Program-made: the position numbers and the translations under genes | Part shown: in pieces, positions 1 to 40,561 of the stretch | How the letters are laid out: the number at the start of each line of letters is the position of its first letter | Numbering within the stretch: position 1 is the stretch's first letter | DNA from: a virus | DNA length: 40,561 bases | Reading direction: 5' to 3' (one strand) | UHGV virus genome: UHGV-0150809 | The notes under the pieces: generated by a model | What the model saw: the letters and a program-made list of their open reading frames with translations, nothing else | Told to the model about the DNA's origin: nothing | Database searches by the model: none

Positions 1-49
1 ATGTTTGCAGTTTCAAGGCATTTCCTTAAATCTGCTGGTGATGCCCTGT

Positions 50-712
50 TCATGCTGCACGCTCCCGCCCCTGGTTGTCTGTTGGTGACAGCGGAGAATT
101 GCTGAATGCATTTGTTAATCCGCCAATATCCAACGCGTATCCAGGGTGTAGTTGCACTGCCGGGTCTTCGCACTGATTACCCCAAACATCGAAGCCATGA
201 GACGACTGGCGGGCGAACAGTTCAATGCGAGAAACATCGCCTAACAATTGCACAAGTTTTTCACGAACGACATCTGGTTTTCTTGAATGCTCAAGCCGCG
301 GTGCGGTAAATGATTGAACGATCCCTGCATTAATGCGCGGAGGTAGTTTTCCCTTTACTGCAAACAGGCAATATTCACTATTTGCGCGAGTCATGTGTCC
401 CATACCCATAACCAGTTTATCTGGTTGTCGACTACCACATTTTATCCACGTGAAGCCCTTCATGGTCATCAGACGGAATCCCCAGGCTTCAACAACTTTT
501 AGCGCTTCGAGTGGTTGTGTTGGCACCCACCACATTGCCAACAGACAGTTTTCATCGGCCAAATCCCACACAGGAAGGCGGCAGATATCCAGCACACTCA
601 TAACCGGATATTTAAAACCGGCACCGCGATTACCATCTGCGGCTTTGTCCCGGTATACCCAGGGGGGATCTGCATAGATTAGTGTGTATTTCTTAGTCAT
701 AAACCACCCCAC
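50..712 (-). CDS. Phage DNA N6-adenine methyltransferase (MT-A70/Dam-like), orphan, no cognate nuclease nearby
   Basis: N-terminal LIYADPPW motif (DPPW catalytic motif IV) in the 220-aa ORF; the true start may be the internal ATG at 700 (MTKKY) preceded by GGGGTGG. Lies at the distal end of the leftward early operon. Confidence 0.7.
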   Translation of the reverse strand: MGWFMTKKYTLIYADPPWVYRDKAADGNRGAGFKYPVMSVLDICRLPVWDLADENCLLAMWWVPTQPLEALKVVEAWGFRLMTMKGFTWIKCGSRQPDKLVMGMGHMTRANSEYCLFAVKGKLPPRINAGIVQSFTAPRLEHSRKPDVVREKLVQLLGDVSRIELFARQSSHGFDVWGNQCEDPAVQLHPGYALDIGGLTNAFSNSPLSPTDNQGRERAA

Positions 713-992
713 AACATCCTATGCCGCTATAGTCGCCACGGCGAAGGCCGTTACCTTTTGTGATACATTGGTCCCTGCGAACCGCGATCCTTGCACGCTC
801 AACATCACCAGAAGCAACATCCATACACTGAAGCCAAAGGTGGGCGGCAATGCGGAACTGCCCTTTTTTCTCTCTTTCAATCGCGCGTTTTTCGATCTCT
901 ATCGCCGCAGGAGTAACGGCAACAACCTTTGAAGGGCTGCGCATTGAAACCTTGTTCATGTGATATTTTTCAAGTCGGCTTAACTTTCTCAC
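693..992 (-). CDS. Hypothetical small early protein
   Basis: 99-codon ORF co-oriented with the early-left operon; stop overlaps the methyltransferase start region; reported start is GTG; no recognisable motif. Confidence 0.4.
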   Translation of the reverse strand: MRKLSRLEKYHMNKVSMRSPSKVVAVTPAAIEIEKRAIEREKKGQFRIAAHLWLQCMDVASGDVERARIAVRRDQCITKGNGLRRGDYSGIGCCGVVYD

Positions 993-1101
993 TTAATCCA
1001 ACCCTCTCTGAAAATTAATGCCAGCAGATAAAGCCATGCTGAAACAGAGGTCAGGAATAAGTACCATCCTGACCATTTGCTCCAGTGCCTTAGCAGCACA
1101 C

Positions 1102-1350
1102 TCATGCCGCGTTGCTCACAGGACGATATACACGTTGCTGAACAGGAGGTTTTTTACCCTGGAACTCTGCCGGGCTTGCTGCCTGACGTTCATCAAGCCA
1201 ACGCTCAACTTCGTCACGGTTCCATGCGCAGCGTTTGTCAGTGATATACCAGCGTTTAGGAAATTCACCTGCGCGCTCCATACGGTCGATAGTGCTCCAT
1301 GACAGTGGCACCACCGCCAGGAGTTCCTTCTTACCTAATGCACCTTTCAT
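1102..1350 (-). CDS. AlpA-family HTH regulator / excisionase-like protein
   Basis: 82 aa; segment LSWSTIDRMERAGEFPKRWYI matches the AlpA/Vis-type helix-turn-helix; GAGAGG RBS upstream of the ATG. Confidence 0.6.
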   Translation of the reverse strand: MKGALGKKELLAVVPLSWSTIDRMERAGEFPKRWYITDKRCAWNRDEVERWLDERQAASPAEFQGKKPPVQQRVYRPVSNAA

Positions 1351-1399
1351 AAATACCTCTCTTGGTTGCAGTGCGGCGCGTGTGGCGCCGCGGTGGTGG

Positions 1400-2422
1400 T
1401 TACTCGAATTCTGGACGCATATCGTTAAGCGTCATCATGAATTTTTGGTGATATTCATCACCGAGCTTGTCAGCCATGGTGTTAATTTCATTTTCAGCGC
1501 GCTTGAACATCGTTTTTGCATCTTCAGCAGATGGATCCAGGCTATTAAGTATCGCGATGATATATTCTCGAGCTTCTTCTCGTTCTGAATCTGAAATTGG
1601 CGATAGGTGTTGACGCTCATCGTCAACTACGGAATATTCACCAGTGATAACAGCTGCGTTATCTTGGCTAAGTCCAGCTTCAGCGCGCTCATCCATAACA
1701 ACAGCCTTCTGCATTTCAATAGAAACAGGAAGATATTTGAACAGTCGGCGAATTACTGTTTTTTTAGCCATCTCATCGAAGTGATCAACCCATGGGCCAC
1801 TGCTACCGGCTTTGCTCAGTGCACGAACTTTCTCAACGTCTGCCCGGCTCATAACTTCAAATTGGACACCGCCATCTTTCAGTCGGGCAACGGCGTAAAC
1901 GTGCGTTAGTTCTCCGCGGTCACCTGTTTCGCAAGGTAAATGCTCGAGCGTTTCTTCCAGGCCGTATGAGTAGCTGAATTTGTCGTTTGTATGTACGGTA
2001 CGAGCCGAGATGCTCAGGATCTGCCCTGAGCGGCGGGCAAGGTCAATCATTCCGCGATAGCCGATAATCAGCTGTGCTTCTGTAGATACGGTTTCCCATC
2101 TTCCATTTACTTTCTGGCGTTTGTCGAACGGTATCAGGTAAGCGTGTCCAAGAGCTCCGCCTGGTTCAAGACCCAATTGGGCACATTGCATAATTGCCCC
2201 CAGGAAGCTGGCTTGGTCGCATGATGCAAGTTTTGGAACCTTTCGGATCTCTGTGGTTGCTATGCGCGCCAGACGGTCTGCTGTCATGTGCTTTGGAAGT
2301 GCCAAAGCCATCTGAGCTTTAATTTTTGGGTCTGCCAGAAGTCCGGCCAGAGTTGTTGGTTTCTCATTATGATGTGCAACTTGGTTACCGGTAGCCGCTG
2401 CCTTAAGTGCATTGATAGACAT
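1400..2422 (-). CDS. recT: RecT-family single-strand annealing recombinase
   Basis: 340-aa ORF with the RecT-like core (GYRGMIDLARRSG, acidic C-terminal tail); AAGGAG RBS; immediately downstream of a YqaJ-type exonuclease, the canonical pairing. Confidence 0.8.
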   Translation of the reverse strand: MSINALKAAATGNQVAHHNEKPTTLAGLLADPKIKAQMALALPKHMTADRLARIATTEIRKVPKLASCDQASFLGAIMQCAQLGLEPGGALGHAYLIPFDKRQKVNGRWETVSTEAQLIIGYRGMIDLARRSGQILSISARTVHTNDKFSYSYGLEETLEHLPCETGDRGELTHVYAVARLKDGGVQFEVMSRADVEKVRALSKAGSSGPWVDHFDEMAKKTVIRRLFKYLPVSIEMQKAVVMDERAEAGLSQDNAAVITGEYSVVDDERQHLSPISDSEREEAREYIIAILNSLDPSAEDAKTMFKRAENEINTMADKLGDEYHQKFMMTLNDMRPEFE

Positions 2423-2431
2423 TTTTTCTCC

Positions 2432-3331
2432 TTACTTCATTCTGAAGACGCGTTGTGTCGTTGTTGTTTTGAATTTTTCGAATAACTCAGGGTGTACTGA
2501 CTGGAATAGCTTCTGGTCGAATCTGTTGCTGATCTGAGATTTCCATGTGCAGAGCGGCTTTCCGTCCAGGGTCAGGACTGAATGCTCTTGCATGTACATC
2601 TTCAGCTTCTCTTCTGATATAGCTATTTCTTCTTCCAGTGATTTTCTGCGTGACTTCATGTCTCGTAGATCGTTGAATAGTGCGAGTGCCTTTCCGTCAG
2701 CCTCGATACTTGTCCCGGCATCTTTCTCAAACATCAGCGATACATCGCTTACGCTGGTAGCTTCCGGCGGGTTAAGATTTTTCACTCGGTCCCAGAAAGC
2801 GATTTCTTTTTCTAAGATCGCCTGGATAGTTTCTTCATCACGCTCAACCCGATAGATTCGGAAGTCGTCGCCACCGATAAGCACACCGAAAACGCATACC
2901 TGTTTGTTTGTAACCATCAACCCATGCATGGCCTGGGCCGTGTAATGCACAGGAATTGCATCTGTCTGGATTTCTCCCCATTCTTTGGCTTTGAACGGGC
3001 TAACTGTTTTGATCTCAATGTTCTCTCCTGACGCTGCTTCTGCATCGATCTCAGCTGCAATAAAATCGTAATCACGGTGGATATAGCGGTTTCCGCGATG
3101 AACGATTTCCATCCCTGTTTCCTCAGAAAGCAGGTCTATTACGTATGGCTCCATACGCTGGCCACGCGTGAAAACTTTCTGCTTGCTTGGGTCTACTGGT
3201 TTGACACGTGGCTGGACCTTATCCAGATAAACCTCAAGCGGGGTGCGCCATGGGCTAATTCCAAGAATCCCTGCAACATCGCTTCCTCCGATGTATTTTC
3301 TTCTATCCATGATTCCAGCGTTCCGCATCAT
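2432..3331 (-). CDS. YqaJ/lambda-Exo-like phage recombination exonuclease
   Basis: 299 aa; N-terminal IGGSDVAGILGISPWRTPLEVY resembles the YqaJ viral recombinase nuclease domain; start ATGATG overlaps the stop of the upstream ORF (translational coupling). Confidence 0.75.
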   Translation of the reverse strand: MMRNAGIMDRRKYIGGSDVAGILGISPWRTPLEVYLDKVQPRVKPVDPSKQKVFTRGQRMEPYVIDLLSEETGMEIVHRGNRYIHRDYDFIAAEIDAEAASGENIEIKTVSPFKAKEWGEIQTDAIPVHYTAQAMHGLMVTNKQVCVFGVLIGGDDFRIYRVERDEETIQAILEKEIAFWDRVKNLNPPEATSVSDVSLMFEKDAGTSIEADGKALALFNDLRDMKSRRKSLEEEIAISEEKLKMYMQEHSVLTLDGKPLCTWKSQISNRFDQKLFQSVHPELFEKFKTTTTQRVFRMK

Positions 3332-3627
3332 GCCGCGTCCCTCTGCCCATCAATCCGATCCGCCAGATCCCAGCGGGCGATAATTGCCATTGCCTCGCGC
3401 CGGTAGGCATCCATTAGTTCTTCGAACTCAGGGCTGTCTTTAGCGGCCTCCAGTACTTCCTGGCGAACGCCTTTGCCTGTTACAACGTCGAAAGTTGAGG
3501 CCAGTTGATGAAGCCGGATACTCTCAATCAGTTCAACTTGTCGGTCATATAGCTGTTCTGACAGGCAGTAGTCCTTGTCGAATGCCAGCATGATTTTTTG
3601 AAGATTTTTCTGCTGATTAACGTTCAT
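3328..3627 (-). CDS. Hypothetical early-left protein
   Basis: ORF track 3328..3642; preferred start is the ATG at 3627 (MNVNQQ) with GGGAGGG RBS; no family assignment. Confidence 0.45.
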   Translation of the reverse strand: MNVNQQKNLQKIMLAFDKDYCLSEQLYDRQVELIESIRLHQLASTFDVVTGKGVRQEVLEAAKDSPEFEELMDAYRREAMAIIARWDLADRIDGQRDAA

Positions 3628-3629
3628 TA

Positions 3630-3781
3630 TCAGCCCTCCCATATCTCGTTATCGTTGGCCACATCGCGAGCTTCTTTGCTGACGAAAGCCCACTTAATGC
3701 CTTCCTGTAAGGTGCGGAACTTCCAGCTCATGAATCCGCATGCAGTAACGCAGTACCAACCGTTGATGATTTTCCACTGCA
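3630..3781 (-). CDS. Small 49-aa ORF, first gene after the leftward early promoter (not in ORF track)
   Basis: Hand-translated: ATG at 3781 preceded by GAGGTAAC RBS; MQWKIINGWYCVTACGFMSWKFRTLQEGIKWAFVSKEARDVANDNEIWEG; TGA stop overlaps the next gene's RBS. Confidence 0.3.
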
Positions 3782-3862
3782 TAATTTGTTACCTCGGTCT
3801 GTTACCGTTGAGGTAATGATTATGCGTATTTGGTTTGATGTCAATAGATATGAGTTAAAAAA

Positions 3863-3877
3863 ATTACCCATAAGGTA
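3863..3877. promoter_or_regulatory. Operator-like palindrome TTACCCATAAGGTAA at the leftward early promoter (OL-like)
   Basis: Perfect TTACC-N5-GGTAA inverted repeat between the repressor gene end and the first leftward early ORF. Confidence 0.45.
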
Positions 3878-3888
3878 ATCTTGATGGC

Positions 3889-3914
3889 AATAAAAAAGCC
3901 GCCATGAGGCGGCT
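3889..3914 (-). terminator. Rho-independent terminator downstream of the repressor gene
   Basis: On the minus strand a GCCGCC-tcat-GGCGGC hairpin followed by a T-run; approximate coordinates. Confidence 0.45.
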
Positions 3915-3935
3915 TACTTGCTGAAAACTATAGTT

Positions 3936-4520
3936 TTATTGTTTATTTTTTTCGTTCTGGTTGATGACAAATTCAATGTAACTTTCGATCTTTGCTTTCT
4001 CGGTTTCGGGTAACAATGCGTAGCGCGAGCGGTCATAGTTGATGGTCGCAGGGTCGTGCGGGTGAATCAGTAATTCATAGCCGTGACGCCCGAATGCGGA
4101 TGCAACATTCTCCAGGGTGGAAATGGAAACGCTGACTTCATTGTTTAACAGGCGGCTGATTGTCACCTGGGCGACGCCGGATGCGCGGTGAAGTTTTCCT
4201 TGTGTTGAAAGGTCGCGGCTTTCGCTCATCCAGCGTTCCAGGTTGTGAGCCGCCAGCTGACCAATGTCGCTTGGTCCGACAGGCTGAAAACCCTCCTGAG
4301 AAAGCGAGCGATCGATATCAAGCCAGTTACGTGGTTTATTGGCGGCAGCTTCAATTTTTCGCGCAACCTGGTCGCCGATAACCTTCTTGCCAAGAGCCCA
4401 GCGGTTTACCAGATTTGCCTGAGTTCCAAGTTTTTCTGCCATCCGCGTCTGAACACCATTGAATTCACGGTCGATCAAGTCGTTGAGATTTTGCCTGCGG
4501 ACGTCCTGGATACTTTTCAT
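3936..4520 (-). CDS. Phage repressor (CI-like) with two tandem HTH domains and no S24/LexA-like autopeptidase domain
   Basis: 194 aa; N-terminal HTH (GVQTRMAEKLGTQANLVNRWALGKK) and second HTH (ASGVAQVTISRLLNNE); no Ala-Gly/Ser-Lys peptidase motifs; divergent from the cro-like gene with an operator cluster between. Confidence 0.7.
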   Translation of the reverse strand: MKSIQDVRRQNLNDLIDREFNGVQTRMAEKLGTQANLVNRWALGKKVIGDQVARKIEAAANKPRNWLDIDRSLSQEGFQPVGPSDIGQLAAHNLERWMSESRDLSTQGKLHRASGVAQVTISRLLNNEVSVSISTLENVASAFGRHGYELLIHPHDPATINYDRSRYALLPETEKAKIESYIEFVINQNEKNKQ

Positions 4521-4575
4521 TTTCTGGAAAATCGTCTCATATATGAATCAGTAGATGATTCAATTTAAAGCAATA

Positions 4576-4638
4576 TTACCCAACAGGTAAATGCACCTCA
4601 TAGGTAACTATCCTTGATTTTTGTTACCTTATGGGTGA
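4576..4638. promoter_or_regulatory. Tripartite operator cluster between repressor and cro (OR-like): 4576-4590 TTACCCAACAGGTAA, 4593-4607 GCACCTCATAGGTAA, 4624-4638 TTACCTTATGGGTGA
   Basis: Three adjacent copies of the palindrome seen directly in the divergent intergenic region; a TTGATT -35-like hexamer at 4614-4619 places the rightward promoter over the third site. Confidence 0.5.
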
Positions 4639-4674
4639 ATATTTATTATCTGAAATAAATATCAGGCAATAGCT

Positions 4675-4905
4675 ATGAGCGATAACGGACATTTCGATTT
4701 CAAAAAGCACTGGCTTGCACTTACTCCGGATGAGCGTGAAGCCTTCGCACAGGAAGCCGGAACGACGAGTCACTATATCCAGACTCACTTAACAGGTAAG
4801 CGCAAAATGCCAGGTAAAGTATTGATGAATGGGCTTTTTAAAGCCTGTAAAACAAGACAATGGCTGCGCTCAAAAGCAGAACTGGCATACTTCTTCTACT
4901 CATGA
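4675..4905 (+). CDS. Cro-like / YdaS-like HTH regulator
   Basis: 76 aa, divergent from the repressor; HTH-like segment LTPDEREAFAQEAGTTSHYIQTHLTGKR. Confidence 0.6.
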   Translation: MSDNGHFDFKKHWLALTPDEREAFAQEAGTTSHYIQTHLTGKRKMPGKVLMNGLFKACKTRQWLRSKAELAYFFYS

Positions 4906-4927
4906 TATCCAGCTACAACCCTCTGTA

Positions 4928-4950
4928 GACCGCCACCCGGCGGTCTTTTC
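4928..4950 (+). terminator. Rho-independent terminator after cro (tR1-like)
   Basis: GACCGCC-accc-GGCGGTC hairpin followed by TTTTC. Confidence 0.55.
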
Positions 4951-5055
4951 ATATCTATTCGTACCTCAAAGGTAATAAAAAACCAAATCTGGTTGATCTT
5001 TTTTTTGTGTCAGCACAAAATAACCGTAATCCCAATACTAATAACAGGGCTTACC

Positions 5056-5256
5056 ATGGAAATCATTACACGTATTGATGCCGCAAAGCGCGGACTTAAA
5101 CGCTATTACACCGGAAAACAATGTAAGCACGGACATGACAGTGAACGCTGGGTTTACAACGGACACTGTGTTGAGTGCACCATGGAATCAAACCGTCGCA
5201 TCAGGGCAGAGATTAAGCAGATCATGATTAATTCCTCCCCACAACATTCAAGCTGA
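5056..5256 (+). CDS. Small zinc-binding protein in the cII position
   Basis: ORF track 4993..5256; preferred start MEIITR at 5056; CKHGH...HCVEC spacing suggests a zinc ribbon; function unknown. Confidence 0.4.
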   Translation: MEIITRIDAAKRGLKRYYTGKQCKHGHDSERWVYNGHCVECTMESNRRIRAEIKQIMINSSPQHSS

Positions 5257-5271
5257 TAGCGGAGATTAATC

Positions 5272-6087
5272 ATGAGCAGACATGCAACAGATTGGGCCTG
5301 GGAGACAGATCCAGGTAGCTCGTCATTAAAGCTCATACTGCTCTCGATGGCTGACAGAGCCGATGAATATAACCTCTGCTACCCCAGCATAGAACGCCTC
5401 GTTAAAGACACTTGCCTGAATAAAAAAACCGTGCAGGCCGGGCTTATATCGCTCATGAAAATGGGTCTTATTTCAGATACCGGAGAGAGAAAGGGGGCGA
5501 CGAAAAGAGTACGGGTTTTCTCTCTTAATATAACCAAAAACGGGAACATTAAAGGCGACCGGGAGGGGGGTAATGAACCCGAAAACGGTAATGAACCCGA
5601 AAACGGGAATATACCCAAAAACGGGATGTTGAATGATCCCAAAAACGGGATGTTGAATGATCCCAAAAACGGGATCCAGAACCAGTCATATAACCAGTCA
5701 TTTAACCAAGAGAGGGAGAGCAGGACAAAAAACGGGGATTCTGTGCATCATGACCCCGGCGCAAACAACGCCGTGATGAATAACTTTGTTCCTCCTGGTG
5801 GGCCAGGGCAATTAGGCAAATTTGTCATGCATGAACAATGGCAACCATCAGATGACTTTCTTCGGAAAAGCTCATTGCAGGGGATCTACCTGGACAGTCT
5901 GCCAACGGCACAGGAACTTGCAGAGTTCAGAATTTACTGGATGGCTGAGGGTAAGGCATACCATCAGGCACAGTGGGAGCAGAAGCTGGCAAGGCGGCTG
6001 CAGATTAGCAGACAGAAGCAATCAACATTATCTGATAACAACGTTCCGCACTGGAACAGCCCTGAAGCATGGGAGGATTTCTTGTGA
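5272..6087 (+). CDS. Replication initiator, lambda O-like, with ori iterons embedded in the coding sequence
   Basis: GGAG RBS; N-terminal HTH-like region (SIERLVKDTCLNKKTVQAGL); internal peptide repeats GNEPENGNEPENG / MLNDPKNGMLNDPKNG encoded by DNA iterons; immediately followed by a lambda P homolog. Confidence 0.65.
   Translation: MSRHATDWAWETDPGSSSLKLILLSMADRADEYNLCYPSIERLVKDTCLNKKTVQAGLISLMKMGLISDTGERKGATKRVRVFSLNITKNGNIKGDREGGNEPENGNEPENGNIPKNGMLNDPKNGMLNDPKNGIQNQSYNQSFNQERESRTKNGDSVHHDPGANNAVMNNFVPPGGPGQLGKFVMHEQWQPSDDFLRKSSLQGIYLDSLPTAQELAEFRIYWMAEGKAYHQAQWEQKLARRLQISRQKQSTLSDNNVPHWNSPEAWEDFL
5534..5680. repeat. Replication-origin iterons (about six direct repeats, core AAAACGG(G/T)A) inside the O-like gene
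   Basis: Direct repeats visible in sequence (aacccgaaaacggtaatg x2, atcccaaaaacgggatgttgaatg x2, plus variants), followed by a short direct repeat accagtcat(a/t)taacca; matches the lambda ori-in-O arrangement. Confidence 0.6.
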
Positions 6088-6869
6088 ACAACGTTTTTAC
6101 CGCGATACAAAACCGTGACGGAGAAGCCCTTTCTCGCATGTCAGGTTATGAGCATCAGTACACCAACAATGACAACGTGGTGAACATGTCAGCAGAGAGG
6201 CTTGTTGATGCCCTTTTCAAACAGCTGAAACAACTGTTTCCGGCGGCAGTGGTAACCAACCTGAAGACGCCAGAGCAGGAAGTTGCTGCAAAACAGCAGT
6301 GGATTGCTGCGTTTGCCGAAGGGGGGATCCGAACCCGTGAACAGGTTTCTGCTGGTATGCGCCACGCCCGCGCCAGTGAATCTCCGTTCTGGCCGTCGCC
6401 AGGGCAATTCATCAAGTGGTGTAAAGACAGCAAGATGGTTCTTGGCGTCACCATTGACGATGTGATGGCGGAGTTTCACCGGTACAGCAAGGAAAAAAGT
6501 TTATATCCTGGTGGTCCCGAAAGATTCCCGTGGCGACATCCGGTTATGTACTGGGTCGTATGTGATACCCGCCGTGCAATGTATCAGCGCCAGCTTAGCG
6601 AGATTGAGGTTGAGAAACACGCGCGCAGGCTGCTCGATGATTGGGCGAAAAAGGTGGCTTCCGGACAGCAGATACCCGATCCGGTGATCAGCATACAGGC
6701 AAAGCCAGAACCCATGAGTACGCCTCCGGACACAGGGAGAGACGTTTACCATCCACCAGGGCGAAGTTTCGGGTGCATGCCTAACGCCGCCACCCTTGGG
6801 GGAATAACACCGGCGCAGTGGCTGATGGAGGAATACAGGCGGGGAAAGGCGTCAGGATTTATCAAGTAA
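6084..6869 (+). CDS. Replication protein P-like (helicase loader)
   Basis: Strong similarity by eye to lambda P (QQWIAAFAEGGIRTREQVSAGMRHARASESPFWPSPGQFIKWCK vs lambda RQWVLAFRENGITTMEQVNAGMRVARRQNRPFLPSPGQFVAWCR). Preferred start is GTG 6084 after GGAGGA, overlapping the O stop; the ATG at 6069 is the alternative. Confidence 0.8.
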   Translation: MNNVFTAIQNRDGEALSRMSGYEHQYTNNDNVVNMSAERLVDALFKQLKQLFPAAVVTNLKTPEQEVAAKQQWIAAFAEGGIRTREQVSAGMRHARASESPFWPSPGQFIKWCKDSKMVLGVTIDDVMAEFHRYSKEKSLYPGGPERFPWRHPVMYWVVCDTRRAMYQRQLSEIEVEKHARRLLDDWAKKVASGQQIPDPVISIQAKPEPMSTPPDTGRDVYHPPGRSFGCMPNAATLGGITPAQWLMEEYRRGKASGFIK

Positions 6870-6906
6870 TACCAGCGCGATAGCGCATTTTTTTACGTCT
6901 CGATAA

Positions 6907-6983
6907 TTACCTTAGAGGTAATAAAATATTCTAAAATCTATTGATTTCGTGTCTTATGTGGTTTTTAATTACCTAAGGGGTAA
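6907..6983. promoter_or_regulatory. Two operator-like palindromes (6907-6921 TTACCTTAGAGGTAA; 6969-6983 TTACCTAAGGGGTAA) upstream of the gene at 6987
   Basis: Perfect TTACC-N5-GGTAA copies in the P-to-next-gene gap; the second overlaps the RBS. Confidence 0.4.
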
Positions 6984-6986
6984 ATC

Positions 6987-7331
6987 ATGAGAAAACAGAT
7001 ACAGGCTCTTGGTCGACTCAAAACAGGCCAGATGAACAAAACAGAATCTGCGTATTGCCAGCACCTTGAGCTGCGTAAACGTGCAGGAGAAATCGTCTGG
7101 TATCGATTTGAGGGTATCAAGCTGCGGTTAGCTGACAACACGTTCTATACGCCCGATTTTGCTGTGATGCTCGCCACCGGCGAGATGGAACTGCACGAAG
7201 TGAAAGGTTTCTGGAGCGACGACGCCAGGGTGAAAACCAAAGTCGCCGCAGATCAGTATCCGTTCCGAATCATCGGGGTAACGGTTAAACCAAAGAAAGC
7301 AGGTGGTGGCTGGAACATCGAAAAGTTCTGA
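6987..7331 (+). CDS. DUF1064-like small phage protein (possible PD-(D/E)xK-fold nuclease)
   Basis: 114 aa; FYTPDF...ELHEVKG pattern recalled from DUF1064-type phage proteins; assignment from memory only. Confidence 0.45.
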   Translation: MRKQIQALGRLKTGQMNKTESAYCQHLELRKRAGEIVWYRFEGIKLRLADNTFYTPDFAVMLATGEMELHEVKGFWSDDARVKTKVAADQYPFRIIGVTVKPKKAGGGWNIEKF

Positions 7332-7392
7332 ATCGACGATCTTTTTAGTTATCAATGTAATCAATAAGTTATGTGGATAAGCGAGGGTAAAG

Positions 7393-8004
7393 ATGGAAAG
7401 TATGGCTGAAGGTATGATCAAAGATTTAGTGGCATCAGGGCATGCGTTAGCTGACGACATGACAGGCGCACCATCCGTGCTTGTTCGCTGTTTGGCAGCG
7501 CAACTGGAAGTTCAGTTGGTGCGTGCTAATGAGCTGGCCGAAGACCACCAGAGAGCGATTGAGTCAATTAAGCAGGCTGATGCAGCTGTTAAGTTGGCAC
7601 ACGAGAAGTTTTCGACGCTGGCAGCGGAGAATGCGGGGCTAAAGGCGATATGTGATGACCGTCGCAGATTCATCATGAATGGGGTGCAGATGGGTTATAT
7701 CAAGGTGCCAGCAGCGGAAACAGATCCAGACCTTGAGACAATTCGCATTGCTATATCACCACAAAAGCCCATTCCAGCCACCGATGCTTTCCTGTCTGAA
7801 GTGCGGGCGCAGGGGGTGGATGCTGCTATAGAAGCTGCAAAAAATCTGGTGGCCCAAGAATATGAGTATAAGGATTTCAAAGCGGCGCAGAGTGATTGCT
7901 GTATGCACCCTGGTTCAGACCTGGTAGGGAAGGTTGAAATGACTGAGTGGTTAGTTGACTTTGCTGCCCAGCTTCGCAAAGGAGGCACCAGTGAGCGAGA
8001 TTGA
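7393..8004 (+). CDS. Hypothetical protein
   Basis: 203-aa ORF with GAGGGTAAAG RBS; no recognised motif. Confidence 0.45.
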   Translation: MESMAEGMIKDLVASGHALADDMTGAPSVLVRCLAAQLEVQLVRANELAEDHQRAIESIKQADAAVKLAHEKFSTLAAENAGLKAICDDRRRFIMNGVQMGYIKVPAAETDPDLETIRIAISPQKPIPATDAFLSEVRAQGVDAAIEAAKNLVAQEYEYKDFKAAQSDCCMHPGSDLVGKVEMTEWLVDFAAQLRKGGTSERD

Positions 8005-8683
8005 CTATCAGGCGTTGCGTAAGGCAGCACAAAACTATCAATCGACTCTGGCGTGGTATCAGGAAAAGCCAGACAGTCCAAACGCTGAACAGGATTGTGA
8101 TGCAGCTTTAGCGGCGTTTAAGCGAGAAATCCGTCATCGGGAAGTGGACATTATCGCCGGGCTGTTGGATGAGCTGGACGAAAAACAGCAATACATCAAA
8201 CTCCGCGACCAGGAGAACGAGGATATTGCGCTAACGGTAGGGAAGCTGCGTGTTGAGCTGGAAGCAACAGAGAACAACCTTATTGATAGTGAATGCCATG
8301 TTGCTGAACTGGAAGAAGCGCTACGCGATAAGCAGGTGTTACTTGAAGCCTCAGAAAAGCGCAACGCAAAATTACAAAGCGAGAATGCATACATCCGCAA
8401 CCGGTTCAAAGAACTGGACCTGTTAATCGGGAAAAACATTCTGGTCATGCAGGCTGCCATTATCGAATGGCAGGCAACTGGCGACGCTAAGAGCGGACTG
8501 GCATGGATTTATAACACACTGTTTGGCCCAGGCGAATTGCCGGACGAATCTGAGCAAGATGCTCAGGCCTACTTTAATCGCAAATATGCACCGATTGACG
8601 AAAAGCTTATGGCGCTTCACAAGTGGTTTTGGGAACAAAGTGAAGCCGAGCGCGCCGCTGGCATCAAGGAGGAGTCTGAGTGA
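7991..8683 (+). CDS. Hypothetical coiled-coil protein
   Basis: ORF track 7955..8683; preferred start GTG 7991 after GGAGG, overlapping the upstream stop; central heptad-like Glu/Leu-rich segment. Confidence 0.45.
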   Translation: MSEIDYQALRKAAQNYQSTLAWYQEKPDSPNAEQDCDAALAAFKREIRHREVDIIAGLLDELDEKQQYIKLRDQENEDIALTVGKLRVELEATENNLIDSECHVAELEEALRDKQVLLEASEKRNAKLQSENAYIRNRFKELDLLIGKNILVMQAAIIEWQATGDAKSGLAWIYNTLFGPGELPDESEQDAQAYFNRKYAPIDEKLMALHKWFWEQSEAERAAGIKEESE

Positions 8684-9174
8684 TGGTCATTTCACCTATA
8701 ACGCTGAAAGCGGCGCAGGAATTTATCGCACAGCACCACCGACACAATAAACCACCAGTGGGGCATAAATTCAGCATTGGTCTGAGAAATAATGCCGGAG
8801 AATTGATAGGTGTGGCGACAGCTGGTCGACCTGTTGCACGACATTTCGACGATGGATTAACGCTTGAAGTAAATCGCACATGTACCACAGGAGAACGCAA
8901 CGCTAACAGCGCGCTTTATGGTGCTATCTGGCGGGCAGCAAAAGCTATGGGTTATCAACGTTGTATTACGTACACCCAGGCAGATGAATCAGGAGCATCT
9001 CTTCGCGCAGCTGGTTTTGTTCGTGTGAAAGAGCTTCCTCCAAGAAAAAGCTGGGCGGAATCAAGCGTCGCCCTGCGGAGTAAACGCGATCCGGTCGGAA
9101 ACGGTGGTATTCCTCGTGTGCTCTGGGAAATCAGGAGAATGAGTACCACTGGCATTCGCATCAAAGGAGAGTGA
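8683..9174 (+). CDS. Hypothetical protein, possible acyltransferase (GNAT)-like fold
   Basis: 163 aa from the ATG at 8683 (AGGAGG RBS); pattern of alternating strand/helix segments suggests a GNAT-like fold; weak, memory-based. Confidence 0.35.
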   Translation: MVISPITLKAAQEFIAQHHRHNKPPVGHKFSIGLRNNAGELIGVATAGRPVARHFDDGLTLEVNRTCTTGERNANSALYGAIWRAAKAMGYQRCITYTQADESGASLRAAGFVRVKELPPRKSWAESSVALRSKRDPVGNGGIPRVLWEIRRMSTTGIRIKGE

Positions 9175-9175
9175 T

Positions 9176-9463
9176 ATGGCAACTTTGCAGGAATTAATCG
9201 ACCTGACGCCAGAACAGGAAAAAGCGTGGAATCGCCTTGTGAAGGCTGTAAAGGATTTCAGGGCAGCCGGAGGAAAGTTTTATAGCGTCCTGGACACGCT
9301 GAGCGCATACAACGGCGAGCACGTTGCCAGCATTGATAACGATAAGGGCTACCACACTGCAAGCGTCTATATGCCTAGCATTGATGCGCCAGGGCTAACC
9401 AGTTGGGCTGATGATTGGCACGGCATCACGCTGAAAGATGGCGTTGAAGTGGATGAGGACTAA
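9176..9463 (+). CDS. Hypothetical protein
   Basis: 95-aa ORF with AAAGGAGAG RBS. Confidence 0.45.
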   Translation: MATLQELIDLTPEQEKAWNRLVKAVKDFRAAGGKFYSVLDTLSAYNGEHVASIDNDKGYHTASVYMPSIDAPGLTSWADDWHGITLKDGVEVDED

Positions 9464-9466
9464 CAC

Positions 9467-10153
9467 ATGACAACTTTCACCGACAAAGAACTGATTAAAG
9501 AAATCAGAGAGCGAATCGGCAGCCTGGACGTGCGAGACAATATTGAGCGCCTGGCTTATGAAATCGCACTGGCATCGCTGGCAGCAGTATCGGATGAACG
9601 AGCAGCCTATGAATTATTTATGGAGAAGCGTTTCGGGGAATCTGTAGATCGCCGTAGGGCAAAAAATGGCGATAGAGAATACATGGCATGGGATATGGCG
9701 CTTGGCTGGATTATCTGGTGTCACCGCGCCGCCATGCTTCAGGGTAGCCAACCTGTAAGCCAAACTTACAACTTGCCAGAATTAATCGAAGGCATGGAAG
9801 TTTCCATTGATGTAAGCACTTGTGATGCTGATTTAGGTAATCGCTATTTCGGCACCGTCACCGAGGCGTTAGAACTTGATACAGCCAAGAATGGTTACAT
9901 CCTCCTGGTTCAGGACGCAGAGCCAAACTTCGATGTAAATGGCAACTATCCGGTAATTCCGGATGGTTGGATAAGCTGTAGTGAGCGAATGCCCCCTCAA
10001 GATGATTGGATTTTAATTTATTCAAAGCACGGCGAGTATATGGCAGGACAGGTGCAAGGGGAATACGTGGAGTTGAGCGACGGCACTTTATCGTGGTTAG
10101 GGAACGTCTTGTTCTGGATGACGTTGCCAGAACCTCCGAAGGGGGCGAAATGA
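9467..10153 (+). CDS. Phage protein with C-terminal DUF551-like domain
   Basis: 228 aa; C-terminal WISCSERMPPQDDWILIY resembles the DUF551 signature common in enterobacterial prophage nin-region proteins. Confidence 0.5.
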   Translation: MTTFTDKELIKEIRERIGSLDVRDNIERLAYEIALASLAAVSDERAAYELFMEKRFGESVDRRRAKNGDREYMAWDMALGWIIWCHRAAMLQGSQPVSQTYNLPELIEGMEVSIDVSTCDADLGNRYFGTVTEALELDTAKNGYILLVQDAEPNFDVNGNYPVIPDGWISCSERMPPQDDWILIYSKHGEYMAGQVQGEYVELSDGTLSWLGNVLFWMTLPEPPKGAK

Positions 10154-10410
10154 TGGATGTAAAAGAGAAGGTTTTGCAGGTGATGCGTTCCCGGGCTGCC
10201 CTGCAAGATAAAGCTCTCGGCGGGGAATATCCATTCACGATAGCAACCTGGAATCTGCGGTTGGCAATGGAGAAGGAATTTCCTGATGAAGAATGGCGTT
10301 CGGCAGATTTGCGCAAAATTCTTATGGAGCTGGCTAAAGACGGAGCAGTATCCAAAGATACCTATGCCAGCCGGATTGGTCAGGCGGTATGGAGACTGGA
10401 GGTGCGGTAA
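10150..10410 (+). CDS. Hypothetical protein
   Basis: ATG overlapping the upstream stop (coupled); MMDVKEKVLQVMRS...; ORF track lists a longer out-of-context start at 10006. Confidence 0.4.
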   Translation: MMDVKEKVLQVMRSRAALQDKALGGEYPFTIATWNLRLAMEKEFPDEEWRSADLRKILMELAKDGAVSKDTYASRIGQAVWRLEVR

Positions 10411-10691
10411 TGGCTAACCTGCAACTTGCCGTCAAAGGTGAATACTTCGATGCCATGATTCGTGGAGAGAAAACGGAAGAGTATCGCCTGTGTAATGACT
10501 ACTGGAATAAGCGAATTATGTTCCGGGAGTATGACCGCCTGATTATCACAAAGGGATATCCGAAGCGCGACGATTCCAGCCGAAGAATTGACGTCCCGTA
10601 TGACGGATATGAAATCAAGACAATCACACATCCGCACTTCGGTGATAAACCGGTAAAGGTGTTCGCGATAAAGGTAAATATTGATGGCTAA
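10410..10691 (+). CDS. ASCH/PUA-like small protein
   Basis: Preferred start MANLQ at 10410 after GGAGG; KGEYFDAMIRGEKTEEYR resembles ASCH-domain N-termini; memory-based. Confidence 0.4.
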   Translation: MANLQLAVKGEYFDAMIRGEKTEEYRLCNDYWNKRIMFREYDRLIITKGYPKRDDSSRRIDVPYDGYEIKTITHPHFGDKPVKVFAIKVNIDG

Positions 10692-11022
10692 ATCAGCAGC
10701 AGAGCGCAAAGCCGCTCAGAGAGCCAGACAAGCTGCATCTGGTGTGCGTAAGCTGGAGATTGTGCTTGATGCTCAGGAAATTGAAATGCTGGAGCGTAAC
10801 TGTGCCACGCGTCGCCCCGGGCGTGCGCCTTACGAATTTGGTGAGTATATAGCGTTACTGATCCGCCAGGATGATGCACGCGTGCGCGGGCGTATAAAAT
10901 CGATCAGCAGAAAACGTTGCGGTAAGTGCGGCGAGAGAGTTCCAGTTAATTCATGCCCGTGTAATGGTGACTCGCAATGCTGGGTGACTAAAGGCTGGCA
11001 TGAAACGAAATTAATAGTGTGA
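10684..11022 (+). CDS. Ribbon-helix-helix plus C-terminal zinc-ribbon protein at the early/late junction (candidate late-gene regulator)
   Basis: 112 aa; RKLEIVLDAQEIEMLERN fits an RHH strand-helix; C-terminal CGKCGERVPVNSCPCNGDSQC cysteine cluster; last gene before the late promoter/terminator region. Confidence 0.45.
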   Translation: MAKSAAERKAAQRARQAASGVRKLEIVLDAQEIEMLERNCATRRPGRAPYEFGEYIALLIRQDDARVRGRIKSISRKRCGKCGERVPVNSCPCNGDSQCWVTKGWHETKLIV

Positions 11023-11030
11023 CATGTCAC
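11019..11030. repeat. 12-bp perfect palindrome GTGACATGTCAC, copy 1, overlapping the stop codon of the RHH-Zn gene
   Basis: Exact sequence read; identical copies at 13284-13295 and 30568-30579. Confidence 0.6.
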
Positions 11031-11071
11031 GAGTAGATTATGCATGATGAATTTGATGGATTTTGAATACT

Positions 11072-11097
11072 GCCGCCAACTATGGCGGCTTTATTTT
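11072..11097 (+). terminator. Rho-independent terminator immediately upstream of the terminase genes (tR'-like)
   Basis: GCCGCCA-acta-TGGCGGC hairpin followed by TTTATTTT, about 45 bp before the terminase small-subunit start. Confidence 0.5.
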
Positions 11098-11140
11098 GCA
11101 TGGTACTATTACCACAACGGTAACAATTACCACGGTGGTT

Positions 11141-11737
11141 ATGATGCCTGCTGAACCTAAAACCTATAAACGCAAATCAACGCAATTTAAGCCGCTCACA
11201 GCAATGCAGGAGGCTTATTGCCAGTCATACATCAAAACGCCTGAAAACCAGACTCAGGCTGCGATTAACGCAGGATTCTCCCCAAATACAGCGGCAGTTA
11301 AAGCCAGTGTCATGATGCGCGATGAACGCATTCAGAAACGGATTGCCGAGTTGATGGAGGAGCGCAACAAACGAATGCGTGTCAGTGCTGATTACGTTCT
11401 CATGCGCCTGGTGGAGATCGACCAGATGGACGTGATCGACATCCTCAACGACGATGGGAGCCTTAAACCAATCCGTGAGTGGCCGAAAATCTGGCGCACT
11501 ACGCTTAGTGGCTTTGATCTGTCATCGACCATCATGAACATGAACGAGGATTCAATAGAGACAATCCTCAAAAAAATTAAATGGCCTGACAAGGTGAAGA
11601 ACCTTGAGCTGATTGGTAAGCATGTTGATGTCAACGCATTCAAAGAACGTCTGGATGTTAATGTGAATGTGACAATTGCTGATCGCATAGCAGCAGCCAG
11701 GAAGCGACTCAAAGAACGTCAGGATGGTAATCAGTGA
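11141..11737 (+). CDS. Terminase small subunit
   Basis: Position immediately upstream of the large subunit with overlapping stop/start; ORF track 11063..11737 would begin inside the terminator hairpin, so the MMPAEPKTY start at 11141 is preferred. Confidence 0.55.
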   Translation: MMPAEPKTYKRKSTQFKPLTAMQEAYCQSYIKTPENQTQAAINAGFSPNTAAVKASVMMRDERIQKRIAELMEERNKRMRVSADYVLMRLVEIDQMDVIDILNDDGSLKPIREWPKIWRTTLSGFDLSSTIMNMNEDSIETILKKIKWPDKVKNLELIGKHVDVNAFKERLDVNVNVTIADRIAAARKRLKERQDGNQ

Positions 11738-13209
11738 CAGATACAGCGTTATCTCCTGAAGAGCAGTTAATCGAGGATATTGCAGGGTTCACTCACGATC
11801 CGCTTGGCTATGCCCTCTATGCGTTCCCGTGGGGGGAAGATGGGACTGAACTGGCACATGCCACCGGTCCACGTCAGTGGCAGGCTGATGCGTTCCGAGA
11901 GATACGTGATCACCTGCAGAATCCAGAGACGCGCTATCAGCCGCTTATGCTGGCACGCGCTTCGGGTCACGGTATTGGTAAATCCGCATTCATCTCAATG
12001 CTGATCAACTGGGGCATGTCCACTTGCGAGGATTGTAAGGTTGTGGTGACCGCCAACACCGACAACCAGCTACGAACGAAGACCTGGCCGGAAATTATCA
12101 AGTGGTCGAACCTTGCTATCACGAAAGACTGGTTTACCTGTACCGCTACCGCGATGTACAGCAATGATCCTGGACACGACAAGCGGTGGCGAGCTGACGC
12201 AATACCCTGGTCTGAGCACAACACTGAGGCATTCGCCGGACTACACAACGAGCGCAAACGCATCATCGTGGTATTCGATGAAGCGTCGAACATTGCGGAT
12301 CTGGTGTGGGAAGTTGCCGAGGGTGCGCTAACGGACGAAGACACTGAGATTATCTGGGTGGCGTTCGGAAACCCGACGCGTAATACCGGACGTTTCCGCG
12401 AATGTTTCCGCAAATATAAACACCGCTGGAAAACTGCGCAGATTGACAGCCGGACGGTGGAAGGCACCAACAAACAGCAGTTGCAGAAATGGGTTGATGA
12501 CTACGGGGAAGACAGCGACTTCGTTAAAATCCGTGTGCGCGGCATATTCCCGGATGCATCGGAATTGCAGTTTATCCCTACCGGACTTACTGACGAGGCA
12601 ATGAAACGGGTGGTCACCGCTGCGCAGGTTGCACATGCTCCGGTGATAATCGGCGTTGACCCGGCATACTCAGGCGTTGATGACGCTGTGATATACCTGC
12701 GGCAGGGGCTGCACAGTAAGGTGCTGTGGACTGGCAACAAGACCACTGACGATCTGATTATGGCAAAGCGTATCGCTGACTTTGAAGACCAGTATCAGGC
12801 TGACGCGGTGTTCATCGACTTCGGTTACGGAACCGGTTTGAAGTCAATCGGTGACGGATGGGGTCGTACATGGCAACTTGTTCCGTTCGGTGGCGCGTCT
12901 ACTGACCCGCAGATGCTCAACAAGCGTGGGGAGATGTTCAATTCATGCAAGACATGGCTGAGGCTGGGCGGCATGCTGGATGACCAGGAAACAGCGGACG
13001 ACCTGTCGGCGGCAGAGTACAAAGTTCGCGTGGACGGTAAAATCATTATCGAACAGAAGGAAGATATCAAGGAGCGGCTTGGGCGTTCTCCTGGTAAAGG
13101 CGATGCGCTACTGCTGACGTTTGCGTTCCCTGTGTCGAAGCGTCTGCGAATTCCCGGTCAGCAGAACCAGCAAGGCAAGGCCATCACAGATTACGATCCC
13201 TATGCTTAA
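11734..13209 (+). CDS. Terminase large subunit
   Basis: 491 aa; Walker-A-like ARASGHGIGKSAF, acidic ATPase motif IIVVFDEAS and C-terminal nuclease-like region; reported start is GTG overlapping the upstream stop. Confidence 0.8.
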   Translation: MTDTALSPEEQLIEDIAGFTHDPLGYALYAFPWGEDGTELAHATGPRQWQADAFREIRDHLQNPETRYQPLMLARASGHGIGKSAFISMLINWGMSTCEDCKVVVTANTDNQLRTKTWPEIIKWSNLAITKDWFTCTATAMYSNDPGHDKRWRADAIPWSEHNTEAFAGLHNERKRIIVVFDEASNIADLVWEVAEGALTDEDTEIIWVAFGNPTRNTGRFRECFRKYKHRWKTAQIDSRTVEGTNKQQLQKWVDDYGEDSDFVKIRVRGIFPDASELQFIPTGLTDEAMKRVVTAAQVAHAPVIIGVDPAYSGVDDAVIYLRQGLHSKVLWTGNKTTDDLIMAKRIADFEDQYQADAVFIDFGYGTGLKSIGDGWGRTWQLVPFGGASTDPQMLNKRGEMFNSCKTWLRLGGMLDDQETADDLSAAEYKVRVDGKIIIEQKEDIKERLGRSPGKGDALLLTFAFPVSKRLRIPGQQNQQGKAITDYDPYA

Positions 13210-13259
13210 TCCGCTGGTGGGGATAATGTCGTTGATATCCTCTGATGAGGATAAAACAA

Positions 13260-13295
13260 AGCCAGCTCATCGGCTGGCTGTTTGTGACATGTCAC
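13260..13295. repeat. Hairpin (AGCCAGC-tcatcg-GCTGGCT) plus GTGACATGTCAC palindrome copy 2 (13284-13295), between convergent genes
   Basis: Read directly from sequence. Confidence 0.55.
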
Positions 13296-13299
13296 TGCG

Positions 13300-13722
13300 T
13301 TAGAAGGTTATTTTATCGAATGCGGCGTTGATTGCCTTGGCGTCCTGCTCAGCACCAACCACATCAAGTAAAGATCTTTTACTAAGCACTTCAGCCAGGC
13401 ATTGTAACTTCATGTTGTATAAGTTTTCGCGCATGTAATCATCATCACTTTTTTCTTTGGCGTATACAGAGCGAGAAATATCAAACACATCGCCTTTTTC
13501 CATTTCAGAACGTTGTGCTGTTATCCAGTCATGGAACGTAACGCTAGTACCATGGTCTTCGCTAAGAGTTAACCCGGTCAGTCCCTCACTCTGAATTACT
13601 TCGTAATGCATTTCATTACCAGCAAAAACGCCATAAAAAACGCAGTCTTCAGCCTGAACGATACGAGAATATTTTAATGGCCATTCATTTAGATACTTAG
13701 CCAACATATCAATTGTCTTCAT
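13300..13722 (-). CDS. Hypothetical moron protein (140 aa), inverted inside the late operon
   Basis: Opposite strand to the flanking late genes; AAGGTGAGA RBS; visibly AT-richer than neighbours; no recognisable motif. Confidence 0.5.
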   Translation of the reverse strand: MKTIDMLAKYLNEWPLKYSRIVQAEDCVFYGVFAGNEMHYEVIQSEGLTGLTLSEDHGTSVTFHDWITAQRSEMEKGDVFDISRSVYAKEKSDDDYMRENLYNMKLQCLAEVLSKRSLLDVVGAEQDAKAINAAFDKITF

Positions 13723-13920
13723 AATCTCACCTTAAAAAAATGCCCGGCGAACCGGGCGAACTGGAAGCAATGAGTTATGCCTTCCGTGGCTGTACTGGTT
13801 TACAGCATGAAGTCATCGCAATGGCGTCCTGCTGTAAAAAGGGCGGTGATAGTCCTTCAAGGGAAACCATCACCGCCAAGCCCCTGGAACTTCTGGCATC
13901 ACGGTCCTTAGGCGTGATTC

Positions 13921-13997
13921 TGGCGTGGCATGCAGGATTCGAACCTGCGACCAACCGCTTAGAAGGCGGTTGCTCTGTCCAACTGAGCTAATGCCAC
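13921..13997 (-). tRNA. tRNA-Arg (anticodon UCU), argU-like
   Basis: Reverse complement folds as a 77-nt cloverleaf: acceptor GTGGCAT/ATGCCAC, D-arm GCTC-AGTTGGACA-GAGC, anticodon loop CTTCTAA, T-arm GCAGG-TTCGAAT-CCTGC, discriminator G and encoded CCA. Confidence 0.8.
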
Positions 13998-14319
13998 AAC
14001 GCTGAGAGCACTTAGCCTGTTAAGGCACCACACTTTGTCGCGGCTCCATAAATGCTCTCATCGTTGTACCCTCGTCTCTTCCGAGGCGTCACACCGAATC
14101 GCCGGGATGGTGAATCCCCGTGCGCGGAATAAAACCGCTCGACTTGCACATTCCGGCTACCTGGTTCGTTTGCCCGAGCAAGGGAGGGTGCCCCTTAAAC
14201 GTATCCAGACCGCTATCGTCGCATGTGCCATACGCCGTACTGCTCAAAATAAAAGCTCACTCCACCTGTTCAATTTAACGACAAGCCAGTCAGGTTAGTA
14301 ACCGGAATGAACTCTTTAG

Positions 14320-14334
14320 TTACCTGAAAGGTAA
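14320..14334. promoter_or_regulatory. Operator-like palindrome TTACCTGAAAGGTAA
   Basis: Perfect copy of the motif in the noncoding region between the tRNA and the connector gene. Confidence 0.4.
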
Positions 14335-14424
14335 TAATTCGCGCGTTAAATGTCAACTATCTACGATAAATAAATCATATGTGGTTAAATTGGTAATAAT
14401 TTAATTGCGTACGGAGTCATTGAT

Positions 14425-14631
14425 ATGTGCATGGGTAGCTCACCATCAGTGCCTGCAACACCAGAAGTTCAGGCAGCACCACAGGAGCAGGATGCTGCCG
14501 TTGTTGATGCCCGCGACGAAGAAACACGTCGCCGTCGCGCTGCTGCTGGTCGTAGTTCTACGCTGCTTACCGGTTCTCAGGGCGACACATCAACCGCTAA
14601 TACCAGCGGTAAAACGCTGCTTGGTCAGTAA
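14425..14631 (+). CDS. Small low-complexity ORF upstream of the connector gene
   Basis: 68 aa; ACGGAG RBS-like sequence 8 nt upstream; Ala/Arg/Thr-rich; an alternative overlapping frame (14405..14644) exists, so coding status is uncertain. Confidence 0.3.
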   Translation: MCMGSSPSVPATPEVQAAPQEQDAAVVDARDEETRRRRAAAGRSSTLLTGSQGDTSTANTSGKTLLGQ

Positions 14632-14645
14632 CCGGAGTCATTGAA

Positions 14646-16325
14646 ATGGCGGAAACAACTAAAGAGCGATTGAACAAACAGTTCGCACAACTTGAAAGCG
14701 AGCGTCAGTCGTTCGAGCCGCACTGGCGCGAGTTGAGTGATTACATCAACCCGCGTGGTTCCCGCTTTCTGACTTCTGAGGCCAACCGTAACGATCGGCG
14801 CAATACACGCATTATTGATTCGACCGGGACTATGGCGGCGCGCACTCTCGCCAGCGGCATGATGTCAGGCATCACAAGCCCCGCGCGTCCGTGGTTTCGC
14901 CTGGCTACGCCAGATCCTGAAATGATGGATTATGGCCCTGTTAAGTTGTGGCTTGAGGCAGTTCAGAACCGCATGAACGATATGTTCAATAAGTCGAATC
15001 TCTACCAGTCTCTTCCGCAGTTATACGGAAGCCTCGGCACATACAGCACTGGTGCAATGGCAGTGCTGGAGGATGACGAGGACATCATTCGCACAATGCC
15101 ATTCCCGATAGGCAGTTACTACCTGGCTAACTCACCTCGTGGCAGTGTTGACACCTGTTTTCGCAAGTTCTCTATGACTGTTCGTCAGCTTGTTCAGGAG
15201 TTCGGGCTAAATAACGTCAGCGAATCCGTAAAAAGCATGTGGGAAAGCGGCACCTACGAGAAGTGGATCGAAGTGAGGCATTCGGTTTACCCGAACATTG
15301 ACCGCGATACATCGAAGCTGGATAGCAAGAACAAGCCATTCAAATCGGTTTATTACGAGGTTGGTGGAGATAACGACAAGTTGTTGCGTGAGTCCGGATT
15401 CGATGAGTTTCCAATTATGGCTCCGCGCTGGGAAGTTAACGGCGAAGATGTTTATGGATCATCATGCCCGGGTATGCTGGCGCTTGGACCTGTTAAGGCA
15501 TTGCAGCTTCTCCAGAAGCGCAAGTCGCAGTTGATTGATAAAGCCACCAATCCGCCGATGGTTGCTCCGACTTCCCTCAAGAATCAGCGCGCCTCCCTTC
15601 TTCCTGGCGACATCACGTATATCGATCAGATTACTGGTCAGGATGGCTTCAGGCCTGCTTATCTGGTTAACCCCAGTACAGCAGATTTGGTGGCAGACAT
15701 TCAGGACACTCGTCAAATCATTAACAGCGCCTACTTTGTCGATCTGTTCATGATGTTGCAGAACATCAATACCCGCTCGATGCCTGTTGAAGCGGTGATC
15801 GAAATGAAAGAAGAAAAACTTCTGATGTTGGGGCCGGTTCTGGAGCGTCTGAACGACGAATGTCTTAATCCTCTCATTGACCGCGCTTTCTCGATGATGG
15901 TGCGCAAAAACATGCTGCCGCCACCGCCTGACGCGATGGAAGGCATGCCCCTGAAGGTCGAATACATTTCCGTCATGGCTCAGGCGCAGAAGTCTATCGG
16001 CCTGTCCAGTCTGGCGTCCACGGTTAACTTCATTGGTCAACTTGCGCAAGCGAAACCAGAAGCTCTCGACAAACTCAACGTTGATCAGGCGATCGATGCA
16101 TTCGCTGATATGTCCGGAGTGTCTCCAACCGTCATTGTTCCGCAGGAACAGGTTGAGCAGGCTCGCCAGCAACGGGCACAGCAACAACAGCAGCAACAAA
16201 TGATGGCGATGGGGATGGCGGCGGCACAGGGGGCCAAGACGCTAAGCGAAGCTAAAACTTCGGATCCGAGTGTGTTGTCAGCTATGGCGAATGCAGTTAG
16301 TGGTCAGGGTGGGCAATCACAATGA
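14646..16325 (+). CDS. Head-to-tail connector (portal), T7 gp8-like
   Basis: 559 aa; GGAG RBS; N-terminal ARTLASGMMSGITSPARPWFRLAT and Gln/Met/Ala-rich C-terminus (QQQQQQQMMAMGMAAAQGA) parallel T7 gp8 as recalled. Confidence 0.8.
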   Translation: MAETTKERLNKQFAQLESERQSFEPHWRELSDYINPRGSRFLTSEANRNDRRNTRIIDSTGTMAARTLASGMMSGITSPARPWFRLATPDPEMMDYGPVKLWLEAVQNRMNDMFNKSNLYQSLPQLYGSLGTYSTGAMAVLEDDEDIIRTMPFPIGSYYLANSPRGSVDTCFRKFSMTVRQLVQEFGLNNVSESVKSMWESGTYEKWIEVRHSVYPNIDRDTSKLDSKNKPFKSVYYEVGGDNDKLLRESGFDEFPIMAPRWEVNGEDVYGSSCPGMLALGPVKALQLLQKRKSQLIDKATNPPMVAPTSLKNQRASLLPGDITYIDQITGQDGFRPAYLVNPSTADLVADIQDTRQIINSAYFVDLFMMLQNINTRSMPVEAVIEMKEEKLLMLGPVLERLNDECLNPLIDRAFSMMVRKNMLPPPPDAMEGMPLKVEYISVMAQAQKSIGLSSLASTVNFIGQLAQAKPEALDKLNVDQAIDAFADMSGVSPTVIVPQEQVEQARQQRAQQQQQQQMMAMGMAAAQGAKTLSEAKTSDPSVLSAMANAVSGQGGQSQ

Positions 16326-16618
16326 CAGATTACGAAGACGATCAACTGAAAGAAGAAAACGCCCGTAAGCAACGTGACATGGCACAGCGTGAAATTGATG
16401 ACATTCGCTTTGTCATGAGCAGTGAACAGGGGCGTCGCGTTGTCTGGTCGGTGCTGGAGAAAGGCCGGGTGTTTTCCGCTATCTCTCCGATGGATGCTAT
16501 GGCAATGGCATTTAATGAGGGGCAACGCAATCTGGCGCTGGAACTGTTTCAGCGCGTTATGGCGCATTGCCCTGAACAGTATTTGAAGATGGCCAAAGAG
16601 GCCAGTGAACAGGAGTGA
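16322..16618 (+). CDS. Hypothetical head-assembly protein
   Basis: 98-aa ORF coupled to the connector stop. Confidence 0.45.
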   Translation: MTDYEDDQLKEENARKQRDMAQREIDDIRFVMSSEQGRRVVWSVLEKGRVFSAISPMDAMAMAFNEGQRNLALELFQRVMAHCPEQYLKMAKEASEQE

Positions 16619-16620
16619 TC

Positions 16621-17316
16621 ATGAGTTTATTTGAGCGTTTGCTGTATCGCCGTCTTTGCAATGAGCAACAAGTCGATGGTGGGGCAGCTCCGGCTGCGTC
16701 AGAACCGTCAGCGCATGCAGATGATAACCCTGCTCCAGTTGGTGATCCATCACAACAGGAAGGTGATAAGCCACAACCTGTTTCTGATGGCGATAAACCT
16801 GCTGATGACAAAAAGCCTGAAAACGATAAGCAGGATGAAAAAAAGGGCGGCGATAAACCAGAGGGTGCGCCTGAGAAGTACGAGTTTCAGGCTGCCGAAG
16901 GCGTAGAGCTGGATACAGAAGCGTTGAAGGAATTCGAGCCGGTGGCGCGAGAACTAAACCTGACCAACGAGCAAGCGCAAAAGCTGGTTGATGCTTATCC
17001 GAAGATTCTGGCAGGTGTTCAGCAGCGCCAGGCAGAAGCCTGGCAGAAAACAACCGAGCAGTGGGCTGCGGATGTAAAAGCTGACAAAGAAATCGGTGGC
17101 GACAAGTTGATTTCTAACCTTAGCGCCGCACAGCGTGCGCTTGACCAGTTCGGGACACCTGAACTCAAAGAATATCTGAACACCACCGGACTGGGTAATC
17201 ACCCTGACCTGGTCAAAACGTTCGTGAAAATCGGAAAGGCGATGTCTGAAGATGGCATGGTCACCGGTGGTAATGAAGGCCAGCGTAGTGCGGCCGAAGT
17301 GCTCTATGGCAAATAA
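16621..17316 (+). CDS. Scaffolding protein
   Basis: Acidic, Lys/Asp/Glu-rich low-complexity N-terminal half and helical C-terminal half; sits between connector and capsid genes; preferred start ATG 16621 after AGGAG. Confidence 0.55.
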   Translation: MSLFERLLYRRLCNEQQVDGGAAPAASEPSAHADDNPAPVGDPSQQEGDKPQPVSDGDKPADDKKPENDKQDEKKGGDKPEGAPEKYEFQAAEGVELDTEALKEFEPVARELNLTNEQAQKLVDAYPKILAGVQQRQAEAWQKTTEQWAADVKADKEIGGDKLISNLSAAQRALDQFGTPELKEYLNTTGLGNHPDLVKTFVKIGKAMSEDGMVTGGNEGQRSAAEVLYGK

Positions 17317-17324
17317 GAGAGGAA

Positions 17325-18317
17325 ATGACAATGGCTGTTAAAGGCTTAACTGCGCTAACGCTGGCTGACTGGGGTAAGCGCGTCGATCCAAACGGGAAAG
17401 TCGATAAGATTATCGAGCTTCTCGGTCAAACTAACCCGATCCTTCAGGATATGCCTTTTGTCGAAGGGAACCTTCCTACCGGACACCGAACCACCATTCG
17501 TTCTGGTTTACCTTCAGCTACCTGGCGTTTGCTGAACTATGGCGTACAGCCAAGCAAATCAACCACAGTGCAGGTAACCGATTCCGTTGGCATGCTGGAA
17601 ACCTATGCTGAAGTCGATAAGTCACTGGCTGATCTGAACGGCAATACCGCCGAATTCCGCCTGTCTGAAGACCGCGCATTTATTGAAGCGATGAATCAGC
17701 AGATGGCGCAGACGCTGTTTTATGGTGATTCCAGCGTTAACCCTCAGCAGTTTATGGGACTGTCCTCCCGCTATTCCAGCCTGTCTGCAGGTAATGCTCA
17801 GAACATCATTGATGCTGGTGGCACGGGCACAGATAACACCTCAATCTGGTTAGTGGTGTGGGGCGAAAACACCGTGCATGGCATCTTCCCGAAAGGGCAG
17901 AAGGCTGGCATTCAGATGGAAGATAAAGGCCAGGTGACACTGGAAGATGCTAATGGCGGCAAGTACGAAGGCTACCGTACCCATTACAAATGGGACAACG
18001 GACTTGCTCTGCGTGACTGGCGTTATGTTGTTCGCATTGCAAACATCGATGTCAGCAATCTTTCAGAACCTTCCTCTGCCGCAAATATTGCGAAGTTGAT
18101 GGTTAAAGCACTGCATCGCATTCCAAACCGTGGCATGGGTCGCCCGGTGTTCTACATGAACCGCACTGTAGGCCAGGCTCTTGATCTGCAGTCTCTGGAG
18201 AAAACATCTCTGGCGATTAGCGTAAAAGAGACTGAAGGCGAGTGGTGGACGTCATTCCGTGGTGTACCAATCCGTGAAACTGATGCGCTTCTGGAAACAG
18301 AAGCCCGCGTGGTGTAA
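17325..18317 (+). CDS. Major capsid protein
   Basis: 330 aa immediately after the scaffold gene; size and position typical; no specific family assigned. Confidence 0.65.
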   Translation: MTMAVKGLTALTLADWGKRVDPNGKVDKIIELLGQTNPILQDMPFVEGNLPTGHRTTIRSGLPSATWRLLNYGVQPSKSTTVQVTDSVGMLETYAEVDKSLADLNGNTAEFRLSEDRAFIEAMNQQMAQTLFYGDSSVNPQQFMGLSSRYSSLSAGNAQNIIDAGGTGTDNTSIWLVVWGENTVHGIFPKGQKAGIQMEDKGQVTLEDANGGKYEGYRTHYKWDNGLALRDWRYVVRIANIDVSNLSEPSSAANIAKLMVKALHRIPNRGMGRPVFYMNRTVGQALDLQSLEKTSLAISVKETEGEWWTSFRGVPIRETDALLETEARVV

Positions 18318-18368
18318 CGCCTGTTATTAACCTGTGGGTCGTAACAGACCCACTAATGGAGAAAGAAG

Positions 18369-18806
18369 ATGATCACCGACAAACTGTTGATGTTCTCCGA
18401 AGCTCAGGCGGTTACGAATACCGCGGCTTCTACTGACGTAATCGATCTCGGTCCAATTGATGGAAACCGTCGCGATATCGGTGTGGGTTACCCGCTTGAG
18501 TTTTGGGTGCTGGTTAACGAAGCCGCCACGGCAAGTGGTGAGGCAACTGTAAACATCCAGTTGCAGACGAGTGAGAATAACAGCTCTTGGACCACTATTT
18601 ATGATAGTGGTGCGTTGGCAAAGGCCACCCTGACAGCAGGTAAGCGAGTTGTTTCTGCAAAGGTGCCAGCCGGTGTTCAGCGATATCTGCGTGTTAACTA
18701 CTCCGTCGCAACTGGCCCACTAACGGCCGGCAAATTCACTGCGGGTATCAGTCTGGATGTTGATGCCAATACGCCGTACCCGATCCGCTCAAAAGTAACT
18801 GGTTAA
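18369..18806 (+). CDS. Virion protein (possible capsid decoration/minor capsid)
   Basis: 145-aa ORF with GGAG RBS directly after the capsid gene. Confidence 0.45.
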   Translation: MITDKLLMFSEAQAVTNTAASTDVIDLGPIDGNRRDIGVGYPLEFWVLVNEAATASGEATVNIQLQTSENNSSWTTIYDSGALAKATLTAGKRVVSAKVPAGVQRYLRVNYSVATGPLTAGKFTAGISLDVDANTPYPIRSKVTG

Positions 18807-18807
18807 G

Positions 18808-19152
18808 GTGATATCGATGTCAGGTGAGAAACCAAGATACCGCGTTCTGCGCCTCTCTCATATCCATAACACACTGTGGCCGGAGGGGGCAGAAATCGAA
18901 TACGAAGGTGAGCCTGGTAGCGCACTGGAACCTGTTAACGATGCAGCCAGACAGGCAAAAGCAAAGGTAGCAGGAAAGGTGTCTATGGCAGCAACCAGCA
19001 CCAAAATCATCAACGATGTGTCAGATGATGGTGAACTGGATAAGCTCCGTGAAGAGTACGAATTGCTCTTTAACGAGAAGCCACACCATAACGCTAAAGC
19101 CGAAACGCTCCGAGAGAAGATCGCAGATAAGCGTAAAGAACTGGGCGTGTAA
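18808..19152 (+). CDS. Hypothetical virion-module protein
   Basis: 114-aa ORF with AAGGTGA RBS. Confidence 0.45.
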   Translation: MISMSGEKPRYRVLRLSHIHNTLWPEGAEIEYEGEPGSALEPVNDAARQAKAKVAGKVSMAATSTKIINDVSDDGELDKLREEYELLFNEKPHHNAKAETLREKIADKRKELGV

Positions 19153-19168
19153 GCCTCGCGAATCCGAC

Positions 19169-19190
19169 AAGGGGCTTCGGCCCCTTTATT
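19169..19190 (+). terminator. Rho-independent terminator/attenuator within the structural operon
   Basis: GGGGC-ttcg-GCCCC hairpin followed by TTTATT. Confidence 0.5.
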
Positions 19191-19196
19191 GCAGGA

Positions 19197-19526
19197 GTGT
19201 ATATGGAACTCGTAAACCTCAAAACCGGCACTGACAGCTACCAGGATGAGAGCGGAGAAACCAGAACTCGCGATGAATACCCGTGGGAGCTGTGCATCAC
19301 TCTTAATAACGACACATTGAATAAGCTGAAGGCGCAACCTCAGGGCGTCGGAACAGAAGTGATGATAACTGCAAAGGCTGTTATTCGAGGCCTGTCTGCC
19401 AGAGAAACTGACGATGGTGTTAATCGCAGCGCCGATCTGCAGATCACTGATATGGCGATCGCTCCTGTTTCCAGGGATGTAGAAAAATCAGCGGCTGAAA
19501 CTCTGTACGGTAACGGAGGTGAGTGA
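19197..19526 (+). CDS. Hypothetical virion-module protein
   Basis: 109-aa ORF with AGGAG RBS. Confidence 0.45.
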   Translation: MYMELVNLKTGTDSYQDESGETRTRDEYPWELCITLNNDTLNKLKAQPQGVGTEVMITAKAVIRGLSARETDDGVNRSADLQITDMAIAPVSRDVEKSAAETLYGNGGE

Positions 19527-20131
19527 TGGCCTCTGTAGTAGAGATCTGTAATCGTGCGCTGTCCAATATTGGCAACAGCCGCAGTATTAACAGCCTGACG
19601 GAAGCCAGCAAGGAAGCGGGGGAATGTTCGCTGCACTTTGAGGCCTGCCGTGATGCTGTTCTTTCTGATTTTGACTGGAACTTTGCTACCAAACGCGTGG
19701 CGCTTGCAGATACGAGCAATCCACCGCCTGACTGGGAATATGCGTACCAGTACCCGTCCGATTGTCTGCGCATTACTGAAATTATGCTTCCTGGTGTACG
19801 CAATCCAACAGCAGCAATGCGCGTTCAGTACGAAGTTGGTGCAGACACCAACGGAACAGGAAAGTTGATCTACACAGACCAGCCGCAGGCATGGCTCAAG
19901 TATGTCTCTCGCGTTTCAGATGTGAACATGTTTGATGCCATTTTTATGGAGGCGTTGGCCTGGCGTCTTGCGGCAGCTATTAACATGGCGCTCACTGGGA
20001 ATGCAGACCTCGGTACGTTTGCCCTCAATATGTACAATCGCGTGATTCTTAGTGCTGGCTCGCATAGCCAGAATGAATCACAGGAACCACAGCCACCGGT
20101 TGACGAGTTTACCATTGCGAGGTTGTCCTGA
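19526..20131 (+). CDS. Tail tubular protein A (T7 gp11-like)
   Basis: About 200 aa; N-terminal CNRALSNIGNSRSINSL pattern resembles T7 gp11 (NDILASIGEPPVSTL); gene order as in T7; GGAGGT RBS. Confidence 0.55.
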   Translation: MASVVEICNRALSNIGNSRSINSLTEASKEAGECSLHFEACRDAVLSDFDWNFATKRVALADTSNPPPDWEYAYQYPSDCLRITEIMLPGVRNPTAAMRVQYEVGADTNGTGKLIYTDQPQAWLKYVSRVSDVNMFDAIFMEALAWRLAAAINMALTGNADLGTFALNMYNRVILSAGSHSQNESQEPQPPVDEFTIARLS

Positions 20132-22602
20132 TGGCTATCAGTTGGATCCAGCCCAGCTTTGCCGGTGGTGAGATTGGACCGTCGTTGTACGGTCGTATCG
20201 ACATGGCGAAGTACCAGGTGGCATTGCGCAAGTGCGATAACTTTATCGTGCGGCAGTATGGCGGCGTTGAGAATCGACCTGGTACGCGTTTTGTCGGTGC
20301 CGCCAAATACCCAAATCGGAAATGCCGCCTGATCCCGTTCCAGTTCTCGACGGTTCAGACTTATGCTCTGGAGTTCGGACACCAGTACATGCGCGTTATC
20401 AAAGATGGTGCGTTGGTGCTGAACAGCAGCAATGTTATTTATGAAATTGCCACGCCATATACTGAAGCCGATCTGTTCCGAATTAAATTCACGCAAAGCG
20501 CAGACGTGCTTACGCTGGTTCATCCGGCATACCCGCCGAAAGAGTTGCGCCGCTATGCGCATGACAACTGGCAACTGGTTGATGTGGTAACGAAGAACGG
20601 GCCATTTGAAGATATCAATATTGACGAGTCAGTGACGGTTTATGCCAGCGCCAGCACCGGGACAATTACGTTAACGGCAAGCGCCTCAATTTTTGGCGCG
20701 GAGCAGGTAGGCAAATTGTTCTATCTGGAACAGCCTGCAGTGGATTCTGTGCCGGTATGGGAAACCAGTAAGAGTACGTCGATTGGCGATATTCGCCGTG
20801 CAGACAGTAACTACTATCGCGCCGTTACAGCAGGCAAAACAGGCACTTTGCGCCCTTCGCATACAGAAGGCACATCATGGGATGGCTGGGGCGGATCCGG
20901 TGATGATGATACCGGCATTGAGTGGGAGTATCTGCACAGTGGTTTTGGCATTGCCCGTATCTCTGCTGCAAATGGAACTACTGCAACTGCCGAGGTGATT
21001 TCCTATATCCCTTCGCAGGTAGTTGGCGAGGATAATGCCAGCTATAAATGGGCTAAATATGCCTGGAACAGTATTAACGGTTATCCTGGCACTGTTGTTT
21101 ATTATCAACAACGCCTTTACTTCGCCGCATCGACTGCGTTCCCTCAGACTATCTGGGCCAGCCGTACCGGGGATTATAAGGATTTTGGCAAAAGCAATCC
21201 TACGCAGGATGACGACAGAATTATCTACACCTATGCCGGGCGTCAGGTTAATGAGATCCGTCACCTGATTGATGTTGGTTCGCTGGTGGCGCTGACTTCC
21301 GGAGGTGAGTACGTCATCACTGGCGACCAGAACAAAGTGCTTACCCCATCATCATTTGCATTCAGCTCTCAGGGATCAAATGGCTCGAGCAATGTCCCAC
21401 CAATTGCCGTGGCGAATATTGCTCTGTTCGTCCAGGAGAAAGGCAGTGTTGTCCGTGATCTGGCCTACTCATTCGATGTTGACGGCTATCAGGGGAACGA
21501 CCTGACCATCCTTGCCAATCATCTTTTTCAGAAGCACAGCATTGTTGACTGGTGCTTCTCGATTGTCCCTTACTCCAGCGCCTTCTGCATTCGTGATGAC
21601 GGTAAATTACTGGTGATGACCTATTTGCGTGATCAGCAGGTTTTTGCATGGGCACCACAATCCAGTACCGGAAAATATGAAAGCACATGCAGTATCAGCG
21701 AAGGCAATGAAGATGCGGTGTATTTCGTCGTTAACAGAACCGTTAACGGGCAAACAGTGAGATACATCGAGAGACTGTCCAGCCGTTTATTTACCAGCGA
21801 TGAAGATGCTTTCTTTGTTGATTCTGGCCTTAGCTATGATGGAAGAAATACGTCTGACAGAACGATGACCATCACTGGTGGTTCTGGTGAATGGGATTAC
21901 CGCGCGGAATATACAATCAGTGTTTCTGGTGGTGCGTACTTCACCAGTAGTGATGTTGGTGCGCAACTACAGTTCCCTTATACCGGAACTGATCCTGATA
22001 CTGGCGATGAAGTGTCAAAAGAATTACGTTGCGACATTATTTCTGTAACCAGCAATACCGCTGTAGTGGTTCGTGCTAACAGGAACGTCCCGCCATCCCT
22101 CAGGAATGCGGCCACCACGAACTGGCAGATGGCGCGCCGGACATTTGGAGGCATGTCTCATCTTGAAGGCCAGACCGTAAACATTCTCTCTGATGCGAAC
22201 GTGGAACCACAGAAAGTGGTTTCCGGAGGTGCCGTCACGCTGGAATCACCGGGGGCTGTTGTGCACATCGGCCTGCCAATAACTGCTGAATTCGAAACAC
22301 TGGATATCAACATTAGCGGACAGGAAACGCTGCTGGACAAAAAACAGGTGATCCCGTCCGTTACTCTGGTTGTGAATGCCAGTCGCGGCATCTGGGCGAC
22401 TACGCCCGGCGGTAAATGGTACGAATATCCACAGCGTGAATTCGAGTTCTACGATGATTCTGTTGATGATGCTACCGGAAAAGTAGAAGTGAAACTGGAC
22501 AGTAACTGGGGCAAAAACGGACGTGTAAGAATCCGTCAGCTTGACCCGTTGCCACTGTCTGTTCTTGCCGTTATTCCTCGCCTTACTGTTGGGGGATTCT
22601 GA
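20131..22602 (+). CDS. Tail tubular protein B (T7 gp12-like)
   Basis: 823 aa following the gp11-like gene; size and order consistent with T7 gp12. Confidence 0.6.
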   Translation: MAISWIQPSFAGGEIGPSLYGRIDMAKYQVALRKCDNFIVRQYGGVENRPGTRFVGAAKYPNRKCRLIPFQFSTVQTYALEFGHQYMRVIKDGALVLNSSNVIYEIATPYTEADLFRIKFTQSADVLTLVHPAYPPKELRRYAHDNWQLVDVVTKNGPFEDINIDESVTVYASASTGTITLTASASIFGAEQVGKLFYLEQPAVDSVPVWETSKSTSIGDIRRADSNYYRAVTAGKTGTLRPSHTEGTSWDGWGGSGDDDTGIEWEYLHSGFGIARISAANGTTATAEVISYIPSQVVGEDNASYKWAKYAWNSINGYPGTVVYYQQRLYFAASTAFPQTIWASRTGDYKDFGKSNPTQDDDRIIYTYAGRQVNEIRHLIDVGSLVALTSGGEYVITGDQNKVLTPSSFAFSSQGSNGSSNVPPIAVANIALFVQEKGSVVRDLAYSFDVDGYQGNDLTILANHLFQKHSIVDWCFSIVPYSSAFCIRDDGKLLVMTYLRDQQVFAWAPQSSTGKYESTCSISEGNEDAVYFVVNRTVNGQTVRYIERLSSRLFTSDEDAFFVDSGLSYDGRNTSDRTMTITGGSGEWDYRAEYTISVSGGAYFTSSDVGAQLQFPYTGTDPDTGDEVSKELRCDIISVTSNTAVVVRANRNVPPSLRNAATTNWQMARRTFGGMSHLEGQTVNILSDANVEPQKVVSGGAVTLESPGAVVHIGLPITAEFETLDINISGQETLLDKKQVIPSVTLVVNASRGIWATTPGGKWYEYPQREFEFYDDSVDDATGKVEVKLDSNWGKNGRVRIRQLDPLPLSVLAVIPRLTVGGF

Positions 22603-23066
22603 TGATCGATGTTCGAATTATTCCCGCTACCGAAGAGCATCTTCAGATGATTTTGCCGGATGTTCGTCAGGCTGATATTGACGAACTGTATGCGGTATCG
22701 CTGATGACTACCAAAGATGCGCTGCGCGTTGGTCTGCGCACTGCGACTATGGCCTGGTCAGGGTTCGCGAACGGAGAACTGGTAACCATGTTTGGTGTAT
22801 CTCCGGCGTCAATGATCGGTGGCAATGGTACGCCATGGCTGGTCGGAACCAGCCGTATTGAAAAATATCAGAAGACATTTCTTCGCCACTGCCGCCCTGT
22901 ATTGCAGCAGATGCTGGCAGTTTATCCGCGCCTGGAAAACTACGTCGACGAGCGAAACCATGTTGCCAAAGCATGGCTGCACTGGCTTGGATTCAGGCTT
23001 GAAGAAGCCGCGCCTTATGGTGCTCTTGGTCTTAATTTCCACAGATTTCACATGGAGAGAAAATAA
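22602..23066 (+). CDS. Internal virion protein (gp13-like position)
   Basis: 154-aa ORF coupled to the upstream stop; assigned by size and order only. Confidence 0.4.
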   Translation: MIDVRIIPATEEHLQMILPDVRQADIDELYAVSLMTTKDALRVGLRTATMAWSGFANGELVTMFGVSPASMIGGNGTPWLVGTSRIEKYQKTFLRHCRPVLQQMLAVYPRLENYVDERNHVAKAWLHWLGFRLEEAAPYGALGLNFHRFHMERK

Positions 23067-23605
23067 TGTGTAACCCAGCCATCGCTTTGGTTGCCGTCAC
23101 AGTGGCATCCACAGCCGCGTCAATGTACAGCCAGAGCAAGCAGGCAAAATACCAGTCAGCCATAGCTGATCGGAATGCTGAAATTGCTGAAGTTCAGGCA
23201 CAGGATTCAATCAATCGTGGGAATATTGAAGCGGATCAGCGTCGTCGTGAAATGCGTCAACGCTCAGGCACTGCGGCGGCCACTATGGGGGCTACCGGTG
23301 CGGAATTAAGTAGCGGAACAGCTCTTGACGTTTTTGCGGATAATGCTCAGTTCGGCACTCTTGATGCGTTAACGACAGTGAATAATGCTCAGCGTGAGGC
23401 ATATGGGTATCAGGTTCAGGGAATGAATGCTCAGGCACAGGGGGCTGCTGCTCAGTCGGCTGCTAAATCATCGATGACCAGCACTTTGTTAACGGCACCA
23501 CTAAAAGCATACGGTGCATACCAGATGGGCGGCGGAACGTGGAGCCCGTTCTCTCAGAAGGCTGCGCCGATTTCTGCTGCTGTTGGCACTCCAACCGGTC
23601 GATAA
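23066..23605 (+). CDS. Internal virion protein B-like (gp14 position)
   Basis: 179 aa, Ala/Gln-rich with an N-terminal hydrophobic segment; assigned by order. Confidence 0.45.
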   Translation: MCNPAIALVAVTVASTAASMYSQSKQAKYQSAIADRNAEIAEVQAQDSINRGNIEADQRRREMRQRSGTAAATMGATGAELSSGTALDVFADNAQFGTLDALTTVNNAQREAYGYQVQGMNAQAQGAAAQSAAKSSMTSTLLTAPLKAYGAYQMGGGTWSPFSQKAAPISAAVGTPTGR

Positions 23606-23617
23606 GGGGATAATAAG

Positions 23618-26131
23618 ATGCCAGTTGTACCAACAACATCGGGCCGTCAGGTTCAGAGCAGAGGGATTTCGACGCAGGGATTCTCATCGTTTCAGACACC
23701 AAATGTCGGTGATGTACTTGGCGATGTTGCAGAGCAATATGCAGGTATTATTGCGCAGGCAAAACAGCGCGCGAATGTTGCTATGGCTCAGGATGCTTCT
23801 CTTAGCTTAAGCCAGATAAGCAGCGATCTGCTGAATAACCCTGAAACAGGTTTGCTTAACCTGAAAGGGAAAAATGCTATTGGAAAAGGTCAGGAGTATA
23901 CGCAGCAGTTTGATGCTCAGGTCGAACAACTGGCTATGTCGCTGCCGGATGAACAGGCTCGTAATGCTTTCATGCAGCAGGCGCAGCAGCAGCGTATTCA
24001 GTTCACTACGCAGGCCGGGCGGCACGAGATAGGGCAAATAAATGCCTACGAAGAAGGTCAGTTTCAGGCTACGCTGCTGAACAATGGTAAAAATGCCGCA
24101 GCATTGTATGGCGACAACGCCGCATACGTATTGGCTAATAAGCAAACTTTCCAGCAAATTGAGGATTACGGCATTGCGCATGGCTGGAGCGACGAGCAAA
24201 TCCAGGCCAAGAAAATCGAGTTTAAAGAGAAGGTTGCTGATGCCGCATTGTCCCAGTGGTCGGCAAACAATGCGACCGCATTCATCCAAAGTAATGGCGA
24301 GTTAAGTGATACTGCTGCTGGAGCTCGCCGTGCTGTAGCCGATAGTGACTCTTCCGATCGTGCCCGTGGCATACGCAACAATAACCCAGGAAATCTCGAA
24401 TACAGCAAAACTAATCCGTGGGTAGGCCAGACCGGTGATGATGGTCGATTTGCTAAATTCGAAACACCTGAACACGGGATTCGTGCATTAGGGCGGAACC
24501 TGATGTCGTATCATAGGCAGGGTATTGATACCGTCAGCGAGATAATTAATCGCTGGGCACCGCCCACTGATAAAAATGACACTATGTCGTATATCAAAGC
24601 AGTGTGCGAACAACTTGGCGTTTCTGCTGATGAGCCTCTCGATGCATCAAATCCTGATACCCTGAAGGCGCTTTGTGCAGCCATTATCCATCATGAGAAC
24701 GGTAGCCATCCATACAGTGATCAGCAGTTAACTGCTGGTGTCAGTGCAGCACTTGGTTTATCAACAATTCCAACCAACACCAAACGCTATACCGGTAATG
24801 CAGCATTCGATGCGGCATCTTCTGAGGCGCAGGCAAGTTTTATGCGACAGGCGGATCAACTGCGTCGGCAGCAGCAGGATGAATATAAAACGATGATTGA
24901 CAGCCAGGTTCGCGATGCGACAGCTGCGTATATGCGTGGCGTTGAATTTCCTAACCCACCTGGTGAGGATGATTTTATTGCAGCTTATGGAGTCAGAGAA
25001 GGAAACCTGCGATATACCGAGTTTAAGAATACGCAGATCGCCGGACAGTATATAGGCTCTTTCCGCAACATGCCGACAAGCAGCATTACAGCATATGTTG
25101 AGCAATTACGCCCGGATACTGGTGAGACAGGGGAGGGTTATGCGTCTCGCGCAGCTCTTTATGACAACGTTGTTTCGGCTGCAAATCAGGTGATAAAGCA
25201 GCGGCAGTCGGATCCTGTGCAGTTCTCTCTTGCCTCCGGACAGGCAAAGCCTATCGACATGAGCAATAAGGATAACTTTGGACATAGCGTTGCCTTGCGT
25301 GCCGCTCAGGTCAGTGACCTTGCTAAGTCATATGGCACTCCACTGACGTTCTTTTCCAAAGACGAGGCCAATCAGATCGGTGTTTTCTTTCGTGATGCTC
25401 CAGTTTCTCAACAGGCAGCATATCTCGATACCATCAGGCAGAGCACTGGTGGTGGGCAGGTGTATATGTCAGCACTACAGCAGATCAGTGCCAACGCTCC
25501 ATCTGCTGCCGTTGCCGGGATACTGATGGACAAGCCTGGTGGTATTTTGGCAGAAAAAAACTGGTTTAATCCGGATGTTTCCGTGTCTCCTGAAACCGCT
25601 GCGCAGACAATTCTTGCTGGCGCGGCGGCTCGTAAAGGTACTGATGATGCGAAAGGTATTCCGATGCCTAAAGATGCTGATCTTCGCCTTGAGTTTTCTG
25701 ACATGGTGAAGGATGCATTTGCTGGTGATGCTCAGGGGGCATCAATGGCATACGAGATCGCAAAGGACTATTACGCTGGTGTGATGGCGAAAAAAGGCGT
25801 GATATCAGGCGAAATTGACACTGATATCTGGAAACAGGCTGTTAACGTAGCTACAGGTGGCGTGCATGACTATAACGGAATGGGGAATGTCCTTTTGCCG
25901 TGGGGAATGTCTGCAGAGCAATTCGATAAGCAGGTTAATCAGGCTTGGAATGAACAAGTTGTCGGCACCGGGATAAAAACACCGCCTGGTCAGTATGGTT
26001 TGCAAAGTTACGGCGATAGTCAGTACCTGGTGAAACTTGGTACTGGTTATCTGCTGAAAGATGATGGTTCTCCTGTTGTTCTTGATCTGACACAGAAGCG
26101 TCAGAGATTCTCCGGAGATATTCCGCAATGA
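23618..26131 (+). CDS. Internal core/ejection protein (gp15 position) with a possible cell-wall-active insert
   Basis: 837 aa; segment RGIRNNNPGNLEYSKTNPWVGQ...FAKFETPEHGIRA is enzyme-like; assigned by order. Confidence 0.5.
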   Translation: MPVVPTTSGRQVQSRGISTQGFSSFQTPNVGDVLGDVAEQYAGIIAQAKQRANVAMAQDASLSLSQISSDLLNNPETGLLNLKGKNAIGKGQEYTQQFDAQVEQLAMSLPDEQARNAFMQQAQQQRIQFTTQAGRHEIGQINAYEEGQFQATLLNNGKNAAALYGDNAAYVLANKQTFQQIEDYGIAHGWSDEQIQAKKIEFKEKVADAALSQWSANNATAFIQSNGELSDTAAGARRAVADSDSSDRARGIRNNNPGNLEYSKTNPWVGQTGDDGRFAKFETPEHGIRALGRNLMSYHRQGIDTVSEIINRWAPPTDKNDTMSYIKAVCEQLGVSADEPLDASNPDTLKALCAAIIHHENGSHPYSDQQLTAGVSAALGLSTIPTNTKRYTGNAAFDAASSEAQASFMRQADQLRRQQQDEYKTMIDSQVRDATAAYMRGVEFPNPPGEDDFIAAYGVREGNLRYTEFKNTQIAGQYIGSFRNMPTSSITAYVEQLRPDTGETGEGYASRAALYDNVVSAANQVIKQRQSDPVQFSLASGQAKPIDMSNKDNFGHSVALRAAQVSDLAKSYGTPLTFFSKDEANQIGVFFRDAPVSQQAAYLDTIRQSTGGGQVYMSALQQISANAPSAAVAGILMDKPGGILAEKNWFNPDVSVSPETAAQTILAGAAARKGTDDAKGIPMPKDADLRLEFSDMVKDAFAGDAQGASMAYEIAKDYYAGVMAKKGVISGEIDTDIWKQAVNVATGGVHDYNGMGNVLLPWGMSAEQFDKQVNQAWNEQVVGTGIKTPPGQYGLQSYGDSQYLVKLGTGYLLKDDGSPVVLDLTQKRQRFSGDIPQ

Positions 26132-27930
26132 GTTACTTTGGCCTTAATCCAGTAAACCAGAATCAGCAACTTGACGAAGCAGCATCAAATCCAGCGGGCT
26201 TTAACAGCGATGTTGGTTTTTTCGACAATGCTGTAGGAGCGGCATTGTCTGGTTTGTACTCCGGGCTGGTGGCAAAGCCAGATCAGTTGCTATGGGCTGG
26301 GATGGATAAAATCGTATCCCCGATTGCTCAGTTTATTAACGAAAACACCTCGCTCAATGATACTTCAGTTTCATACATTGCCGAGCAGAGAAAACTAGCA
26401 GAGCAGCAGGTTAAGCGGCTGACTCCTGATGCCGCGACAACCGGAACCGCCGGGCAGGTTCTTTATGGGTTGTTCGATATGGGCGGGCAGGCTGTTGTCG
26501 GTACAACGCTCGGTGGTCCTGTCGGAGGTGCAGCGGCGGTAACTTCGCTACAGGGTTTTTCTGAGTTTGAACGGCTGATAGCACAGGGTGTTGATTTCAG
26601 GACGGCGCAGGAAGCGGGATTAGTGCAGGGCATTACTGCTGGTGCCGGAACACTGATCCCTATGAGCCTCGGGTTACGTGCTGGTGGTGCGCTGGCGGAA
26701 GGTGTGGCGGCTCAGCTTGCGCGGACGGGTGAGAGTTCAGTGCGACGCGCCGCAGCAACAGCAGTACGTGCAACGCCAGATATTGCCTATGCCGCAGGTA
26801 CAAATATTGCGTTCGGTATGGCACAGCGTGGGCTTACTGCAAAAACGCTTCGTGATGGTGGCTATAGCGAAATGGCTAACCAGTATGATGTGTTGGATCG
26901 ACAGGCAATTGCTATTGATGCTGTTCTTGGGGTGGCGTTTGGTGGTGTCGGCAGATTTATTAACTCTCGCGGCGAGTCTACAAGCGCACCAAATTTTTCA
27001 CCAGTTGATATCGATGCTGCACTGGCGGCGAATGCCGCTCATCATGCTGAAATTGATATTGCTCCTGGCGTGCCGATCAACGTGCTTTCGCGTAATTCTC
27101 ACATTCAGGCTCTGCGAAAAGCCATGTCTGATGTTAGCCAGGGGAGACCTGTAGACGTTGCCAGCATTGTTGAGTCTGCATCTTTCAGTGAAATCCCTGG
27201 GCACAAGAGTCTGCTTTCTCAGGCAGTTAATGAGGCTCTGTCATCTGTAGATGATGGAAAAACGGCGCGCGCTATAGAAAATCGGTTGCTTGAAGAACAG
27301 GCCGCGCAGCTTTTGTCGCGTGGCGATAGACAGGTTTACCAGTCTGAAATCGCTAATAGCCAACGAATTATCGACAATCTCACTGAACAGCGCGCACAAA
27401 TTCTTGCAGAAGAGCCAACTGGTAGCGGTAAAGCTTTGTCTCGTGCTCGATCAGATAAACAGGCCAGAATTCGCGATATTGACCAACGAATCCGGCAGGC
27501 ACAAGAACGCCTGGAATTTTCCCGTAACGCGTTGGCACCGCATGAGCCTGGCGGTCAGTTTTTTGAAGCTCGAGCAGAACTGGCACGGAGACAGCAGGCT
27601 GAAAGTGAACTTAATGCTCAGGCTGTTTCATTCTATAAAACAGCAGAGGTCAGGACGCCAGACGAAGTAGCTCCTTTTGAGCCCGGTAAGATATTGCAAC
27701 AGACAGAACAAAAAATGATGGCAGATCCGGCAGGAGATATTGATCTGCGTATAGCTGAAGACTCGCTGCTTGAATCTCCGGACATGATAATCACCGTGCT
27801 GGATGATGATGGTAATCCACAATCGCGCAGTGCGCGTGAAGTACTGGATGAAGCGAACAGGGAAAGTGAGCAGGCAATACAGGATTCCAGCCTGTTTGAT
27901 GTTGCTGTGGCGTGTTTCTTGAGAGGTTAA
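26128..27930 (+). CDS. Internal core/ejection protein
   Basis: 600-aa ORF coupled to the upstream gene; Gly/Ala-rich N-terminus, coiled-coil C-terminus. Confidence 0.5.
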   Translation: MSYFGLNPVNQNQQLDEAASNPAGFNSDVGFFDNAVGAALSGLYSGLVAKPDQLLWAGMDKIVSPIAQFINENTSLNDTSVSYIAEQRKLAEQQVKRLTPDAATTGTAGQVLYGLFDMGGQAVVGTTLGGPVGGAAAVTSLQGFSEFERLIAQGVDFRTAQEAGLVQGITAGAGTLIPMSLGLRAGGALAEGVAAQLARTGESSVRRAAATAVRATPDIAYAAGTNIAFGMAQRGLTAKTLRDGGYSEMANQYDVLDRQAIAIDAVLGVAFGGVGRFINSRGESTSAPNFSPVDIDAALAANAAHHAEIDIAPGVPINVLSRNSHIQALRKAMSDVSQGRPVDVASIVESASFSEIPGHKSLLSQAVNEALSSVDDGKTARAIENRLLEEQAAQLLSRGDRQVYQSEIANSQRIIDNLTEQRAQILAEEPTGSGKALSRARSDKQARIRDIDQRIRQAQERLEFSRNALAPHEPGGQFFEARAELARRQQAESELNAQAVSFYKTAEVRTPDEVAPFEPGKILQQTEQKMMADPAGDIDLRIAEDSLLESPDMIITVLDDDGNPQSRSAREVLDEANRESEQAIQDSSLFDVAVACFLRG

Positions 27931-27935
27931 ATTAA

Positions 27936-30410
27936 ATGAGACAGGAATGTATACAAGCGGTCCAGCAGGCGGCGCAGCGCACGTTAACGGCGCGAGAAAT
28001 ACAGAACATTGAAGACCGCATTTATCGAAATATGCGCTCCATTGCTCGTGATGATCCGATGTCGTGGCGACAACTTTCCGAATCAGAACGGTTGTATCGT
28101 GCAGCACAATTGGCATCTGAAGAATTACAGCGAGAAGCGGCATTAAAGAAACGTCGTGTGGCTCTCACTATAGCCGCACGTCAGAGATTGGATAAATTTA
28201 TCAATAGCTATCAAGGGGCTGATGGGAAACTTGGCGCTCTTAACCGTACTATTGCTTTTAATGCAGACGGTAAATCGAATTTCCTCTCTGTTGAATCCAG
28301 AACAAAAGCCACTCGTGATTATGCATTGAGTCAATTGCAGGAGGCATTTGAAGCAGTTGATCCTCGCTTTTTTGGCCTGTTTGAAGATGAAGCTGGCGTG
28401 CGTGACCTGGTATATGAAATGCGAGGGCAAAATACTGGCAATGCTAAAGCAAGAAAAGGTGCTAAGGCGTGGAGAGAAGTGACAGAGCTACTGCGCCGCC
28501 GGTTTAATGATGCTGGTGGGGACATTGGCTATCTCGAAAACTGGGGGATCCCTCAACATCATTCTATGGAAAAGGTTGGGGCGGTATCAAAGGATAAGTG
28601 GGTTAGCGATGTTATAGGTAAGCTGGATCGCAAATATTATACCCGAGTCGATGGACAACTGATGAACGATGCCGAGTTGTCTGCATTTCTTGGAGAGGCT
28701 TATAACACGATCGCTACTGGTGGGCTGAATAAGCTTACTGATACCGGAATGCGAATTTCCGGCGCACGTGCTAACCGGGGTAATGCATCACGACAGATAC
28801 ATTTCAAAGATGCAGATTCCTATCTGCAATATCAGCAACTTTATGGCGATCGCTCTCTATGGGAAATCATGGTCGGTCACCTGGAAGGTATCAGTAAAGA
28901 TATTGCACTGGTGGAAACATATGGCCCAAACCCCGATCATGTTTTCCGCTCTCTTCTTGATCAGGTGAAGGCAGAAACGGCAACAGCTAACCCGAGTAAA
29001 ACCGGTAAAGTCGAGCGGCTGGCGAACAACACAGAGAATCTGTACAACTTTATTTCCGGAAAGACACAGCCTGTAGCGAATCCGCACATCGCGCGCTGGT
29101 CTGACAATATCCGCAACTGGCTGGTTGCCAGCCGACTAGGATCCGCGTTGCTGTCATCGTTCTCTGATCTTGGAACCATGTATCTGTCTGCGAAGGTGAC
29201 CAACCTTCCAATGAACCAGTTATTCCGCAACCAGCTTGAAGCTATGGACCCAACGAACCGTACTGAGCTTGCGCGGGCGCGCCGCGCTGGTCTGGCGATG
29301 GAATCTCTACTTGGCAGTGTTAACCGCTGGGCAATGGATAATATGGGGCCGTCTGTGTCTCGTTGGGCGGCAACGGCGGTAATGCGTGCCAGTGGGCTTA
29401 CAGCATGGTCAGATGCGCACAAGCGCGCCTATGGCGTAACAATGATGGGAAGCCTGGGAGAGGTAGTGTCACGGACACCAGACCTTCGTAGCCTCGATGA
29501 CTCTGATTTTCGTATCCTGAAAAGCAAAGGGATTACTGAAACAGACTGGAGCGTATGGAAGCTGGCGCAACAGGAGGACTGGGGGAACGGCAATAATACG
29601 ATGCTGACACCGGAAAGCATTATGCGTATCCCTGATTCAGCAGTTAAACATCTTGGTGAGCCTGAACGCGTGAAATTTGAGGCAATGCGTAAACTTCTCG
29701 GTGCCGTAACTGAAGAAGTTGATATGGCTGTTATTACACCGGGAGCACGTGAGCAACTGATAACCGGTTCTGGTATTCAGCGTGGAACATGGAAAGGTGA
29801 ATTAACGAGAAGTGTTTTCCTGTTTAAATCGTTCCCTATCTCGGTAGTTATGCGTCACTGGTCACGCGCTATGGGTATGCCGTCTGCTGGTGGGCGTGCG
29901 GCATATATTGCGACGTTTATTGCCAGTACGACCATTCTTGGCGCTTTGTCGCAGCAACTTAACGACCTTGCGTCTGGTCGTAATCCTCGCGAGATGACAG
30001 GAGAAGATGCTGCTAAATTTTGGCTTGGTGCTCTACTGAAAGGTGGTGGTCTTGGCCTTTACGGTGACTTTTTATTGTCAGATCACACTAGGTACGGAAG
30101 CGGCGCGCTGGCGTCGATGCTTGGCCCGGTAGCTGGTCTGGTTGATGACGTAGTGAAGATTGCTCAGGGCATACCGTTAAATGCTGTGGAAGGGAAGAGT
30201 GAGCAGACTGGTGGTGATCTGGTGAAGCTGGGGAAAGGTTTGATGCCAGGTGCGAATCTCTGGTACTTAAAGGCGGCTCTCGATCACATGATCTTTAACC
30301 AGATGCAGGAGTATTTTTCACCAGGCTATTTGCGTAAAATGGAGCAACGTTCGAAGAAAGAGTTTAACCAGACATACTGGTGGCGACCACAGGATGTCAC
30401 TCCGCAATAA
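27936..30410 (+). CDS. Internal core/ejection protein (gp16-like)
   Basis: 824 aa, last large gene of the structural block; assigned by order and size. Confidence 0.5.
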   Translation: MRQECIQAVQQAAQRTLTAREIQNIEDRIYRNMRSIARDDPMSWRQLSESERLYRAAQLASEELQREAALKKRRVALTIAARQRLDKFINSYQGADGKLGALNRTIAFNADGKSNFLSVESRTKATRDYALSQLQEAFEAVDPRFFGLFEDEAGVRDLVYEMRGQNTGNAKARKGAKAWREVTELLRRRFNDAGGDIGYLENWGIPQHHSMEKVGAVSKDKWVSDVIGKLDRKYYTRVDGQLMNDAELSAFLGEAYNTIATGGLNKLTDTGMRISGARANRGNASRQIHFKDADSYLQYQQLYGDRSLWEIMVGHLEGISKDIALVETYGPNPDHVFRSLLDQVKAETATANPSKTGKVERLANNTENLYNFISGKTQPVANPHIARWSDNIRNWLVASRLGSALLSSFSDLGTMYLSAKVTNLPMNQLFRNQLEAMDPTNRTELARARRAGLAMESLLGSVNRWAMDNMGPSVSRWAATAVMRASGLTAWSDAHKRAYGVTMMGSLGEVVSRTPDLRSLDDSDFRILKSKGITETDWSVWKLAQQEDWGNGNNTMLTPESIMRIPDSAVKHLGEPERVKFEAMRKLLGAVTEEVDMAVITPGAREQLITGSGIQRGTWKGELTRSVFLFKSFPISVVMRHWSRAMGMPSAGGRAAYIATFIASTTILGALSQQLNDLASGRNPREMTGEDAAKFWLGALLKGGGLGLYGDFLLSDHTRYGSGALASMLGPVAGLVDDVVKIAQGIPLNAVEGKSEQTGGDLVKLGKGLMPGANLWYLKAALDHMIFNQMQEYFSPGYLRKMEQRSKKEFNQTYWWRPQDVTPQ

Positions 30411-30419
30411 GGATGAGAA

Positions 30420-30560
30420 ATGATTGCTTTTATTCTTGTTGTGTTTGCGCTTGTTGCACTTGGCGTTATGAACCGTAAATGTATCATTGACGATGGCGAA
30501 TTTGCTGTTGCAGTTATTTTGATATTATCTGGTGTAGCAGGGTACATAGGCTTGTCATAA
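30420..30560 (+). CDS. Small hydrophobic protein (46 aa; not in ORF track)
   Basis: Hand-translated MIAFILVVFALVALGVMNRKCIIDDGEFAVAVILILSGVAGYIGLS; AAGGATGAG RBS; two predicted transmembrane helices. Confidence 0.3.
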   Translation: MIAFILVVFALVALGVMNRKCIIDDGEFAVAVILILSGVAGYIGLS

Positions 30561-30567
30561 CGTGAGC

Positions 30568-30604
30568 GTGACATGTCACAGGCCGCTTTCGCGGCCTTGT
30601 TTTT
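30568..30604 (+). terminator. GTGACATGTCAC palindrome copy 3 (30568-30579) followed by a rho-independent terminator (GGCCGC-tttc-GCGGCC plus T-run) ending the structural operon
   Basis: Read directly from sequence. Confidence 0.6.
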
Positions 30605-30665
30605 AACGAATGCCACCGCCGCCCGGGCGGGAATCCGCAGACACAAAAAAGCCCGCAACGCGGGC

Positions 30666-31211
30666 TTATTCCTTCCATTTATCAGAAAAAAGATCTTCTT
30701 CTAAAGGCATTGGTTCTGTTTTTGTTTTCTCAAAGAATTGATAACTGATAGTGATTGCTGCCTCTTTAAACTCTTCTTGCTCAGTTATGTTGTGGGCATC
30801 TGCGTCAACAAAAAACATAACCAGCGCATCACGATTGTGATTTACCGAATAAACTAAAAAGCAATCACTTGTTGGTATGCATTTTACTTGCACAGACGCT
30901 ATATTTTTCCATGCATCCCAAGATGATTTTTTACCAGTGTGTTTTTTATCACTATCTTCTGGAATATAGTCTTGGTTATCGACATGAGTATGCCTGACAT
31001 TTAGTTTAAGCATTTCTGTCGGACGAGCAAATGCAGCATCTTTACCAAGAGATGGATGGTATCCCGTTTTCCAATACTGGGTAAAGGCATCAGATACTTT
31101 CTTCAGCTCAAGATCAGATGCACAAAGGGCCGAGAAATTTTGCGTATGCAATACTCGACCCTTATATCTGACAATTTGATTTTTATCATTCTGCGACGCA
31201 GACGAACTCAT
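30666..31211 (-). CDS. Hypothetical moron protein (181 aa), possible YafO-family toxin-like C-terminal region
   Basis: ORF track 30666..31238; preferred start MSSSASQ at 31211 after AAGGAAA; AT-rich; the pattern LKLNVRHTHV...TSDCFLVY...ADAHN parallels a recalled YafO pattern (RVAHIHL...LVY...PHK); tentative. Confidence 0.45.
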   Translation of the reverse strand: MSSSASQNDKNQIVRYKGRVLHTQNFSALCASDLELKKVSDAFTQYWKTGYHPSLGKDAAFARPTEMLKLNVRHTHVDNQDYIPEDSDKKHTGKKSSWDAWKNIASVQVKCIPTSDCFLVYSVNHNRDALVMFFVDADAHNITEQEEFKEAAITISYQFFEKTKTEPMPLEEDLFSDKWKE

Positions 31212-31365
31212 AATTTTCCTTATTGTTACGAGAATCAAAGAAAGCGCGGGATACGCGACTTGCGTGATCTTTTGTCATAGTAACTTTTACGCACTCTACG
31301 CTTCCATTGAAAGAACGTCTTGCGGCAGCTTGCGCTCTACGCATCTGCAATTTTTCGTTTCGCAT
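31186..31365 (-). CDS. Small basic 59-aa ORF upstream of and overlapping the 181-aa moron gene (not in ORF track)
   Basis: Hand-translated MRNEKLQMRRAQAAARRSFNGSVECVKVTMTKDHASRVSRAFFDSRNNKENYEFVCVAE; GAGGTAA RBS 6 nt upstream of the ATG; overlaps the downstream start by 26 nt. Confidence 0.3.
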   Translation of the reverse strand: MRNEKLQMRRAQAAARRSFNGSVECVKVTMTKDHASRVSRAFFDSRNNKENYEFVCVAE

Positions 31366-31425
31366 GACATTACCTCATATCTCATAAGTTCATTACACGG
31401 ATTAATAAAAATGAAACCAATCCGT

Positions 31426-31467
31426 TTACCCTTGAGGTAATAGTACGCTATTCACCAACAGTCTGCA
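31426..31467 (-). promoter_or_regulatory. Candidate sigma70 promoter (-35 TTGCAG, 17-bp spacer, -10 TACTAT on the minus strand) with operator TTACCCTTGAGGTAA (31426-31440) just downstream of the -10
   Basis: Hexamers and spacing read on the reverse complement; operator is a perfect copy of the recurring palindrome. Confidence 0.4.
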
Positions 31468-31513
31468 ATCTGTACAGAATTATTTAAAGGCACATCCATG
31501 TGCCGCCGTTCTG

Positions 31514-32200
31514 TCAGAAGAATCCTGCTTTGTCGTTGATGTACTCCGCGTGCGTCTGGATATCACGCAGGCATTTGCTCACACCGACGATGTAGCAGAA
31601 CATGGTGGTCAGCTCTGCCGCCGCGCCCGATACGTCGTGCCCGTCTTCCTGTAACTGGTTCAGCAGATTCATCAGCAGTGAGTTCTCCGTCAGGCCGAGA
31701 ACACCAGACGGCGAGTGAATCAGGCTGCGGTAGCCGGGCTTCAGCGGGGCACTGTAGGTTTTGTTCTCTATCTTCATCGCCTGCATTACTGCTGACGCCG
31801 TGGCGTTGGCTACCTGGTCGGCAACCATCTTTATGCGTTCTTCCTGCGGGAGCGAGTTTTTAATGTAACTTCCGGTGCGGCGGATCTGAGGAAGAACCTC
31901 ACCTGTAACCCATTTACGAAAGCGGTAGGGGATAGTGCCTGGTGTCACCGCATCGCGGCAGCGGAGGATCAGTGTGTAGAGGCCTGACTCGTTGATAATA
32001 TTGGTTTCGCCTTGACGGCCTAAGTTAAATTTAGCCCTTTCATCATCATCAAGAGATTTTATTGACATAGTGGGGTTTGTCAGTTGAAGAGCTTTAATAA
32101 CGTCTTTGGCAACAAACCAAGGATTTCCATCAATAACAATGGCTCGAATGGTTGCCTCTGATTCAAAATGAAAAACAGATGGGGTTACGTTAGCAGTCAT
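31514..32200 (-). CDS. Antirepressor, Bro-N domain family
   Basis: Preferred start MTANVTPSVFHFESE at 32200 after AAAGGTGA; N-terminal ATIRAIVIDGNPWFVAKDVIKAL matches the Bro-N/KilA-N antirepressor signature; ORF track extension to 32353 lacks an RBS and is likely leader. Confidence 0.7.
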   Translation of the reverse strand: MTANVTPSVFHFESEATIRAIVIDGNPWFVAKDVIKALQLTNPTMSIKSLDDDERAKFNLGRQGETNIINESGLYTLILRCRDAVTPGTIPYRFRKWVTGEVLPQIRRTGSYIKNSLPQEERIKMVADQVANATASAVMQAMKIENKTYSAPLKPGYRSLIHSPSGVLGLTENSLLMNLLNQLQEDGHDVSGAAAELTTMFCYIVGVSKCLRDIQTHAEYINDKAGFF

Positions 32201-32466
32201 AGTGATCACCTTTGTAGTTAGGTTAATCACCACTACCGACGCCAATCGGTTGGTGGTGAACTGTGCAGGGTTGGCGTAACCGGCTACAAAGGACCCGGCG
32301 CACCTTTCGGTGCCCCCACACAGCCCACCATAGAATAGGTGCGCTTTACACATAAAAAAACCGCTTATGCGGCATATGTGCCTCTGTAGTAACCCGGGAC
32401 GCCAATCCCGGCACTGGCAAAATCCAGTGCCCGATTACTATGGCACAAGAGGAGTGCGATGTAAAT

Positions 32467-32574
32467 TTACCGCAAAGGTAATGATAAACGCGAAGAAATA
32501 TTAAAATCAACCGTATTTGGTTGATTGCGTTTAACGCTTGATCACCTGAAAGCAAGATATTACCTTTAAGGTAA
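32467..32574. promoter_or_regulatory. Two operator-like palindromes (32467-32481 TTACCGCAAAGGTAA; 32560-32574 TTACCTTTAAGGTAA) in the divergent region between the antirepressor and the zinc-ribbon gene
   Basis: Perfect motif copies; a weaker copy TCACCTGAAAGCAAG lies between them. Confidence 0.45.
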
Positions 32575-32594
32575 TGTTATTGTGAGGAAAAGCA

Positions 32595-33323
32595 ATGGAA
32601 GTTTTCTGGATAGTTGTTGGTGTGGTTGCGGTGATTATTTACGTTATCAACCAGAACAAGACTAAGATCTCTGATCGTACGGTCGTTAATCATAACAAAA
32701 CGATAAAGACCGAAGATGGGGAGATAACGATTAATCGTACACAGGTGATAGAACACACCTCTACTCAGTTTCAAAAAACTGGAGGTAATGCGCCTAATAT
32801 TTCCGCACCTCCTGCTTATGATAGTGCGGTAATCCAGACATATTATAAACAGCAGGAGTTAGCAAAAGAGAGGCAACTGATTCAGCCAAAGCCGTTTACA
32901 GCTGAGCTTCCACCTGGAGTGTCAACGCGTCCGGCATATCATGGAAGATTCCCTGGTGATGACATATCGTCTCAGTCATCTAAAAAAGCACCTCAGGCAG
33001 TATCAGAGCCAGCAAGAATACCTTCTGCATCGCCGCCAAAAGAAGAATCAGCTAACAGAGTTTCAAGTGGTAGCAAGCAGTGCTTGCGATGCAGAATAAA
33101 CCTTCCATATGAAAAATTCAGGAAATCGTCAAAAAATCCAGATGGATTGACTAAGTGGTGTGCAAGGTGTCTCGATGGCCCAAAGAATACACGCCATATG
33201 AAGTGGTGCCCAATTTGTAATGTCCGCAGAAAACGAACCAGCTTTTACCCTAATAATCAAAATGCGGACGGCTTAATGGCATGGTGCAAAACGTGCTGGG
33301 ATGAGCACAAAGCGAAACGATAG
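32595..33323 (+). CDS. Membrane-anchored protein with tandem C-terminal zinc ribbons
   Basis: 242 aa; N-terminal TM helix (VFWIVVGVVAVIIYVI), Pro/Ser-rich linker, then two repeats of C-x2-C ... DGL-x2-WC-x2-C (CLRCRINLPYEKFRKSSKNPDGLTKWCARC; CPICNVRRKRTSFYPNNQNADGLMAWCKTC). Confidence 0.5.
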   Translation: MEVFWIVVGVVAVIIYVINQNKTKISDRTVVNHNKTIKTEDGEITINRTQVIEHTSTQFQKTGGNAPNISAPPAYDSAVIQTYYKQQELAKERQLIQPKPFTAELPPGVSTRPAYHGRFPGDDISSQSSKKAPQAVSEPARIPSASPPKEESANRVSSGSKQCLRCRINLPYEKFRKSSKNPDGLTKWCARCLDGPKNTRHMKWCPICNVRRKRTSFYPNNQNADGLMAWCKTCWDEHKAKR

Positions 33324-33345
33324 GCCGCTCTTGCGGCCTTTAAAT

Positions 33346-33603
33346 TTACCGGGTTTGTTTTCGTAATTGTTCGGCACAATAGTCGAGATGTGTTTGCAGA
33401 TCCTGCATAGACATCTGTGAGCTGGTGACGTAGTTAATCAGTGCAGTCAGTTCGGCAAGTGGGCCATCGACATTAAATCCATCCTTATCGAGATCCCGGA
33501 GTAATTTCATCAAGTGCGATCCCTCCACCAGTGACCTGACGCCTCCCGGCGTGTGAATCCTTTCGGTAAATCCGTCTTCCAGTGGATAGTGATACTGCTG
33601 CAT
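33346..33603 (-). CDS. Short antirepressor-like protein, paralog of the C-terminal domain of the Bro-N antirepressor; candidate SOS-induced antirepressor
   Basis: Preferred start MQQYHY at 33603 after GGAGAAG; RIHTPGGVRSLVEGSHLMKLLRDLDKDGFNVDGPLAELTALINYV aligns by eye with SLIHSPSGVLGLTENSLLMNLLNQLQEDGHDVSGAAAELTTMFCYI of the 31514-32200 product; LexA box 22 bp upstream. Confidence 0.55.
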   Translation of the reverse strand: MQQYHYPLEDGFTERIHTPGGVRSLVEGSHLMKLLRDLDKDGFNVDGPLAELTALINYVTSSQMSMQDLQTHLDYCAEQLRKQTR

Positions 33604-33624
33604 CTTATCTTCTCCATGCAATAA

Positions 33625-33640
33625 CTGTATAAATATACAG
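33625..33640. promoter_or_regulatory. LexA (SOS) box CTGTATAAATATACAG
   Basis: Perfect CTGT-N8-ACAG with AT-rich spacer, overlapping a TATATT -10-like hexamer for the leftward gene starting at 33603. Confidence 0.6.
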
Positions 33641-33679
33641 TATCAAATAATTTGTTTGCTATCCAGCACGTTTTGCAAA

Positions 33680-33694
33680 TCACCTGAAAGGTAA
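33680..33694. promoter_or_regulatory. Operator-like palindrome TCACCTGAAAGGTAA
   Basis: One-mismatch copy of the motif about 40 bp from the LexA box, between the small antirepressor and the tail-fibre gene. Confidence 0.4.
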
Positions 33695-33798
33695 TATCTT
33701 TTCGTATTTATGGGTTATCTATCCATATATGGTTTTTCAGGTAATAGAATAACCAGATATGCGGCGCAACGGGTGCTGCGACTATCTGGAGATTTAAC

Positions 33799-36555
33799 AT
33801 GACGGTCTCAACCGAAGTTGACCACAACGAATACACTGGTAACGGCGCTACGACATCATTTCCGTATACCTTCCGTATTTTCAAAAAATCCGACCTGGTT
33901 GTTCAGGTGTCTGACCTGAACGGGAACGTAACAGAATTGGTTCTGGATACCGGTTATACGGTAACTGGGGCGGGCACTTATAGTGGCGGTTCTGTTGTTC
34001 TTCCGTCTCCGCTTGCTGCTGGATGGCGAATTACGATAGATCGTGTGCTTGATGTAGTGCAGGAGACAGACCTTCGCAATCAGGGTAAATTTTTCCCCGA
34101 AGTGCATGAAGATGCTTTTGACTACCTGACGATGCTGATCCAGCAATGTTTTGGGTGGTTCAGACGTGCATTGATGAAACCATCTTTGCTTGCAAAATAT
34201 TACGATGCAAAGCAAAACAGAATATCTAACCTTGCTGATCCATCACTTGAGCAGGACGCTGTAAATAATCGCTCAATGCGTAATTATGTCGATGCTGCAA
34301 TCGCCGGAGTTATTGGTGGTTTTGGTTGGTTTATTCAGTATGGTTCTGGAGCAGTATACCGAACGTTCCAGGATAAGATGCGGGATAACGTTAACGCTCT
34401 TGATTTTGTTCCGTTTGAGCAAAGATATGCTGCATTAAATTTTGAAGTTGATGCGTCTGAATGGTTAATTAATGCGATAAATTCTGGTGCAAGTGTCGTT
34501 AGAATACCTGCAGGTAAATGGATGATTTCTAAGAATATAGATGTGCCTCCTGGAGTTTCATTAATTGGTGATGGAATTGATTACTGGGATACATATAGAC
34601 CAGCGCCTGAAAGATTATTAAAAAGTTGGAGTAAAGGAACCCATCTTGTATTTACTGGTGATGGAGAAAAAAACAAATATTTTTTTAACATCTCTAATGA
34701 AAGACCAGTTAAAATTGTTGAAGGGATATCTTGTAAGTTCACTGAGTTTACAAATGAAGATTCTGTAGGTGTTACTCCTGCTACACCAAAAGCCATGAGC
34801 GTAGCTGTTAGTATCAACAGGGCATCACAGTTACGCAATCTGAGAATAATGGTAAGTAAAAATGGTATTGAAGGATACAATAACCCTGATTCTTATTCAT
34901 TGGGTGATAACTGGGATATAGGGTTGCATGTATACGATAGCTGTGATTCAGTTATTGATAACGTACAGATTGTCGGCTATTGGAGGGTAAAAGGACTACT
35001 ACTGACAGAAAATGACGGGAGCCTTTCAATGAAGGGAAATCCTGAAAAAACGCACTTTAATAACGTTTATGTCCAGTCAGGGATCGCGATAAGGAATAGC
35101 CCTCAGATTGATCTTGTAAGTAATACTGAAAGCTCAGTGACATTTAAACATAAAAAGTCGATGAGAATAACTTCAGTTAAACAGTTTAAAATTGCTGGCA
35201 GTGAATCAGTATATACGTATTCAGATGCATCATTTGATGGAGCTAACATCACACTATCTGGTATTTCTCCTGAAATACAAGGTACAATAAGTGTAATCAG
35301 GTTTCCGTCAATTGGTAATAATTTTAGCGGGACTGTTTTTGAGAATACAGTAGCCACTACTCTTGATCATACATCAGGTAAGCCATCAGAATACTTTGGC
35401 CTTCCTGCATCCTTTGCATTAGAGGTTGATGGTTTCCCTGTTCGTAATTTAAGGTTTGATAAATTCAAAGCTCAAACAACATTTGATAAAGGAAATTGCA
35501 TTTTTGGTGATTGCCGTGATGTTAAAATAACATCATCTGAGTTTGAAAATGGAATTATGATTGCGTATAACCAGACCGAGACTCAGGGTTATACAGGAAA
35601 TCTTAGATTTTTTGCTTCTGATCTTCAGAGCAGCGTTAACACAAGTGAGTTTAAACCAAGAGACGCATTTGTAGACAATAGACAAATAAAAACGGAGTTT
35701 ACTGATGGTTCGTTCATTATAAAGAACTGGAGGCCTACAGATACAAAAATACAATGGTCGTCTGGAGCAGATGCTATTGTTCTTAGAGAGTCACCTGACG
35801 AACAATCAGACGGAAATATTTACGGGTATCACATTGATGGTAAAAGATGGATTAATGTTAGTGGATATAACAAAGATATAAATATTTCATCAAGAAACTT
35901 AAGCGTAAAAAACCATGGTGATGACTCTGCAGTTATTAATATATTCGGCGACTCTGGAAATATTGCCATTAAAGGTAATTTTTCACCAATTATTGATAAC
36001 AGCAAATCTCTTGGTGCACCATCATTTAGATGGGCACAGGTTTATTCTGCGAACGGTTCGATAAACACATCAGATGGTAGAGAAAAAAGTGAACCGATTA
36101 GTACAAGTGAGCTCAGCTTGTATATGTCTCGTGGTTATGAAGGTGATGCAATTCTGGATGCATGGGGAGATATCAGGATTGTAGCTTTTCGCTGGCTTGA
36201 TGCCGTCAGGGAAAAGGGAGATGGTGCCCGCTGGCATTTTGGTGTTATAGCACAACAAGTGAGAGACACTTTCCTCGCGCATGGGATTGATGGAACCAGA
36301 TTTGGCCTTCTCTGTTACGATGAATGGGATGATAAATACGCGCCAGTGATGGCGGTAAGGATGATCACTAAAGTTGTGGATGGCGTCGAAATTGAGATGG
36401 AAGAAGAATACGAAACAGAAGAGCGAACTCTGGTTTGCAAGGCTGGAAATAGGTGGGGTATCCGTACTGACCAGTGTTTATGGCTTGAGTCAGCTTATTT
36501 GCGTAGAAGAATCGAAAAAATAGAATCACGTCTTGCAATGCTTGAAAGTAGCTAA
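33799..36555 (+). CDS. Tail fibre/tailspike: T7 gp17-like N-terminal adaptor, AT-rich central receptor-binding/enzymatic region, C-terminal S74 intramolecular chaperone domain
   Basis: 918 aa; N-terminus NEYTGNGATTSFPYTFRIFKKSDLVV parallels the T7 fibre N-terminus; C-terminus contains the SDGREKS cleavage-site-like motif and following chaperone domain; central part visibly AT-richer. Confidence 0.75.
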   Translation: MTVSTEVDHNEYTGNGATTSFPYTFRIFKKSDLVVQVSDLNGNVTELVLDTGYTVTGAGTYSGGSVVLPSPLAAGWRITIDRVLDVVQETDLRNQGKFFPEVHEDAFDYLTMLIQQCFGWFRRALMKPSLLAKYYDAKQNRISNLADPSLEQDAVNNRSMRNYVDAAIAGVIGGFGWFIQYGSGAVYRTFQDKMRDNVNALDFVPFEQRYAALNFEVDASEWLINAINSGASVVRIPAGKWMISKNIDVPPGVSLIGDGIDYWDTYRPAPERLLKSWSKGTHLVFTGDGEKNKYFFNISNERPVKIVEGISCKFTEFTNEDSVGVTPATPKAMSVAVSINRASQLRNLRIMVSKNGIEGYNNPDSYSLGDNWDIGLHVYDSCDSVIDNVQIVGYWRVKGLLLTENDGSLSMKGNPEKTHFNNVYVQSGIAIRNSPQIDLVSNTESSVTFKHKKSMRITSVKQFKIAGSESVYTYSDASFDGANITLSGISPEIQGTISVIRFPSIGNNFSGTVFENTVATTLDHTSGKPSEYFGLPASFALEVDGFPVRNLRFDKFKAQTTFDKGNCIFGDCRDVKITSSEFENGIMIAYNQTETQGYTGNLRFFASDLQSSVNTSEFKPRDAFVDNRQIKTEFTDGSFIIKNWRPTDTKIQWSSGADAIVLRESPDEQSDGNIYGYHIDGKRWINVSGYNKDINISSRNLSVKNHGDDSAVINIFGDSGNIAIKGNFSPIIDNSKSLGAPSFRWAQVYSANGSINTSDGREKSEPISTSELSLYMSRGYEGDAILDAWGDIRIVAFRWLDAVREKGDGARWHFGVIAQQVRDTFLAHGIDGTRFGLLCYDEWDDKYAPVMAVRMITKVVDGVEIEMEEEYETEERTLVCKAGNRWGIRTDQCLWLESAYLRRRIEKIESRLAMLESS

Positions 36556-36784
36556 ATATTGAGGATTAATCTTAGTAGCCGGCTTGCTTATTACGAAGTA
36601 AGTTCGGCTTCTTTCTTCTTTAATTGTGACTGAGAGGTACACTAGACCATTTTCTGAACGAAATTTTCATTGCCGTAGAAGGTAGAAATACAGCGTTTTG
36701 AGGTAACTATTATCCTTAAATGGTTTATTATGTGTGAATCTTCAATAGTAAGGAGATTGTTATGCGTAATAAACGGTGTTCATT

Positions 36785-37189
36785 ATGTCAGCCCATCTAA
36801 CTACTGATTCTTTAAATCAATGGCTTAGTGTGAGCTCTCTTGCTGCAGTTATCGTAGGCGTTCCGCCAGAGGTGGCGCTCGGTGCTCTTGCTGGTGCGGT
36901 AATTTTTGTTACCTCTGCGGTAGAGTACCCAATTCATCGTCGCGTACTCTTATCGATGCTTAGCTTTCTCTGTGGACTTCTTTTCTACAAACCAGCAGCA
37001 TCAATTCTTATCGGCATAGCCAGCCTGATCCCTACCATCACGCAGGACTCTTTTGAAAAAGGGATTGTTTTCTCTGCTGGCGCATTCGTGTCAGCAATTG
37101 TCGCTGTGCGTATTGGTATATGGCTCTACCACCGTTCAGACAATCCACGCGATTTAATTCCGGGGAGAAAAGACGATGGTAACGCATGA
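36785..37189 (+). CDS. Holin-like membrane protein
   Basis: About 134 aa with 3-4 hydrophobic helices and a charged C-terminus, first gene of the lysis cassette; start uncertain (GTG 36776 or ATG 36785). Confidence 0.4.
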   Translation: MSAHLTTDSLNQWLSVSSLAAVIVGVPPEVALGALAGAVIFVTSAVEYPIHRRVLLSMLSFLCGLLFYKPAASILIGIASLIPTITQDSFEKGIVFSAGAFVSAIVAVRIGIWLYHRSDNPRDLIPGRKDDGNA

Positions 37190-37484
37190 GTTTTTTTTGC
37201 TTATCACCAATGCAGTTATTTGTACTGGCATAGCAATTCGCGTTGTCACATTCCGGCGTAACGGCTCTCAACATCGAAGATGGGGAGGGTGGCTTGCTTA
37301 TTTCCTTATTGTTGCTGCGGCCAGTATTCCTGTTCGTGTCGTCTATGCAATCTGGTTACGCACGCCAATGGCTGTGGATTTATCTGAGGTCATTATCAAC
37401 GCTGTCATGCTTGCCGCGGTTATTAAAACACGCGGTAACGTTGTTCAGATTTTCAAAATATCGAGGTCTAAACATGGAGATTAA
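37176..37484 (+). CDS. Second small membrane protein of the lysis cassette (holin/antiholin candidate)
   Basis: 102 aa, 2-3 hydrophobic helices, overlaps the endolysin start. Confidence 0.4.
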
Positions 37485-38103
37485 ACAATTCCAGCGAGCT
37501 GCTGGTATTAGCGAGGCGCTGGCCGCACGCTGGTTCTCGCATATAACTTCTGCGATGAAAGAGTTTGGTATCAGCAAAGCAGAAGATCAGGCAATGTTTA
37601 TTGCCCAAGTCGGGCATGAGTCTGGGGGCTTCACCAGGTTGCAGGAGAATTTCAACTACAGTGTCAGCGGACTGGCTAACTTCGTTCGGGCTGGGCGTCT
37701 CACTCAGGGGCAGGCTAATGCACTGGGTCGCCATGCTGGTGAACCACCATTGCCACTCGAGCGCCAGCGAGCGATTGCCAATCTGGTGTACAGCAAACGC
37801 ATGGGGAACAATGCCCCCGGCGATGGCTGGAATTACCGTGGCCGCGGACTTATCCAGATTACCGGTTTGAATAACTATCGTGATTGCGGAAACGGCCTGA
37901 AAGTGGACCTGCTGGAGAATCCTGAACTGCTGGCACAGGACGAATACGCGGCTCGTAGCGCGGCCTGGTTCTTCTCCAGCAAAGGCTGCATGAAGTATAC
38001 CGGAGATATTGTACGTGTAACTCTGATTATCAATGGTGGCCGGAACGGCATCGACGACCGGCGCGCGCGGTACGTCACTGCCAGTAAGGTGCTGGCTATA
38101 TGA
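37474..38103 (+). CDS. Endolysin, glycoside hydrolase family 19 (chitinase-like)
   Basis: Preferred start MEIKQFQ at 37474 after GAGGT; motif [12 protein letters not shown] and [12 protein letters not shown] typical of GH19 phage endolysins. Confidence 0.7.
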
Positions 38104-38582
38104 TCTGGGCATTCGTAAAAGCATATTGGAAACAACTGGTTATCGTGGTGATGCTTGCTGCTCTGTTCATCGTCGGAGTGGTTGCCTGGAATATACACGG
38201 TAGTCGCCAGTACGATGCCGGGTATGCGCAGGCGGAAGAAGACCGCAAAGACGAAGAAGACAAAGTTCGTCAGTACTACGAACAGGAGAAAGTGACCAAT
38301 GAACGTGAAGCGCAGCAAAGAATCGACCAGGCGCGCAATGATGCTCTTGATGCTGCCGCTCGCGCTGGCAGGTTGCAGCAACAACTCTTTGCCATCCGTG
38401 AGCAGCTCAGGCAGTATAACGCCATTGTCGGCGCTGGGACGTCAGCCGCAGACACCGGAGTTTTGCTTGCCGACGTGCTCAGCAAATCTCTCGAGAGAAA
38501 CAGACAACTGGCAGAGTATGCTGACCGGGCAGCCGAAGCCGGAAGAGTCTGCGAAAAACAGTATGACACCCTGACAAGATAG
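38100..38582 (+). CDS. i-spanin (Rz-like)
   Basis: 160 aa; N-terminal TM helix then long coiled-coil periplasmic domain; directly downstream of the endolysin. Confidence 0.65.
38338..38574 (+). CDS. o-spanin (Rz1-like lipoprotein) embedded in the +1 frame of the i-spanin gene
   Basis: ORF track 38299..38574; lipobox LALAGC after a short signal peptide (MMLLMLP), Pro-rich mature region; entirely inside the Rz-like ORF. Confidence 0.55.
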   Translation: MMLLMLPLALAGCSNNSLPSVSSSGSITPLSALGRQPQTPEFCLPTCSANLSRETDNWQSMLTGQPKPEESAKNSMTP

Positions 38583-38730
38583 CATGGCATTTTTCATGGT
38601 ACTGATTTCCGGTGACGGTATATAAAACGGTACGGTGAAAATTAGGTTGAGGAAAGTTGTTATCAGTCAATTGGTTATGGTTTTCGTAAATAATTGAGTG
38701 GGAATGATTTGAACCCTGCACTATGAATGA

Positions 38731-38763
38731 ACAAAACCCTCTGTTACTACAGAGGGTTTTTTA
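38731..38763. terminator. Bidirectional rho-independent terminator between the lysis cassette and the convergent gene
   Basis: AACCCTCTG-ttacta-CAGAGGGTT hairpin flanked by an A-run upstream and T-run downstream. Confidence 0.6.
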
Positions 38764-38800
38764 TACTCACGAATCATAGGCTTGAAGTTACTGACATCGC

Positions 38801-39340
38801 TTAGTTAAACCAGCTGTCCGATTTGTTCTCTTCTGCTTTACCCACGCTTTTCATCAGATCGCGACCGCCTTCAGTCATATTTCTGTTTGCGTCAGCTTCA
38901 GATTGCACCACATCGGTTTGCGCAGCTTTGTGCTTCAGTTCCTGATCGATAAATTCGTTTTCGCGCTTGACGCGGGCTTCTTCTTTCGCCAGCGCCAGTT
39001 TTTGTTTCTGAATCTCTAAGCTGCGTAGCTCATCTTCATAACTTTGATCGCGTTTTTTGTCCGCAGTGGCTTCGGCGTCCAGTTTATCCTGACGAGCTTT
39101 CTTATTCGCCGCTGCCGTTGCCGCTCTTTTATTAGCCGCGGCCTGGGCGTTTGCGCGACGTTGCTTCTCTTGCTGGATTTCCCTGTTGCGCTCCGCGACC
39201 CATTCGTCATGCTGCCTTTGCTCTTCATTTTTACCTTGCTGTTCCGCTTCTGCGACAGCCGAGAGTTGATCCTGCAATGATGAGGCGATAGCCGGATAGC
39301 TTAAGGAGGCTAAGATGGCGCAAAGAAAAACTTTCTTCAT
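38801..39340 (-). CDS. Secreted Lys/Glu/Ala-rich coiled-coil protein
   Basis: 179 aa; N-terminal signal peptide MKKVFLCAILASLSYPAIA; charged, low-complexity helical body. Confidence 0.5.
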   Translation of the reverse strand: MKKVFLCAILASLSYPAIASSLQDQLSAVAEAEQQGKNEEQRQHDEWVAERNREIQQEKQRRANAQAAANKRAATAAANKKARQDKLDAEATADKKRDQSYEDELRSLEIQKQKLALAKEEARVKRENEFIDQELKHKAAQTDVVQSEADANRNMTEGGRDLMKSVGKAEENKSDSWFN

Positions 39341-39355
39341 GACTCCTCCTGATTA

Positions 39356-39874
39356 TTAGCTCTTTTCAGGACATTTGGTATTTGGCTGAATACGCGTTTC
39401 GTTATACGTCGTGGTAATAACAACGGCTAAACCTGTCGTAAACTGGCACTCTTTACCCACCTGGGTGGAGGTATACACTTTGGTGCCTTCCTTATATGTT
39501 AAAGAAACACCTTCCACTAAGGTTTTATCATTCACCATCGAACCCGCTGCCGCGCCTACAGCTCCGCCGCCAACTGCACCTGCCGTCGTTCCGGAATTGC
39601 TGCCAGACCCGACGTTGTGGCCGATAACACCGCCAGCGACAGCGCCAATAAGCGCGCCGAAGGCTTGTGCGTTCCGTTTATTTTGGGCGTTGTCTACGGC
39701 AACTTTTGCGGGAAGAATGGAAATAATATTAACGGTTTTAGTTTCTTGTTTGGTATTCAGTTGATCGGTTTGATAAACATCGGCAGCATGATCATCAGCA
39801 TTTGACTGGCATCCTGCCAGAGTGAATGACGCTAACATTGCCACAGGCAGAAGACATTTTTTAAATTTCATCAC
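39356..39874 (-). CDS. Lipoprotein with glycine-zipper region
   Basis: 172 aa; lipobox LAGC after the signal peptide; Gly/Ala-rich GALIGAVAGGVIGHNVG...GAVGGGAVGAAAG segment. Confidence 0.55.
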   Translation of the reverse strand: MMKFKKCLLPVAMLASFTLAGCQSNADDHAADVYQTDQLNTKQETKTVNIISILPAKVAVDNAQNKRNAQAFGALIGAVAGGVIGHNVGSGSNSGTTAGAVGGGAVGAAAGSMVNDKTLVEGVSLTYKEGTKVYTSTQVGKECQFTTGLAVVITTTYNETRIQPNTKCPEKS

Positions 39875-40184
39875 TATTCCTTGTTATACACATTACGAAA
39901 AATGAGACATTTAAGATCATCAAAAGAGGAAAGTAAATGTATTGCGTATAAAGGAATAGATTAAATTTATTAAAATTCATGCGGGAAATAATTTATAAAA
40001 ATACATCATCACAACATATGTATTAATGATGTATTTATTTCGCAGCCGAACAGGATGAACTTCAGTCAGAACAAAGACGTAAAATTTAAGATGAAAGAAT
40101 ATCTGCCGCTTTGATAATCTCAAAGAGCAAAAGCATCCGACAGCGAGGTGCCGTTATGTTCTGTGAGAGTGGAGAAGGTAACCG

Positions 40185-40376
40185 CTAACGTTGTACCGGT
40201 GATTCGACGGAGAGTGTGGATTGCTGAGCTTCTTTTTTGCTCTGATGGTGCTGCCAGGCACCGACGGACGAGTAGATAAAACGGCCAAAGAAGAAGATAA
40301 AGCTGATGAGCAGTACGATACGGGTCATGCGACTGTTAAATCGGTGTCGTTTTCGCATACTGGTTGCCTGACTCAC
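40185..40376 (-). CDS. Small hydrophobic ORF in AT-rich terminal region
   Basis: 63-aa ORF with hydrophobic core IVLLISFIFFFGRFIY; weak RBS; coding status uncertain. Confidence 0.2.
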   Translation of the reverse strand: MSQATSMRKRHRFNSRMTRIVLLISFIFFFGRFIYSSVGAWQHHQSKKEAQQSTLSVESPVQR

Positions 40377-40561
40377 AAAAGGTTCCTTGAAGTATGTCCC
40401 ACGCCGTGGACGGTACTTACATTAAGGCACAACAGGACAAAATGGTCAATTCTTCGTTATGTAAAAAAGCGTCAGTGGATACATATTTTAATGTTATGGA
40501 AGTTAATTTAATTATTTACAATGATGATGTAATAATGATGAGTTAACATGATAAACGTAAT

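Follow-up and report, generated by a model that had tools for sequence, protein, structure and literature searches.

The palindrome TTACC-N5-GGTAA recurs throughout the phage genome analysed here (the window, 40,561 nucleotides), which raises the question of whether one immunity-region protein, the repressor or Cro, controls a dispersed set of promoters rather than PL and PR alone. The window is a phiV10-like Uetakevirus, i.e., a phiV10/epsilon15-like E. coli phage. We give a probability of about 0.75 to the reading that 15 such sites are operators of the immunity system, that the 194-aa repressor Rep is their most likely ligand, and that Rep would close nearly every transcription unit.

Enrichment and conservation of the palindrome

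A motif scan with shuffled controls, the check suggested in a preliminary description of this DNA, gave strong enrichment. The exact motif occurs ten times in the window (3802, 3864, 4576, 6907, 6969, 11109, 14320, 31426, 32467 and 32560) compared with a mean of 0.03 and a maximum of one in 100 shuffled sequences, none of which gave even two exact sites. With up to one mismatch there are 15 sites versus 0.63 expected, the additional ones being 4624, 4961, 11127, 33680 and 36909. In an unbiased count of all 5-N(0-11)-5 palindromes in the window the motif ranks first with ten copies, and the runner-up has four. The roughly twelve sites listed earlier are real, but the list had missed the perfect sites 3802 and 11109 as well as the one-mismatch site 11127, and the perfect site placed at 3863 truly starts at 3864.

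Of the 15 exact or one-mismatch sites, 14 lie between genes, as does 4593, the only intergenic one among 22 two-mismatch matches; these 14 together with 4593 are the 15 candidate operators. Site 36909 was left out as probably a chance match, because it lies within a gene and fits the number expected at one mismatch. The earlier statement that all sites are intergenic is true with gene calls that follow annotated homologues, and even when ORFs were deliberately over-called, so that 92% of the DNA counts as coding, ten of the 15 exact or one-mismatch sites remain in the 8% that is non-coding. A-C-C and G-G-T are invariant in all 15 candidate operators, and the variation is found at the outer T/A positions.

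The same motif is present at syntenic positions, and enriched 20- to 40-fold, in phiV10, TL-2011b, Tyrion, epsilon15, SPN1S/SPC32H and Klebsiella phage BUCT711. Where the spacers have diverged, to a mean column identity of 60-78% in the alignments, its columns stand out as invariant islands. In the epsilon15 record (GenBank AY150271.2) seven such sites are labelled 'protein_bind: repressor'; the dispersed layout is thus already annotated in a relative, and the kind of system is known.

Rep, the Cro-like protein and the early promoters

The early sites and their neighbours are as follows.

3802..3816, OL-proximal operator: perfect; on the minus strand its first base is the final T of the PL -10
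3816..3844, minus strand, predicted PL: TTGACA-17-AATCAT; -35 kept in five phages
3864..3878, OL-distal operator: perfect; 62 bp from 3802
3936..4520, minus strand, rep, 194-aa repressor: homologue of SPC32H Rep (PDB 5D50) with an N-terminal helix-turn-helix DNA-binding domain
4576..4590, OR site a: perfect; closest to rep
4593..4607, OR site b: GCACC...GGTAA, two mismatches
4614..4649, plus strand, predicted PR: TTGATT invariant in five phages; -10 AATATT or TATTAT
4624..4638, OR site c: TTACC...GGTGA; inside predicted PR (-35 region and spacer)
4675..4905, plus strand, Cro-like protein, 76 aa: phrog_35 'transcriptional repressor'; AGTTSHYIQ-HLT stretch invariant
4961..4975, operator: GTACC...GGTAA; right behind the cro terminator, about 60 bp 5' of the start point of a conserved promoter
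4993..5021, plus strand, predicted internal early promoter: TTGATC-17-CAAAAT; kept in five phages; precedes the replication genes
6907..6921, distal operator of the DUF1064 gene promoter: perfect
6941..6969, plus strand, predicted promoter, here named PR2: TTGATT-17-TTTAAT
6969..6983, proximal operator of the DUF1064 promoter: perfect; 62 bp from 6907; its first base is the final T of the -10, and it includes the ribosome-binding site of gene 6987

The tripartite OR proposed earlier, with three sites between rep and cro, is kept in five phages, and 4593 was rightly called weaker, although Salmonella and Klebsiella relatives carry a perfect site at the same position. The leftward early promoter had been credited with one site; it does have an operator, but there are two, 62 bp apart. 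Operators in the window repeatedly adjoin or overlap consensus-like sigma-70 promoters, and several share one template in which the final T of the -10 hexamer is also the first base of the operator. At two such promoters, PL and PR2, there is a second operator 62 bp upstream, a spacing of 62 or 63 bp in the five phages aligned for those regions. The promoters were called as consensus matches only, and the matches of a promoter scan tool were no more frequent than in shuffled sequence.

Rep matches SPC32H Rep (PDB 5D50) with E = 4e-42 and contains no S24 peptidase domain. Its DNA-binding domain is more conserved than the remainder of the protein, with an invariant NLVNRW...IG..AR.IE segment. 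SPC32H Rep is described as a tetramer on palindromic DNA that is broken by Ant (PMC9638917), with a loop-type tetramerisation domain and middle-domain pairs about 100 Å apart (PMC9986798). In phage ZX5, which has an identical Rep, Rep overexpression cut holin and endolysin transcripts by >99.9% (PMC9782041). Rep of the window would be an SPC32H-type repressor that forms tetramers, cannot be cleaved, and reads the ACC-N5-GGT core through paired N-terminal helix-turn-helix domains. In a lysogen it would occupy the -10/+1 region or the spacer of the sigma-70 promoters that head most units with such a promoter, and at PL and PR2 one tetramer may hold both operators, about six helical turns apart, with the promoter looped out.

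Conservation does not tell the binders apart, since it is equally high in the Cro-like protein and in the Rep DNA-binding domain. It is conceivable, though unlikely, that this protein is the ligand at the dispersed sites, where it would lower or time lytic gene expression, and that Rep acts only at PL and OR. Its helix-turn-helix-like segment is invariant over four host genera, it matches a phage 'transcriptional repressor' family, and the operators of lambda-type switches are common to Cro and CI. SfV bears on both readings: its Cro is weakly similar to the Cro-like protein and its OR layout is the same, and in favour of Rep its GTACC-N5-GGTAC sites, spaced by 17 and 33 bp, lie next to a cI gene whose product has a DNA-binding domain homologous to that of Rep and a different C-terminal domain. 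Pseudomonas phage PseuP_224 also argues for Rep, since it carries TTACC-N4-GGTAA beside a cI gene with a homologous DNA-binding domain (again with another C-terminal domain), yet its Cro shows no similarity to the Cro-like protein. The 62-bp pairs also fit a tetramer with two DNA-binding pairs, and in the epsilon15 record the sites are attributed to the repressor. The earlier proposal of a dispersed regulon under one immunity-region protein is thus supported by promoter-operator architecture, conservation across genera and the epsilon15 annotation; from sequence, we infer Rep, the Cro-like protein or both as the binder. In lytic growth, the Cro-like protein probably binds these sites too.

Late genes and the accessory cluster

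Beyond the early region, the sites accompany the following features.

11109..11123, operator: perfect; immediately after the terminator closing the early-right operon
11127..11141, second, weaker operator: 18 bp beyond 11109; includes the terS ribosome-binding site
13921..13997, minus strand, tRNA-Arg (anticodon tct): downstream of the leftward promoter 14328..14356
14320..14334, operator: perfect; separates the head genes from the terminase/accessory-gene region
14328..14356, minus strand, predicted leftward promoter: TTGACA-17-TACCTT; -10 inside the 14320 operator; faces tRNA-Arg
14376..14398, plus strand, late-promoter-like box: CATATGTGGTT-N5-GGTAATA, conserved; in front of gp3/portal
31426..31440, operator: perfect; its first base is the final T of a leftward promoter's -10
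31440..31468, minus strand, predicted promoter: TTGCAG-17-TACTAT; serves a 59-aa gene (31186-31365) and a YafO-like gene (30666-31238)
31514..32209, minus strand, Bro-N antirepressor: C-terminal domain homologous to SPC32H Ant
32249..32335, minus strand, C4 antisense RNA (P1 immI type)
32354..32430, minus strand, isrK-family RNA
32437..32465, minus strand, predicted second promoter: TTTACA-17-CATAGT; expected start point at the isrK 5' end
32467..32481, operator: perfect; 37 bp 5' of the isrK 5' end; its first base is the final T of the upstream leftward promoter's -10
32481..32510, minus strand, predicted operator-controlled promoter: TTGATT-18-TATCAT
32538..32566, plus strand, predicted promoter: TTGATC-17-TACCTT; -10 inside the 32560 operator; for a 242-aa gene (32595-33323)
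32560..32574, operator: perfect; 20 bp 5' of gene 32595
33346..33621, minus strand, ant, small antirepressor: homologue of SPC32H Ant (E = 5e-47 versus 5D50 chain E)
33625..33640, LexA box: CTGTATAAATATACAG; precedes ant; kept in six phages
33680..33694, operator: TCACC...GGTAA; in the spacer that separates ant from the tailspike gene
33724..33746, plus strand, late-promoter-like box: CATATATGGTT-N5-GGTAATA; precedes the tailspike gene

The sites outside the immunity region had been described as lying upstream of moron or antirepressor genes and of gene 6987. Such sites exist, but others lie at the terminase start, beside the late promoters of the head and tailspike genes, at a promoter facing tRNA-Arg, and behind the cro terminator ahead of the replication genes. 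Similarly, site 32467 does precede a Bro-N gene, but within an isrK/C4 RNA-antirepressor cassette and not simply in front of an antirepressor. The terS ATG is likely at 11144, and a convincing -35 was looked for at terS and not found.

The late-promoter boxes are not covered by the operators at 14320 and 33680, which lie 44-56 bp 5' of them. With centres about 66-78 bp 5' of the likely start points, these two operators are not placed as in classical occlusion. Activators that act from upstream, CAP for example, operate at this distance, and the centre of the operator at the isrK promoter is at about -44, like the position from which lambda CI activates PRM. The late-operon palindromes (14320, 33680 and a holin site in relatives) might accordingly be activator sites, at which Rep, Cro or a late regulator, e.g., the phrog_536 protein (10681-11022), aids RNA polymerase at the conserved CATATrTGGTT promoters. 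We regard this as improbable. The distances to the box at three late promoters are 56, 44 and 47 bp and therefore share no common helical phase, the region upstream of the window's own holin operon has no site, and 14320 overlaps the -10 of a strongly conserved leftward promoter, as a repressor site would. The TTGAC of that promoter is invariant in six phages, and the distance from the 14320 operator to the gp3 start is 105 bp in every one of the six phages compared except Klebsiella BUCT711, where it is 106 bp. A point against repression by Rep at all such sites is that an operator of phiV10 and epsilon15 lies within the promoter region of conversion genes, which are expected to be active in lysogens.

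With Rep as the ligand, the units controlled may comprise PL, PR, the replication-gene promoter, the DUF1064 promoter, the terS start, the tRNA-Arg promoter, the YafO-like module, the 242-aa accessory gene and the upstream promoter of the isrK-C4-antirepressor cassette, and the head and tailspike genes would be governed by the single operators near their late boxes. Induction may follow the SPC32H scheme, in which LexA cleavage would allow the small Ant to be made and Ant would remove Rep from all operators at once.

Remaining alternatives and known systems

It is very doubtful that the motif is a host-protein site or a restriction-modification or methylation target that involves no phage regulator. 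The phage encodes DNA methyltransferases and some restriction-enzyme targets resemble bipartite 5-N5-5 sequences, but phages usually avoid restriction targets rather than enrich them, and we know of no host regulator with a TTACC-N5-GGTAA consensus. Moreover, the sites occur only in spacers, three of them cluster between rep and cro, their register with promoter hexamers is fixed, and phages of four host genera have kept the motif. Fortuitous or compositional matches, or leftovers of small mobile repeats without regulatory role, can practically be dismissed: beyond the in-gene match at 36909 nothing speaks for them, and the shuffled controls, the invariance of the sites amid diverged alignments and flanks without common repeat-like homology speak against them.

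Among known systems, epsilon15 is of the same genus and shares the motif, with syntenic sites at PL, ahead of terS, of gp3/portal and of the gene that follows the replication genes, and in the gap that separates the tailspike gene from gp19, which occupies the ant position. Its Rep is 42% identical overall to that of the window, its record annotates neither the OR triplet nor the proximal PR2 site, and the window has the extra accessory-cluster sites 31426, 32467 and 32560. SPC32H (PDB 5D50/5D4Z) has clear homologues of Rep and Ant, a LexA box before ant and ten exact copies of the motif; the window differs in that isrK/C4 RNAs and an operator of its own precede a second antirepressor, which is larger and combines Bro-N with an Ant-like domain.

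The latter arrangement resembles immI (c4-icd-ant) of P1, where an operator-controlled promoter precedes a C4 antisense RNA and antirepressor operon, a layout reportedly described by Heinrich et al. in 1995. P1 likewise has one repressor with many operators scattered over the genome, 22 being reported for C1 (PMC8546580). The P1 operator, however, is an asymmetric 17-mer in contrast to the palindrome of the window, which is an integrating podovirus. Cluster A mycobacteriophages (L5) carry 20-30 repressor sites genome-wide in short intergenic gaps (PMC6550527) and so resemble the window in their spread between genes, but these stoperators are asymmetric, oriented with transcription, mostly off promoters, and block elongation, whereas the window's sites are symmetric and mostly on or beside promoter-like hexamers. 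As in lambda-type OR regions, three operators separate divergent repressor and cro genes. SfV comes close in OR spacing (17 and 33 bp versus 17 and 31 bp in the window) and in a cI DNA-binding domain 34% identical to that of Rep. The window departs from lambda and SfV in that its Rep, having no S24 autocleavage domain, would depend on an antirepressor, and in that its operators reach far past OL and OR.

Distribution and conservation of the palindrome

The palindrome TTACC-N5-GGTAA is distributed in the window in a highly non-random manner. Ten exact copies start at 3802, 3864, 4576, 6907, 6969, 11109, 14320, 31426, 32467 and 32560, compared with a mean of 0.03 in 100 dinucleotide-preserving shuffles, and tolerating one mismatch raises the number to 15 versus 0.63 expected (the additional sites being 4624, 4961, 11127, 33680 and 36909). 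When all 5-N(0-11)-5 palindromes of the window were counted without bias, the motif ranked first with 10 copies, the runner-up having 4. This enrichment had been claimed in the preliminary description and is borne out by the scan and its shuffled controls; the accompanying site list was essentially right as well, except that the copy placed at 3863 actually starts at 3864 and that the perfect sites 3802 and 11109, and also 11127, had been overlooked. Among the 22 two-mismatch matches only one is intergenic, namely 4593, which lies within the rep-cro spacer at a position where Salmonella and Klebsiella relatives carry a perfect site. Together with 4576 and 4624 it makes up OR, the three-site operator already proposed between the divergent repressor and cro genes, and this arrangement is kept in five phages. 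The 15 candidate sites range from 3.8 to 33.7 kb and stand at predicted promoters of diverse genes, with A-C-C and G-G-T invariant and the outer T/A positions variable. The immunity genes and main predicted promoters are:

3816-3844 (-), predicted promoter PL
3936-4520 (-), repressor of 194 amino acids (Rep)
4614-4649 (+), predicted promoter PR
4675-4905 (+), Cro-like protein of 76 amino acids
6941-6969 (+), predicted promoter PR2

A role of the motif as restriction target was dropped, since the sites are over-represented, lie between genes and keep a fixed register with promoter hexamers, and a role as terminator because the 5-bp stem is too short. Site 36909 was dropped as an operator; it lies inside a coding sequence and matches the chance expectation at one mismatch.

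The window belongs with Escherichia phage phiV10 and related phages (Uetakevirus, epsilon15-like podoviruses), to which it is approximately 97% identical, and the same motif was found in every related enteric genome scanned, including TL-2011b with 10 exact sites.

Sites with up to one mismatch in related phages, and number expected
phiV10: 14 sites, 0.65 expected
epsilon15: 15 sites, 0.56 expected
SPC32H: 18 sites, 0.67 expected
Tyrion: 15 sites, 0.51 expected
Klebsiella BUCT711: 13 sites, 0.36 expected

We aligned six spacer regions from five or six phages each, with Escherichia, Enterobacter, Salmonella and Klebsiella as hosts. The motif columns are invariant in these alignments although mean column identity is only 60-78%. 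A distance of 62 bp (63 in Klebsiella) separates the two operators at PL, and the pair before the post-replication gene is spaced by 62 bp in all five phages compared despite a differing downstream gene (DUF1064 in the window, a RuvC-like resolvase in epsilon15 and Tyrion). Likewise, the operator lies 105 bp from the gp3 start codon (106 in Klebsiella) in all six phages. To see whether the motif changes along with the repressor, we searched for a Uetakevirus carrying another type of repressor and came upon none, a Rep homologue being encoded in all 36 related enteric phage records, that is, in all matches but the Pseudomonas phage. Just upstream of the integrase gene, which falls outside the window, a one-mismatch site (TTACC-N5-GGTAT, in Klebsiella the mirror form ATACC-N5-GGTAA) is conserved in five relatives, at 26870 in phiV10, 26882 in epsilon15, and 26960, 28568 and 12620 in the records L006, L004 and L007, respectively.

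The epsilon15 GenBank record tags seven sites as 'protein_bind, repressor, lysogeny': before terS, before gp3/portal, in the gap between gp19 and the tailspike gene, three at PL, and before the post-replication gene. The dispersed-operator reading is thus already present in public annotation; searches of literature text for the motif string returned nothing relevant.

Register with predicted promoters and genes at the dispersed sites

At several sites the operator recurs in one register, starting at the last T of a -10-like hexamer with a -35-like hexamer 17-18 bp upstream.

Predicted promoters and their operators (operator start, strand, hexamers and spacer)
PL: 3802, (-), TTGACA-17-AATCAT
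PR2: 6969, (+), TTGATT-17-TTTAAT
Promoter at 32467: (-), TTGATT-18-TATCAT
Promoter at 31426: (-), TTGCAG-17-TACTAT
terS: 11127, -10 AACAAT (AATTAT in epsilon15 and Tyrion), poor -35
Promoter at 14320: (-), TTGACA-17-TACCTT, -10 inside the operator, TTGAC invariant in six phages
Promoter at 32560: (+), TTGATC-17-TACCTT, -10 inside the operator

Operator 4624 lies within PR, behind an invariant TTGATT. The degenerate operator 4961, behind the cro terminator, precedes a conserved promoter, TTGATC-17-CAAAAT, by about 60 bp as counted to its start point; a half-site adjoins the -10 of this promoter. Judged from these positions, a protein bound at the template sites, at PR or behind cro would block RNA polymerase. 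A generic promoter scanner gave no excess over shuffled sequence, so the promoter assignments, which are consensus matches, draw solely on register and conservation.

The terS region spans 11063-11144 of the window (41-120 of the phiV10 record), and with the start annotated in phiV10 (position 41, window 11063) the gene would take in the hairpin of the upstream terminator as well as the two operators. Judging by epsilon15 and Tyrion, terS more likely starts at the ATG at 11144.

The genes and RNAs that lie next to the more distant sites are:

13921-13997 (-), tRNA-Arg (tct)
30666-31365 (-), 59-aa gene and YafO-toxin-like gene
31514-32209, Bro-N antirepressor
32249-32335, C4 antisense RNA
32354-32430, isrK-family RNA
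32595-33323 (+), 242-aa gene
33346-33621 (-), small antirepressor (Ant)
33625-33640, LexA box

The tRNA-Arg, detected by both Rfam and ARAGORN, lies downstream of the leftward promoter at 14320 and is found at the same place in SPC32H. It overlaps a mechanical ORF (13740-13991, plus strand) that is the positional match of hypothetical protein phiV10p04, suggesting that the phiV10p04 CDS call in phiV10 may be spurious. Operator 31426 precedes the 59-aa gene and the YafO-like gene, and the predicted promoter in front of this pair is covered by the operator; a putative toxin-like module that is silent in the lysogen would be an unusual prophage cargo. Directly after operator 32560 comes the 242-aa gene (phrog_6762), to which no function is assigned. 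The C-terminal segment of its product resembles endonuclease VII and Lar-like zinc ribbons.

A conserved box, CATATrTGGTT-N5-GGTAATA, precedes the head and tailspike genes, 56 bp after operator 14320 and 44 bp after operator 33680, and the same late box, with a TGTATAAT -10, lies before the holin operon of phiV10 and epsilon15, 47 bp after an operator. We tested for a fixed distance between operator and late box across these three values (56, 44 and 47 bp) and found none. Within the window the full box occurs only at 14376-14398 (+) and 33724-33746 (+), before the head and tailspike genes, whereas its first part, CATATrTGGTT (core CCATATATGG), also has weaker copies at 3825, 4984, 6953 and 32512 and is always 23-56 bp downstream of an operator. 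This motif may be a late-promoter or activator site. At the late promoters, operator and late box are separate. Two late boxes have a GGTAAT half-site at their -10, placed 62 and 50 bp after the operator. The late-promoter operators may serve divergent leftward promoters, act through weak half-sites, or act positively.

Upstream of the holin operon, phiV10, epsilon15, SPC32H and Tyrion carry a TCACC/TTACC-N5-GGTAA site. The corresponding region of the window (36556-36775) lacks both a full site and an O-acetyltransferase gene; what it does have is a GGTAA half-site and a degenerate late box. The operator at 24692-24706 of phiV10 and 24704-24718 of epsilon15 is 40-42 bp upstream of leftward conversion genes (oac and epsilon15 gene 22, respectively). 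Conversion genes of this kind are expected to be on in lysogens; an operator in their promoter region is hard to reconcile with a role in repression only.

The repressor, its antirepressors and the probable ligand of the sites

The closest solved relative of Rep is the SPC32H repressor (PDB 5D50_A), with which phmmer aligned residues 1-190, the full length comprising DNA-binding, middle and C-terminal domains, at E = 4e-42. Pfam recognized HTH-type domains only, the S24 peptidase domain of RecA-stimulated autocleavage being absent by the same search; the SPC32H repressor to which Rep aligns is likewise non-cleavable. The 91-aa Ant matches the SPC32H antirepressor (5D50 chain E) over residues 8-90 at E = 5e-47, and a perfect LexA box, CTGTATAAATATACAG, conserved in six phages, is separated from the ant start by 4 bp. 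The SPC32H ant gene is said to be under LexA control. [quoted passage not shown]

Behind operator 32467, on the minus strand, follow in order the isrK-family RNA, the C4 antisense RNA (79.5 bits) and the Bro-N antirepressor. Residues 150-226 of the latter, its C-terminal domain, are homologous to the small SPC32H-type Ant, so the window encodes two Ant-type proteins, one behind the LexA box and the other behind an operator and two RNAs. A second promoter, TTTACA-17-CATAGT, is predicted outside the operator cover; its start point would fall exactly on the isrK 5' end. phiV10 and Tyrion also have operator, isrK, C4 and antirepressor in this order, with other antirepressor genes at the end. Cassettes of isrK and C4 resembling P1 immI and Gifsy-1 IsrK also occur in SfV, many Stx phages and APSE phages; in SfV, where we looked for an operator matching the resident repressor, the cassette lies inside the early-right operon and has none.

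Relatives of Rep and of the Cro-like protein were compared for hints at the protein that binds the sites. Compared with Salmonella and Klebsiella proteins, Rep is 54-56% identical in its N-terminal domain versus 39-43% in the remainder, and the segment NLVNRW..G.K.IG...AR.IE is invariant. The Cro-like protein is as conserved as the Rep N-terminal domain, so conservation alone fails to pick between the two. Pseudomonas phage PseuP_224 encodes a LexA-type cI with a DNA-binding domain 39% identical to that of Rep (E = 1e-12), and its gene is flanked by TTACC-N4-GGTAA (7 matches with up to two mismatches versus 0.95 expected, three of them perfect); the PseuP_224 Cro has no similarity to the Cro-like protein of the window. 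In SfV the cI DNA-binding domain is 34% identical to that of Rep, GTACC-N5-GGTAC sites are spaced by 17 and 33 bp versus 17 and 31 bp in the window, but the SfV Cro is weakly similar to the Cro-like protein. The ACC...GGT core next to these Rep-like DNA-binding domains lies at 2422-2474 and 3297-3336 in the PseuP_224 record and at 661-725 in that of SfV, phages otherwise unrelated. Burkholderia phiE125 gp52, with a more divergent recognition segment, goes with a different repeat. That the core is kept near the PseuP_224 and SfV repressors and differs with gp52 backs Rep as the ligand in a supportive, if anecdotal, manner. Phage ZX5 has an identical Rep, and overexpressing it brought the transcripts of holin and endolysin down by more than 99.9% (PMC9782041), which is compatible with either direct or indirect control. 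Taken together, Rep is most likely the ligand of the operators, and the Cro-like protein probably shares them. The regulon of dispersed sites envisaged in the preliminary description appears right in its main idea, with binding by Rep or Cro as the presumed basis, and too narrow in scope.

Proposed mechanism and comparison with known systems

From the homologies, site positions and conservation we infer how binding, looping, repression and the RNAs might act together. In a lysogen, Rep tetramers would sit on the operators. At PL and PR2 a single tetramer could hold both sites, whose 62-bp spacing (5.9 turns) puts them on the same face, with the -35 region looped out, and at the other units one operator, or two in tandem at 17-18 bp, would cover the -10/+1 region or the spacer. 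At the isrK-C4-antirepressor cassette the upstream promoter would be shut and the downstream promoter would keep producing RNAs that damp antirepressor translation. Upon DNA damage, LexA would come off the ant promoter, Ant would take Rep apart and all units would open together, including the tRNA and the second antirepressor, which would reinforce the switch.

A further-reaching reading, to which we give a probability of roughly one in four, is that one non-cleavable tetrameric repressor directly gates almost all units (early arms, replication, packaging, head, tailspike, tRNA, toxin-like module and RNA-guarded second antirepressor) through about 15 operators of a single template and looping pairs of 62 bp. 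Lysogeny would then be direct repression of the whole genome rather than a cascade, perhaps with additional activation from about -44 (isrK/C4) and about -66 to -78 (late promoters).

Phages of the phiV10 type are employed in the typing of E. coli O157:H7 and as reporter phages for it, and prophages related to them are common in E. coli, Salmonella, Klebsiella and Enterobacter. The operator map indicates which genes would be silent in a lysogen, among them the tRNA, the YafO-like module and the second antirepressor, and explains how one antirepressor could turn on the whole genome at once. Furthermore, the conserved 62-bp pairs may offer a compact model for looping by a p53-like tetramerisation domain.

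As in the lambda CI/Cro switch, three operators lie between divergent repressor and cro genes and overlap promoters (at PR by consensus prediction); unlike lambda CI, Rep is without an S24 autocleavage domain. In P1 immI a C1 operator reportedly precedes c4-icd-ant, and the window shares with it a predicted operator-controlled promoter ahead of a C4 antisense RNA and an antirepressor. Dispersed operators of a single repressor are already known from P1 and L5-type phages (PMC6550527), in addition to the annotation of the same motif in epsilon15, so the gain here is in detail and testability and not in concept. What is new is the promoter-operator register shared by several sites, the conservation of the 62-bp pairs, the predicted operator-controlled tRNA promoter and the operator-isrK-C4-antirepressor cassette. 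P1 has 22 dispersed C1 operators (PMC8546580) and, like the window, carries them at promoters of diverse genes; its operator is an asymmetric 17-bp sequence (ATTGCTCTAATAAATTT, consensus from PMC8546580), whereas the motif of the window is symmetric. The stoperators of cluster A mycobacteriophages are asymmetric, oriented with transcription and mostly off promoters (PMC6550527), in contrast to the palindromic sites described here, several of which are in fixed register with -10/-35-like hexamers. Of the SPC32H-type Rep/Ant system, finally, the window carries a full-length Rep homologue, an Ant homologue and a LexA box at the ant promoter.

Follow-up and report, generated by a model that had tools for sequence, protein, structure and literature searches.

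A 12-bp palindrome at transcription-unit ends of an epsilon15/phiV10-like phage is a candidate operator of the PHROG 536 protein

Introduction

Why does a perfect 12-bp palindrome recur at the ends of three transcription units in one phage genome? The window, by which we mean the whole 40,561-nt stretch analysed here (UHGV-0150809), belongs to an epsilon15/phiV10-like phage (Uetakevirus). A preliminary description had drawn attention to the palindrome and had suggested that it could be a regulator-binding site, with an adjacent ribbon-helix-helix (RHH)-zinc protein as the candidate binder, an RNA processing signal or a recombination hotspot at module boundaries. The comparisons reported below indicate that the three palindromes most probably serve as docking sites for a small, uncharacterised DNA-binding protein whose gene ends within the first copy. 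No description of the PHROG 536 protein together with this palindrome was found in the searchable literature, and the protein-site pair, which recurs in many unrelated temperate phages, appears to be undescribed so far.

Results

The sequence GTGACATGTCAC is present at 11019-11030, 13284-13295 and 30568-30579, exactly where the preliminary description had placed it, and nowhere else in the window as an exact match. Its claim that such a triplet is beyond chance also holds: none of 100 dinucleotide-preserving shuffles contained a single copy, and among 300 Markov-1 simulations not one had a 12-nt perfect palindrome three times, and only 4 had one twice. The core GTGAC-NN-GTCAC is expected 0.036 times in the window. 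Similarity among the three copies is confined to 12-13 nt, which rules out an origin as pieces of a longer repeat. At 16374, within a coding region, there is a copy with one mismatch that is kept only in close relatives.

Each of the three copies lies 0-7 nt past a stop codon, with an intrinsic terminator 0-41 nt away. Copy 1, which we call the home site (11019-11030, strandless), contains the TGA stop (11020-11022) of the plus-strand gene at 10684-11022, which encodes the 112-aa candidate binding protein of the epsilon15 gp49/phiV10 p55/N15 gp46 family (PHROG 536). As had been described, it precedes a terminator and the terminase genes. The terminator of the early-right operon (11072-11097, plus strand; terminator scan and RNA fold) consists of a hairpin at 11072-11089, 41 nt beyond the palindrome and upstream of terS, and a T-run. 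The terminase unit between copies 1 and 2 (11141-13209, plus strand) comprises terS (11141-11737) and terL (11734-13209), as identified from the open reading frames and the annotation of relatives. Copy 2 (13284-13295, strandless) is flanked by the terL terminator and by the 3' end of a minus-strand accessory gene (13300-13722, PHROG 4846 by ORF list and PHROG match), whose slot is replaceable in relatives. This strandless terminator between convergent genes (13250-13283; terminator scan and folds of both strands) has its hairpin at 13260-13279 with the better T-run on the minus strand; read in that direction, the stop codon is followed by the palindrome, the hairpin and the T-run. The palindrome is 4 nt past the hairpin, and the stop codon of the minus-strand gene (13300-13302) is likewise 4 nt away on its other side. 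Copy 3 (30568-30579, strandless) marks the end of the structural operon, 7 nt past the TAA (30558-30560) of its final gene, a small membrane-protein gene resembling phiV10 p21 (30420-30560, plus strand; from the sequence and the phiV10 annotation). The terminator of this operon (30580-30606, plus strand; hairpin 30580-30597 and T-run; terminator scan and RNA fold) begins at the base right after the palindrome. Copies 2 and 3 thus lie beside terminator hairpins as noted earlier, copy 3 in direct contact and copy 2 at 4 nt.

We then compared these junctions with those of related phages. In Escherichia, Salmonella and Enterobacter relatives the palindrome is preserved at 12/12 positions in the same three places, the homologous junctions at which the preliminary description had proposed to look for it, while the flanks have diverged or been swapped. 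Column conservation among 8-10 Uetakevirus genomes from four host genera is 0.98-1.00 within the motif versus 0.58-0.88 in the flanks; for copy 3 it is 100% versus 0.64-0.66 (9 Uetakevirus genomes). The position and register of copy 1 are common to epsilon15, PAS61, TL-2011b, Tyrion, SPNIS2, PAT1 and Klebsiella phi13.3. Copy 2 is kept after terL in phiV10, PAS61, epsilon15, Tyrion and BUCT554 and is represented by one-base variants in SPNIS2 and PAT1. Sites 2 and 3 are decayed or missing in Klebsiella phi13.3 and TL-2011b and are therefore dispensable.

The same comparison bears on recombination, by which the palindrome would exchange cassettes at module boundaries, either as a serine-recombinase crossover site with a 2-bp centre or as a conserved patch for homologous recombination. 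Across relatives, the slot at copy 2 is occupied by more than 10 different minus-strand genes, all of which end precisely 4 nt short of the palindrome, and at least 3 different modules follow copy 1; in two Vibrio phages the PHROG 536 gene is next to or near an integrase gene, and the gene and its home site move together among unrelated phage types. However, any conserved functional element between accessory genes would resemble a swap boundary, neither the Uetakeviruses nor ZF40 nor N15 pair the motif with a dedicated recombinase, the RHH/zinc protein is not a recombinase, and the variable centre of the palindrome would block site-to-site exchange by the serine-recombinase mechanism. The part of the hotspot proposal that stands is the coincidence of the sites with module-swap boundaries; with no matching recombinase encoded it is one of two weaker options, and we regard it as very improbable.

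Homologues of the 112-aa protein are encoded by phages of quite different types, namely the myovirus ZF40, the linear plasmid-prophages N15 and phiKO2, Vibrio siphophages, P2-like Yersinia phages and lambdoid prophages. The motif follows them: 16 of 17 homologue-bearing genomes carry 1-4 sites matching Y-GTGAC-NN-GTCAC-R, versus an expectation of 0.02-0.05, and all three genomes examined that have no homologue (lambda, KPP5665-2 and PY54, an N15-like phage without the gene) carry none. This co-occurrence with the gene, and absence without it, is the behaviour expected of an operator. The ZF40 homologue is 67% identical, and its genome contains TGTGACATGTCACA exactly three times, once 2 nt past the stop of the homologue. 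N15 and phiKO2 have three copies of GTGACYRGTCAC apiece, one of them across the stop of gene 46/45; Vibrio K233 has three sites, and Vibrio 10N.237 has one, across the stop codon of the homologue. The motif is present at least once in 35 of 39 prophage loci from different species, and in 31 of them it is at, or within 40 nt after, the gene. In the reverse direction, 32 of 120 viral stretches picked by the 14-mer alone encode a homologue.

A copy is usually located at the 3' end of the homologue gene, and the gene and its home site travel as a pair through unrelated phage types. An ORF stop lies within 12 nt before the site in 64 of 68 home sites and 65 of 171 other sites, compared with 3.8% of random positions, and a strict terminator follows within 100 nt at 9 of 31 home sites versus 1.2% of controls. 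Outside Uetakevirus, many sites are intragenic or near promoters, and a terminator is directly abutted in only 8 of 132; terminator adjacency is true of Uetakevirus and only partly general. Since many of these sites are intragenic or promoter-near, the PHROG 536 family may act differently between phages.

Taken together, these comparisons make it somewhat more probable than not that the palindrome is a double-stranded DNA operator (Y-GTGAC-NN-GTCAC-R) of the RHH-like, putatively zinc-binding protein encoded at 10684-11022, acting at gene ends. The regulator-site proposal of the preliminary description has thereby gained strong comparative support, as the motif tracks the gene, nearly always sits at its 3' end and is missing from the three gene-less genomes; the RHH-zinc protein stays a candidate for the binder. 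The link between gene and motif is correlative, which counts against the operator reading, as do the dispensability of sites 2 and 3 and the varied placement of sites outside Uetakevirus.

The architecture of the sites is equally informative. The half-sites are invariant from Escherichia coli to Vibrio phages, while the centre is free (AT, AC, AG, CA, CC or GC; AT in this phage); the flanking base, although unselected, is a pyrimidine in 97% of half-sites. Judged from the sequences, invariant half-sites around a variable centre are the pattern expected of a dimeric DNA binder. This pattern also bears on an RNA-level element in the 3' untranslated ends of the three transcripts, that is, a hairpin or self-complementary patch 5' of the terminator that would serve processing, stability, nut-like antitermination or RNA-RNA pairing. 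Such an element would fit the location of all three copies between stop codon and terminator hairpin when read along transcription, and the centroid folds of copies 1 and 2 contain a stem-loop of 4-5 bp. The palindrome hairpin alone, however, folds at only -1.2 kcal/mol, which is not better than shuffles; its loop is itself palindromic, the half-sites do not covary, and many sites elsewhere are coding or upstream of promoters in either orientation. Half-site invariance, a free centre and indifference to orientation are hallmarks of a two-fold symmetric DNA-binding protein. The RNA processing signal proposed earlier is thus the other weaker option, and an RNA-level role is in our judgement very unlikely.

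A binder could also be supplied by the host. Enterobacterales, Vibrio and Aeromonas are MatP-bearing lineages and are also the hosts of PHROG 536 phages, which favours MatP. MatP is the most obvious host candidate because the palindrome is matS, GTGACA-N-TGTCAC, minus the central base; binding would allow the phage to recruit or evade the chromosome-organising machinery (MatP, MukBEF). The half-sites are identical to those of matS, for which the reported consensus is GTGAC[AG]N[TC]GTCAC, 13 bp (PMC3603311), or GTGACATTGTCAC (PMC8669397). The phage sites are nevertheless 12 bp long, not 13, with a 2-nt centre in the three copies as in all 121 distinct sites, and the window contains no 13-mer matS. 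Moreover, true matS is avoided by prophages (PMC3603311), and the motif tracks the phage gene rather than the host, since lambda and PY54, whose hosts are of the same kinds, lack it. The phage protein has no significant similarity to MatP (hhalign probability 0.5%). We therefore see only a slim chance that a host factor, chiefly MatP, is the binder.

Other known elements were compared with the palindrome. The SlmA binding site (SBS), GTGAGTACTCAC, is likewise a palindrome of 12 bp, but its positions 5/8 are G/C and its centre is TA; in the phage palindrome these are C/G and AT, and only the outer GTGA/TCAC agree. The CRP site is TGTGA-N6-TCACA; the spacer here is 4 bp rather than 6, as in (T)GTGA-CATG-TCAC(A). 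The operator of the epsilon15-type prophage repressor (ATTACC-N5-GGTAAT, annotated in the epsilon15 record) is a different motif, and the window has 10 TTACC-N5-GGTAA sites at positions other than those of the palindrome. The SopB centromere sites of N15/phiKO2 (GTGCGACCACGGTCGCAC-type inverted repeats), as annotated in phiKO2, differ from GTGACYRGTCAC in sequence and position. Nor is the palindrome an intrinsic terminator, as its fold is worth only -1.2 kcal/mol and it has no T-run; the adjacent hairpins are the real terminators.

The candidate protein itself has an N-terminus with a basic helix, a strand and two helices, an RHH-like arrangement, and a Cys-rich C-terminus (C79, C82, C91, C93, C99 and H106). 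PHROG 536 is labelled 'transcriptional regulator', and the Pfam RHH model gave no match above threshold for the family. The C-terminal half of the family shows a marginal likeness to TraR (hmmsearch against PDB, E 0.03; hhalign probability 76%), covering the long C-terminal helix, Cys-x2-Cys-Gly-x2-(I/L)-Pro and a later Cys. The likeness is to the TraR/DksA-type zinc-finger proteins, a group that includes phage-encoded TraR-like ones. In contrast to these proteins, the second CxxC of the CxxC-x17-CxxC C4 finger is replaced by scattered Cys residues in PHROG 536, the usual fourth Cys is missing, and the region is fused to a probable DNA-binding N-terminus; no member matches the Pfam DksA/TraR zinc-finger model at E<0.1.

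The TraR likeness raises an alternative in which the PHROG 536 protein would be a site-loaded modifier of RNA polymerase, an analogue of lambda Q, that shifts termination and thereby extends early transcription into terS-terL and the structural genes, contacting the polymerase from the terminator-adjoining site, possibly via the TraR/DksA-like zinc finger. The order of regulator gene, DNA site, terminator and late or terminase genes mirrors that of lambda (Q, QBE/PR', tR', late genes), and Uetakevirus annotations list no Q-like protein; in addition, the half-site GTGACA is similar to a -35 hexamer, and a weak promoter-like match begins in copy 1. On the other hand, there is no sequence similarity to Q, and PHROG 536 members co-exist with Q-like antiterminators in ZF40, N15, phiKO2 and Gifsy-like prophages. 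The terS and structural operons have operator-bearing promoter regions of their own, copy 2 is ahead of a terminator for the minus-strand accessory gene only, and no promoter-proximal pause element, as in the lambda Q system, was identified here. The TraR likeness is marginal as well, and we consider a Q-like role unlikely.

Discussion

If true, our reading would provide a function and a defined 14-bp operator for a family that is labelled merely 'hypothetical' or 'transcriptional regulator'. Hundreds of temperate phages and prophages carry it, in Escherichia, Salmonella, Klebsiella, Pantoea, Yersinia and Vibrio, and the well-studied N15 and epsilon15 are among them. It is unusual for a phage regulator to have its sites across its own gene's stop codon and beside terminators at the ends of operons; this placement suggests that the control acts on transcription-unit boundaries (insulation, roadblock autoregulation or shut-off of accessory genes) and not on promoters. 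The palindrome also marks points at which accessory genes are swapped, which is useful in prophage annotation and engineering, and its near-identity to matS raises the question of cross-talk with host chromosome organisation. A bolder and quite unlikely possibility is that PHROG 536 represents a widespread, unrecognised phage class in which a site-specific RHH domain is joined to a TraR/DksA-like polymerase-binding zinc finger; parked at gene ends, such proteins would work directly on RNA polymerase during elongation or termination and so govern termination or antitermination in a programmable way. Their sites, with matS half-sites shifted by one base, could also let them disturb or evade host MatP/MukBEF.

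Several known regulators resemble parts of this system. RHH proteins with short palindromic operators include P22 Arc, Mnt, CopG, MetJ, omega, ParG and TraM; unlike these, the phage protein has an extra conserved Cys-rich C-terminal domain. Unlike regulators of the Arc/Mnt/CopG type, its candidate sites are at gene 3' ends instead of its own promoter, and they are single and isolated instead of forming tandem arrays. MatP too uses an RHH module and recognises GTGAC(A) half-sites, but its four-helix bundle and coiled coil are absent from the phage protein, and its 13-bp site has a 3-nt centre, whereas the phage-borne site has 12 bp with a 2-nt centre and tracks a phage gene.

The closest parallel to the placement is LacI at O3, an operator at the 3' end of the binder's own gene, just as copy 1 overlaps the stop of the candidate regulator. 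According to a passage of PMC3711431 that cites Abo et al. 2000, LacI bound there acts as a roadblock, and the truncated stop-less mRNA leads to SsrA tagging and autoregulation. LacI has a LacI/GalR helix-turn-helix rather than an RHH-like fold, and the phage has two further sites at the ends of other units. By analogy, we infer that the phage protein at gene ends could be a transcription roadblock or insulator.

In this operator model, a dimer of the 10684-11022 protein would occupy each copy of the palindrome. As the final product of the early-right operon, the protein would accumulate and then fill the three gene-end sites. At copy 1, the bound protein would stop RNA polymerase just ahead of the gene end, as Lac repressor does at O3, and the resulting stop-less transcripts would thus provide the proposed negative feedback. 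Where the terminase unit meets the convergent accessory gene, and again behind the structural operon, the bound protein would form a two-way barrier that strengthens the terminators and shields adjacent or convergent units from each other's read-through. Two observations count against a barrier: placed right before a good intrinsic terminator it looks redundant, and site 2 on the plus strand comes after the terminator, not before it. Such a barrier would also cut short the final gene of a unit that it blocks. The corresponding gene at the end of the structural operon stops, in epsilon15 and BUCT554, on the TGA within the palindrome.

Three identical palindromes at the ends of successive transcription units

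The window contains three copies of the palindrome GTGACATGTCAC and no more, starting at 11019, 13284 and 30568. A chance origin is ruled out by randomization: none of 100 dinucleotide-preserving shuffles of the window held a single copy, a 12-nt perfect palindrome in three copies appeared in 0 of 300 Markov simulations, and the expected count of the core motif, GTGAC-NN-GTCAC, in the window is 0.036. Allowing up to two mismatches added only one site in the window, at 16374, within a coding region. This one-mismatch copy (GTGACATGGCAC, 16374-16385, in the structural-region ORF 16322-16618) is identical in close relatives only and is therefore probably a coding-sequence coincidence. Similarity among the three copies ends at 12-13 nt; as their flanks are unrelated and the motif is solitary in other genomes, they are not fragments of a longer common repeat or host repetitive element, the concern that the preliminary description had raised against its own reading. 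Coding constraint does not explain copy 1 either, since the ORF covers just 4 of its 12 bases.

Copy 1 (11019-11030) holds the TGA stop codon (11020-11022) of the plus-strand ORF 10684-11022, which encodes a 112-aa protein, and precedes by 41 nt a terminator hairpin (11072-11089) that lies ahead of terS. Copy 2 (13284-13295) is found 4 nt past the hairpin that comes after terL (13260-13279), and the stop codon of a convergent minus-strand gene (13300-13722) lies 4 nt away. Copy 3 (30568-30579) follows the final gene of the structural operon (30420-30560), 7 nt past its stop codon, and is immediately adjoined by the hairpin 30580-30597. Along the strand of whichever gene is nearest, the order at all three is stop codon, palindrome, terminator, and the palindromes mark the ends of three successive rightward units, namely early-right (nin-like), terS-terL and the structural genes. 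Both the threefold identity and the placement at transcription-unit boundaries that had been noticed earlier are thus borne out.

Two neighbouring features deserve mention. The phiV10 annotation starts terS at a TTG equivalent to window position 11063, from which the gene would cross the terminator hairpin and the putative operator; a start at the ATG at 11141, giving 198 aa as in epsilon15, is more plausible. Past copy 3 lies a convergent unit (30666-31238 and 31514-32353, both minus strand), whose products are a YafO-toxin-like domain protein (Pfam E 1.2e-5) and an Ant-like anti-repressor (PHROG 130).

Conservation among Uetakevirus relatives

The genome is that of a temperate, epsilon15/phiV10-like podophage of the genus Uetakevirus, and the region is 95-97% identical to the E. 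coli phages PAS61, HEMP4 and phiV10. When the homologous junctions of related phages were searched, as the preliminary description had proposed, the same 12-mer was present at all three in PAS61, epsilon15 and Tyrion. A one-base variant at a single junction was seen in phiV10 and BUCT554 (copy 1) and in SPNIS2 and PAT1 (copy 2); two of these four variants are central (GTGACAGGTCAC) and leave both half-sites intact. Motif-anchored column conservation was 0.98-1.00 over the 12 bases, compared with 0.58-0.88 over the 24 nt on each side. Sites 2 and 3 are not retained in every relative: both are decayed in Klebsiella phage phi13.3, and site 2 is replaced in TL-2011b. The most constant copy is the one at the stop codon of the 112-aa gene.

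In 80 close relatives from IMG/VR (L005-L084) copy 2 has an unchanging left flank, and the right side carries more than 10 different genes with unrelated 3' ends, each of which stops 4 nt from the palindrome. This minus-strand position (13296-13722 in the window) is a replaceable slot; its present occupant, 13300-13722, belongs to PHROG 4846, which has no assigned function, and gave no PADLOC match. That the palindrome is itself a site of recombination between such modules we consider very unlikely.

Some relatives carry an insertion between terS and the home site, the motif copy at the 3' end of the regulator homologue's own gene. It comprises a strong promoter overlapping a LexA box and a small gene (phi13.3, L088, 17685-18008; BUCT554, L086, 7860-8260; directly after the home site in L218, L219, L226 and L248), the gene being UmuD-like in BUCT554 and of PHROG 2100 in phi13.3. 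In N15 the LexA box is further downstream of the home site. Since only some relatives have this insertion, regulation of a downstream SOS-controlled gene was rejected as the role of the home site.

The motif accompanies the regulator gene in unrelated phages

Homologues of the 112-aa protein were found in quite different phage types. Pectobacterium myovirus ZF40, with a homologue 67% identical, contains TGTGACATGTCACA exactly three times, one copy being 2 nt past the homologue's stop. N15 and phiKO2 (homologue ~35%) have three GTGACYRGTCAC each in homologous places, one over the TGA stop of gene 46/45; these differ from the annotated SopB centromere (partition) sites of both phages. Vibrio phage K233 (~31%) has GTGAC-NN-GTCAC three times, one copy 19 nt upstream of terS (motif end to ATG), and in Vibrio phage 10N.237 (~35%) GTGACAGGTCAC lies over the homologue's stop. 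A P2-like Yersinia phage (~39%) has a single exact copy, with a second site at one mismatch 33 bp off. Aeromonas phage 85AhydR10PP (L094), whose homologue is distant (~32%), lacks the standard motif and contains three identical copies of an asymmetric variant, GTGTCCGGTCAC (19904, 44302 and 46954), one of which precedes the start of the homologue by 14 nt; this hints at co-evolved specificity.

Across genomes, 1-4 sites were present in 16 of 17 homologue-bearing genomes, compared with 0.02-0.05 expected, and the same side-by-side table showed none in lambda, in KPP5665-2 or in PY54, an N15-like phage without the gene. Among 39 prophage loci from different bacterial species, collected with closer alignment, the core motif lies at or just past the 3' end of the gene in 31, and 35 have at least one copy. 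A motif copy ~10 kb upstream in Rahnella-type prophages falls within a coding region, and its presence there may reflect inheritance, not an independent origin. The homologue is encoded in 32 of 120 viral stretches selected solely by their content of the 14-mer (the core plus one outer base on each side) and scored only within the fetched stretch, usually with the motif on its stop codon. A conserved site linked to the regulator gene is therefore supported.

Over all fetched loci, 64 of 68 home sites and 65 of 171 other sites are stop-adjacent, compared with 3.8% of random positions. The motif contains TGA on both strands, so that the shared stop-codon register is less striking than it appears; the signal is the motif-to-gene adjacency itself. 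Terminator adjacency is not a general rule. A strict terminator follows 9 of 31 home sites elsewhere (1.2% in controls), and a directly abutting one was found in only 8 of 132 contexts outside the home-site class, making it a feature of the genus Uetakevirus and of many home sites.

Two further arrangements were observed. Near-copies or GTGAC(A) half-sites lie beside the exact site at ~20-33 bp spacing in P2-like and some other contigs (Yersinia vB_YenM_42.18, L092, 11675-11719; L121, L149, L201, L196 and L156), suggesting multi-site operators. In ZF40-like phages the cI/cro immunity region lies between two copies ~2.1-2.5 kb apart, placed in the leftward operon and in a cII-like gene respectively (ZF40, L089, 5125 and 7622; L139, L141, L160 and L163), a geometry that recalls operator pairs that loop.

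Nature of the site

We compiled 121 distinct sites without selection by the 14-mer, the search pattern itself setting the half-sites GTGAC/GTCAC. The centre varies (AT 93, AC 9, AG 6, CA 6, CC 5, GC 2), and immediately outside the half-sites, where the pattern imposed no base, a pyrimidine is found in 97% of cases, giving the consensus Y-GTGAC-NN-GTCAC-R. Invariant half-sites around a free centre are the pattern of a two-fold symmetric DNA-binding dimer. An RNA element, including the processing signal suggested in the preliminary description, would be expected to covary as a hairpin; the half-sites do not, and the palindrome folds as RNA at -1.2 kcal/mol, no better than shuffles, so this explanation is improbable.

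Several known sites were compared. The motif is different from the epsilon15 repressor operator; it has C/G at positions 5/8 and a central AT, unlike a SlmA site, and a spacer of 4 bp rather than the 6 of a CRP site. Its half-sites are common to matS, GTGAC[AG]N[TC]GTCAC, with consensus GTGACATTGTCAC (PMC3603311, PMC8669397). However, the phage site is in every case shorter by one base and tracks a phage gene, and hence is not matS; profile comparison of the 112-aa protein with MatP was not significant, and a role as a host-factor (MatP) site is slightly less probable still than an RNA element. K233 (L093) contains one true 13-bp matS-pattern match, at 19491, besides its three 12-bp sites.

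The 112-aa protein

The protein belongs to PHROG 536 ('transcriptional regulator'; epsilon15 gp49, phiV10 p55 and N15 gp46 are homologues). It gave no sequence match in Pfam, NCBIfam or the PDB, and PADLOC gave no defence-system link. Alignments show conservation of a basic helix at the N-terminus, a short extended stretch and two helices, and of a Cys-rich tail (C79, C82, C91/C93, C99 and H106), and two low-confidence AlphaFold runs (pLDDT 57 and 63) agreed in helix order. The preliminary description had nominated this adjacent protein, as an RHH-zinc regulator, for binding the palindrome: conservation of the site and its linkage to the gene hold, and we infer from these that the PHROG 536 protein binds it.

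The best PDB matches of the family profile were TraR and YbiI, DksA/TraR zinc fingers, at E about 0.03, and hhalign aligned it with TraR at 76% probability over the long helix and Cys motif, which is a lead rather than an assignment. The main alternative to the function proposed below retains the same binding and has the regulator act on polymerase in a Q-like or TraR-like manner, shifting termination at the adjacent hairpins; we regard it as unlikely.

A proposed gene-end barrier

We favour, by analogy and from the placement of the sites (0-7 nt from stop codons and, in this genus, beside terminators), a function as a gene-end barrier. Lac repressor bound at O3, which lies at the 3' end of its gene lacI, acts as a polymerase roadblock, yielding truncated, stop-less mRNA, SsrA tagging and LacI autoregulation (PMC3711431). 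By this likeness, with copy 1 occupied, the regulator, which the early-right operon encodes last, would restrict its own production and reduce read-through toward terS. With copies 2 and 3 occupied, transcription that is convergent or runs past a unit's end would be halted where the terminase unit and the structural unit meet their neighbours, and expression of the accessory gene 13300-13722 and of the small gene 30420-30560 would be reduced. The lacI-O3 arrangement is the closest likeness in placement; short RHH operators may be the closest in how the site works.

The regulator-site pair is real, conserved and widely distributed, with the site as its predicted operator, and is apparently undescribed. 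Outside the epsilon15 and phiV10 genome papers, the searchable literature contained no mention of the motif or the family's function, a search for an RHH/zinc phage regulator gave nothing relevant, and the epsilon15 GenBank record marks many binding sites, none at this motif. Phage-encoded DNA-binding regulators that act at palindromic operators are a known kind of element; this variant is new, and its unusual trait is the gene-end placement.

Other elements in the genome

TTACC-N5-GGTAA, annotated in the epsilon15 record as a prophage repressor site, occurs ten times in the window (3802, 3864, 4576, 6907, 6969, 11109, 14320, 31426, 32467 and 32560). Copies precede most transcription units, those of terS and the structural genes among them, and the genome therefore appears to be a series of separately promoted, terminator-bounded units, which suggests direct control of many of them by one repressor. 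The replication-initiator gene (5272-6087) contains four direct repeats of CCAAAAACGGGA (5534-5675), three at 24-bp spacing, which are probably origin iterons comparable to those in the lambda O gene. Finally, a near-perfect LexA box, AACTGTATAAATATACAGTA (33623-33642), lies beside a small minus-strand ORF (33346-33621) and upstream of the tailspike gene, and may mark an SOS-controlled antirepressor-type gene; epsilon15 has a LexA box at the homologous place, about 19841.

Follow-up and report, generated by a model that had tools for sequence, protein, structure and literature searches.

The stretch of DNA analysed here (the window, 40,561 nucleotides, UHGV-0150809) is a phiV10/epsilon15-like Uetakevirus, and the noncoding DNA between its terminase and portal genes appears to be a single reverse-strand unit under repressor control. 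Read along the minus strand, the unit consists of an operator-overlapped promoter, an RNA core, helix D, a tRNA, hairpin F, the terminators T1 and T2 and a gene, ORF140. The features, by position in the window, are the following.

13260..13279, no strand assigned: hairpin where the terminase large-subunit gene and ORF140 converge, terminator-like on the minus strand (terminator scan)
13300-13722, minus strand: ORF140, 140 aa (ORF list), ribosome-binding site AAGGUGAG at about 13733-13726
13735..13757, minus strand: terminator T2, GCCCGGUUCGCCGGGC then AUUUUUUU, abutting the ribosome-binding site of ORF140
13758..13832, minus strand: conserved T1-T2 spacer, CAG.ACGCCAUUGCGAUGAC...GGAAGGCA..UUGCUUCCAGUU
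13833..13877, minus strand: terminator T1, GGCGGUGAUGG...CUAUCACCGCC then CUUUUUAC (terminator scan)
13898..13918, minus strand: hairpin F, AUCACG-CCUAAGGAC-CGUGAU, conserved after the E domain (see below) or the tRNA
13921-13997, minus strand: tRNA-Arg(UCU) with encoded CCA
13997..14066, minus strand: helix D, CAACGAUGAGAGCA (14066-14053) with UGCUCUCAGCGUUG (14010-13997), variable insert 14052-14011
14066..14242, minus strand: conserved structured RNA core, about 165-177 nt, with four helices and two pseudoknots
14243..14319, minus strand: 5′ leader, from the predicted start site to the core (upstream comparison, 30 representatives)
14320-14334, no strand assigned: repressor operator TTACC-N5-GGTAA, copy TTACCTGAAAGGTAA, overlapping the -10 and the predicted start site
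14328..14356, minus strand: putative sigma-70 promoter, -35 TTGACA (14356-14351), 17-nt spacer, -10 TACCTT (14333-14328)

The initial annotation regarded this region as an insertion between terminase and connector genes. The interruption is present, but it is not isolated: the same break between terminase and the gp3/portal genes occurs in phiV10, PAS61, epsilon15 and prophages of Enterobacter and Klebsiella, and is therefore a conserved feature of the genus and no one-off insertion. The phiV10 record even has a rho-independent terminator, on the plus strand, annotated at the place equivalent to the hairpin at 13260..13279. Within the noncoding stretch the GC content is 0.54-0.57 across 14000-14240 and about 0.40 across 14240-14420, and the suggestion that 14000-14400 could hold a small RNA or regulatory element was well placed, as a conserved structured RNA is found there.

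The leftward, AT-rich ORF of 140 aa lies where it had been described, with a GC content of 0.40-0.41 versus 0.52-0.57 in its flanks. A profile search assigns it to phrog_4846 (‘unknown function’, 6.5e-92), there is no match to it in Pfam or PADLOC, and its 103 homologues are all labelled ‘hypothetical’. The AlphaFold2 model is poor (pLDDT 63, pTM 0.37), and a fold search was therefore not justified. Homologues with 40-54% identity stand behind the same RNA and in the same slot in Enterobacter and Klebsiella prophages, and the slot of phiV10 and epsilon15 holds a different gene, of the N4 gp49/Sf6 gp66 family. The label ‘moron’ given to ORF140 is doubtful: like morons, it is an AT-rich, swappable, terminator-flanked gene between essential late genes, and the deviant GC content and flanking terminators fit, but no separate promoter was found, the sole promoter-like sequence identified upstream on its strand being the operator-overlapped one. 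Thus, unlike morons, ORF140 sits under an operator-overlapped promoter and behind two terminators, which gives it the look of a lytic or early gene and not of one expressed in the lysogen; from this arrangement, its expression in a lysogen is judged unlikely.

The leftward promoter was read directly from the sequence and is conserved in Uetakevirus relatives, and its geometry, with 16 nt from the -35 to TTACCT, is repeated at the operator at 32560 on the plus strand; as a simple consensus scan did not call it at 14328..14356, it is presented as putative. The operator copy that had been noticed at 14320 is indeed there, on the -10 of this promoter. With at most one mismatch allowed, the window has 15 copies of TTACC-N5-GGTAA versus 0.63 expected, a count that none of 100 shuffles reached, and the epsilon15 record has ‘repressor’ binding sites annotated at the equivalent place. 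The repressor of the window is encoded at 3936-4520. The leader that follows differs in length between relatives (about 25 to about 95 nt), with a block GTCGTTAAAT..GGTGGAGTG.GCTTT conserved among Uetakeviruses.

The core itself is a genuine minus-strand structured RNA, built from these elements, all on that strand.

14237-14233 with 14221-14217: helix P1
14228-14223 with 14151-14146: pseudoknot PK1
14209-14206 with 14163-14160: helix P2, closing a variable hairpin
14118-14115 with 14107-14104: helix P3
14112-14109 (loop CACC) with 14095-14092 (GGUG): pseudoknot PK2
14086-14082 with 14074-14070: hairpin hp3, with the conserved loop GAAGAGA

A covariance model of the core (R1) scores 149 bits in the window (E 3e-40), where the core is a single copy, and matches all 100 of the IMG/VR loci that bear the seed pattern. 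Pairing is maintained in 98.7% of cells, versus 30-42% when partners are slid by 1-3 columns, and ten core pairs are changed on both sides, with such changes present in P1, P2, P3, PK2 and hp3; in hp3 the stem covaries and the loop is invariant. The G-U pairs fix the strand, and the RNA is therefore assigned to the minus strand. About 60 positions are near-invariant, and the length varies among loci from 154 to 183 nt by differences that are not multiples of three. Two long-range pairings suggested by RNAalifold (7-9/106-108 and 24-26/94-96) were rejected, as they have no both-sided changes and are broken in mEp390; P1 and the pseudoknot were preferred because the local hairpin P1 covaries. 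Folding of a single 303-nt stretch gave nothing more stable than its shuffles (z = -0.3), and the structure of the core emerged from comparison only, not from single-sequence folding.

Rfam and the genome annotation pipelines hold no entry for this RNA family. Specifically, Rfam 15 over 13000-14800 (E up to 1) returned no family other than tRNA, the element in four relatives had no Rfam match (E up to 0.1), and in E. coli genomes PGAP gives the element no annotation. Searching the literature for strings of its sequence turned up nothing relevant, although a 2011 study by King et al., which reportedly described new put RNAs, may mention the element.

Helix D follows the core directly and shares its last G with the tRNA, whose first base this is. 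Its duplex energies are -18 to -28 kcal/mol versus shuffled means of -7 to -12, and relatives carry multiple compensatory variants (e.g. GGAAAAGGCG/CGCCGUUUCC and GGUAAGGGUG/CAUCCUUACC). The leftward tRNA-Arg(UCU) proposed earlier is called at 13921-13997 by both ARAGORN and Rfam (RF00005), the latter with 73.3 bits (E 1e-15) versus a gathering score of 29, i.e. a cloverleaf above threshold. It had also been suggested that this tRNA may supply rare AGA decoding, and the codon count makes that plausible: AGA occurs 8.3 times per 1000 codons in 43 phage ORFs, with 21 AGA codons in the 918-aa gene at 33799-36555, and since this rate exceeds the E. coli average several times over, it is plausible that the tRNA helps to translate the AGA-rich genes of the phage. 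In this it resembles the argO/argN-type tRNA-Arg(UCU) of Stx phages, with a canonical cloverleaf and an encoded CCA in a phage rich in AGA; unlike those, it lies inside a larger conserved RNA module, where it replaces a structural domain. The element and tRNA-Arg are combined in the same way at four other loci (L008, L099, L118 and L260), and tRNA-less relatives have in the tRNA position an 80-130-nt ‘E’ domain closed by GUUGUGG/CCACAAC. Among relatives of Uetakevirus type without a tRNA, and some lambdoid ones, hairpin F follows CCACAAC (L030, L041, L064 and L082).

Both hairpins that had been attributed to the tRNA exist. The long inverted repeat placed at 13843-13877 is found at 13877-13842 on the minus strand, with 14 pairs followed by CTTTTTAC, and is terminator-like; the hairpin with a U-run placed near 13745-13775 is found by the terminator scan at 13757-13742 on the same strand, as GCCCGGTTCGCCGGGC then ATTTTTTT. 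They do not, however, merely belong to the tRNA: they are the conserved T1 and T2, and T1 also stands 3′ of the RNA in relatives without the tRNA. The stem of T1 covaries, with folding energies of -18 to -30 kcal/mol, and T1 lies 140-260 nt past the core in most loci. A T1-like sequence (GGCGG...ACCGCC and a U run) follows the core in 22/22 Uetakevirus-type loci and 49/57 lambdoid or other loci, so that T1 precedes the first gene in 71 of the 79 loci that are not of P1 type; among the P1-type loci it was found in 0/16, with no terminator seen before ban. The T1-T2 spacer is conserved in epsilon15 and other Uetakevirus relatives. A T2-equivalent hairpin with U7 precedes the cargo gene in these phages and in a Stenotrophomonas phage, and is annotated as a rho-independent terminator in the epsilon15 record. 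Either T1 or T2 can have a cargo gene inserted behind it; at locus L041, for instance, a cargo ORF begins right after T1, at the start of the spacer. Judging from these comparisons, the module appears to be a conserved ‘promoter, RNA, terminator, cargo’ slot that exchanges accessory genes and tRNAs.

The element is widespread: 1071 of the 5426 complete E. coli genomes (about 20%) have it, as do lambdoid, P1-like, Klebsiella, Enterobacter, Salmonella and Stenotrophomonas phages, and it is found in phages of at least six genera. Its taxonomic range is under-sampled, because a scan of genome contigs with a 15-base pattern gave almost only chance matches, with two real loci (in Kosakonia sacchari and Escherichia whittamii) among the 80 searched with the model. 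With few exceptions, an early promoter under repressor control stands directly upstream of the core. The distance from the operator-overlapped promoter to the core is 25-95 nt in Uetakeviruses, and in lambdoid phages and prophages (mEp460, the XD35 prophage, mEp390) the core lies just beyond the repressor gene and a PL-like promoter, which in the XD35 prophage reads TTGACA-16-CATAAT; the Stenotrophomonas phage BUCT708 has the same arrangement. P1-type copies lie inside the ban operon, and in P1 a tRNA-Ile adjoins the 5′ edge of the element. Between phages of Escherichia, Klebsiella, Kosakonia and Stenotrophomonas the core hardly changes, which would suit a target conserved among hosts, for example RNA polymerase. 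The E. coli K-12 prophage CPS-53 is without the element, and transcript data from K-12 therefore do not apply to it. Epsilon15 has lost most of the core and has kept T2 and the cargo gene, so the RNA is dispensable there.

To our knowledge, RNA-only processive antitermination in enteric phages is represented by a single small family, the put RNAs of HK022 and HK639, which act in cis via the zinc-binding domain of the RNA polymerase beta′ subunit and suppress pausing and termination. The core may well be a cis-acting, put-like processive antiterminator, although this reading is put forward tentatively. It is proposed because the position of the core matches that of nutL and putL and because terminators separate it from the first gene; the slot of the core is the putL slot of HK022, HK639, UPF_BP1, phiEt88 and CobraSix. 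It draws on the anatomy of the unit, on the conservation and covariation of the RNA, on its position after early promoters and before terminators, and on a put-like signature. Upon derepression, E. coli RNA polymerase would start near 14320, from a unit that the prophage repressor would otherwise keep off, and would transcribe first a large structured leader, i.e. the core (14242-14066) and then helix D. The nascent core would fold and act in cis on the transcribing polymerase, making it termination-resistant as the HK022 and HK639 put RNAs do, so that it could run on through the tRNA-Arg(UCU) gene and past the intrinsic terminators T1 and T2. Read-through would lead to expression of the variable cargo gene, here ORF140, and RNase P with 3′ processing would excise the tRNA from the shared transcript for AGA decoding. 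The scheme presumes that the promoter is active, that the parts are transcribed together, that the core binds RNA polymerase and that T1 and T2 are read through.

The likeness to put goes beyond position. Like put, the core would be a cis-encoded RNA that follows an early promoter under repressor control, in phages in which no N was found; the terminators to be passed lie downstream of it, and the loop of its first hairpin takes part in a second helix. No N-like gene is annotated in the early-left operon of a PGAP-annotated prophage, and a non-exhaustive check of ten early proteins of the window found no N-like protein. Casjens and colleagues note that N-less lambdoid phages may use a put-like RNA (PMC12315714). 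In put, a CAUG bulge holds the essential U28, and residues 59-64 form the polymerase interface (PMC9378689). A comparison made post hoc finds in the core a split signature, A-CGGCG...CAUG-CGUCG, (A/G)GCGG, a stem and GG(C)AAU, in the same order as in put, mirroring A9, the C10-G14/C30-G34 helix, the position of the G12.U32 wobble and the CAUG bulge, whose U is at 14223 in the window, and with GG(C)AAU in the place of the CGGCAA interface at 59-64; the position of G35 is U, C or A in the core and is not conserved. Among 255 loci, the put-derived pattern ACGGCGN{5,15}CATGCGTCG occurs only at put loci, at element loci and at one unchecked locus from the genome scan (L245), and a degenerate version occurs once in the window versus 0.04 expected.

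More formal comparisons with put were negative. Model R1 did not match HK022 or HK639, a put covariance model (R2, from seven putL sequences) found nothing at the element in the window and relatives (E up to 10), nhmmer between element and put was non-significant, and blastn-short was negative too. Unlike put, which has two stem-loops in about 70 nt, the core has about 165 nt (about 450 nt at most with D, E, F and T1) and two H-type pseudoknots; the partner strand of the 3′ GUGC lies inside the P1 loop. It is also found in non-lambdoid phages (Uetakevirus, P1-like), and it is single-copy in the genome regions examined, unlike put with its putL and putR; a search of the window with R1 found no second, putR-like copy. 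Counting against antitermination are also the P1-type copies without T1 and the fact that epsilon15 copes without most of the core, and T1 could simply mark where a separate noncoding RNA gene ends.

If the core is an antiterminator, temperate phages would commonly control polymerase by means of RNA; this would account for expression of the early-left operon in N-less lambdoid phages and offer a second, larger RNA architecture for structural work on RNA polymerase. If its function differs, the core still stands as a structured RNA of large size and high conservation, in bacteria that have been studied very closely. Such a difference is conceivable, if less probable than put-like antitermination: the core would then be an undescribed class of large structured phage RNA with another activity, possibly an RNase P-freed trans-acting RNA directed at a host machine or a switch of early transcription that senses a ligand or tRNA.

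The first of these possibilities can be stated as a reading of its own, an unlikely one, in which the element is a discrete noncoding RNA gene whose product is the promoter-to-T1 transcript of about 490 nt. By cutting at the tRNA, or at the E helix that resembles one, RNase P would free a stable core-plus-D RNA of about 250-320 nt, which would bind, sequester or modify a conserved host component (a protein, the ribosome or a defence factor), with the downstream genes served by leak-through. The conserved T1 that closes the module in 71/79 non-P1 loci would suit such a gene, as would the tertiary-looking core with its two pseudoknots and some 60 near-invariant positions. Exactly at the 3′ edge of helix D there is either a tRNA or a 7-bp E helix with CAA/CCA-like bases, an arrangement that recalls the RNase P-processed C4 RNA of P1 and CI RNA of P4. 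Indeed, like C4 of P1/P7 (RF01695) and CI of P4, the core is a phage structured RNA in early or immunity transcripts, and by analogy a cut at the tRNA or E helix could free the RNA upstream; unlike those 77-90-nt antisense regulators, the core has no sequence or model similarity to them, and the C4 and isrK that Rfam detects in the right operon of a relative lie away from the element. Against a trans-acting RNA stands the lambdoid early-left operon, which lies wholly beyond T1, so that efficient termination there would be costly for lambdoid phages; the P1-type copies, inside the ban operon, are without T1 altogether. We know of no candidate target.

It is improbable that the element is a protein-dependent antitermination site, i.e. 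a giant nut-like or rrn-like site recruiting Nus factors and/or an N-like protein. The invariant hp3 loop, on its covarying stem, does contain the GAAGA of the lambda nutL boxB loop, UGCUCUCA and GUUGUGG are boxA-like and boxC-like stretches, and the 3′ strand of helix D is UGCUCUCAGCGUUGUGG; at two loci (L069 and L022), where domains D, E, F and T1 are missing, a hairpin and then an rrn-type boxA, GCTCTTTAACAA, perfect or nearly so, come after the core. The likeness to lambda N/nut and rrn thus comprises the PL-leader position, the GAAGA loop, a boxA-like UGCUCU and a boxC-like UGUGG. However, the core far exceeds any nut site in size, and its boxA-like stretch is base-paired inside a helix of 13-14 bp and covaries away from boxA in relatives (e.g. 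CGCCGUUUCC, CAUCCUUACC). When the features of a lambda-type nut site are looked for, a single-stranded boxA and a cognate N with an arginine-rich motif are absent, the latter in the prophage operon and the ten window proteins named above, and only the likeness of the hp3 loop is left; a single N protein common to P1, Uetakeviruses and a Stenotrophomonas siphovirus would also be unlikely.

A sensor leader, i.e. a riboswitch or attenuator in which a metabolite, a tRNA or another signal sets how often transcription terminates at T1 or T2, is very unlikely. The core looks like an aptamer in that its junctions and pseudoknots keep their nucleotides and its outer hairpins vary, and there are terminators downstream. 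T1 is nevertheless 140-260 nt away in most loci, no alternative pairing between core and T1 was seen, and the motifs shared by the loops of the two are similar, not complementary; furthermore, no riboswitch family matched in Rfam, and a leader of this kind would have no terminator to act on in the P1-type copies.

Very unlikely indeed is a processing or stability cassette that protects 5′ ends or matures tRNAs and leaves polymerase unaffected. It would explain why tRNAs adjoin the element, at the 3′ edge in the case of tRNA-Arg and at the 5′ edge in that of the P1 tRNA-Ile, and the epsilon15 record has an RNase III site in the intergenic region, on the opposite (rightward) strand. Most loci with the element have no tRNA nearby, however, and a plain 5′ stabiliser needs no such conservation of sequence across genera.

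Finally, the reading that there is no RNA here, and that the element is what remains of a protein-coding gene or works at the DNA level, for instance as a recombination boundary or origin, was rejected and has next to no likelihood: although records put ORFs over the element (phiV10p04, mEp460 gp37, mEp390_036) and the module is a hot spot of cargo exchange, length changes break the frame, no ORF is conserved, substitutions keep base pairs, strand-specific G-U included, and phiV10p04 runs antisense across the tRNA. Several ORF annotations over the element are thereby flagged as spurious.

The DNA between the terminase and portal genes is neither junk nor a mere tRNA with a moron, but a regulatory RNA module, conserved and absent from current databases. 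The initial annotation had described this junction as an AT-rich moron, a tRNA and some 400 bp of unexplained noncoding DNA, an observation confirmed in full for the region as a whole, and had guessed that the noncoding stretch could hold a small RNA or a regulatory element; comparison and covariation indeed reveal a conserved structured RNA there. The ORF, the tRNA, both hairpins and the operator copy listed below had also been proposed, and all were recovered.

Features of the terminase-portal junction
13209, end of the terminase large-subunit gene
13300-13722 (-), ORF140, an AT-rich leftward 140-aa ORF (GC about 0.40, against 0.52-0.57 around it)
13757-13742 (-), then ATTTTTTT, terminator-like on this strand (proposed as a hairpin and U-run at about 13745-13775)
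13877-13842 (-), then CTTTTTAC, terminator-like on this strand (proposed as an inverted repeat at 13843-13877)
13921-13997 (-), tRNA-Arg(UCU), the sole tRNA that ARAGORN calls in the window (tct); Rfam agrees (73.3 bits)
14242-14066 (-), core of the structured RNA
14320-14334, operator, a perfect TTACC-N5-GGTAA
14356-14351 and 14333-14328 (-), TTGACA (-35) and TACCTT 17 nt apart, a putative leftward promoter read from the sequence
14425, start of a gp3-like 68-aa gene
14646, start of the portal gene

HEMP4 and PAS61, two Escherichia phages, match 13200-14450 over its whole length (95% identity), and phiV10 and the O157 typing phages across two thirds of it (98%); all belong to the Uetakeviruses, temperate podoviruses of the epsilon15 kind. 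A distant blastn query of 13985-14420 matched over its full length in Uetakeviruses, in a 245-nt block (82-84%) in lambdoid phages (mEp460, cdtI, 2H10 and Stx2c phages), in a 163-nt block (77-81%) in P1, P7, D6, SJ46 and RCS47, and more weakly in phages of Klebsiella, Enterobacter, Salmonella and Stenotrophomonas. The element is present in 1071 of 5426 complete E. coli genomes, at 977 chromosomal and 276 plasmid places, and is annotated in none of them.

The most conserved block supplied a seed pattern that picked out 120 IMG/VR stretches (95 distinct sequences); the aligned representatives have invariant blocks and, between them, hairpins variable in sequence and length. A covariance model of the 164-position core matches all 100 tested loci (117-171 bits), as well as mEp390, BUCT708 and Klebsiella phage SopranoGao (116-156 bits), and has a single match in the window, at the core (149 bits). 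A structure of four helices (P1, P2, P3 and hp3) and two pseudoknots (PK1 and PK2) was written down and scored on 66 distinct sequences, where standard pairs fill 98.7% of cells, against 30-42% when the 3′ partners are slid by 1-3 columns. Ten pairs change on both sides: one in P1 (columns 10-22; GC 48, AU 18), one in P2 (columns 36-86; UA 48, CG 18), three in P3, four in hp3 and one in PK2, in which a CACC loop pairs with a downstream GGUG (columns 142-162; CG 45, AU 21). PK1 (GCACAU with AUGUGC) is invariant, so that covariation is neutral on it. Length differences of the core across loci are not multiples of three, and the frequent G-U pairs establish the minus strand of the window as the RNA strand. 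On these comparative grounds the core is a structured RNA; no Rfam family matches at the element in the window or in its relatives.

What such an RNA might do is suggested by its surroundings. Its place in mEp460 and in an annotated E. coli prophage is directly past a LexA-like repressor gene and a PL-type promoter, on the early-left operon strand and before yfdP, yfdQ and yfdR; P1 has it between trnI (tRNA-Ile) and ban, within the C1-controlled ban operon; and a Stenotrophomonas phage keeps the order of promoter, element, GC-rich hairpin with U7 and first ORF. This fixed order (repressor-controlled early promoter, RNA, intrinsic terminators, genes) follows the logic of processive antitermination. 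The PL-proximal slot that the element takes in lambdoid phages is occupied by nutL-N in lambda and by putL in HK022, HK639, UPF_BP1, phiEt88 and CobraSix. An N-like gene was found neither in the annotation of that E. coli prophage's early-left operon nor among ten early proteins of the window.

In put, A9 and a C10-G14/C30-G34 helix accompany a CAUG bulge bearing the essential U28, and the polymerase interface is centred on residues 59-64 (PMC9378689). The element shares the split A-CGGCG...CAUG-CGUCG, with a G.U wobble in P1 at put's position, and in both RNAs the signature continues as (A/G)GCGG, a stem and GG(C)AAU, and the loop of the first hairpin joins a second helix; this helix is made with the 5′ end in put, but with the 3′ AUGUGC in the element. 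Of 255 fetched loci, those matched by the put-derived pattern ACGGCGN{5,15}CATGCGTCG are all put or element loci, except for one unchecked genome-scan locus (L245), and a degenerate version occurs once in the window (0.04 expected). The best-supported mechanism, a tentative one drawn by analogy, is that the element works like put, as an enlarged, cis-acting antiterminator. Because neither covariance model finds the other family and nhmmer is negative, it is not filed as a put family member. There is a real chance that it forms a new class. The put model gave a weak match at 19321-19390 (+) (11.8 bits, E 0.25), inside a late gene, which is probably due to chance.

Downstream of the core, further parts were defined by comparing sequences across loci. 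Helix D pairs CAACGAUGAGAGCA with UGCUCUCAGCGUUG around a variable insert and exists in many compensatory versions; it is followed by domain E (80-130 nt, variable, closed by GUUGUGG/CCACAAC), hairpin F (AUCACG..CGUGAU) and terminator T1 (GGCGGU..ACCGCC and a U run), whose stem covaries. Domain E is replaced by tRNA-Arg in the window and several other loci, the acceptor stem (GUGGCAU/AUGCCAC) taking the place of the E helix and the first tRNA base being the last base of helix D. A T1-like terminator lies 3′ of the core in 22 of 22 Uetakevirus-type and 49 of 57 lambdoid or other loci, and in none of 16 P1-type loci. In Uetakeviruses T1 precedes a conserved spacer and a second strong terminator, T2, which adjoins the ribosome-binding site of the cargo gene; this gene varies, and in the window it is ORF140.

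Other readings of this architecture are conceivable. The element could be a discrete noncoding RNA acting in trans and ended by T1, perhaps once RNase P has cut at the tRNA or the E helix. It could also be a protein-dependent site made by hp3 with boxA-like and boxC-like stretches; these stretches and a GAAGAGA loop in hp3 are present, but the boxA-like strand is base-paired and covaries. It may also serve as a sensor or attenuator, or in stabilisation or processing.

Several loci depart from the common layout. In lambdoid PL leaders (mEp460, L003 about 2700-2960 (-); also L015, L032, L053, L082 and L099) a second module lies 3′ of T1, with a D-like helix (for example AACAGAGAAGAGCA/UGUUCUUCUCUGUU or CAACUGAAAGCGCG/CGCGCUUCCAAUUG) ending in UUGUGGAGAA and then more hairpins, so that about 700-800 nt of structured leader precede the first gene. 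In two loci (L069 3329-3400 and L022) the core lacks D, E, F and T1 and precedes a hairpin and an rrn-type boxA, TGCTCTTTAACAA, that is perfect or nearly so; the hairpin can also be read as terminating a convergent gene for a 152-aa membrane protein. Further downstream in L069 (about 4021-4227) there seems to be a duplicate of part of the PL leader. Most of the core, the tRNA and half of T1 are gone from epsilon15, and the RNA is therefore dispensable for this phage. In its sequence (L005 2782-3170; compare L030 2054-2353) only about the first 50 nt of the core remain, joined directly to the 3′ half of T1; the junction falls in a repeat of about 13 nt (UUCCCUUGAUGCU) present in sister phages both in the T1 loop and in the apical hairpin of P2. 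The deletion seems to have occurred between these short repeats, and other members also have a UCCUUG-like motif in both loops. In P1 (L004 769-870, 2911-3179) the element directly follows trnI and a dicF-like region is annotated in the ban operon leader, the 287 nt from trnI to ban being otherwise free of annotation. Just 3′ of the element in BUCT708, a Stenotrophomonas phage, an RprA match below threshold (L251 2631-2750 (+); 50 bits against a gathering score of 70, E 9e-4) includes a strong terminator (2724-2740). The E. coli XD35 prophage, with the element at PL, has C4 antisense RNA (82.8 bits) and isrK (63.7 bits) matches in the right operon (L129 1775-1963 (-)).

The operator spans the -10 and predicted start site of the leftward promoter, which a simple consensus scan does not call. 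Since the TTGAYN-16 nt-TTACCT geometry recurs at operator 32560 and in other Uetakeviruses, and the plus strand 5′ of the operator has no comparable -35, we infer that the operator belongs to this promoter, which the HTH repressor (3936-4520) would shut off. The window holds 15 operator copies (0.63 expected), at 3802-3878, 4576-4638, 4961, 6907-6983, 11109-11141, 14320, 31426, 32467-32574, 33680 and 36909. They precede most operons, two standing in tandem just 5′ of the terminase small-subunit start, and the prophage repressor, like C1 in P1, seems to control many promoters directly, late ones included, instead of a single immunity region.

All 103 homologues of ORF140 are 'hypothetical' and its PHROG is of unknown function; profile searches found no Pfam or PADLOC match, and the predicted structure is too uncertain for comparison with known folds. 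Prophages of Enterobacter and Klebsiella, some with the tRNA and some without it, carry homologues of only 40-54% identity in this cargo slot downstream of the RNA; phiV10 and epsilon15 have an N4 gp49/Sf6 gp66-family gene there, and other loci other ORFs or none. The position of ORF140 behind two terminators and under a repressed promoter speaks against its being a moron of the classic, lysogen-expressed kind.

AGA decoding, the role proposed for the tRNA, is plausible, since AGA reaches 8.3 per 1000 codons in 43 phage ORFs (AGG 4.4), against about 2 in E. coli. Lying upstream of T1, the tRNA would be made with or without terminator read-through. AGA is clustered in several genes; the largest load (21 AGA and 10 AGG, about 23 AGA per 1000) is in a 918-aa gene at 33799-36555 (+), in contrast to the terminase, portal and several head-region genes, which have none. 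A query including 13921-13997 matched 64 Synechococcus phage records at 80-90% identity, presumably through the tRNA-Arg, which would make this tRNA type widely shared among phages.

Three database ORFs cover the tRNA (antisense) or the structured RNA and are almost certainly annotation errors: phiV10p04 (window 13740-13991 (+); L001 2672-2923), mEp460 gp37 (L003 2934-3302) and mEp390_036 (L253 2511-2753). Between the divergent leftward promoter and the gp3 and portal genes, an AT-rich block (14357-14424; minus strand AATTAAATTATTACCAATTTAACCACATATGATTTATTTATCGTAG) is nearly invariant in Uetakeviruses of different genera and may contain a rightward late promoter or an activator site.

What the first reader, a model, noticed from the sequence alone, without database searches (positions are those of the whole stretch)
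30666..31467. AT-rich two-gene moron under a promoter overlapped by the operator motif; downstream gene possibly YafO-toxin-like
Between the last structural gene and the antirepressor lies a leftward unit: a near-consensus promoter (-35 TTGCAG, 17 bp, -10 TACTAT) whose start region is covered by operator copy 31426-31440; a 59-aa Arg-rich ORF (31186-31365, absent from the ORF track); and an overlapping 181-aa ORF. The region is visibly AT-richer than the flanking phage genes, suggesting foreign origin. The 181-aa product shows a pattern I recall from YafO-family mRNA interferase toxins, but this is from memory. If the pair is a toxin-antitoxin or abortive-infection-like module under repressor control, it would be a cargo system switched with the lysogenic state.
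Basis: partly seen in the sequence, partly recalled or inferred. Interest (0 to 1): 0.68.

Follow-up and report, generated by a model that had tools for sequence, protein, structure and literature searches.

The report
Repressor-gated YafO-type toxin pair in prophage
An 888-bp insert in an epsilon15/phiV10-like E. coli prophage carries a YafO-family (RelE-fold) mRNA-cutting toxin gene preceded by a small, undescribed partner gene, behind a promoter overlapped by the phage's own operator; the toxin is already named in public annotation, so this is a tidy but fairly ordinary toxin-antitoxin-like cargo.

Summary
On the minus strand, in order: promoter TTGCAG-17-TACTAT (31468-31440); operator TTACCCTTGAGGTAA (31426-31440) over the -10 and start site; a 59-aa ORF; a 181-aa ORF overlapping it by 26 nt; an intrinsic terminator. 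GC is 39% against 48% for the window. The promoter is not near-consensus (7 of 12), but TTGnnn-17/18-nAnnAT fused to the operator recurs in 10 of 11 diverged copies.

The 59-aa ORF is a real gene: it sits upstream of the toxin in all 48 loci, with dN/dS about 0.27. It belongs to an orphan family unrelated to YafN.

The operator is the phage's own, with 15 copies against 0.6 expected, including sites flanking the two-HTH repressor gene. In phiv142-3 the identical promoter and an operator drive different cargo, and EC.W1-9 has a different promoter-like sequence and an operator before yet another cargo. The pair therefore sits in a repressor-gated cargo slot and is probably silent or low in lysogens.

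Toxicity, neutralisation and repression are untested. Verdict: a new member of a known kind, of modest interest.

The parts
30625..31512 (-). 888-bp insertion relative to phage phiV10. It holds the whole cargo unit, between the late-operon terminator and the stop codon of the antirepressor gene.
   Evidence: Pairwise alignment: window 30500-30624 and 31513-31650 are contiguous in phiV10 at 98% and 95% identity. The phiV10 annotation shows no such genes.
31463..31468 (-). -35 hexamer TTGCAG (3 of 6 to the consensus; TTG kept).
   Evidence: Sequence read. TTGnnn at 17/18-nt spacing is kept in 10 of 11 diverged copies. The identical promoter drives other cargo in phiv142-3.
31440..31445 (-). -10 hexamer TACTAT (4 of 6; TAATAT in most relatives). 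Its last T is the first T of the operator.
   Evidence: The same fused -10/operator geometry occurs at the putative PL (site 3802) and P_ant (site 32467).
31426..31440 (.). Operator, a perfect dyad TTACC-N5-GGTAA, covering about -8 to +8 of the promoter.
   Evidence: 15 sites against 0.63 expected. The motif is also present in relatives that lack the cassette and is conserved upstream of the cassette in Uetakevirus-like loci.
31372..31376 (-). Shine-Dalgarno GAGGT of the small ORF.
   Evidence: Sequence. The block ATGAGGTnATGTCATG is conserved across copies.
31186..31365 (-). 59-aa basic protein, the putative antitoxin, from an orphan family (phrog_6685).
   Evidence: Present upstream of and overlapping the toxin gene in all 48 loci. 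Median dN/dS is 0.27. The family has 36 members with no Pfam or PDB relative. It is not annotated in the RefSeq genome and is 'hypothetical' in TL-2011b.
31216..31221 (-). Shine-Dalgarno AAGGAA of the toxin ORF, lying inside the small ORF (inferred translational coupling).
   Evidence: Sequence. An overlap of 20-26 nt is kept in the relatives.
30666..31211 (-). 181-aa long-form YafO-family toxin with the RelE/ParE fold, a predicted mRNA endoribonuclease.
30640..30667 (-). Intrinsic terminator, stem GCCCGC/GCGGGC followed by a U run.
   Evidence: Terminator scan and RNA fold, -16.7 kcal/mol. Nucleotide conservation of the cassette ends here.
31489..31504 (-). Hairpin GGCACAT-GG-ATGTGCC just after the antirepressor stop codon. 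It may be a weak terminator separating ant from the cargo promoter (inferred).
   Evidence: RNA fold. It is conserved in phiv142-3 and EC.W1-9. The terminator scan did not call it.

Best explanation
The unit is a two-gene, type II toxin-antitoxin-like cassette sitting in a variable cargo slot of an epsilon15/phiV10-like (Uetakevirus) prophage.

The 181-aa protein is a long-form member of the YafO family, with the RelE/ParE fold. It is predicted to stop translation by cutting mRNA, as E. coli YafO does. The 59-aa basic protein encoded just upstream, and translationally coupled to it, is predicted to bind and neutralise the toxin. It belongs to no described antitoxin family.

Both genes are transcribed leftward from a moderate sigma-70 promoter and end at an intrinsic terminator. 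The promoter's -10 and start site lie inside a copy of the phage-wide operator TTACCN5GGTAA. The phage's two-HTH repressor is inferred to bind this operator and keep the pair off or low in the stable lysogen. The pair would then be released together with the early genes and the antirepressor when the repressor is inactivated, or on fresh infection.

Shown here: anatomy, homology, fold, conservation, and the distribution of the operator. Inferred: toxicity, neutralisation by the small protein, repressor binding, and timing of expression.
For: - Gene order: antitoxin-then-toxin is the order reported for PF_YafO (PMC11980606).
- Partner gene: present in 48 of 48 loci, overlapping the toxin start. 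It is under purifying selection and evolves faster than the toxin, with dN/dS 0.27 against 0.08.
- Cassette nature: an 888-bp indel relative to phiV10. It is carried by 61 of the 537 E. coli genomes that match this region. GC is 39% against 48%. A related pair sits in the tail module of an unrelated siphovirus-like contig.
- Regulation: the operator is enriched 15 to 0.63 and flanks the two-HTH repressor gene. The same fused -10/operator geometry occurs at the putative PL and P_ant. The promoter-operator arrangement is kept in 10 of 11 diverged copies. The identical promoter and an operator precede other cargo in phiv142-3, and a different promoter-like sequence with an operator precedes other cargo in EC.W1-9, so the operator's binder is not encoded by the cassette.
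Against: - There is no experimental evidence of toxicity, RNA cleavage, complex formation or repression.
- The Pfam score is barely above its cut-off, BLASTP against K-12 YafO finds nothing, and Foldseek matches are not significant.
- The small protein has no recognisable antitoxin or DNA-binding domain, and no complex could be modelled.
- The charge pattern is unusual for a type II pair: the toxin is slightly acidic (pI 6.0) and the partner basic (pI 9.9).
- The cargo operator is a single site, whereas those at the repressor gene come in pairs. Repression may therefore be weak and the pair may be expressed in lysogens.
- The window's promoter matches the consensus at only 7 of 12 positions.
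Confidence: 0.55

Rival explanations
1. The molecular module is the same, but it is expressed in the lysogen. The single operator represses only partly, a toxin-antitoxin complex is present in lysogens, and it serves as an abortive-infection/anti-phage device or a prophage-stabilising device, as a classical moron would.
For: Prophage cargo slots often carry defence genes (general knowledge). The slot is variable. The cargo operator is single while those at the repressor gene are paired. RelE-superfamily toxin-antitoxin modules have been tied to phage defence (PMC11980606).
Against: The operator covers the -10 and +1, the same geometry as at the putative early promoter PL and at P_ant. There is no PADLOC hit. 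No palindrome specific to the cassette, as expected for autoregulation, was seen.
Confidence: 0.22
2. A lytic-phase tool rather than a toxin-antitoxin system. The nuclease is made early after derepression to degrade host (or selected phage) mRNA, in a role like that of T4 RegB. The small protein acts as a timer, chaperone or specificity factor rather than as an addiction-type antitoxin.
For: The unit is wired to the same operator as the early promoters and the antirepressor. The long-form YafO relatives sampled all lie near phage genes: tailspike and antirepressor in L053/L054, NinB in L055, a tail module in L005. That T4 RegB has a RelE/YoeB-like structure is from memory and was not checked here.
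Against: Gene order, overlap and relative evolutionary rates look like an ordinary antitoxin-toxin pair. The cassette is dispensable: it is absent from phiV10 and from most related prophages.
Confidence: 0.15
3. The 181-aa protein is a YafO-derived domain that no longer cuts RNA, for example a ribosome-binding or decoy protein, and the small ORF has an unrelated function.
For: The protein has a roughly 40-residue insertion and a conserved acidic C-terminal extension (PMPLEEDLFSDKW) that canonical YafO lacks. Its pI is acidic.
Against: The family-wide invariant and nearly invariant residues (G56, H76, S115, Y121, H140) are all kept. Purifying selection is strong, with dN/dS 0.08.
Confidence: 0.08

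Closest known systems
E. coli K-12 YafN-YafO (dinB-yafN-yafO-yafP operon), a type II toxin-antitoxin system; toxin family Pfam PF13957
   Same: The toxin family is the same by profile comparison (99.8%) and by conserved motifs. The gene order is antitoxin then toxin, with close coupling. YafO is annotated as a ribosome-dependent mRNA interferase (PMC11980606). Both are, directly or indirectly, tied to the SOS response: yafNO lies in the LexA-controlled dinB operon (established knowledge), and here the link is inferred to run through a LexA-controlled antirepressor and the phage repressor.
   Different: The toxin is 181 aa against 132 aa. It has an extra N-terminal segment, a roughly 40-residue insertion containing W98/W101, and a conserved C-terminal tail. 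Pairwise BLASTP finds no similarity. The partner is a 59-aa orphan protein, not a Phd/YefM-type YafN. The unit is phage-borne, and a phage operator replaces any evident autoregulation.
RelE/ParE superfamily toxins with solved structures (V. cholerae HigB2, M. tuberculosis HigB1, RelE, YoeB, YafQ)
   Different: Sequence identity is only 4-17%. Foldseek matches are not significant. In higBA the gene order is reversed, toxin first (PMC11980606).
Prophage genes harmful to the host that are kept silent by the prophage repressor (lambda kil under PL; Rac RacR with YdaS/YdaT; Qin DicA with DicB)
   Same: A potentially toxic prophage gene sits behind a promoter occupied by the prophage's own repressor. 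RacR and YdaS/T are mentioned in the reference list quoted; the rest is established knowledge.
   Different: Those genes are not RelE-fold nucleases and have no dedicated co-transcribed neutraliser. Repression of the unit studied here is inferred, not shown.
Morons, or accessory-gene hotspots, of temperate phages
   Same: The unit is a discrete insertion with a promoter, a terminator and lower GC, and it is present in only some relatives. The same slot holds other cargo in other phages.
   Different: Classical morons are expressed from the repressed prophage. Here the promoter is overlapped by the phage operator, so expression in the lysogen is doubtful.

Membership tests
YafO_toxin (Pfam PF13957) | Score at or above the Pfam gathering threshold | tested here: met
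   25.9 bits against a cut-off of 25, E 1.1e-5. This is borderline. All 23 close homologues match at E below 0.01.
YafO_toxin (Pfam PF13957) | Profile-level homology to canonical YafO, including K-12 YafO | tested here: met
   hhalign of A3 against A7: probability 99.8%, E 7.2e-29, 135 aligned columns. The exhaustive profile search links the family continuously to 130-150-aa YafO proteins.
YafO_toxin (Pfam PF13957) | Family-wide conserved residues are kept (FG[KR]D, RP, HxH, TSD, Y, AH) | tested here: met
   G56 and H76 are invariant; F43, P64, S115, Y121 and H140 are conserved at 90% or more across 66-67 sequences, and all are present in the window protein. Which of them are catalytic is not known.
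YafO_toxin (Pfam PF13957) | Inhibits growth by mRNA cleavage (endoribonuclease activity) | not testable with these tools
   This needs an expression/toxicity assay and RNA-end mapping.
RelE/ParE (BECR-fold) toxin superfamily | RelE-like alpha/beta fold | tested here: met
Type II toxin-antitoxin system | A small co-oriented partner gene adjacent to or overlapping the toxin gene, conserved together with it | tested here: met
   The partner is found in 48 of 48 loci, with an overlap of 20-26 nt in the close relatives and 8 nt in the distant siphovirus-like copy L005. The two genes diverge in parallel.
Type II toxin-antitoxin system | The partner protein binds and neutralises the toxin | not testable with these tools
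This needs AF-multimer, co-expression rescue or a pull-down.
Type II toxin-antitoxin system | The partner belongs to a known antitoxin family (for YafO: YafN, of the Phd/YefM type) | tested here: not met
   No Pfam hit below E 0.03. No NCBIfam hit. No PDB relative by profile search. The family consists of 36 unannotated proteins.
Type II toxin-antitoxin system | Autoregulation by the antitoxin binding its own operator | tested here: inconclusive
   The only dyad at the promoter is the phage-wide operator. It also occurs in phages without the cassette, and it is absent from the cassette copy in the siphovirus-like contig L005.
Moron (phage accessory transcription unit) | A discrete insertion, absent from close relatives, with its own promoter and terminator and a deviant composition | tested here: met
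   In phiv142-3 the identical promoter and an operator serve other cargo, so the promoter is not exclusive to this cassette.
Moron (phage accessory transcription unit) | Expressed from the repressed prophage | not testable with these tools
   The position of the operator over the -10 and +1 argues against it. Lysogen RNA-seq is needed.
Known anti-phage defence systems (PADLOC-DB) | A match to a defence-system protein model | tested here: not met
   Neither protein gave a hit at E up to 1.

The most novel reading that the evidence does not exclude
Uetakevirus-type prophages have a repressor-gated cargo slot next to the antirepressor gene. Swappable cassettes (the YafO pair here; other small genes in phiv142-3; a DUF2335 membrane-protein pair in EC.W1-9) are each placed behind a promoter fitted with the phage's own operator. 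A RelE-fold nuclease thereby becomes the last step of the cascade SOS, then LexA-controlled small antirepressor, then repressor inactivation. It would act as a phage-timed host shut-off or kill switch during induction, not as a lysogen-expressed toxin-antitoxin system, and it would be paired with a new family of neutralising proteins.
Probability: 0.2. Interest if true: 0.55.

Novelty: new member of a known kind. Interest (0 to 1): 0.3.

Why it matters
The unit adds a phage-borne, long-form branch to the small YafO family (about 1,000 sequences in Pfam according to PMC11980606) and pairs it with a partner protein that has no described relatives and is left unannotated in the RefSeq chromosome checked (strain 85.0412).

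If the inferred wiring is right, it would be a clear case of a toxin-antitoxin-type nuclease regulated by a prophage repressor rather than by its own antitoxin. That would tie toxin release to prophage induction.

It is cheap to test, with a toxicity and rescue assay, a repressor gel shift, and RNA-seq with and without mitomycin C. It would also inform how such modules in prophages are annotated. It does not change any general picture: prophage-borne toxin-antitoxin cargo and repressor-silenced toxic prophage genes are both well known.

Tried and rejected
- BLASTP of the 181-aa protein against K-12 YafO found no similarity. Homology is visible only at profile level.
- phmmer against PDB sequences gave nothing.
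- The first AF2 model, built from 23 close homologues, was poor (pLDDT 62). It was replaced by a model built on a 66-sequence alignment.
- The afdb50 fold library was unavailable.
- NCBIfam and PADLOC gave no hits.
- The genome-contig scan returned no confirmed locus. The viral-contig scan gave 44 loci.
- The weak DUF6955 and DUF7890 hits of the 59-aa protein (E 0.04-0.2), and the RuvB-like hits of its profile in the PDB (E above 1), were dismissed as chance.
- Rfam found no RNA family in the unit.
- A LexA box at the cargo promoter was looked for and not found. The only perfect intergenic box lies elsewhere, at 33625-33640.
- The idea that the operator is the cassette's own autoregulatory site was rejected. 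The motif occurs 15 times across the phage and also in phages without the cassette.
- The epsilon15 genome paper (Kropinski 2007), which I recall describing a similar dyad motif, could not be read. That recollection is unverified.

Full report
**Context.** The window is an epsilon15/phiV10-like (Uetakevirus) prophage of E. coli. The region 30400-31700 is 100% identical to the chromosomes of strains 85.0412 and ECE170 and 98% identical to phage TL-2011b. To the left lie an 824-aa protein, whose phiV10 counterpart is annotated as a virion structural protein, and a 46-aa membrane protein. To the right lie a Bro-N antirepressor, an 85-aa ORF and the tailspike gene.

**Observation.** Reading the minus strand, the unit consists of:
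- -35 TTGCAG (31468-31463), a 17-nt spacer, and -10 TACTAT (31445-31440);
- the perfect dyad TTACCCTTGAGGTAA (31426-31440), whose first T is the last T of the -10, so that it spans about -8 to +8;
- GAGGT and then the ATG of a 59-aa ORF (31365-31186);
- AAGGAA and then the ATG of a 181-aa ORF (31211-30666), overlapping the small ORF by 26 nt;
- a GC-rich hairpin followed by a U run (30667-30640).

The dyad motif occurs 15 times in the window against 0.63 expected. GC is 39.4% against 48.4%, the 4th percentile of equally long windows. Relative to phiV10 the unit is a clean 888-bp insertion, 30625-31512.

However, TTGnnn, a 17/18-nt spacer and nAnnAT (mostly TAATAT) fused to the operator are kept in 10 of 11 diverged copies whose spacers differ. 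That is better evidence for a promoter than a consensus match.

**The 181-aa protein.**
- Pfam YafO_toxin scores 25.9 bits, just above the cut-off of 25. All 23 close homologues also hit it.
- The protein belongs to phrog_1651, of unknown function.
- Its close relatives (45-81% identity) are confined to Enterobacterales.
- An exhaustive profile search found 70 cluster representatives, grading from 165-200-aa 'long' forms to 130-150-aa canonical YafO proteins. Forty of the 67 aligned sequences hit PF13957, the best at E 1e-39.
- A profile-profile comparison between the close family and canonical YafO, including the K-12 protein, gives 99.8% probability and E 7e-29, although pairwise BLASTP sees nothing.
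- The family motifs are all kept: F-x2-[YW], FG[KR]D, RP, (R)HxH, TSD, Y and AH.

The protein is therefore a genuine but divergent long-form YafO-family member with the RelE/ParE fold. It carries a roughly 40-residue insertion and a conserved acidic C-terminal tail. RefSeq/PGAP already labels it 'type II toxin-antitoxin system YafO family toxin', so this identification is not new.

**The 59-aa ORF.** It is left unannotated in the RefSeq chromosome and is 'hypothetical' in TL-2011b. It is nevertheless a real gene:
- A 55-63-aa ORF ends inside the start of the toxin gene in all 48 loci examined.
- It diverges in parallel with the toxin.
- Outside the overlap its median dN/dS is 0.27, against 0.08 for the toxin.

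It has no Pfam, NCBIfam or PDB relative. A profile search of 5.8 billion proteins returns only 36 unannotated members of the same cassette. It is not a Phd/YefM-type YafN.

Its role as an antitoxin is inferred from four things: its position (antitoxin then toxin is the order given for PF_YafO in PMC11980606), the translational coupling, the co-inheritance, and the faster evolution. Other long-form YafO genes have different upstream partners: 62-aa and 65-aa proteins in L053, and a 133-aa protein in L055. Such partner swapping is familiar from other type II systems (general knowledge, not checked here).

**Regulation.**
- The operator motif sits in pairs on both sides of a 194-aa protein with two HTH domains and no peptidase domain (3936-4520). 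ZX5 ORF21, which behaved as a repressor when overexpressed, is reported to be identical in sequence to phiV10 ORF40 (PMC9782041). That the window's 194-aa protein corresponds to these is inferred from its position and HTH domains; no direct comparison was made.
- The motif also lies in most other intergenic regions.
- At the putative PL (site 3802: TTGACA-17-AATCAT) and P_ant (site 32467: TTGATT-18-TATCAT), the -10 is fused to the operator exactly as at the cargo promoter.
- The motif is present in relatives that lack the cassette (phiV10, phiv142-3, EC.W1-9). It is absent from the copy of the cassette found in the tail module of a siphovirus-like contig (L005). The protein that binds it is therefore encoded by the phage, not by the cassette.
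- In phiv142-3 the identical promoter and an operator precede a different small gene. In EC.W1-9 another promoter and operator precede a different overlapping gene pair.

The site is therefore a variable cargo slot whose promoter is gated by the phage operator. The YafO cassette fills it in 61 of the 537 E. coli genomes that match this region.

An operator over the -10 and +1 predicts repression in the lysogen and release on derepression. This is inference: the cargo operator is single, so repression could be leaky.

**Likely mechanism.** A YafO-type mRNA endonuclease and its small neutralising partner are co-transcribed from the slot promoter. Transcription would be low in the lysogen and would rise when the repressor is inactivated. 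The physiological purpose is open. It could be host shut-off or a kill switch during induction, or defence or stabilisation from basal expression. I put 0.55 on the repressor-gated toxin-antitoxin-like reading, 0.22 on a lysogen-expressed toxin-antitoxin or defence role, 0.15 on a lytic-phase nuclease role, and 0.08 on a non-catalytic derivative.

**Verdict.** The toxin family is known and already annotated, and both prophage toxin-antitoxin cargo and repressor-silenced toxic prophage genes are familiar. The new elements are the orphan partner family, the long-form phage-associated YafO branch, and the operator-gated slot. I rate it a new member of a known kind, with interest about 0.3.

Noticed in passing
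window 33625-33640 and 33346-33603 (-): A perfect LexA-box-like dyad, CTGTATAAATATACAG, lies in the 17-nt spacer between a TTGATA -35 and the -10 region, about 20 nt upstream of an 85-aa ORF. That ORF is 40% identical (E 1e-15) to the C-terminal domain of the Bro-N antirepressor. It is probably an SOS-controlled small antirepressor, the likely trigger of induction, since the repressor has no peptidase domain.
   Followed up: partly
window 3802, 3864, 4576, 4624, 4961, 6907, 6969, 11109, 11127, 14320, 31426, 32467, 32560, 33680, 36909: There are 15 copies of (A)TTACC-N5-GGTAA(T) against 0.63 expected, nearly all intergenic. They come in pairs on both sides of the two-HTH repressor gene (3936-4520) and also lie in front of the small terminase gene and other late-region genes. 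One repressor may therefore gate most transcription units directly. The genome-wide spread recalls mycobacteriophage stoperators, but these sites are palindromic.
   Followed up: partly
L059 (phiv142-3) 1500-2520; L060 (EC.W1-9) 1500-2700: The same slot between the last structural genes and the antirepressor holds other cargo: three small ORFs in phiv142-3, and in EC.W1-9 an overlapping 108-aa/167-aa pair (the 167-aa protein is a DUF2335 predicted membrane protein) plus a 53-aa ORF. In each case the cargo lies behind a promoter carrying the phage operator. In phiv142-3 the promoter is identical to the one in the window.
   Followed up: partly
window 32595-33323 (+): A 242-aa ORF (phrog_6762) has C-terminal cysteine-rich repeats that match Stc1 and endonuclease VII/HNH-like zinc modules. 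An operator copy (32560) lies directly upstream. TL-2011b has only a 'similar to hypothetical protein' misc_feature here.
   Followed up: no
L053/L054 2648-3603; L055 316-1216; L005 4817-5537: More distant long-form YafO genes also lie near phage genes: a tailspike/antirepressor region, a NinB neighbourhood, and a siphovirus tail module. Their upstream partners are unrelated to the 59-aa protein: a basic 62-aa plus an acidic 65-aa protein, a 133-aa protein, and a 63-aa protein.
   Followed up: partly
window 31186-31365 vs 30666-31211: Synonymous divergence of the small ORF (dS about 0.4-1.3) is two to four times lower than that of the toxin gene (about 1.5-2.8) in the same pairs of loci. This may reflect a nucleotide-level constraint on the 5' part of the mRNA, recombination, or small-sample noise.
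   Followed up: no
window 30617-30626 and 31503-31512: Both junctions of the 888-bp insertion relative to phiV10 carry the short repeat GCCGCC. This microhomology could have mediated the gain or loss of the slot.
   Followed up: no
window 31366-31381 (-): The block ATGAGGT(A/G)ATGTCATG in front of the small ORF is conserved. It contains a two-codon mini-ORF (ATG AGG TAA/TGA) that overlaps the Shine-Dalgarno sequence. This is probably incidental.
   Followed up: no

Follow-up and report, generated by a model that had tools for sequence, protein, structure and literature searches.

A probable RNA switch of the P1/P7 immI type in the antirepressor leader of an epsilon15/phiV10-like temperate podophage

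The antirepressor gene and its promoter

The viral genome UHGV-0150809, a stretch of 40,561 nucleotides that we refer to as the window, carries an antirepressor gene (ant) on the minus strand at 31514–32200. Its 228-residue product consists of an N-terminal Bro-N domain and a C-terminal domain of about 80 residues that resembles phrog_450. Ant was matched by Pfam PF02498 (Bro-N, E 5e-20) and by phrog_130, annotated as 'anti-repressor Ant' (E 8e-57), whereas NCBIfam names none of Ant, a small ORF and a 242-aa protein. An earlier note, made by a model from the letters of the DNA, had set the ant start codon at 32200. We arrived at the same codon, i.e., the ATG that opens the Bro-N reading frame and is preceded by a Shine-Dalgarno (SD) sequence. 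In the related phage ZX5, overexpression of the corresponding gene pushes the phage towards lysis (PMC9782041).

The operon promoter was located on the minus strand at 32437–32465. It comprises a −35 hexamer TTTACA (32465–32460), a 17-nt spacer and an extended −10 element TGcCATAGT (32445–32437), scoring 9 of 12 matches with the TG present, and transcription is predicted to start at G32430. The Rfam isrK model described below starts at this same nucleotide, 7 nt past the −10 element. The −10 element and most of the −35 hexamer are invariant in all five epsilon15-like relatives; the −35 region of phiV10 has TATA. On the plus strand, the promoter scan found no promoter-like site inside the leader.

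Two operators claimed previously in this region were both recovered as TTACC-N5-GGTAA palindromes, which occur ten times in the window compared with 0.03 copies expected. The proximal operator (TTACCGCAAAGGTAA, 32467–32481) abuts the −35 hexamer of the isrK promoter, and in the five epsilon15-like relatives its half-sites are invariant throughout while the spacer is variable. The distal operator (TTACCTTTAAGGTAA, 32560–32574) lies 21 bp 5′ of the ATG (32595) of a divergent plus-strand gene, within a segment common only to the window and TL-2011b. The operator-bearing promoter thus does lie upstream of ant, as had been noted, but the leader is shorter than the 270–360 bp given there and measures 230 nt from the predicted start (about 32430) to the ATG.

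Hairpins are found on both sides of the operon on the minus strand. Upstream of the promoter, a terminator-like hairpin at 32505–32526 (AAUCAACC-AAAUAC-GGUUGAUU), the core of which is kept in the five-phage alignment, may insulate the promoter against read-through from upstream. Ten nucleotides after the ant stop codon, a second hairpin (31478–31504, GGCACAU-GG-AUGUGCC followed by UUUAAAUAAUU) failed the T-run criterion of the terminator scan; we tentatively regard it as the probable end of the operon.

No LexA box was found in or beside the isrK promoter, the only good SOS box being 1.2 kb upstream at 33625–33640. The candidate prophage repressor, encoded at 3936–4520, is a double-HTH protein of 194 residues. 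An autocleavage domain was not detected in it, which fits induction via the antirepressor.

The leader encodes two structured RNAs

Directly downstream of the predicted start lies a 77-nt IsrK-like small RNA (32354–32430, minus strand). Rfam RF01394 covers it in full length (model positions 1–77). The score of 56.7 bits (E 1.1e-9) exceeds the gathering score of 50 and is below the 59–80 bits of the relatives. The minimum free energy (MFE) structure agrees with the expected architecture (z −2.1), i.e., two 5′ hairpins, a linker, a Rho-independent terminator and a U-run, and 7 of the 15 base pairs show compensatory changes among 17 homologues. In the nomenclature of P1, the loop of hairpin 2 displays the a1 site (GAUUGGCGUC, 32398–32407) and the single-stranded linker carries the b1 site (CUACAGAGG, 32381–32389), which ends 8 nt 5′ of the terminator stem.

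The hairpin with a U-run that had been noticed earlier on the minus strand at 32380–32349 (CACAUAUGCCGCAUAAGCGGUUUUUUUAUGUG) is the intrinsic terminator of this RNA (32354–32373). Its stem GCCGC/GCGGU spans 32373–32360 with the loop AUAA, and seven U residues occupy 32360–32354. The terminator hairpin forms unaided in the IsrK MFE structure. All 17 aligned homologues have a hairpin with a U-run here, with five U residues in Stx2c_JNE090279 and six to seven in the others, and two pairs of its stem have undergone compensatory changes. A generic terminator scan of the region yielded four hits compared with 1.4 expected, which is not significant alone; the hairpin acquires its significance because it is the terminator of the Rfam isrK match (56.7 bits, E 1e-9). 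The proposal of a short leader RNA is upheld for a predicted short terminated RNA ending near 32354, but the single attenuator gives way to two curated RNA genes.

The second of these genes is a C4-type antisense RNA at 32249–32335 on the same strand. Rfam RF01695 matched it over the full-length model (1–87), and the score of 79.5 bits (E 3.9e-14) exceeds the gathering score of 45. Its MFE structure is identical to the Rfam consensus structure (−45.2 kcal/mol, z −3.6): a long closing stem encloses two hairpins, and a single-stranded segment follows hairpin 2. Compensatory changes were seen in 14 of the 27 pairs among 19 homologues including P1. The loop of hairpin 2 presents the b′ sequence (CCUUUGUAG, 32284–32292), unpaired in both the MFE and the consensus structure, and the a′ sequence (ACGCCAA, 32271–32277) is part of the unpaired stretch that links hairpin 2 to the closing stem. 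From the annotated ends of P1 c4, the mature RNA is predicted to span 32329–32252, i.e., 78 nt. The C4 RNA of P1/P7 is a stable RNA of about 77 nt that represses in trans; reviews state that RNase P takes part in its processing from the precursor, acting at the 5′ end.

Both RNAs lie in tandem on the ant strand of the window, above their gathering scores, and all 18 relatives fetched show this tandem as well. The context is that of the C4 family, i.e., the RNA is located upstream of ant and co-oriented with it, behind a promoter abutted by an operator. In the segment 31200–32700, Rfam gave no family at E ≤ 0.1 beyond C4, isrK and the c4-a1b1 motif. The last of these (RF03163, 32443–32391) reached 26.9 bits (E 2.7e-4) and missed its gathering score of 46.7, which is attained by five of the 18 relatives (Gifsy-1, VT2-Sakai, phi296, JLK-2012 and Apl-pPE4) and also by P1 with 51.0 bits. 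The a1 and b1 sequences themselves are present and co-varying in the window despite this sub-threshold score.

The leader of ant thus holds a phage control module that is already known but has gone unannotated here. The two RNA genes are unmarked in every phage or RefSeq record of the phage group that we inspected. ORF callers yield spurious extended or 'hypothetical' ORFs over the leader.

The reading frame of ant is uninterrupted from an ATG at 32353 down to 31514, and the leader might accordingly be read as coding for a real, N-terminally extended antirepressor of 279 residues. We give this hardly any credence. The ATG at 32353 falls in the U-run of the terminator and no SD sequence precedes it. 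By our own reading of the sequences, the frame hits a stop in TL-2011b and phiV10. RefSeq and three phage records, among them TL-2011b and Tyrion, start ant at the equivalent of 32200, and the stretch in question is explained by structured RNA with compensatory changes.

C4 is complementary to two target pairs, one of which covers the ant SD

A repeated 10-mer had also been pointed out in the leader. The window contains just two copies of it (GATTGGCGTC when read on the minus strand; 32407–32398 and 32247–32238) where 0.09 copies are expected by chance, and in none of 100 shuffles were two copies reached. The upstream copy is the a1 site. The downstream copy, a2 (GAUUGGCGUC, 32238–32247), begins 2 nt past C4 and is displayed by the loop of a short hairpin with the stem CCGA/UCGG. 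The seven nucleotides of a′ are complementary (7 bp) to the core UUGGCGU of both a1 and a2. The repeat had been taken as an attenuator element; its functional importance holds, but its copies are the a1 and a2 targets of C4, with which they co-vary in the window and 18 relatives. A second ATTGGCGT, found at 37369, is a lone 8-mer that lacks a neighbouring b-like site, and we put it down to chance.

A second complementarity had been overlooked in the earlier note and is the mechanistically decisive one. The C4 loop b′ (CCUUUGUAG) matches exactly the reverse complement of b2 (CUACAAAGG, 32209–32217), which overlaps the ant SD sequence (AAAGGUGA) and ends 8 nt before the ATG. No ORF intervenes between C4 and ant, and b2 hence sits on the SD of ant itself. 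Moreover, b′ pairs with b1 across nine contiguous positions including one G-U pair. The middle part of the IsrK-like RNA (a1/b1) is thus complementary to a downstream segment (a′/b′) of its own read-through transcript, as expected of an IsrK RNA.

We compared these sites across the window and its 18 relatives. For the variable 5-mer of the a sites, a1 equals the reverse complement of a′ and equals a2 in 19 of 19 loci, which represent seven alleles. The same identity was found in 33 of 33 further IMG/VR relatives with four combinations of a and b alleles, a set that was collected by a small-protein search, contains only relatives of 99–100% identity and is therefore a population sample rather than evidence of deep conservation. 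The b sites fall into 15 alleles. Here, the mean complementary run of b′ with b1 was 8.4 nt for cognate and 4.9 nt for non-cognate combinations, and with b2 it was 8.9 nt and 5.9 nt, respectively. The cognate b2 ends 0–12 nt from the start codon in 17 of the 19 loci; the exceptions are VT2-Sakai (16 nt) and PhiR26_1, where b2 lies just inside the ORF. The window itself combines an a allele of the phiV10 type with a b allele of the Tyrion type.

In the MFE structure of the full leader, a1 and b1 pair in cis with a′ and b′, which corresponds to 'structure A' of Gifsy-1. When whole modules were compared with RNAduplex, the cognate C4 ranked first for 16 of the 19 IsrK targets. On the ant leader, this analysis was noisy owing to shared stems, and we hence relied on the exact comparison of the a and b sites. 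When C4 was cofolded with either IsrK or the ant leader (RNAcofold), the duplexes were not favored over the separately folded monomers; loop-loop kissing cannot be represented in this calculation.

These complementarities bear on a simpler reading, in which the hairpin with U7 is a plain intrinsic attenuator that cuts transcription into ant and the 10-mer has no role in RNA-RNA pairing. The hairpin and the U-run exist, and partial termination is common to every model considered here. An attenuator would, however, leave unexplained the Rfam C4 match, the complementarity of C4 to both repeats and to the SD, and the three-way co-variation over 7 and 15 alleles, so that we consider it highly improbable.

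A proposed RNA switch for antirepressor synthesis

We propose, with a probability of roughly 0.8, that the region is an RNA switch of the P1/P7 immI type that gates the antirepressor of an epsilon15/phiV10-like temperate podophage. A single promoter, its −35 hexamer abutted by the operator of the prophage repressor, would drive the operon. Most transcripts would end at the hairpin with U7, giving the 77-nt IsrK-like RNA. Transcripts that read through would contain the C4-type RNA, probably excised to about 78 nt as in P1, and then the ant mRNA. In C4, a′ would pair with a2 and b′ with b2 on the ant SD, which would keep ribosomes off ant and leave Ant unable to inactivate the prophage repressor. 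The IsrK-like RNA, carrying a1 and b1, would mimic the ribosome-binding region of ant; in cis it could pair with a′ and b′ of the read-through transcript, and in trans it could sequester C4 and thereby lift repression. For C4 processing, for translational repression and for the role of IsrK as decoy or activator, we infer from experiments on P1 and Gifsy-1. On this analogy, it is most likely through the two RNAs that antirepressor translation is switched off or on.

The order of elements in the P1 record is the same as in the window, i.e., operator, promoters, a1, b1, c4, a2, b2 (there over the RBS of icd) and ant. In the immI regions of P1 and P7 (c4, icd, ant1/ant2) as in the window, a′ and b′ lie in a C4 RNA of the same fold, a2 follows right after C4 and the antirepressor gene lies downstream. 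Moreover, P1 also has many dispersed repressor operators (C1 operators, compared with the ten palindromes of the window), and a hairpin with a U-run precedes its c4. This upstream module of P1 gives only a sub-threshold isrK match of 35 bits, in contrast to the strong match with a U7 terminator in the window. Further differences are that P1 and P7 have the icd-type leader ORF, whereas in the window there is none and b2 is placed on the SD of ant; that Ant and P1 Ant1 are unrelated (E 0.11); that the operator of the window is a symmetric TTACC-N5-GGTAA and the C1 site of P1 is asymmetric; and that the phage of the window is an integrating podophage of 40 kb, P1 a myovirus with a plasmid prophage. 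The icd-type leader ORF is specific to P1/P7 and stands outside the Rfam definition of C4.

In APSE phages of Hamiltonella defensa, a close parallel has been annotated (Rouil et al. 2020, PMC7313666; LR794149): small RNAs of the isrK and C4 families, the latter with a′ and b′ regions, and downstream of them a Bro-N protein. The depositors report complementarity to the region upstream of the Bro-N gene (PMC7313666). APSE and the window share a short ORF of 8–15 codons and a target on the SD of the Bro-N gene. The APSE alleles differ from those of the window, with CGCAU or GACCU at the a site and CUAAACAGG or UAACAAGG at the b site. In the APSE record, the labels a′ and b′ are reversed relative to P1, and the lineage is a different one (Sendosyvirus).

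The earlier note likened the control of ant to that in P22. There, ant is controlled mainly by the proteins Arc and Mnt and additionally by the opposite-strand sar RNA over the ant start. P22 and, on the proposed model, the window have in common that the antirepressor is kept tightly off and that a small RNA masks the ribosome-binding site of ant. In the window, the antisense RNA is encoded on the same strand, in cis and upstream of its target, in contrast to sar on the opposite strand, and Rfam gave no sar-like match at E ≤ 0.1. P1/P7 immI and the Gifsy-1 isrK locus are the closer analogues.

At the Gifsy-1 locus, the isrK and C4 tandem likewise exceeds the Rfam thresholds, and the a-site allele GGCGU is identical. 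Pairing of IsrK with orf45 was proven there by the mutations G28-C162 and G31-C159 (Hershko-Shalev et al. 2016, PMC4825925), and these proven pairs map exactly onto base pairs of a1 with a′. As predicted for the window, Gifsy-1 gives a short terminated small RNA, a read-through mRNA and a stable RNA of about 80 nt (STnc1160) that is processed out of the read-through transcript (PMC4825925). When supplied in trans, IsrK of Gifsy-1 raised translation of the antirepressor 139-fold (PMC4825925); Hfq binding and trans-activation of antirepressor translation are known only for this IsrK. Two results from Gifsy-1 speak against the proposed switch, as do the sub-threshold c4-a1b1 score and the cofolding result in the window. 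A constitutively expressed C4-like segment did not counteract IsrK toxicity (PMC4825925), and a1 mutations in cis raised rather than lowered translation (PMC4825925), which counts against the switch because a pure trans-decoy does not predict a rise. The C4-like construct of Gifsy-1 began at the second AUG, so that part of the C4 closing stem was missing. The two loci differ in their surroundings as well: Gifsy-1 AnrP and the Ant protein of the window are unrelated (E 4.3), no isrJ follows ant in the window, and the Gifsy-1 locus is found after a Q antiterminator gene, that of the window beside a tail-fibre gene.

For Gifsy-1, a model of activation by IsrK has been published with experimental support (PMC4825925). 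Applied to the window, the mRNA would be silent until the IsrK-like RNA opened the RBS of a small ORF ('orf45'), starting at the conserved UAUGG at the 5′ end of the C4 element, and translation of this ORF would couple to ant. The AUG is indeed kept in 20 of 20 loci, but the conserved AUGG belongs to the closing stem of C4. In Gifsy-1, the model needs translation of orf45, whose 45 codons end in a stop overlapping the anrP AUG. The corresponding frame of the window has 15 codons and ends at a UAG in the b′ loop, 84 nt 5′ of the ant AUG, and coupling is therefore impossible there. Across relatives, the length of the ORF ranges between 8 and 45 codons, or the ORF forms a fusion with the gene that follows, and ant has an SD of its own that is covered by b2. 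Hence, we regard orf45-dependent activation of ant as improbable in the window.

The P4 CI RNA (seqA/seqC), which confers immunity by premature termination, is a processed small RNA flanked on its transcript by two copies of the target with which it pairs, and in this it resembles the C4 RNA predicted for the window. In P4, it controls replication genes by transcription termination (PMC4825925), and no antirepressor is known to take part. In analogy, C4 might act mainly on transcription instead of on ribosome binding: at a1/b1 it would raise termination at the IsrK terminator, and at a2/b2 it would cause premature Rho-dependent termination in ant. The position of b1, which is separated from the downstream terminator stem by just 8 nt, is in line with such a role. 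For P1, Biere et al. in 1992 reportedly described that translational repression of icd is converted into transcriptional polarity on ant, which we counted in favor of this mechanism. The Gifsy-1 authors raise the model too; they regard IsrK as structurally homologous to P4 seqA and measured an 8-fold rise of a transcriptional fusion when IsrK was supplied in trans (PMC4825925). This effect is much smaller than the 139-fold translational one (PMC4825925). Furthermore, the terminator hairpin forms in the IsrK MFE structure without help. In nearly all loci, b2 coincides exactly with the SD, and this suggests that the contact under selection is the one that occludes the ribosome. We therefore consider it rather unlikely that C4 acts mainly on transcription. 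Transcriptional control of the P4 kind is compatible with the proposed translational switch and could run alongside it.

Implications

The module of the window differs from P1 and Gifsy-1 in that it has no leader ORF (icd or orf45) and an Ant of the Bro-N type. It is hence a version in which a pure RNA-RNA mechanism could be tested. The comparison also joins two literatures, on P1 c4 and on Gifsy-1 IsrK, that apparently have been treated separately. Of 5,426 complete E. coli genomes, 933 contained matches to the leader. From the a and b alleles, it can be predicted which co-resident prophages are able to cross-repress each other's antirepressors. As the repressor has no detectable self-cleavage domain, the antirepressor likely matters for induction, and recognition of the module would explain why a potent antirepressor stays silent in these prophages.

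More tentatively, IsrK-like and C4-like RNAs may form a general two-RNA toggle, made up of an antisense repressor and a target-mimic decoy from the same operon. The a and b patches would be exchanged independently of each other and would sort epsilon15-like and many other prophages into 'RNA immunity groups'. The orf45 peptide of the Gifsy-1 model would be incidental, since it is the C4 RNA that is conserved. A link to the SOS response would be provided by the LexA-box promoter of the small gene for an Ant C-terminal domain immediately upstream; if so, LexA cleavage would drive transcription into isrK-C4-ant and tip the ratio of IsrK to C4.

Two RNA genes in the antirepressor leader

An Rfam scan of the whole window at curated thresholds returned three matches. 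Two of them stand in tandem inside the leader of ant, the Bro-N antirepressor gene of the window (31514-32200, minus strand), and on the ant strand, i.e., isrK (RF01394, 32430-32354, minus strand, 56.7 bits) and the C4 antisense RNA (RF01695, 32335-32249, minus strand, 79.5 bits). The third, a tRNA-Arg with anticodon TCT (13921-13997, minus strand; Rfam 73.3 bits, also called by ARAGORN), lies far from the ant locus. Both leader RNAs have family-like folds (z -3.6 for C4 and z -2.1 for IsrK), and homologue alignments contained compensatory changes at 14 of 27 C4 pairs and 7 of 15 IsrK pairs. The Rfam c4-a1b1 model remained sub-threshold in the window (26.9 bits), although a1 and b1, the upstream target copies, are both present.

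An earlier note had read a leader hairpin and a repeated 10-mer as attenuation or a small RNA, and all features it listed lie where it placed them. The hairpin (minus strand 32380-32349, CACAUAUGCCGCAUAAGCGGUUUUUUUAUGUG) serves as terminator to the IsrK-like RNA; its stem is 5 bp long and G+C-rich (32373-32360), the loop reads AUAA, and seven U residues occupy 32360-32354. The 10-mer GATTGGCGTC occurs on the minus strand at 32407-32398 and 32247-32238 only, with 0.09 copies expected by chance; it is a real two-copy repeat, and its role is that of the a1/a2 pair of target sites. The Bro-N ORF starts with the ATG at 32200 with a Shine-Dalgarno sequence (SD) in front, and two TTACC-N5-GGTAA operator palindromes are present (32467-32481 and 32560-32574).

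The window is a temperate podophage of the epsilon15/phiV10-like group (Uetakevirus), with TL-2011b as nearest relative (96% identity). In the records of this group that we inspected, no RNA was annotated at the ant leader; the phiV10 record has a 'putative rho-independent terminator' alone, and a RefSeq prophage copy 100% identical to the window lists only proteins.

Target sites and their co-variation

All target sites lie on the minus strand. Upstream copy a1 (GAUUGGCGUC, 32407-32398) occupies the loop of IsrK hairpin 2, and b1 (CUACAGAGG, 32389-32381) lies in the IsrK-like RNA between a1 and the terminator. C4 carries the complementary patches b' (CCUUUGUAG, 32292-32284), in a loop, and a' (ACGCCAA, 32277-32271). 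After C4 follow the downstream copies a2 (GAUUGGCGUC, 32247-32238) and b2 (CUACAAAGG, 32217-32209), the latter overlapping the ant SD and ending 8 nt before the ATG. The order a1, b1, terminator, C4 (b', a'), a2, b2, ant is that of P1 immI. Judged by sequence, the predicted b':b2 pairing over the ribosome-binding site, which the earlier note had missed, is the one that matters most. In RNAduplex calculations on the window sequences, C4 preferred IsrK (-31.5 kcal/mol) to the ant leader (-25.0 kcal/mol) as pairing partner.

We fetched 18 diverse loci for comparison, i.e., TL-2011b, phiV10, Tyrion, Kp4865-1, two APSE phages, Gifsy-1, SW-37, several Stx phages and phages of Yersinia, Salmonella and Actinobacillus. 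The isrK-C4 tandem scored above the Rfam thresholds in 18/18. At the a site, the variable 5-mer comes in seven alleles (GGCGU, CGCAU, GGUCU, GAGAC, GACCU, AGCAC and UGCAC), and a1 equals both a2 and the reverse complement of a' in 19/19 loci, window included. For the b' loop we counted 15 alleles among the compared loci; cognate b':b1 pairing averaged 8.4 contiguous pairs vs 4.9 for non-cognate combinations, and b':b2 pairing 8.9 vs 5.9. In 17/19 loci the distance between the end of cognate b2 and the downstream start codon is 0-12 nt, the exceptions being VT2-Sakai (16 nt) and PhiR26_1, where b2 lies just within the ORF. Further IMG/VR relatives showed the three-way a-site match in 33/33 cases, with four a/b allele combinations among them, so the two patches reassort; the window combines a phiV10-type a allele with a Tyrion/Kp4865-type b allele. 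We take this co-variation as the mark of selection, at both target copies, for RNA-RNA pairing, and it rules out a plain attenuator. The other part of the earlier proposal, a small terminated RNA before the Bro-N antirepressor, is supported.

A GGUGGUGA-type motif after a2 (window 32221-32258) is conserved at the corresponding place in each of the other 19 loci, P1 among them, and is complementary to UCACCACC, the 3' strand of the C4 closing stem. This 3' strand therefore has two potential partners in an unprocessed transcript, the C4 5' strand and the downstream motif, and pairing with the latter would form a long hairpin with a2 in its loop; the alternative pairing is possibly a processing or conformational switch.

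Comparison with known systems

In its own annotated record, P1 immI begins with a C1 operator and tandem promoters, followed by a1 (TTGACAG) in a hairpin loop, b1 (GTTAGTG) and a hairpin with U-run. Then comes the 77-nt c4 RNA, whose hairpin-2 loop holds b' and whose next single-stranded segment holds a', and finally a2 right after c4, b2 on the Shine-Dalgarno of the leader ORF icd, icd itself and ant1/2. P1/P7 c4 is described as an antisense RNA whose binding site lies around the ant-operon ribosome-binding site and as the basis of P1/P7 heteroimmunity (review PMC12197685; P1 record).

In Gifsy-1, IsrK is a short terminated sRNA, and part of the transcripts extend past its terminator into orf45-anrP. 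This long transcript stays translationally silent; supplying IsrK in trans increases anrP translation 139-fold, and the read-through transcript is processed to a stable RNA of ~80 nt, STnc1160 (PMC4825925). We found that STnc1160 coincides with the C4 element. Moreover, G28/C162 and G31/C159 (paper numbering), the pairs mutated by the Gifsy-1 authors as proof of 'helix b-I' (PMC4825925), are exactly a1:a' base pairs, and the MFE structure of the full window leader has the same cis helix joining a1/b1 to a'/b'. C4 RNA explains the conservation of 'orf45' at the nucleotide, not the protein, level. 'Hypothetical proteins' have been called on the C4 element in Gifsy-1, VT2-Sakai (orf34), phi296 (CDS_0073), YpM_41 and others; these annotations are probably spurious.

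For APSE phages, Rouil et al. described both sRNAs, together with complementarity to sequence lying before the Bro-N gene; the APSE-7 GenBank record has the a and b labels swapped relative to P1. In Uetakevirus ZX5, overexpression of the corresponding antirepressor gene shifts the phage towards lysis; the ZX5 paper does not mention the sRNAs.

Unlike P1 and Gifsy-1, the window has neither icd nor orf45. The ORF from the conserved UAUGG of the C4 stem has only 15 codons here and stops at a UAG inside b'; over the 19 loci its length varies between 8 and 45 codons, except where it is fused with the downstream gene. Gifsy-1 translational coupling hence cannot apply, and b2 would act directly on the SD of ant itself.

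Promoter, repressor and proposed mechanism

The promoter, with -35 TTTACA, extended -10 TGcCATAGT and a start near 32430, is conserved, and a repressor operator directly adjoins its -35. Among epsilon15-like phages, 5/5 have an invariant -10 and invariant operator half-sites; phiV10 differs at one -35 position. TTACC-N5-GGTAA occurs 10 times in the window vs 0.03 expected (15 bp each, from 3802, 3864, 4576, 6907, 6969, 11109, 14320, 31426, 32467 and 32560), plus a one-mismatch copy at 33680-33694. These operators are dispersed ahead of several transcription units and flank the candidate prophage repressor gene on both sides (194 aa, 3936-4520, minus strand; HTH_3 at E 1e-9 and an N-terminal YdaS/HTH-like region). 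Operator 4576-4590 separates it from a divergent Cro-like ORF (76 aa, 4675-4905, plus strand). The arrangement is a dispersed multi-operator regulon following the logic of P1 C1, as opposed to one single immunity region. No S24 autocleavage domain was detected in the candidate repressor; together with the ten operators, this makes the antirepressor a plausible induction route.

We propose that most transcripts would end as IsrK-like RNA, with termination probably incomplete, as in Gifsy-1, because the terminator stem is short. Read-through transcripts would yield C4 (predicted 32329-32252 from homology to the P1 c4 ends) and ant mRNA. C4 on a2 and b2 would cover the SD and keep Ant off, while IsrK, carrying both targets, would mimic the ant leader, pair with C4 in cis and trans and so antagonise repression. 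Two Gifsy-1 observations speak against so simple a scheme of C4 repressor and IsrK decoy: a constitutive orf45/STnc1160 segment gave no protection from IsrK (its start at the second AUG left the construct without some of the C4 closing stem), and a1 mutations in cis raised translation. A P4-CI-like effect on termination may act alongside translational repression.

Neighbouring genes

A near-consensus LexA (SOS) box (CTGTATAAATATACAG, 33625-33640) overlaps a promoter-like site (-35-like TTGATA, 33641-33646) 21 nt upstream of an 85-aa gene (33346-33603, minus strand; phrog_450, PhiV10p24/epsilon15p19 homologue). The box has the same position in TL-2011b, phiV10, Tyrion and 74/80 close IMG/VR relatives. 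The encoded protein matches the C-terminal ~80 aa of Ant (40% identity, E 1e-19), and in phiV10-type genomes isrK-C4-ant is co-oriented with this gene and starts 100-199 nt past its stop codon. It may be an SOS-inducible mini-antirepressor, or an Ant modulator, just upstream of RNA-gated ant.

Between this gene and the isrK promoter lies, in opposite orientation, a 242-aa gene of unknown function (32595-33323, plus strand; phrog_6762) with an operator 21 bp upstream of its ATG. Its product has, by sequence reading, a hydrophobic stretch at the N-terminus, and its C-terminal repeats weakly match Zn-ribbon/endonuclease VII-like families. The gene is absent in phiV10, Tyrion and Kp4865-1, is a longer 'misc_feature' in TL-2011b, and looks like a moron-type insertion. 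Directly downstream of ant, operator 31426-31440 is followed by a 59-aa ORF (31186-31365, minus strand; phrog_6685) that precedes and overlaps a YafO-family toxin-like gene (30666-31238, minus strand; Pfam E 1e-5, same annotation in TL-2011b and RefSeq); these may form a repressor-controlled toxin-antitoxin pair.

A portable two-RNA module

We conclude from sequence comparison that the window locus is a two-RNA control module of the P1 immI / Gifsy-1 isrK type before a Bro-N antirepressor. The module is of an already-known kind, found by standard Rfam models, and this copy was unannotated; its minor variant features are the lack of a leader ORF, the mosaic a/b specificity and the palindromic multi-copy operator. 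Window Ant, a Bro-N domain joined to a C-terminal domain of ~80 aa, is related neither to AnrP of Gifsy-1 nor to Ant1 of P1, and PhiR26_1 has a Rha protein in place of Ant; the RNA cassette is thus a portable regulator ahead of various antirepressor-type genes. By megablast, 933 of 5,426 complete E. coli genomes matched the 296-nt promoter-isrK-C4 leader; in 446 of these the match spanned 80% of the query or more, and a genome carried up to three copies. With several leader copies in one genome, co-resident prophages could cross-talk via RNA, whether their a/b alleles agree or differ.

Follow-up and report, generated by a model that had tools for sequence, protein, structure and literature searches.

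A predicted membrane-anchored tandem zinc-finger protein encoded in the antirepressor island of an epsilon15/phiV10-like prophage

The window, which is the whole stretch of 40,561 nucleotides of UHGV virus genome UHGV-0150809 that was analysed, is an epsilon15/phiV10-like (Uetakevirus) prophage, and TL-2011b has the region described here at 96% identity. The ORF under study starts with ATG and encodes a protein of 242 aa, exactly as originally predicted, and the following genes and regulatory features are found around it.

26128-27930: ejection-protein ORF
27936-30410, plus strand: ejection-protein-like gene
30666-31238, minus strand: YafO-toxin-like ORF
31514-32200, minus strand: Bro-N antirepressor gene ant (72 bits)
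32249-32335, minus strand: C4 antisense RNA in the ant leader (79.5 bits, gathering threshold 45)
32354-32430, minus strand: isrK-like sRNA in the ant leader (56.7 bits, gathering threshold 50)
32462-32472 and 33341-33351: 11-bp direct repeat TAAATTTACCG bounding the cassette
32467-32481, no strand: second operator copy, directly 3' of the ant-leader promoter
32472-33345, no strand: accessory cassette of 874 bp, which by comparison with phiV10 replaces 41 bp of that genome
32510-32481, minus strand: ant-leader promoter, TTGATT-18-TATCAT
32538-32566, plus strand: putative sigma-70 promoter, with -35 TTGATC (32538-32543), a 17-nt spacer and -10 TACCTT (32561-32566)
32559-32575, no strand: perfect 17-bp palindrome ATTACCTTTAAGGTAAT, containing the operator copy that lies over the -10, 20 nt 5' of the ATG
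32584-32587, plus strand: Shine-Dalgarno sequence GAGG, 7 nt 5' of the ATG
32595-33323, plus strand: ORF for the membrane-anchored tandem zinc-finger protein (PHROG 6762)
33322-33349, plus strand: intrinsic terminator, its strong hairpin (33322-33339) overlapping the stop codon of the ORF, with a 7-bp stem of which 6 pairs are G-C, followed by a T-rich tail
33346-33603, minus strand: 85-aa Ant-C-like (p24-like) ORF, 40% identical to the Ant C-terminal domain
33625-33640: perfect LexA box CTGTATAAATATACAG, 22 nt 5' of the small Ant-C-like gene
33799-36555, plus strand: tailspike gene

The zinc-finger gene is present in TL-2011b and not in phiV10, and the cassette that carries it is an accessory, mobile unit with its own putative promoter, operator and terminator. 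TL-2011b was isolated from an EHEC O103:H25 outbreak strain. The gene and the Bro-N gene are divergent across two operator copies, TTACCGCAAAGGTAA at 32467 and TTACCTTTAAGGTAA at 32560, as had been described, and the 395 bp between the zinc-finger gene and ant hold both the isrK-like and the C4 RNAs. This C4/isrK arrangement is presumably that of P1 immI-type ant control, and the island around ant is an immI-type secondary immunity region. The likeness to P1 immI (c4 antisense RNA-icd-ant) concerns the neighbouring ant leader with its C4 and isrK-like RNAs, whereas the zinc-finger gene is located outside the operon in a separate and oppositely oriented cassette. The original prediction placed the gene between two antirepressor genes and inside an induction-control island. 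The island is richer than was claimed, given its C4 RNA, isrK-like RNA and LexA box; one of the two flanking genes is a Bro-N antirepressor gene, but the product of the other, at 85 aa, is homologous to just the C-terminal domain of Ant. In other genera, LexA boxes are again found at the 5' site of the p24-like gene. LexA control of the zinc-finger gene itself was rejected because the sole good box nearby, at 33625-33640, serves the p24-like gene, and the spacing of a CTG-N9-CAG sequence 5' of some Serratia-type copies is not that of a LexA box. Within 2 kb, the island stacks induction control in three layers: the LexA-boxed Ant-like gene, the C4/isrK-controlled Bro-N Ant and the CI operators of each unit.

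The 242-aa protein matches PHROG 6762 over its full length (1-242/242, E=2.2e-150), and a word-indexed protein search recovered 33 homologue clusters that are 38-96% identical to it and belong to Escherichia, Superficieibacter, Enterobacter, Citrobacter, Salmonella, Serratia, Providencia, Pectobacterium and Buttiauxella. The protein had been said to have no recognisable phage function, which holds for its annotation, as PHROG 6762 is of 'unknown function' and every source consulted, including all 33 clusters, gives 'hypothetical'; its fold, however, is recognisable as a Stc1-like C4 finger. An alignment of 28 homologues keeps the transmembrane (TM) helix, the juxtamembrane stretch and eight Cys, while the linker varies in sequence and length. 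The signature shared by these 28 close and a further 45 distant members consists of 'ME', a hydrophobic helix and Asn, then a T/I/K-rich juxtamembrane motif and eight C-terminal Cys. Conservation over the full length, including TM helix, juxtamembrane segment and fingers, is found at 25-60% identity in Gamma- and Betaproteobacteria, and the wider occurrence of the family takes in Enterobacterales, Vibrionaceae, Acinetobacter, Oceanobacter and Kingella, with proteins of about 200-240 aa. The gene is carried by 129 of the 5426 complete E. coli genomes (2.4%), in which it is always chromosomal and full-length.

The 55 E. coli-type copies collected (53 viral-contig loci and two TL-2011b records) include 52 ungapped ones, which represent 35 distinct alleles with no internal stops. 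Their pN/pS is 0.06 for the zinc domain, 0.35 for the TM helix and juxtamembrane segment and 0.83 for the linker. The alleles show a real gene under constraint, with strong purifying selection on the zinc domain. Searches for a known relative gave little. The defence models of PADLOC-DB v2 yielded no meaningful match (best, TniQ, E=1.8), nor did NCBIfam for the 242-aa protein; the best PHROG likeness to a known superinfection exclusion (Sie) family was phrog_8545, at E=0.57 and over the hydrophobic N-terminus. When the N-terminal 64 residues were searched for other C-terminal partners, solely truncated copies of the same gene were found, and a literature search on Stc1 in phage, on zinc-containing or TM superinfection exclusion proteins and on repressor-downstream genes found no paper describing the family. 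The family is therefore described in no paper, Pfam, NCBIfam or PADLOC entry that we found. Its parts, that is, the Stc1-like finger, the N-out membrane anchor and immunity-linked prophage passengers, are already known; what is new is the combination of finger, anchor and immunity linkage, together with its synteny.

The following segments of the predicted protein are distinguished by the alignment and by an AlphaFold2 model built from an input alignment of 28 sequences.

32601-32654, plus strand: TM helix, residues 3-20 (AlphaFold2 and alignment), with M1, E2, G9 and N21 conserved
32658-32768, plus strand: conserved juxtamembrane segment, residues 22-58, with the motif T-x-I...T-x-DGE...R
32769-33065, plus strand: disordered Pro/Ser/Ala/Gln-rich linker of varying length, residues 59-157
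33081-33170, plus strand: zinc module 1, C163-x2-C166 ... DGL-x2-W-C189-x2-C192
33207-33296, plus strand: zinc module 2, C205-x2-C208 ... DGL-x2-W-C231-x2-C234

The single N-terminal TM helix and the Pro/Ser-rich linker of the original prediction are both recovered. The helix is modelled with a pLDDT of about 90, and the linker, of which P, S, A and Q make up 43-49% and in which homologues differ by many indels, has a pLDDT below 50. Between them, residues 26-55 of the juxtamembrane segment are modelled as a low-confidence beta-hairpin; within the linker, residues 77-94 are predicted to form a short helix, and confident structure is absent from residues 95-157. The C-terminal domain (residues 158-242) is compact, with a pLDDT above 90, and very basic, as its 85 residues include 20 K/R and 6 D/E (net +14, pI 9.9). 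Because the hydrophobic helix has just 'ME' in front of it and K22, K24 and R28 behind it, the positive-inside rule predicts an N-out/C-in protein with its N-terminus outside and the remainder in the cytoplasm. The predicted cytoplasmic placement also fits the eight Cys, which would bind zinc. A signal peptide or lipoprotein was rejected, since the hydrophobic segment has no Cys and no basic n-region and the positive charges come after it. Taken together, model and alignment show a conserved membrane protein that is bitopic and carries, on a tether, a basic tandem zinc finger of nuclease-accessory type, and the TM sequence, with its M1, E2, N21 and G9, is on the alignment more conserved than a plain anchor would require.

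The two zinc modules share the motif C-x2-C-x8-F-x5-N-x-DGL-x2-WC-x2-C, and their mutual alignment score of 69 compares with 22.9 +/- 4.9 for shuffled sequences, none of 2000 of which reached it. The tandem arrangement that was originally predicted is upheld by this shared motif and by the conservation of C163/C166/C189/C192 and C205/C208/C231/C234, which are invariant or nearly so in the 28 homologues; 'nearly identical', however, overstated the likeness of two modules with 12/37 identical residues. The best Pfam match is Stc1 (PF12898), which at 21.2 bits (E=4.4e-4) does not reach its gathering threshold of 24.8, and multi-repeat relatives recovered by domain-profile search exceed that threshold with 30-39 bits. 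PHROG matches to the module fall in the non-catalytic N-terminal parts of families named 'endonuclease VII', 'HNH endonuclease', 'endonuclease' and 'DNA primase', and in the PDB a profile of the zinc domain matched PacI, an HNH enzyme, at its N-terminal zinc site (E=0.08). With the same profile, a search of 1.84 billion representatives retrieved 3099 proteins at E<=1e-3. About 45 of the best 150 of these 3099 matches, taken as clusters at 50% identity, have the same architecture of TM helix and fingers, and the others among the best 150 either are soluble and have 3-12 modules in tandem or are fused to HNH, SF1 helicase, DnaJ, KilA-N, Bro-N plus a Vsr-like domain, or HEAT repeats. For the zinc domain, BFVD yielded 37 matches at E<=1e-3, of which most are HNH, beta-beta-alpha-Me, EndoVII or 'Stc1 domain' proteins from phages and giant viruses. 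The Stc1-like finger (PF12898), PacI/Hpy99I and the viral HNH/EndoVII fingers have the module C-x2-C...(F)...DG-x3-(W)C-x2-C in common with the present protein, by sequence matches and, in part, structure matches. Foldseek found no match with E<1 in the PDB for the full-length model.

The enzymes among these relatives differ from the present protein, which carries its fingers on a membrane anchor and is without a His-Me/HNH or EndoVII core: Pfam gave no match to a catalytic HNH or Endonuclease_7 core at E<=10, and inspection of the alignment revealed no invariant His in the modules. A nuclease was accordingly rejected for want of a catalytic motif in the Pfam search and the alignment. The occurrence of the same zinc module beside HNH and EndoVII nucleases elsewhere would also suit a degenerate, inactive homing-endonuclease remnant with no function. 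Such a remnant is hardly credible, as it is contradicted by the selection on the zinc domain, by the conservation of TM helix, juxtamembrane segment and fingers down to 25% identity across two proteobacterial classes and by the conservation of the gene's own promoter and terminator. By its sequence relationships, the zinc domain is a non-catalytic Stc1-like C4 finger that usually adjoins DNA-acting or DNA-binding domains, and because of this company nucleic-acid binding is its likeliest activity. The tandem fingers of fission yeast Stc1 bind the protein Ago1 and not DNA, so that nucleic-acid binding by the present domain is not assured; being basic, it could also contact acidic lipids. One further PHROG family that shares the module, phrog_5558 ('Lar-like restriction alleviation'), aligns with residues 201-241 only (profile positions 7-47 of 130), and Pfam Lar_restr_allev gave no match.

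The motif TTACC-N5-GGTAA occurs in 10 exact copies in the window, for which about 0.04 would be expected by an estimate from the window length and the 10 specified bases; with up to 2 mismatches there are 37 copies, versus 11.4 +/- 3.1 in shuffles. Seven of the exact copies flank the HTH_3 repressor gene (cI, 3936-4520, minus strand) in an OL/OR-like layout. On the OL side, TTGACA-17-AATCAT is directly followed by an operator, 5' of the leftward operon, and on the OR side three operator sites (4576-4638) lie between cI and a divergent cro-like ORF. Because of this layout around the repressor gene, the sites are almost certainly CI/Cro-type immunity operators. One of them lies over the -10 of the zinc-finger gene, where TACCTT is the left half of the palindrome at 32559-32575. 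A strict consensus promoter scan left this putative promoter uncalled, as TACCTT agrees at 3/6 positions. The layout of TTGAnn, 16-17 nt and then TACCTT or TAACCT inside the palindrome is, however, found in 7 lineages with otherwise different flanks, 32-43 nt 5' of the ATG and usually right past the terminator of the upstream gene, and it is from this conservation that we infer the promoter. The palindrome of Providencia differs, being TTAACC-N5-GGTTAA. In most epsilon15-like lineages the putative promoter is under an immunity operator. The palindrome TGTGACATGTCACA, found 5' of the gene in some lineages, was rejected as a CRP site on account of its spacing. Judged from these signals, the zinc-finger gene is an independent transcription unit with its -10 covered by a predicted repressor site, and since the operator lies over the -10, its expression is expected to be shut off or throttled in the lysogen and to be released from repression on infection or induction.

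Elsewhere in the Enterobacterales, a variable island flanked by the ejection-protein genes and the tailspike gene again carries the zinc-finger gene, usually 3' of and co-directional with p24-like and Bro-N/KilA-N genes and sometimes after HicAB; relative to this order, the E. coli cassette is inverted. In Providencia and lineage L079 the island is reduced to the p24-like gene and the zinc-finger gene. The island between ejection genes, ant and tailspike is a position that we take to be that of P22 sieA. The distant relatives, at 25-40% identity, are found in a different place: in at least 8 lambdoid lineages the gene is located 15-25 bp 3' of the CI (HTH + Peptidase_S24) gene on the same strand, a slot that presumably corresponds to that of lambda rexA-rexB. 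Such same-strand neighbours of cI include the genes of Kingella negevensis, Photobacterium phosphoreum and two further genomes (L101 and L102), as well as those of the viral-contig lineages L103-109, L111-118, L121 and L123-125. A terminator follows the pair of cI and zinc-finger gene in L097 and L098, the gene abuts cI convergently in L100 and L110, and in Edwardsiella it is found in the nin region, beside pRha and a RloB/AAA pair. In the window itself, the gene at 32595 is 28 kb from cI at 3936-4520 and hence not directly 3' of it. Gene order and predicted operators show that the family is consistently wired to the immunity repressor, either downstream of cI or under a CI/Cro operator.

This wiring could be that of a modulator of the lysis-lysogeny or induction switch, by which a membrane-tethered protein would either sequester some component of the immunity circuit or present it, and so act on the switch of its own phage and not on other phages. 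CI, Cro, the antirepressor, the LexA-controlled Ant-C-like protein or host RecA/LexA/FtsH-type factors would be candidates for its partner. Not only the location of the gene 3' of cI or under a CI/Cro operator in the ant island, but also the minimal islands of Providencia and L079, the LexA box and the C4/isrK RNAs of its neighbours and the protein binding of Stc1 fingers in yeast fit such a modulator. We nevertheless consider it unlikely, because the gene is dispensable in the genus, as illustrated by phiV10, because its order and orientation relative to ant and p24 vary and because core switch components are seldom accessory.

The protein could also be an early lytic organiser of replication, transcription or packaging that anchors the DNA or RNA of its own phage at the membrane. 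The p16.7 protein of phi29, an early replication organiser of a lytic phage, has an N-terminal TM helix, a spacer and a C-terminal nucleic-acid-binding domain, and both p16.7 and N-out anchors of the ZipA type match the present protein in the layout of TM helix, spacer or linker and C-terminal cytoplasmic binding domain, although their domains are unrelated and ZipA binds FtsZ. The operator, which predicts derepression alongside PL, PR and Pant at infection or induction, and the basic domain with its net charge of +14 are consistent with an organiser of this kind. A gene that is patchy and accessory, present in just 2.4% of the complete E. coli genomes and missing from close relatives, is not what it would lead one to expect, and the lambdoid relatives are predicted to be cotranscribed with cI and thus on in the lysogen, when phage replication is absent; overall, we find such a role quite unlikely. 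Alternatively, the protein could be a host-takeover or counter-defence factor that, early in infection, either shields incoming phage DNA or recruits host proteins (a nuclease, a restriction enzyme or another DNA-associated protein) to the membrane. Early expression is predicted for it in both contexts, from an operator-free promoter before CI accumulates or from a PRE/PRM-type promoter with cI, and phrog_5558 carries its restriction-alleviation label. That label, however, rests on the shared zinc module alone, and continuous cI-linked expression in lysogens would be unusual for an anti-defence gene, which makes a counter-defence factor improbable.

The original prediction suggested a regulatory or exclusion role, and this putative role gains support from a promoter under an immunity operator and from distant relatives located directly 3' of cI. 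We tentatively favour an immunity-linked, membrane-tethered nucleic-acid-binding protein that takes part in phage-phage conflict, by exclusion or by abortive infection. It would be a bitopic inner-membrane protein with a periplasmic N-terminus of 2 residues, one TM helix, the juxtamembrane segment and a flexible cytoplasmic tether of ~100 residues ending in the very basic tandem C4 finger domain. At the cytoplasmic face of the membrane, its zinc fingers may bind nucleic acid or a DNA-associated phage protein of a competitor. The competitor's genome might then be trapped or blocked on emerging from the ejection conduit, which would amount to superinfection exclusion from inside, or binding of the ligand might cluster the conserved TM helices and so damage the membrane, in a Rex-like abortive infection mediated by a single polypeptide.

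Several lines of evidence point to such a role in phage-phage conflict: the architecture and its constraint, including the conservation of the TM helix; a module that adjoins DNA-acting or DNA-binding domains; an accessory cassette in a hypervariable island beside an ejection-protein gene, a tailspike gene, HicAB, Bro-N and KilA-N; the operator wiring; and the rex-like position of the relatives. Against it, the PADLOC and PHROG searches linked the protein to none of the known Sie, Abi or defence proteins, it would have almost no periplasmic part, in contrast to most injection blockers, and its domain may have a protein or an acidic lipid as its ligand. Moreover, with a perfect operator over its -10 the gene should be repressed in the lysogen, whereas an exclusion gene that works from the prophage would have to be expressed there. 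The lambdoid relatives, which are predicted to be cotranscribed with cI and on in lysogens, and the epsilon15-like copies, with their predicted repressor site over the -10, are thus at odds. One speculative way to reconcile them is a protein required immediately on infection, a stage at which either arrangement would be active.

The P22 system offers one comparison. In P22, sieA lies between the ejection-protein genes and the ant/tailspike region. SieA is an inner-membrane prophage accessory protein expressed from its own promoter (PMC10883804). The present protein is alike in being a predicted inner-membrane prophage accessory protein with its own putative promoter in the same podophage region. 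SieA, however, spans the membrane with three TM segments, lacks both zinc fingers and a cytoplasmic domain and is on in the lysogen; no sequence similarity between the two was found, and the zinc-finger gene has a repressor operator over its -10. Lambda RexA/RexB offer another comparison, as the distant relatives fill the slot after cI and before the terminator, and the concept of a cytoplasmic sensor coupled to a membrane element is similar. The Rex system differs in that it consists of two proteins, of which RexB is polytopic, and homology is absent (PADLOC gave nothing). It is possible, if doubtful, that the family represents a new class of one-protein, immunity-operon-linked anti-phage factors in prophages of Gamma- and Betaproteobacteria, a functional analogue of RexA/RexB whose finger would sense or capture foreign DNA or its escort proteins and whose action would block entry or collapse the membrane.

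Exclusion and abortive-infection functions classically come from repressor-adjacent genes and genes of ant/sie islands, few of which are understood, and to the best of our knowledge none of the known exclusion or abortive-infection genes of such islands encodes a protein built from a TM helix and zinc fingers. If the protein is a defence or exclusion factor, it would show a nuclease-borrowed zinc finger at work at the membrane; if it modulates the switch instead, phage immunity circuits would gain a component tethered to the membrane. The gene is compact and self-contained, so that these roles are directly testable by cloning.

The palindrome TTACC-N5-GGTAA, the inferred CI/Cro-type immunity operator, occurs in 10 exact copies scattered across the prophage in the window (3802-4975, 6907, 6969, 11109, 14320, 31426, 32467, 32560 and 33680). 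Clusters corresponding to OL and OR flank the repressor gene, while elsewhere one or two copies precede each of several further transcription units, including late-region sites ahead of 11063, ahead of the ORF at 14646 and between the p24-like gene and the tailspike gene. This prophage-wide distribution resembles the dispersed operator network of P1 C1.

In the epsilon15-like copies of the zinc-finger gene, including that in the window, the -10 element is covered by the inferred operator, whereas the copies in the lambdoid lineages (L097, L098, L101, L102 and L103-L125) are co-transcribed with cI. The same protein family is thus wired with reversed regulatory logic in the two types of phage. 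In the Superficieibacter/Enterobacter/Citrobacter/Salmonella-type loci L071-L077, a second perfect palindrome, TGTGACATGTCACA, lies just upstream of the -35 element of the zinc-finger gene, roughly 70-85 nt ahead of the ATG of the homologue. Its 4-nt spacer rules out a CRP site, and the palindrome may be bound by another regulator.

In its leader, the Bro-N gene ant carries two RNA genes and a terminator:

32249-32335, minus strand, C4 antisense RNA (Rfam, 79.5 bits)
32354-32430, minus strand, isrK-like sRNA (Rfam, 56.7 bits)
32373-32354, intrinsic terminator

This arrangement is an antisense control of ant of the P1 immI type. The 279-aa call of the Ant ORF (to 32353) overruns the C4 gene, and its first 51 codons are therefore spurious.

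Two matches to the LexA box were found:

33625-33640, perfect box CTGTATAAATATACAG, 22 nt ahead of the 85-aa ORF 33603..33346 (minus strand)
13790-13805, CTGTACTGGTTTACAG, matching CTGT-N8-ACAG, roughly 70 bp ahead of ORF 13722..13300 (minus strand)

The 85-aa ORF is a homologue of the Ant C-terminal domain (phiV10 p24/epsilon15 gp19), and this homology together with the box suggests a small antirepressor under SOS control. Full or degenerate LexA boxes are found at the equivalent place in seven other loci with zinc-finger gene homologues (L003, L004, L011, L072, L073, L077 and L079). LexA may control ORF 13722..13300 as well, or CTGTACTGGTTTACAG may match by chance (0.56 matches to CTGT-N8-ACAG are expected in the window).

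Repeats bound the zinc-finger gene at two levels:

32462-32472 and 33341-33351, 11-bp direct repeat TAAATTTACCG, coinciding exactly with the two junctions of the 874-bp cassette defined by comparison with phiV10
32554-32575 and 33679-33700, 22-nt inverted repeat (91% complementary), enclosing the zinc-finger and p24-like genes together

Both repeats are possible traces of cassette insertion or inversion.

The operator copy at 31426 is upstream of a further ORF:

30666-31238, minus strand, 190 aa, marginal YafO-toxin Pfam match (25.8 bits against a cutoff of 25)

In both Superficieibacter (L003) and Pectobacterium (L011), HicA/HicB pairs adjoin the zinc-finger gene, and together with the YafO-like ORF they indicate that the island is shared with toxin-antitoxin-type genes.
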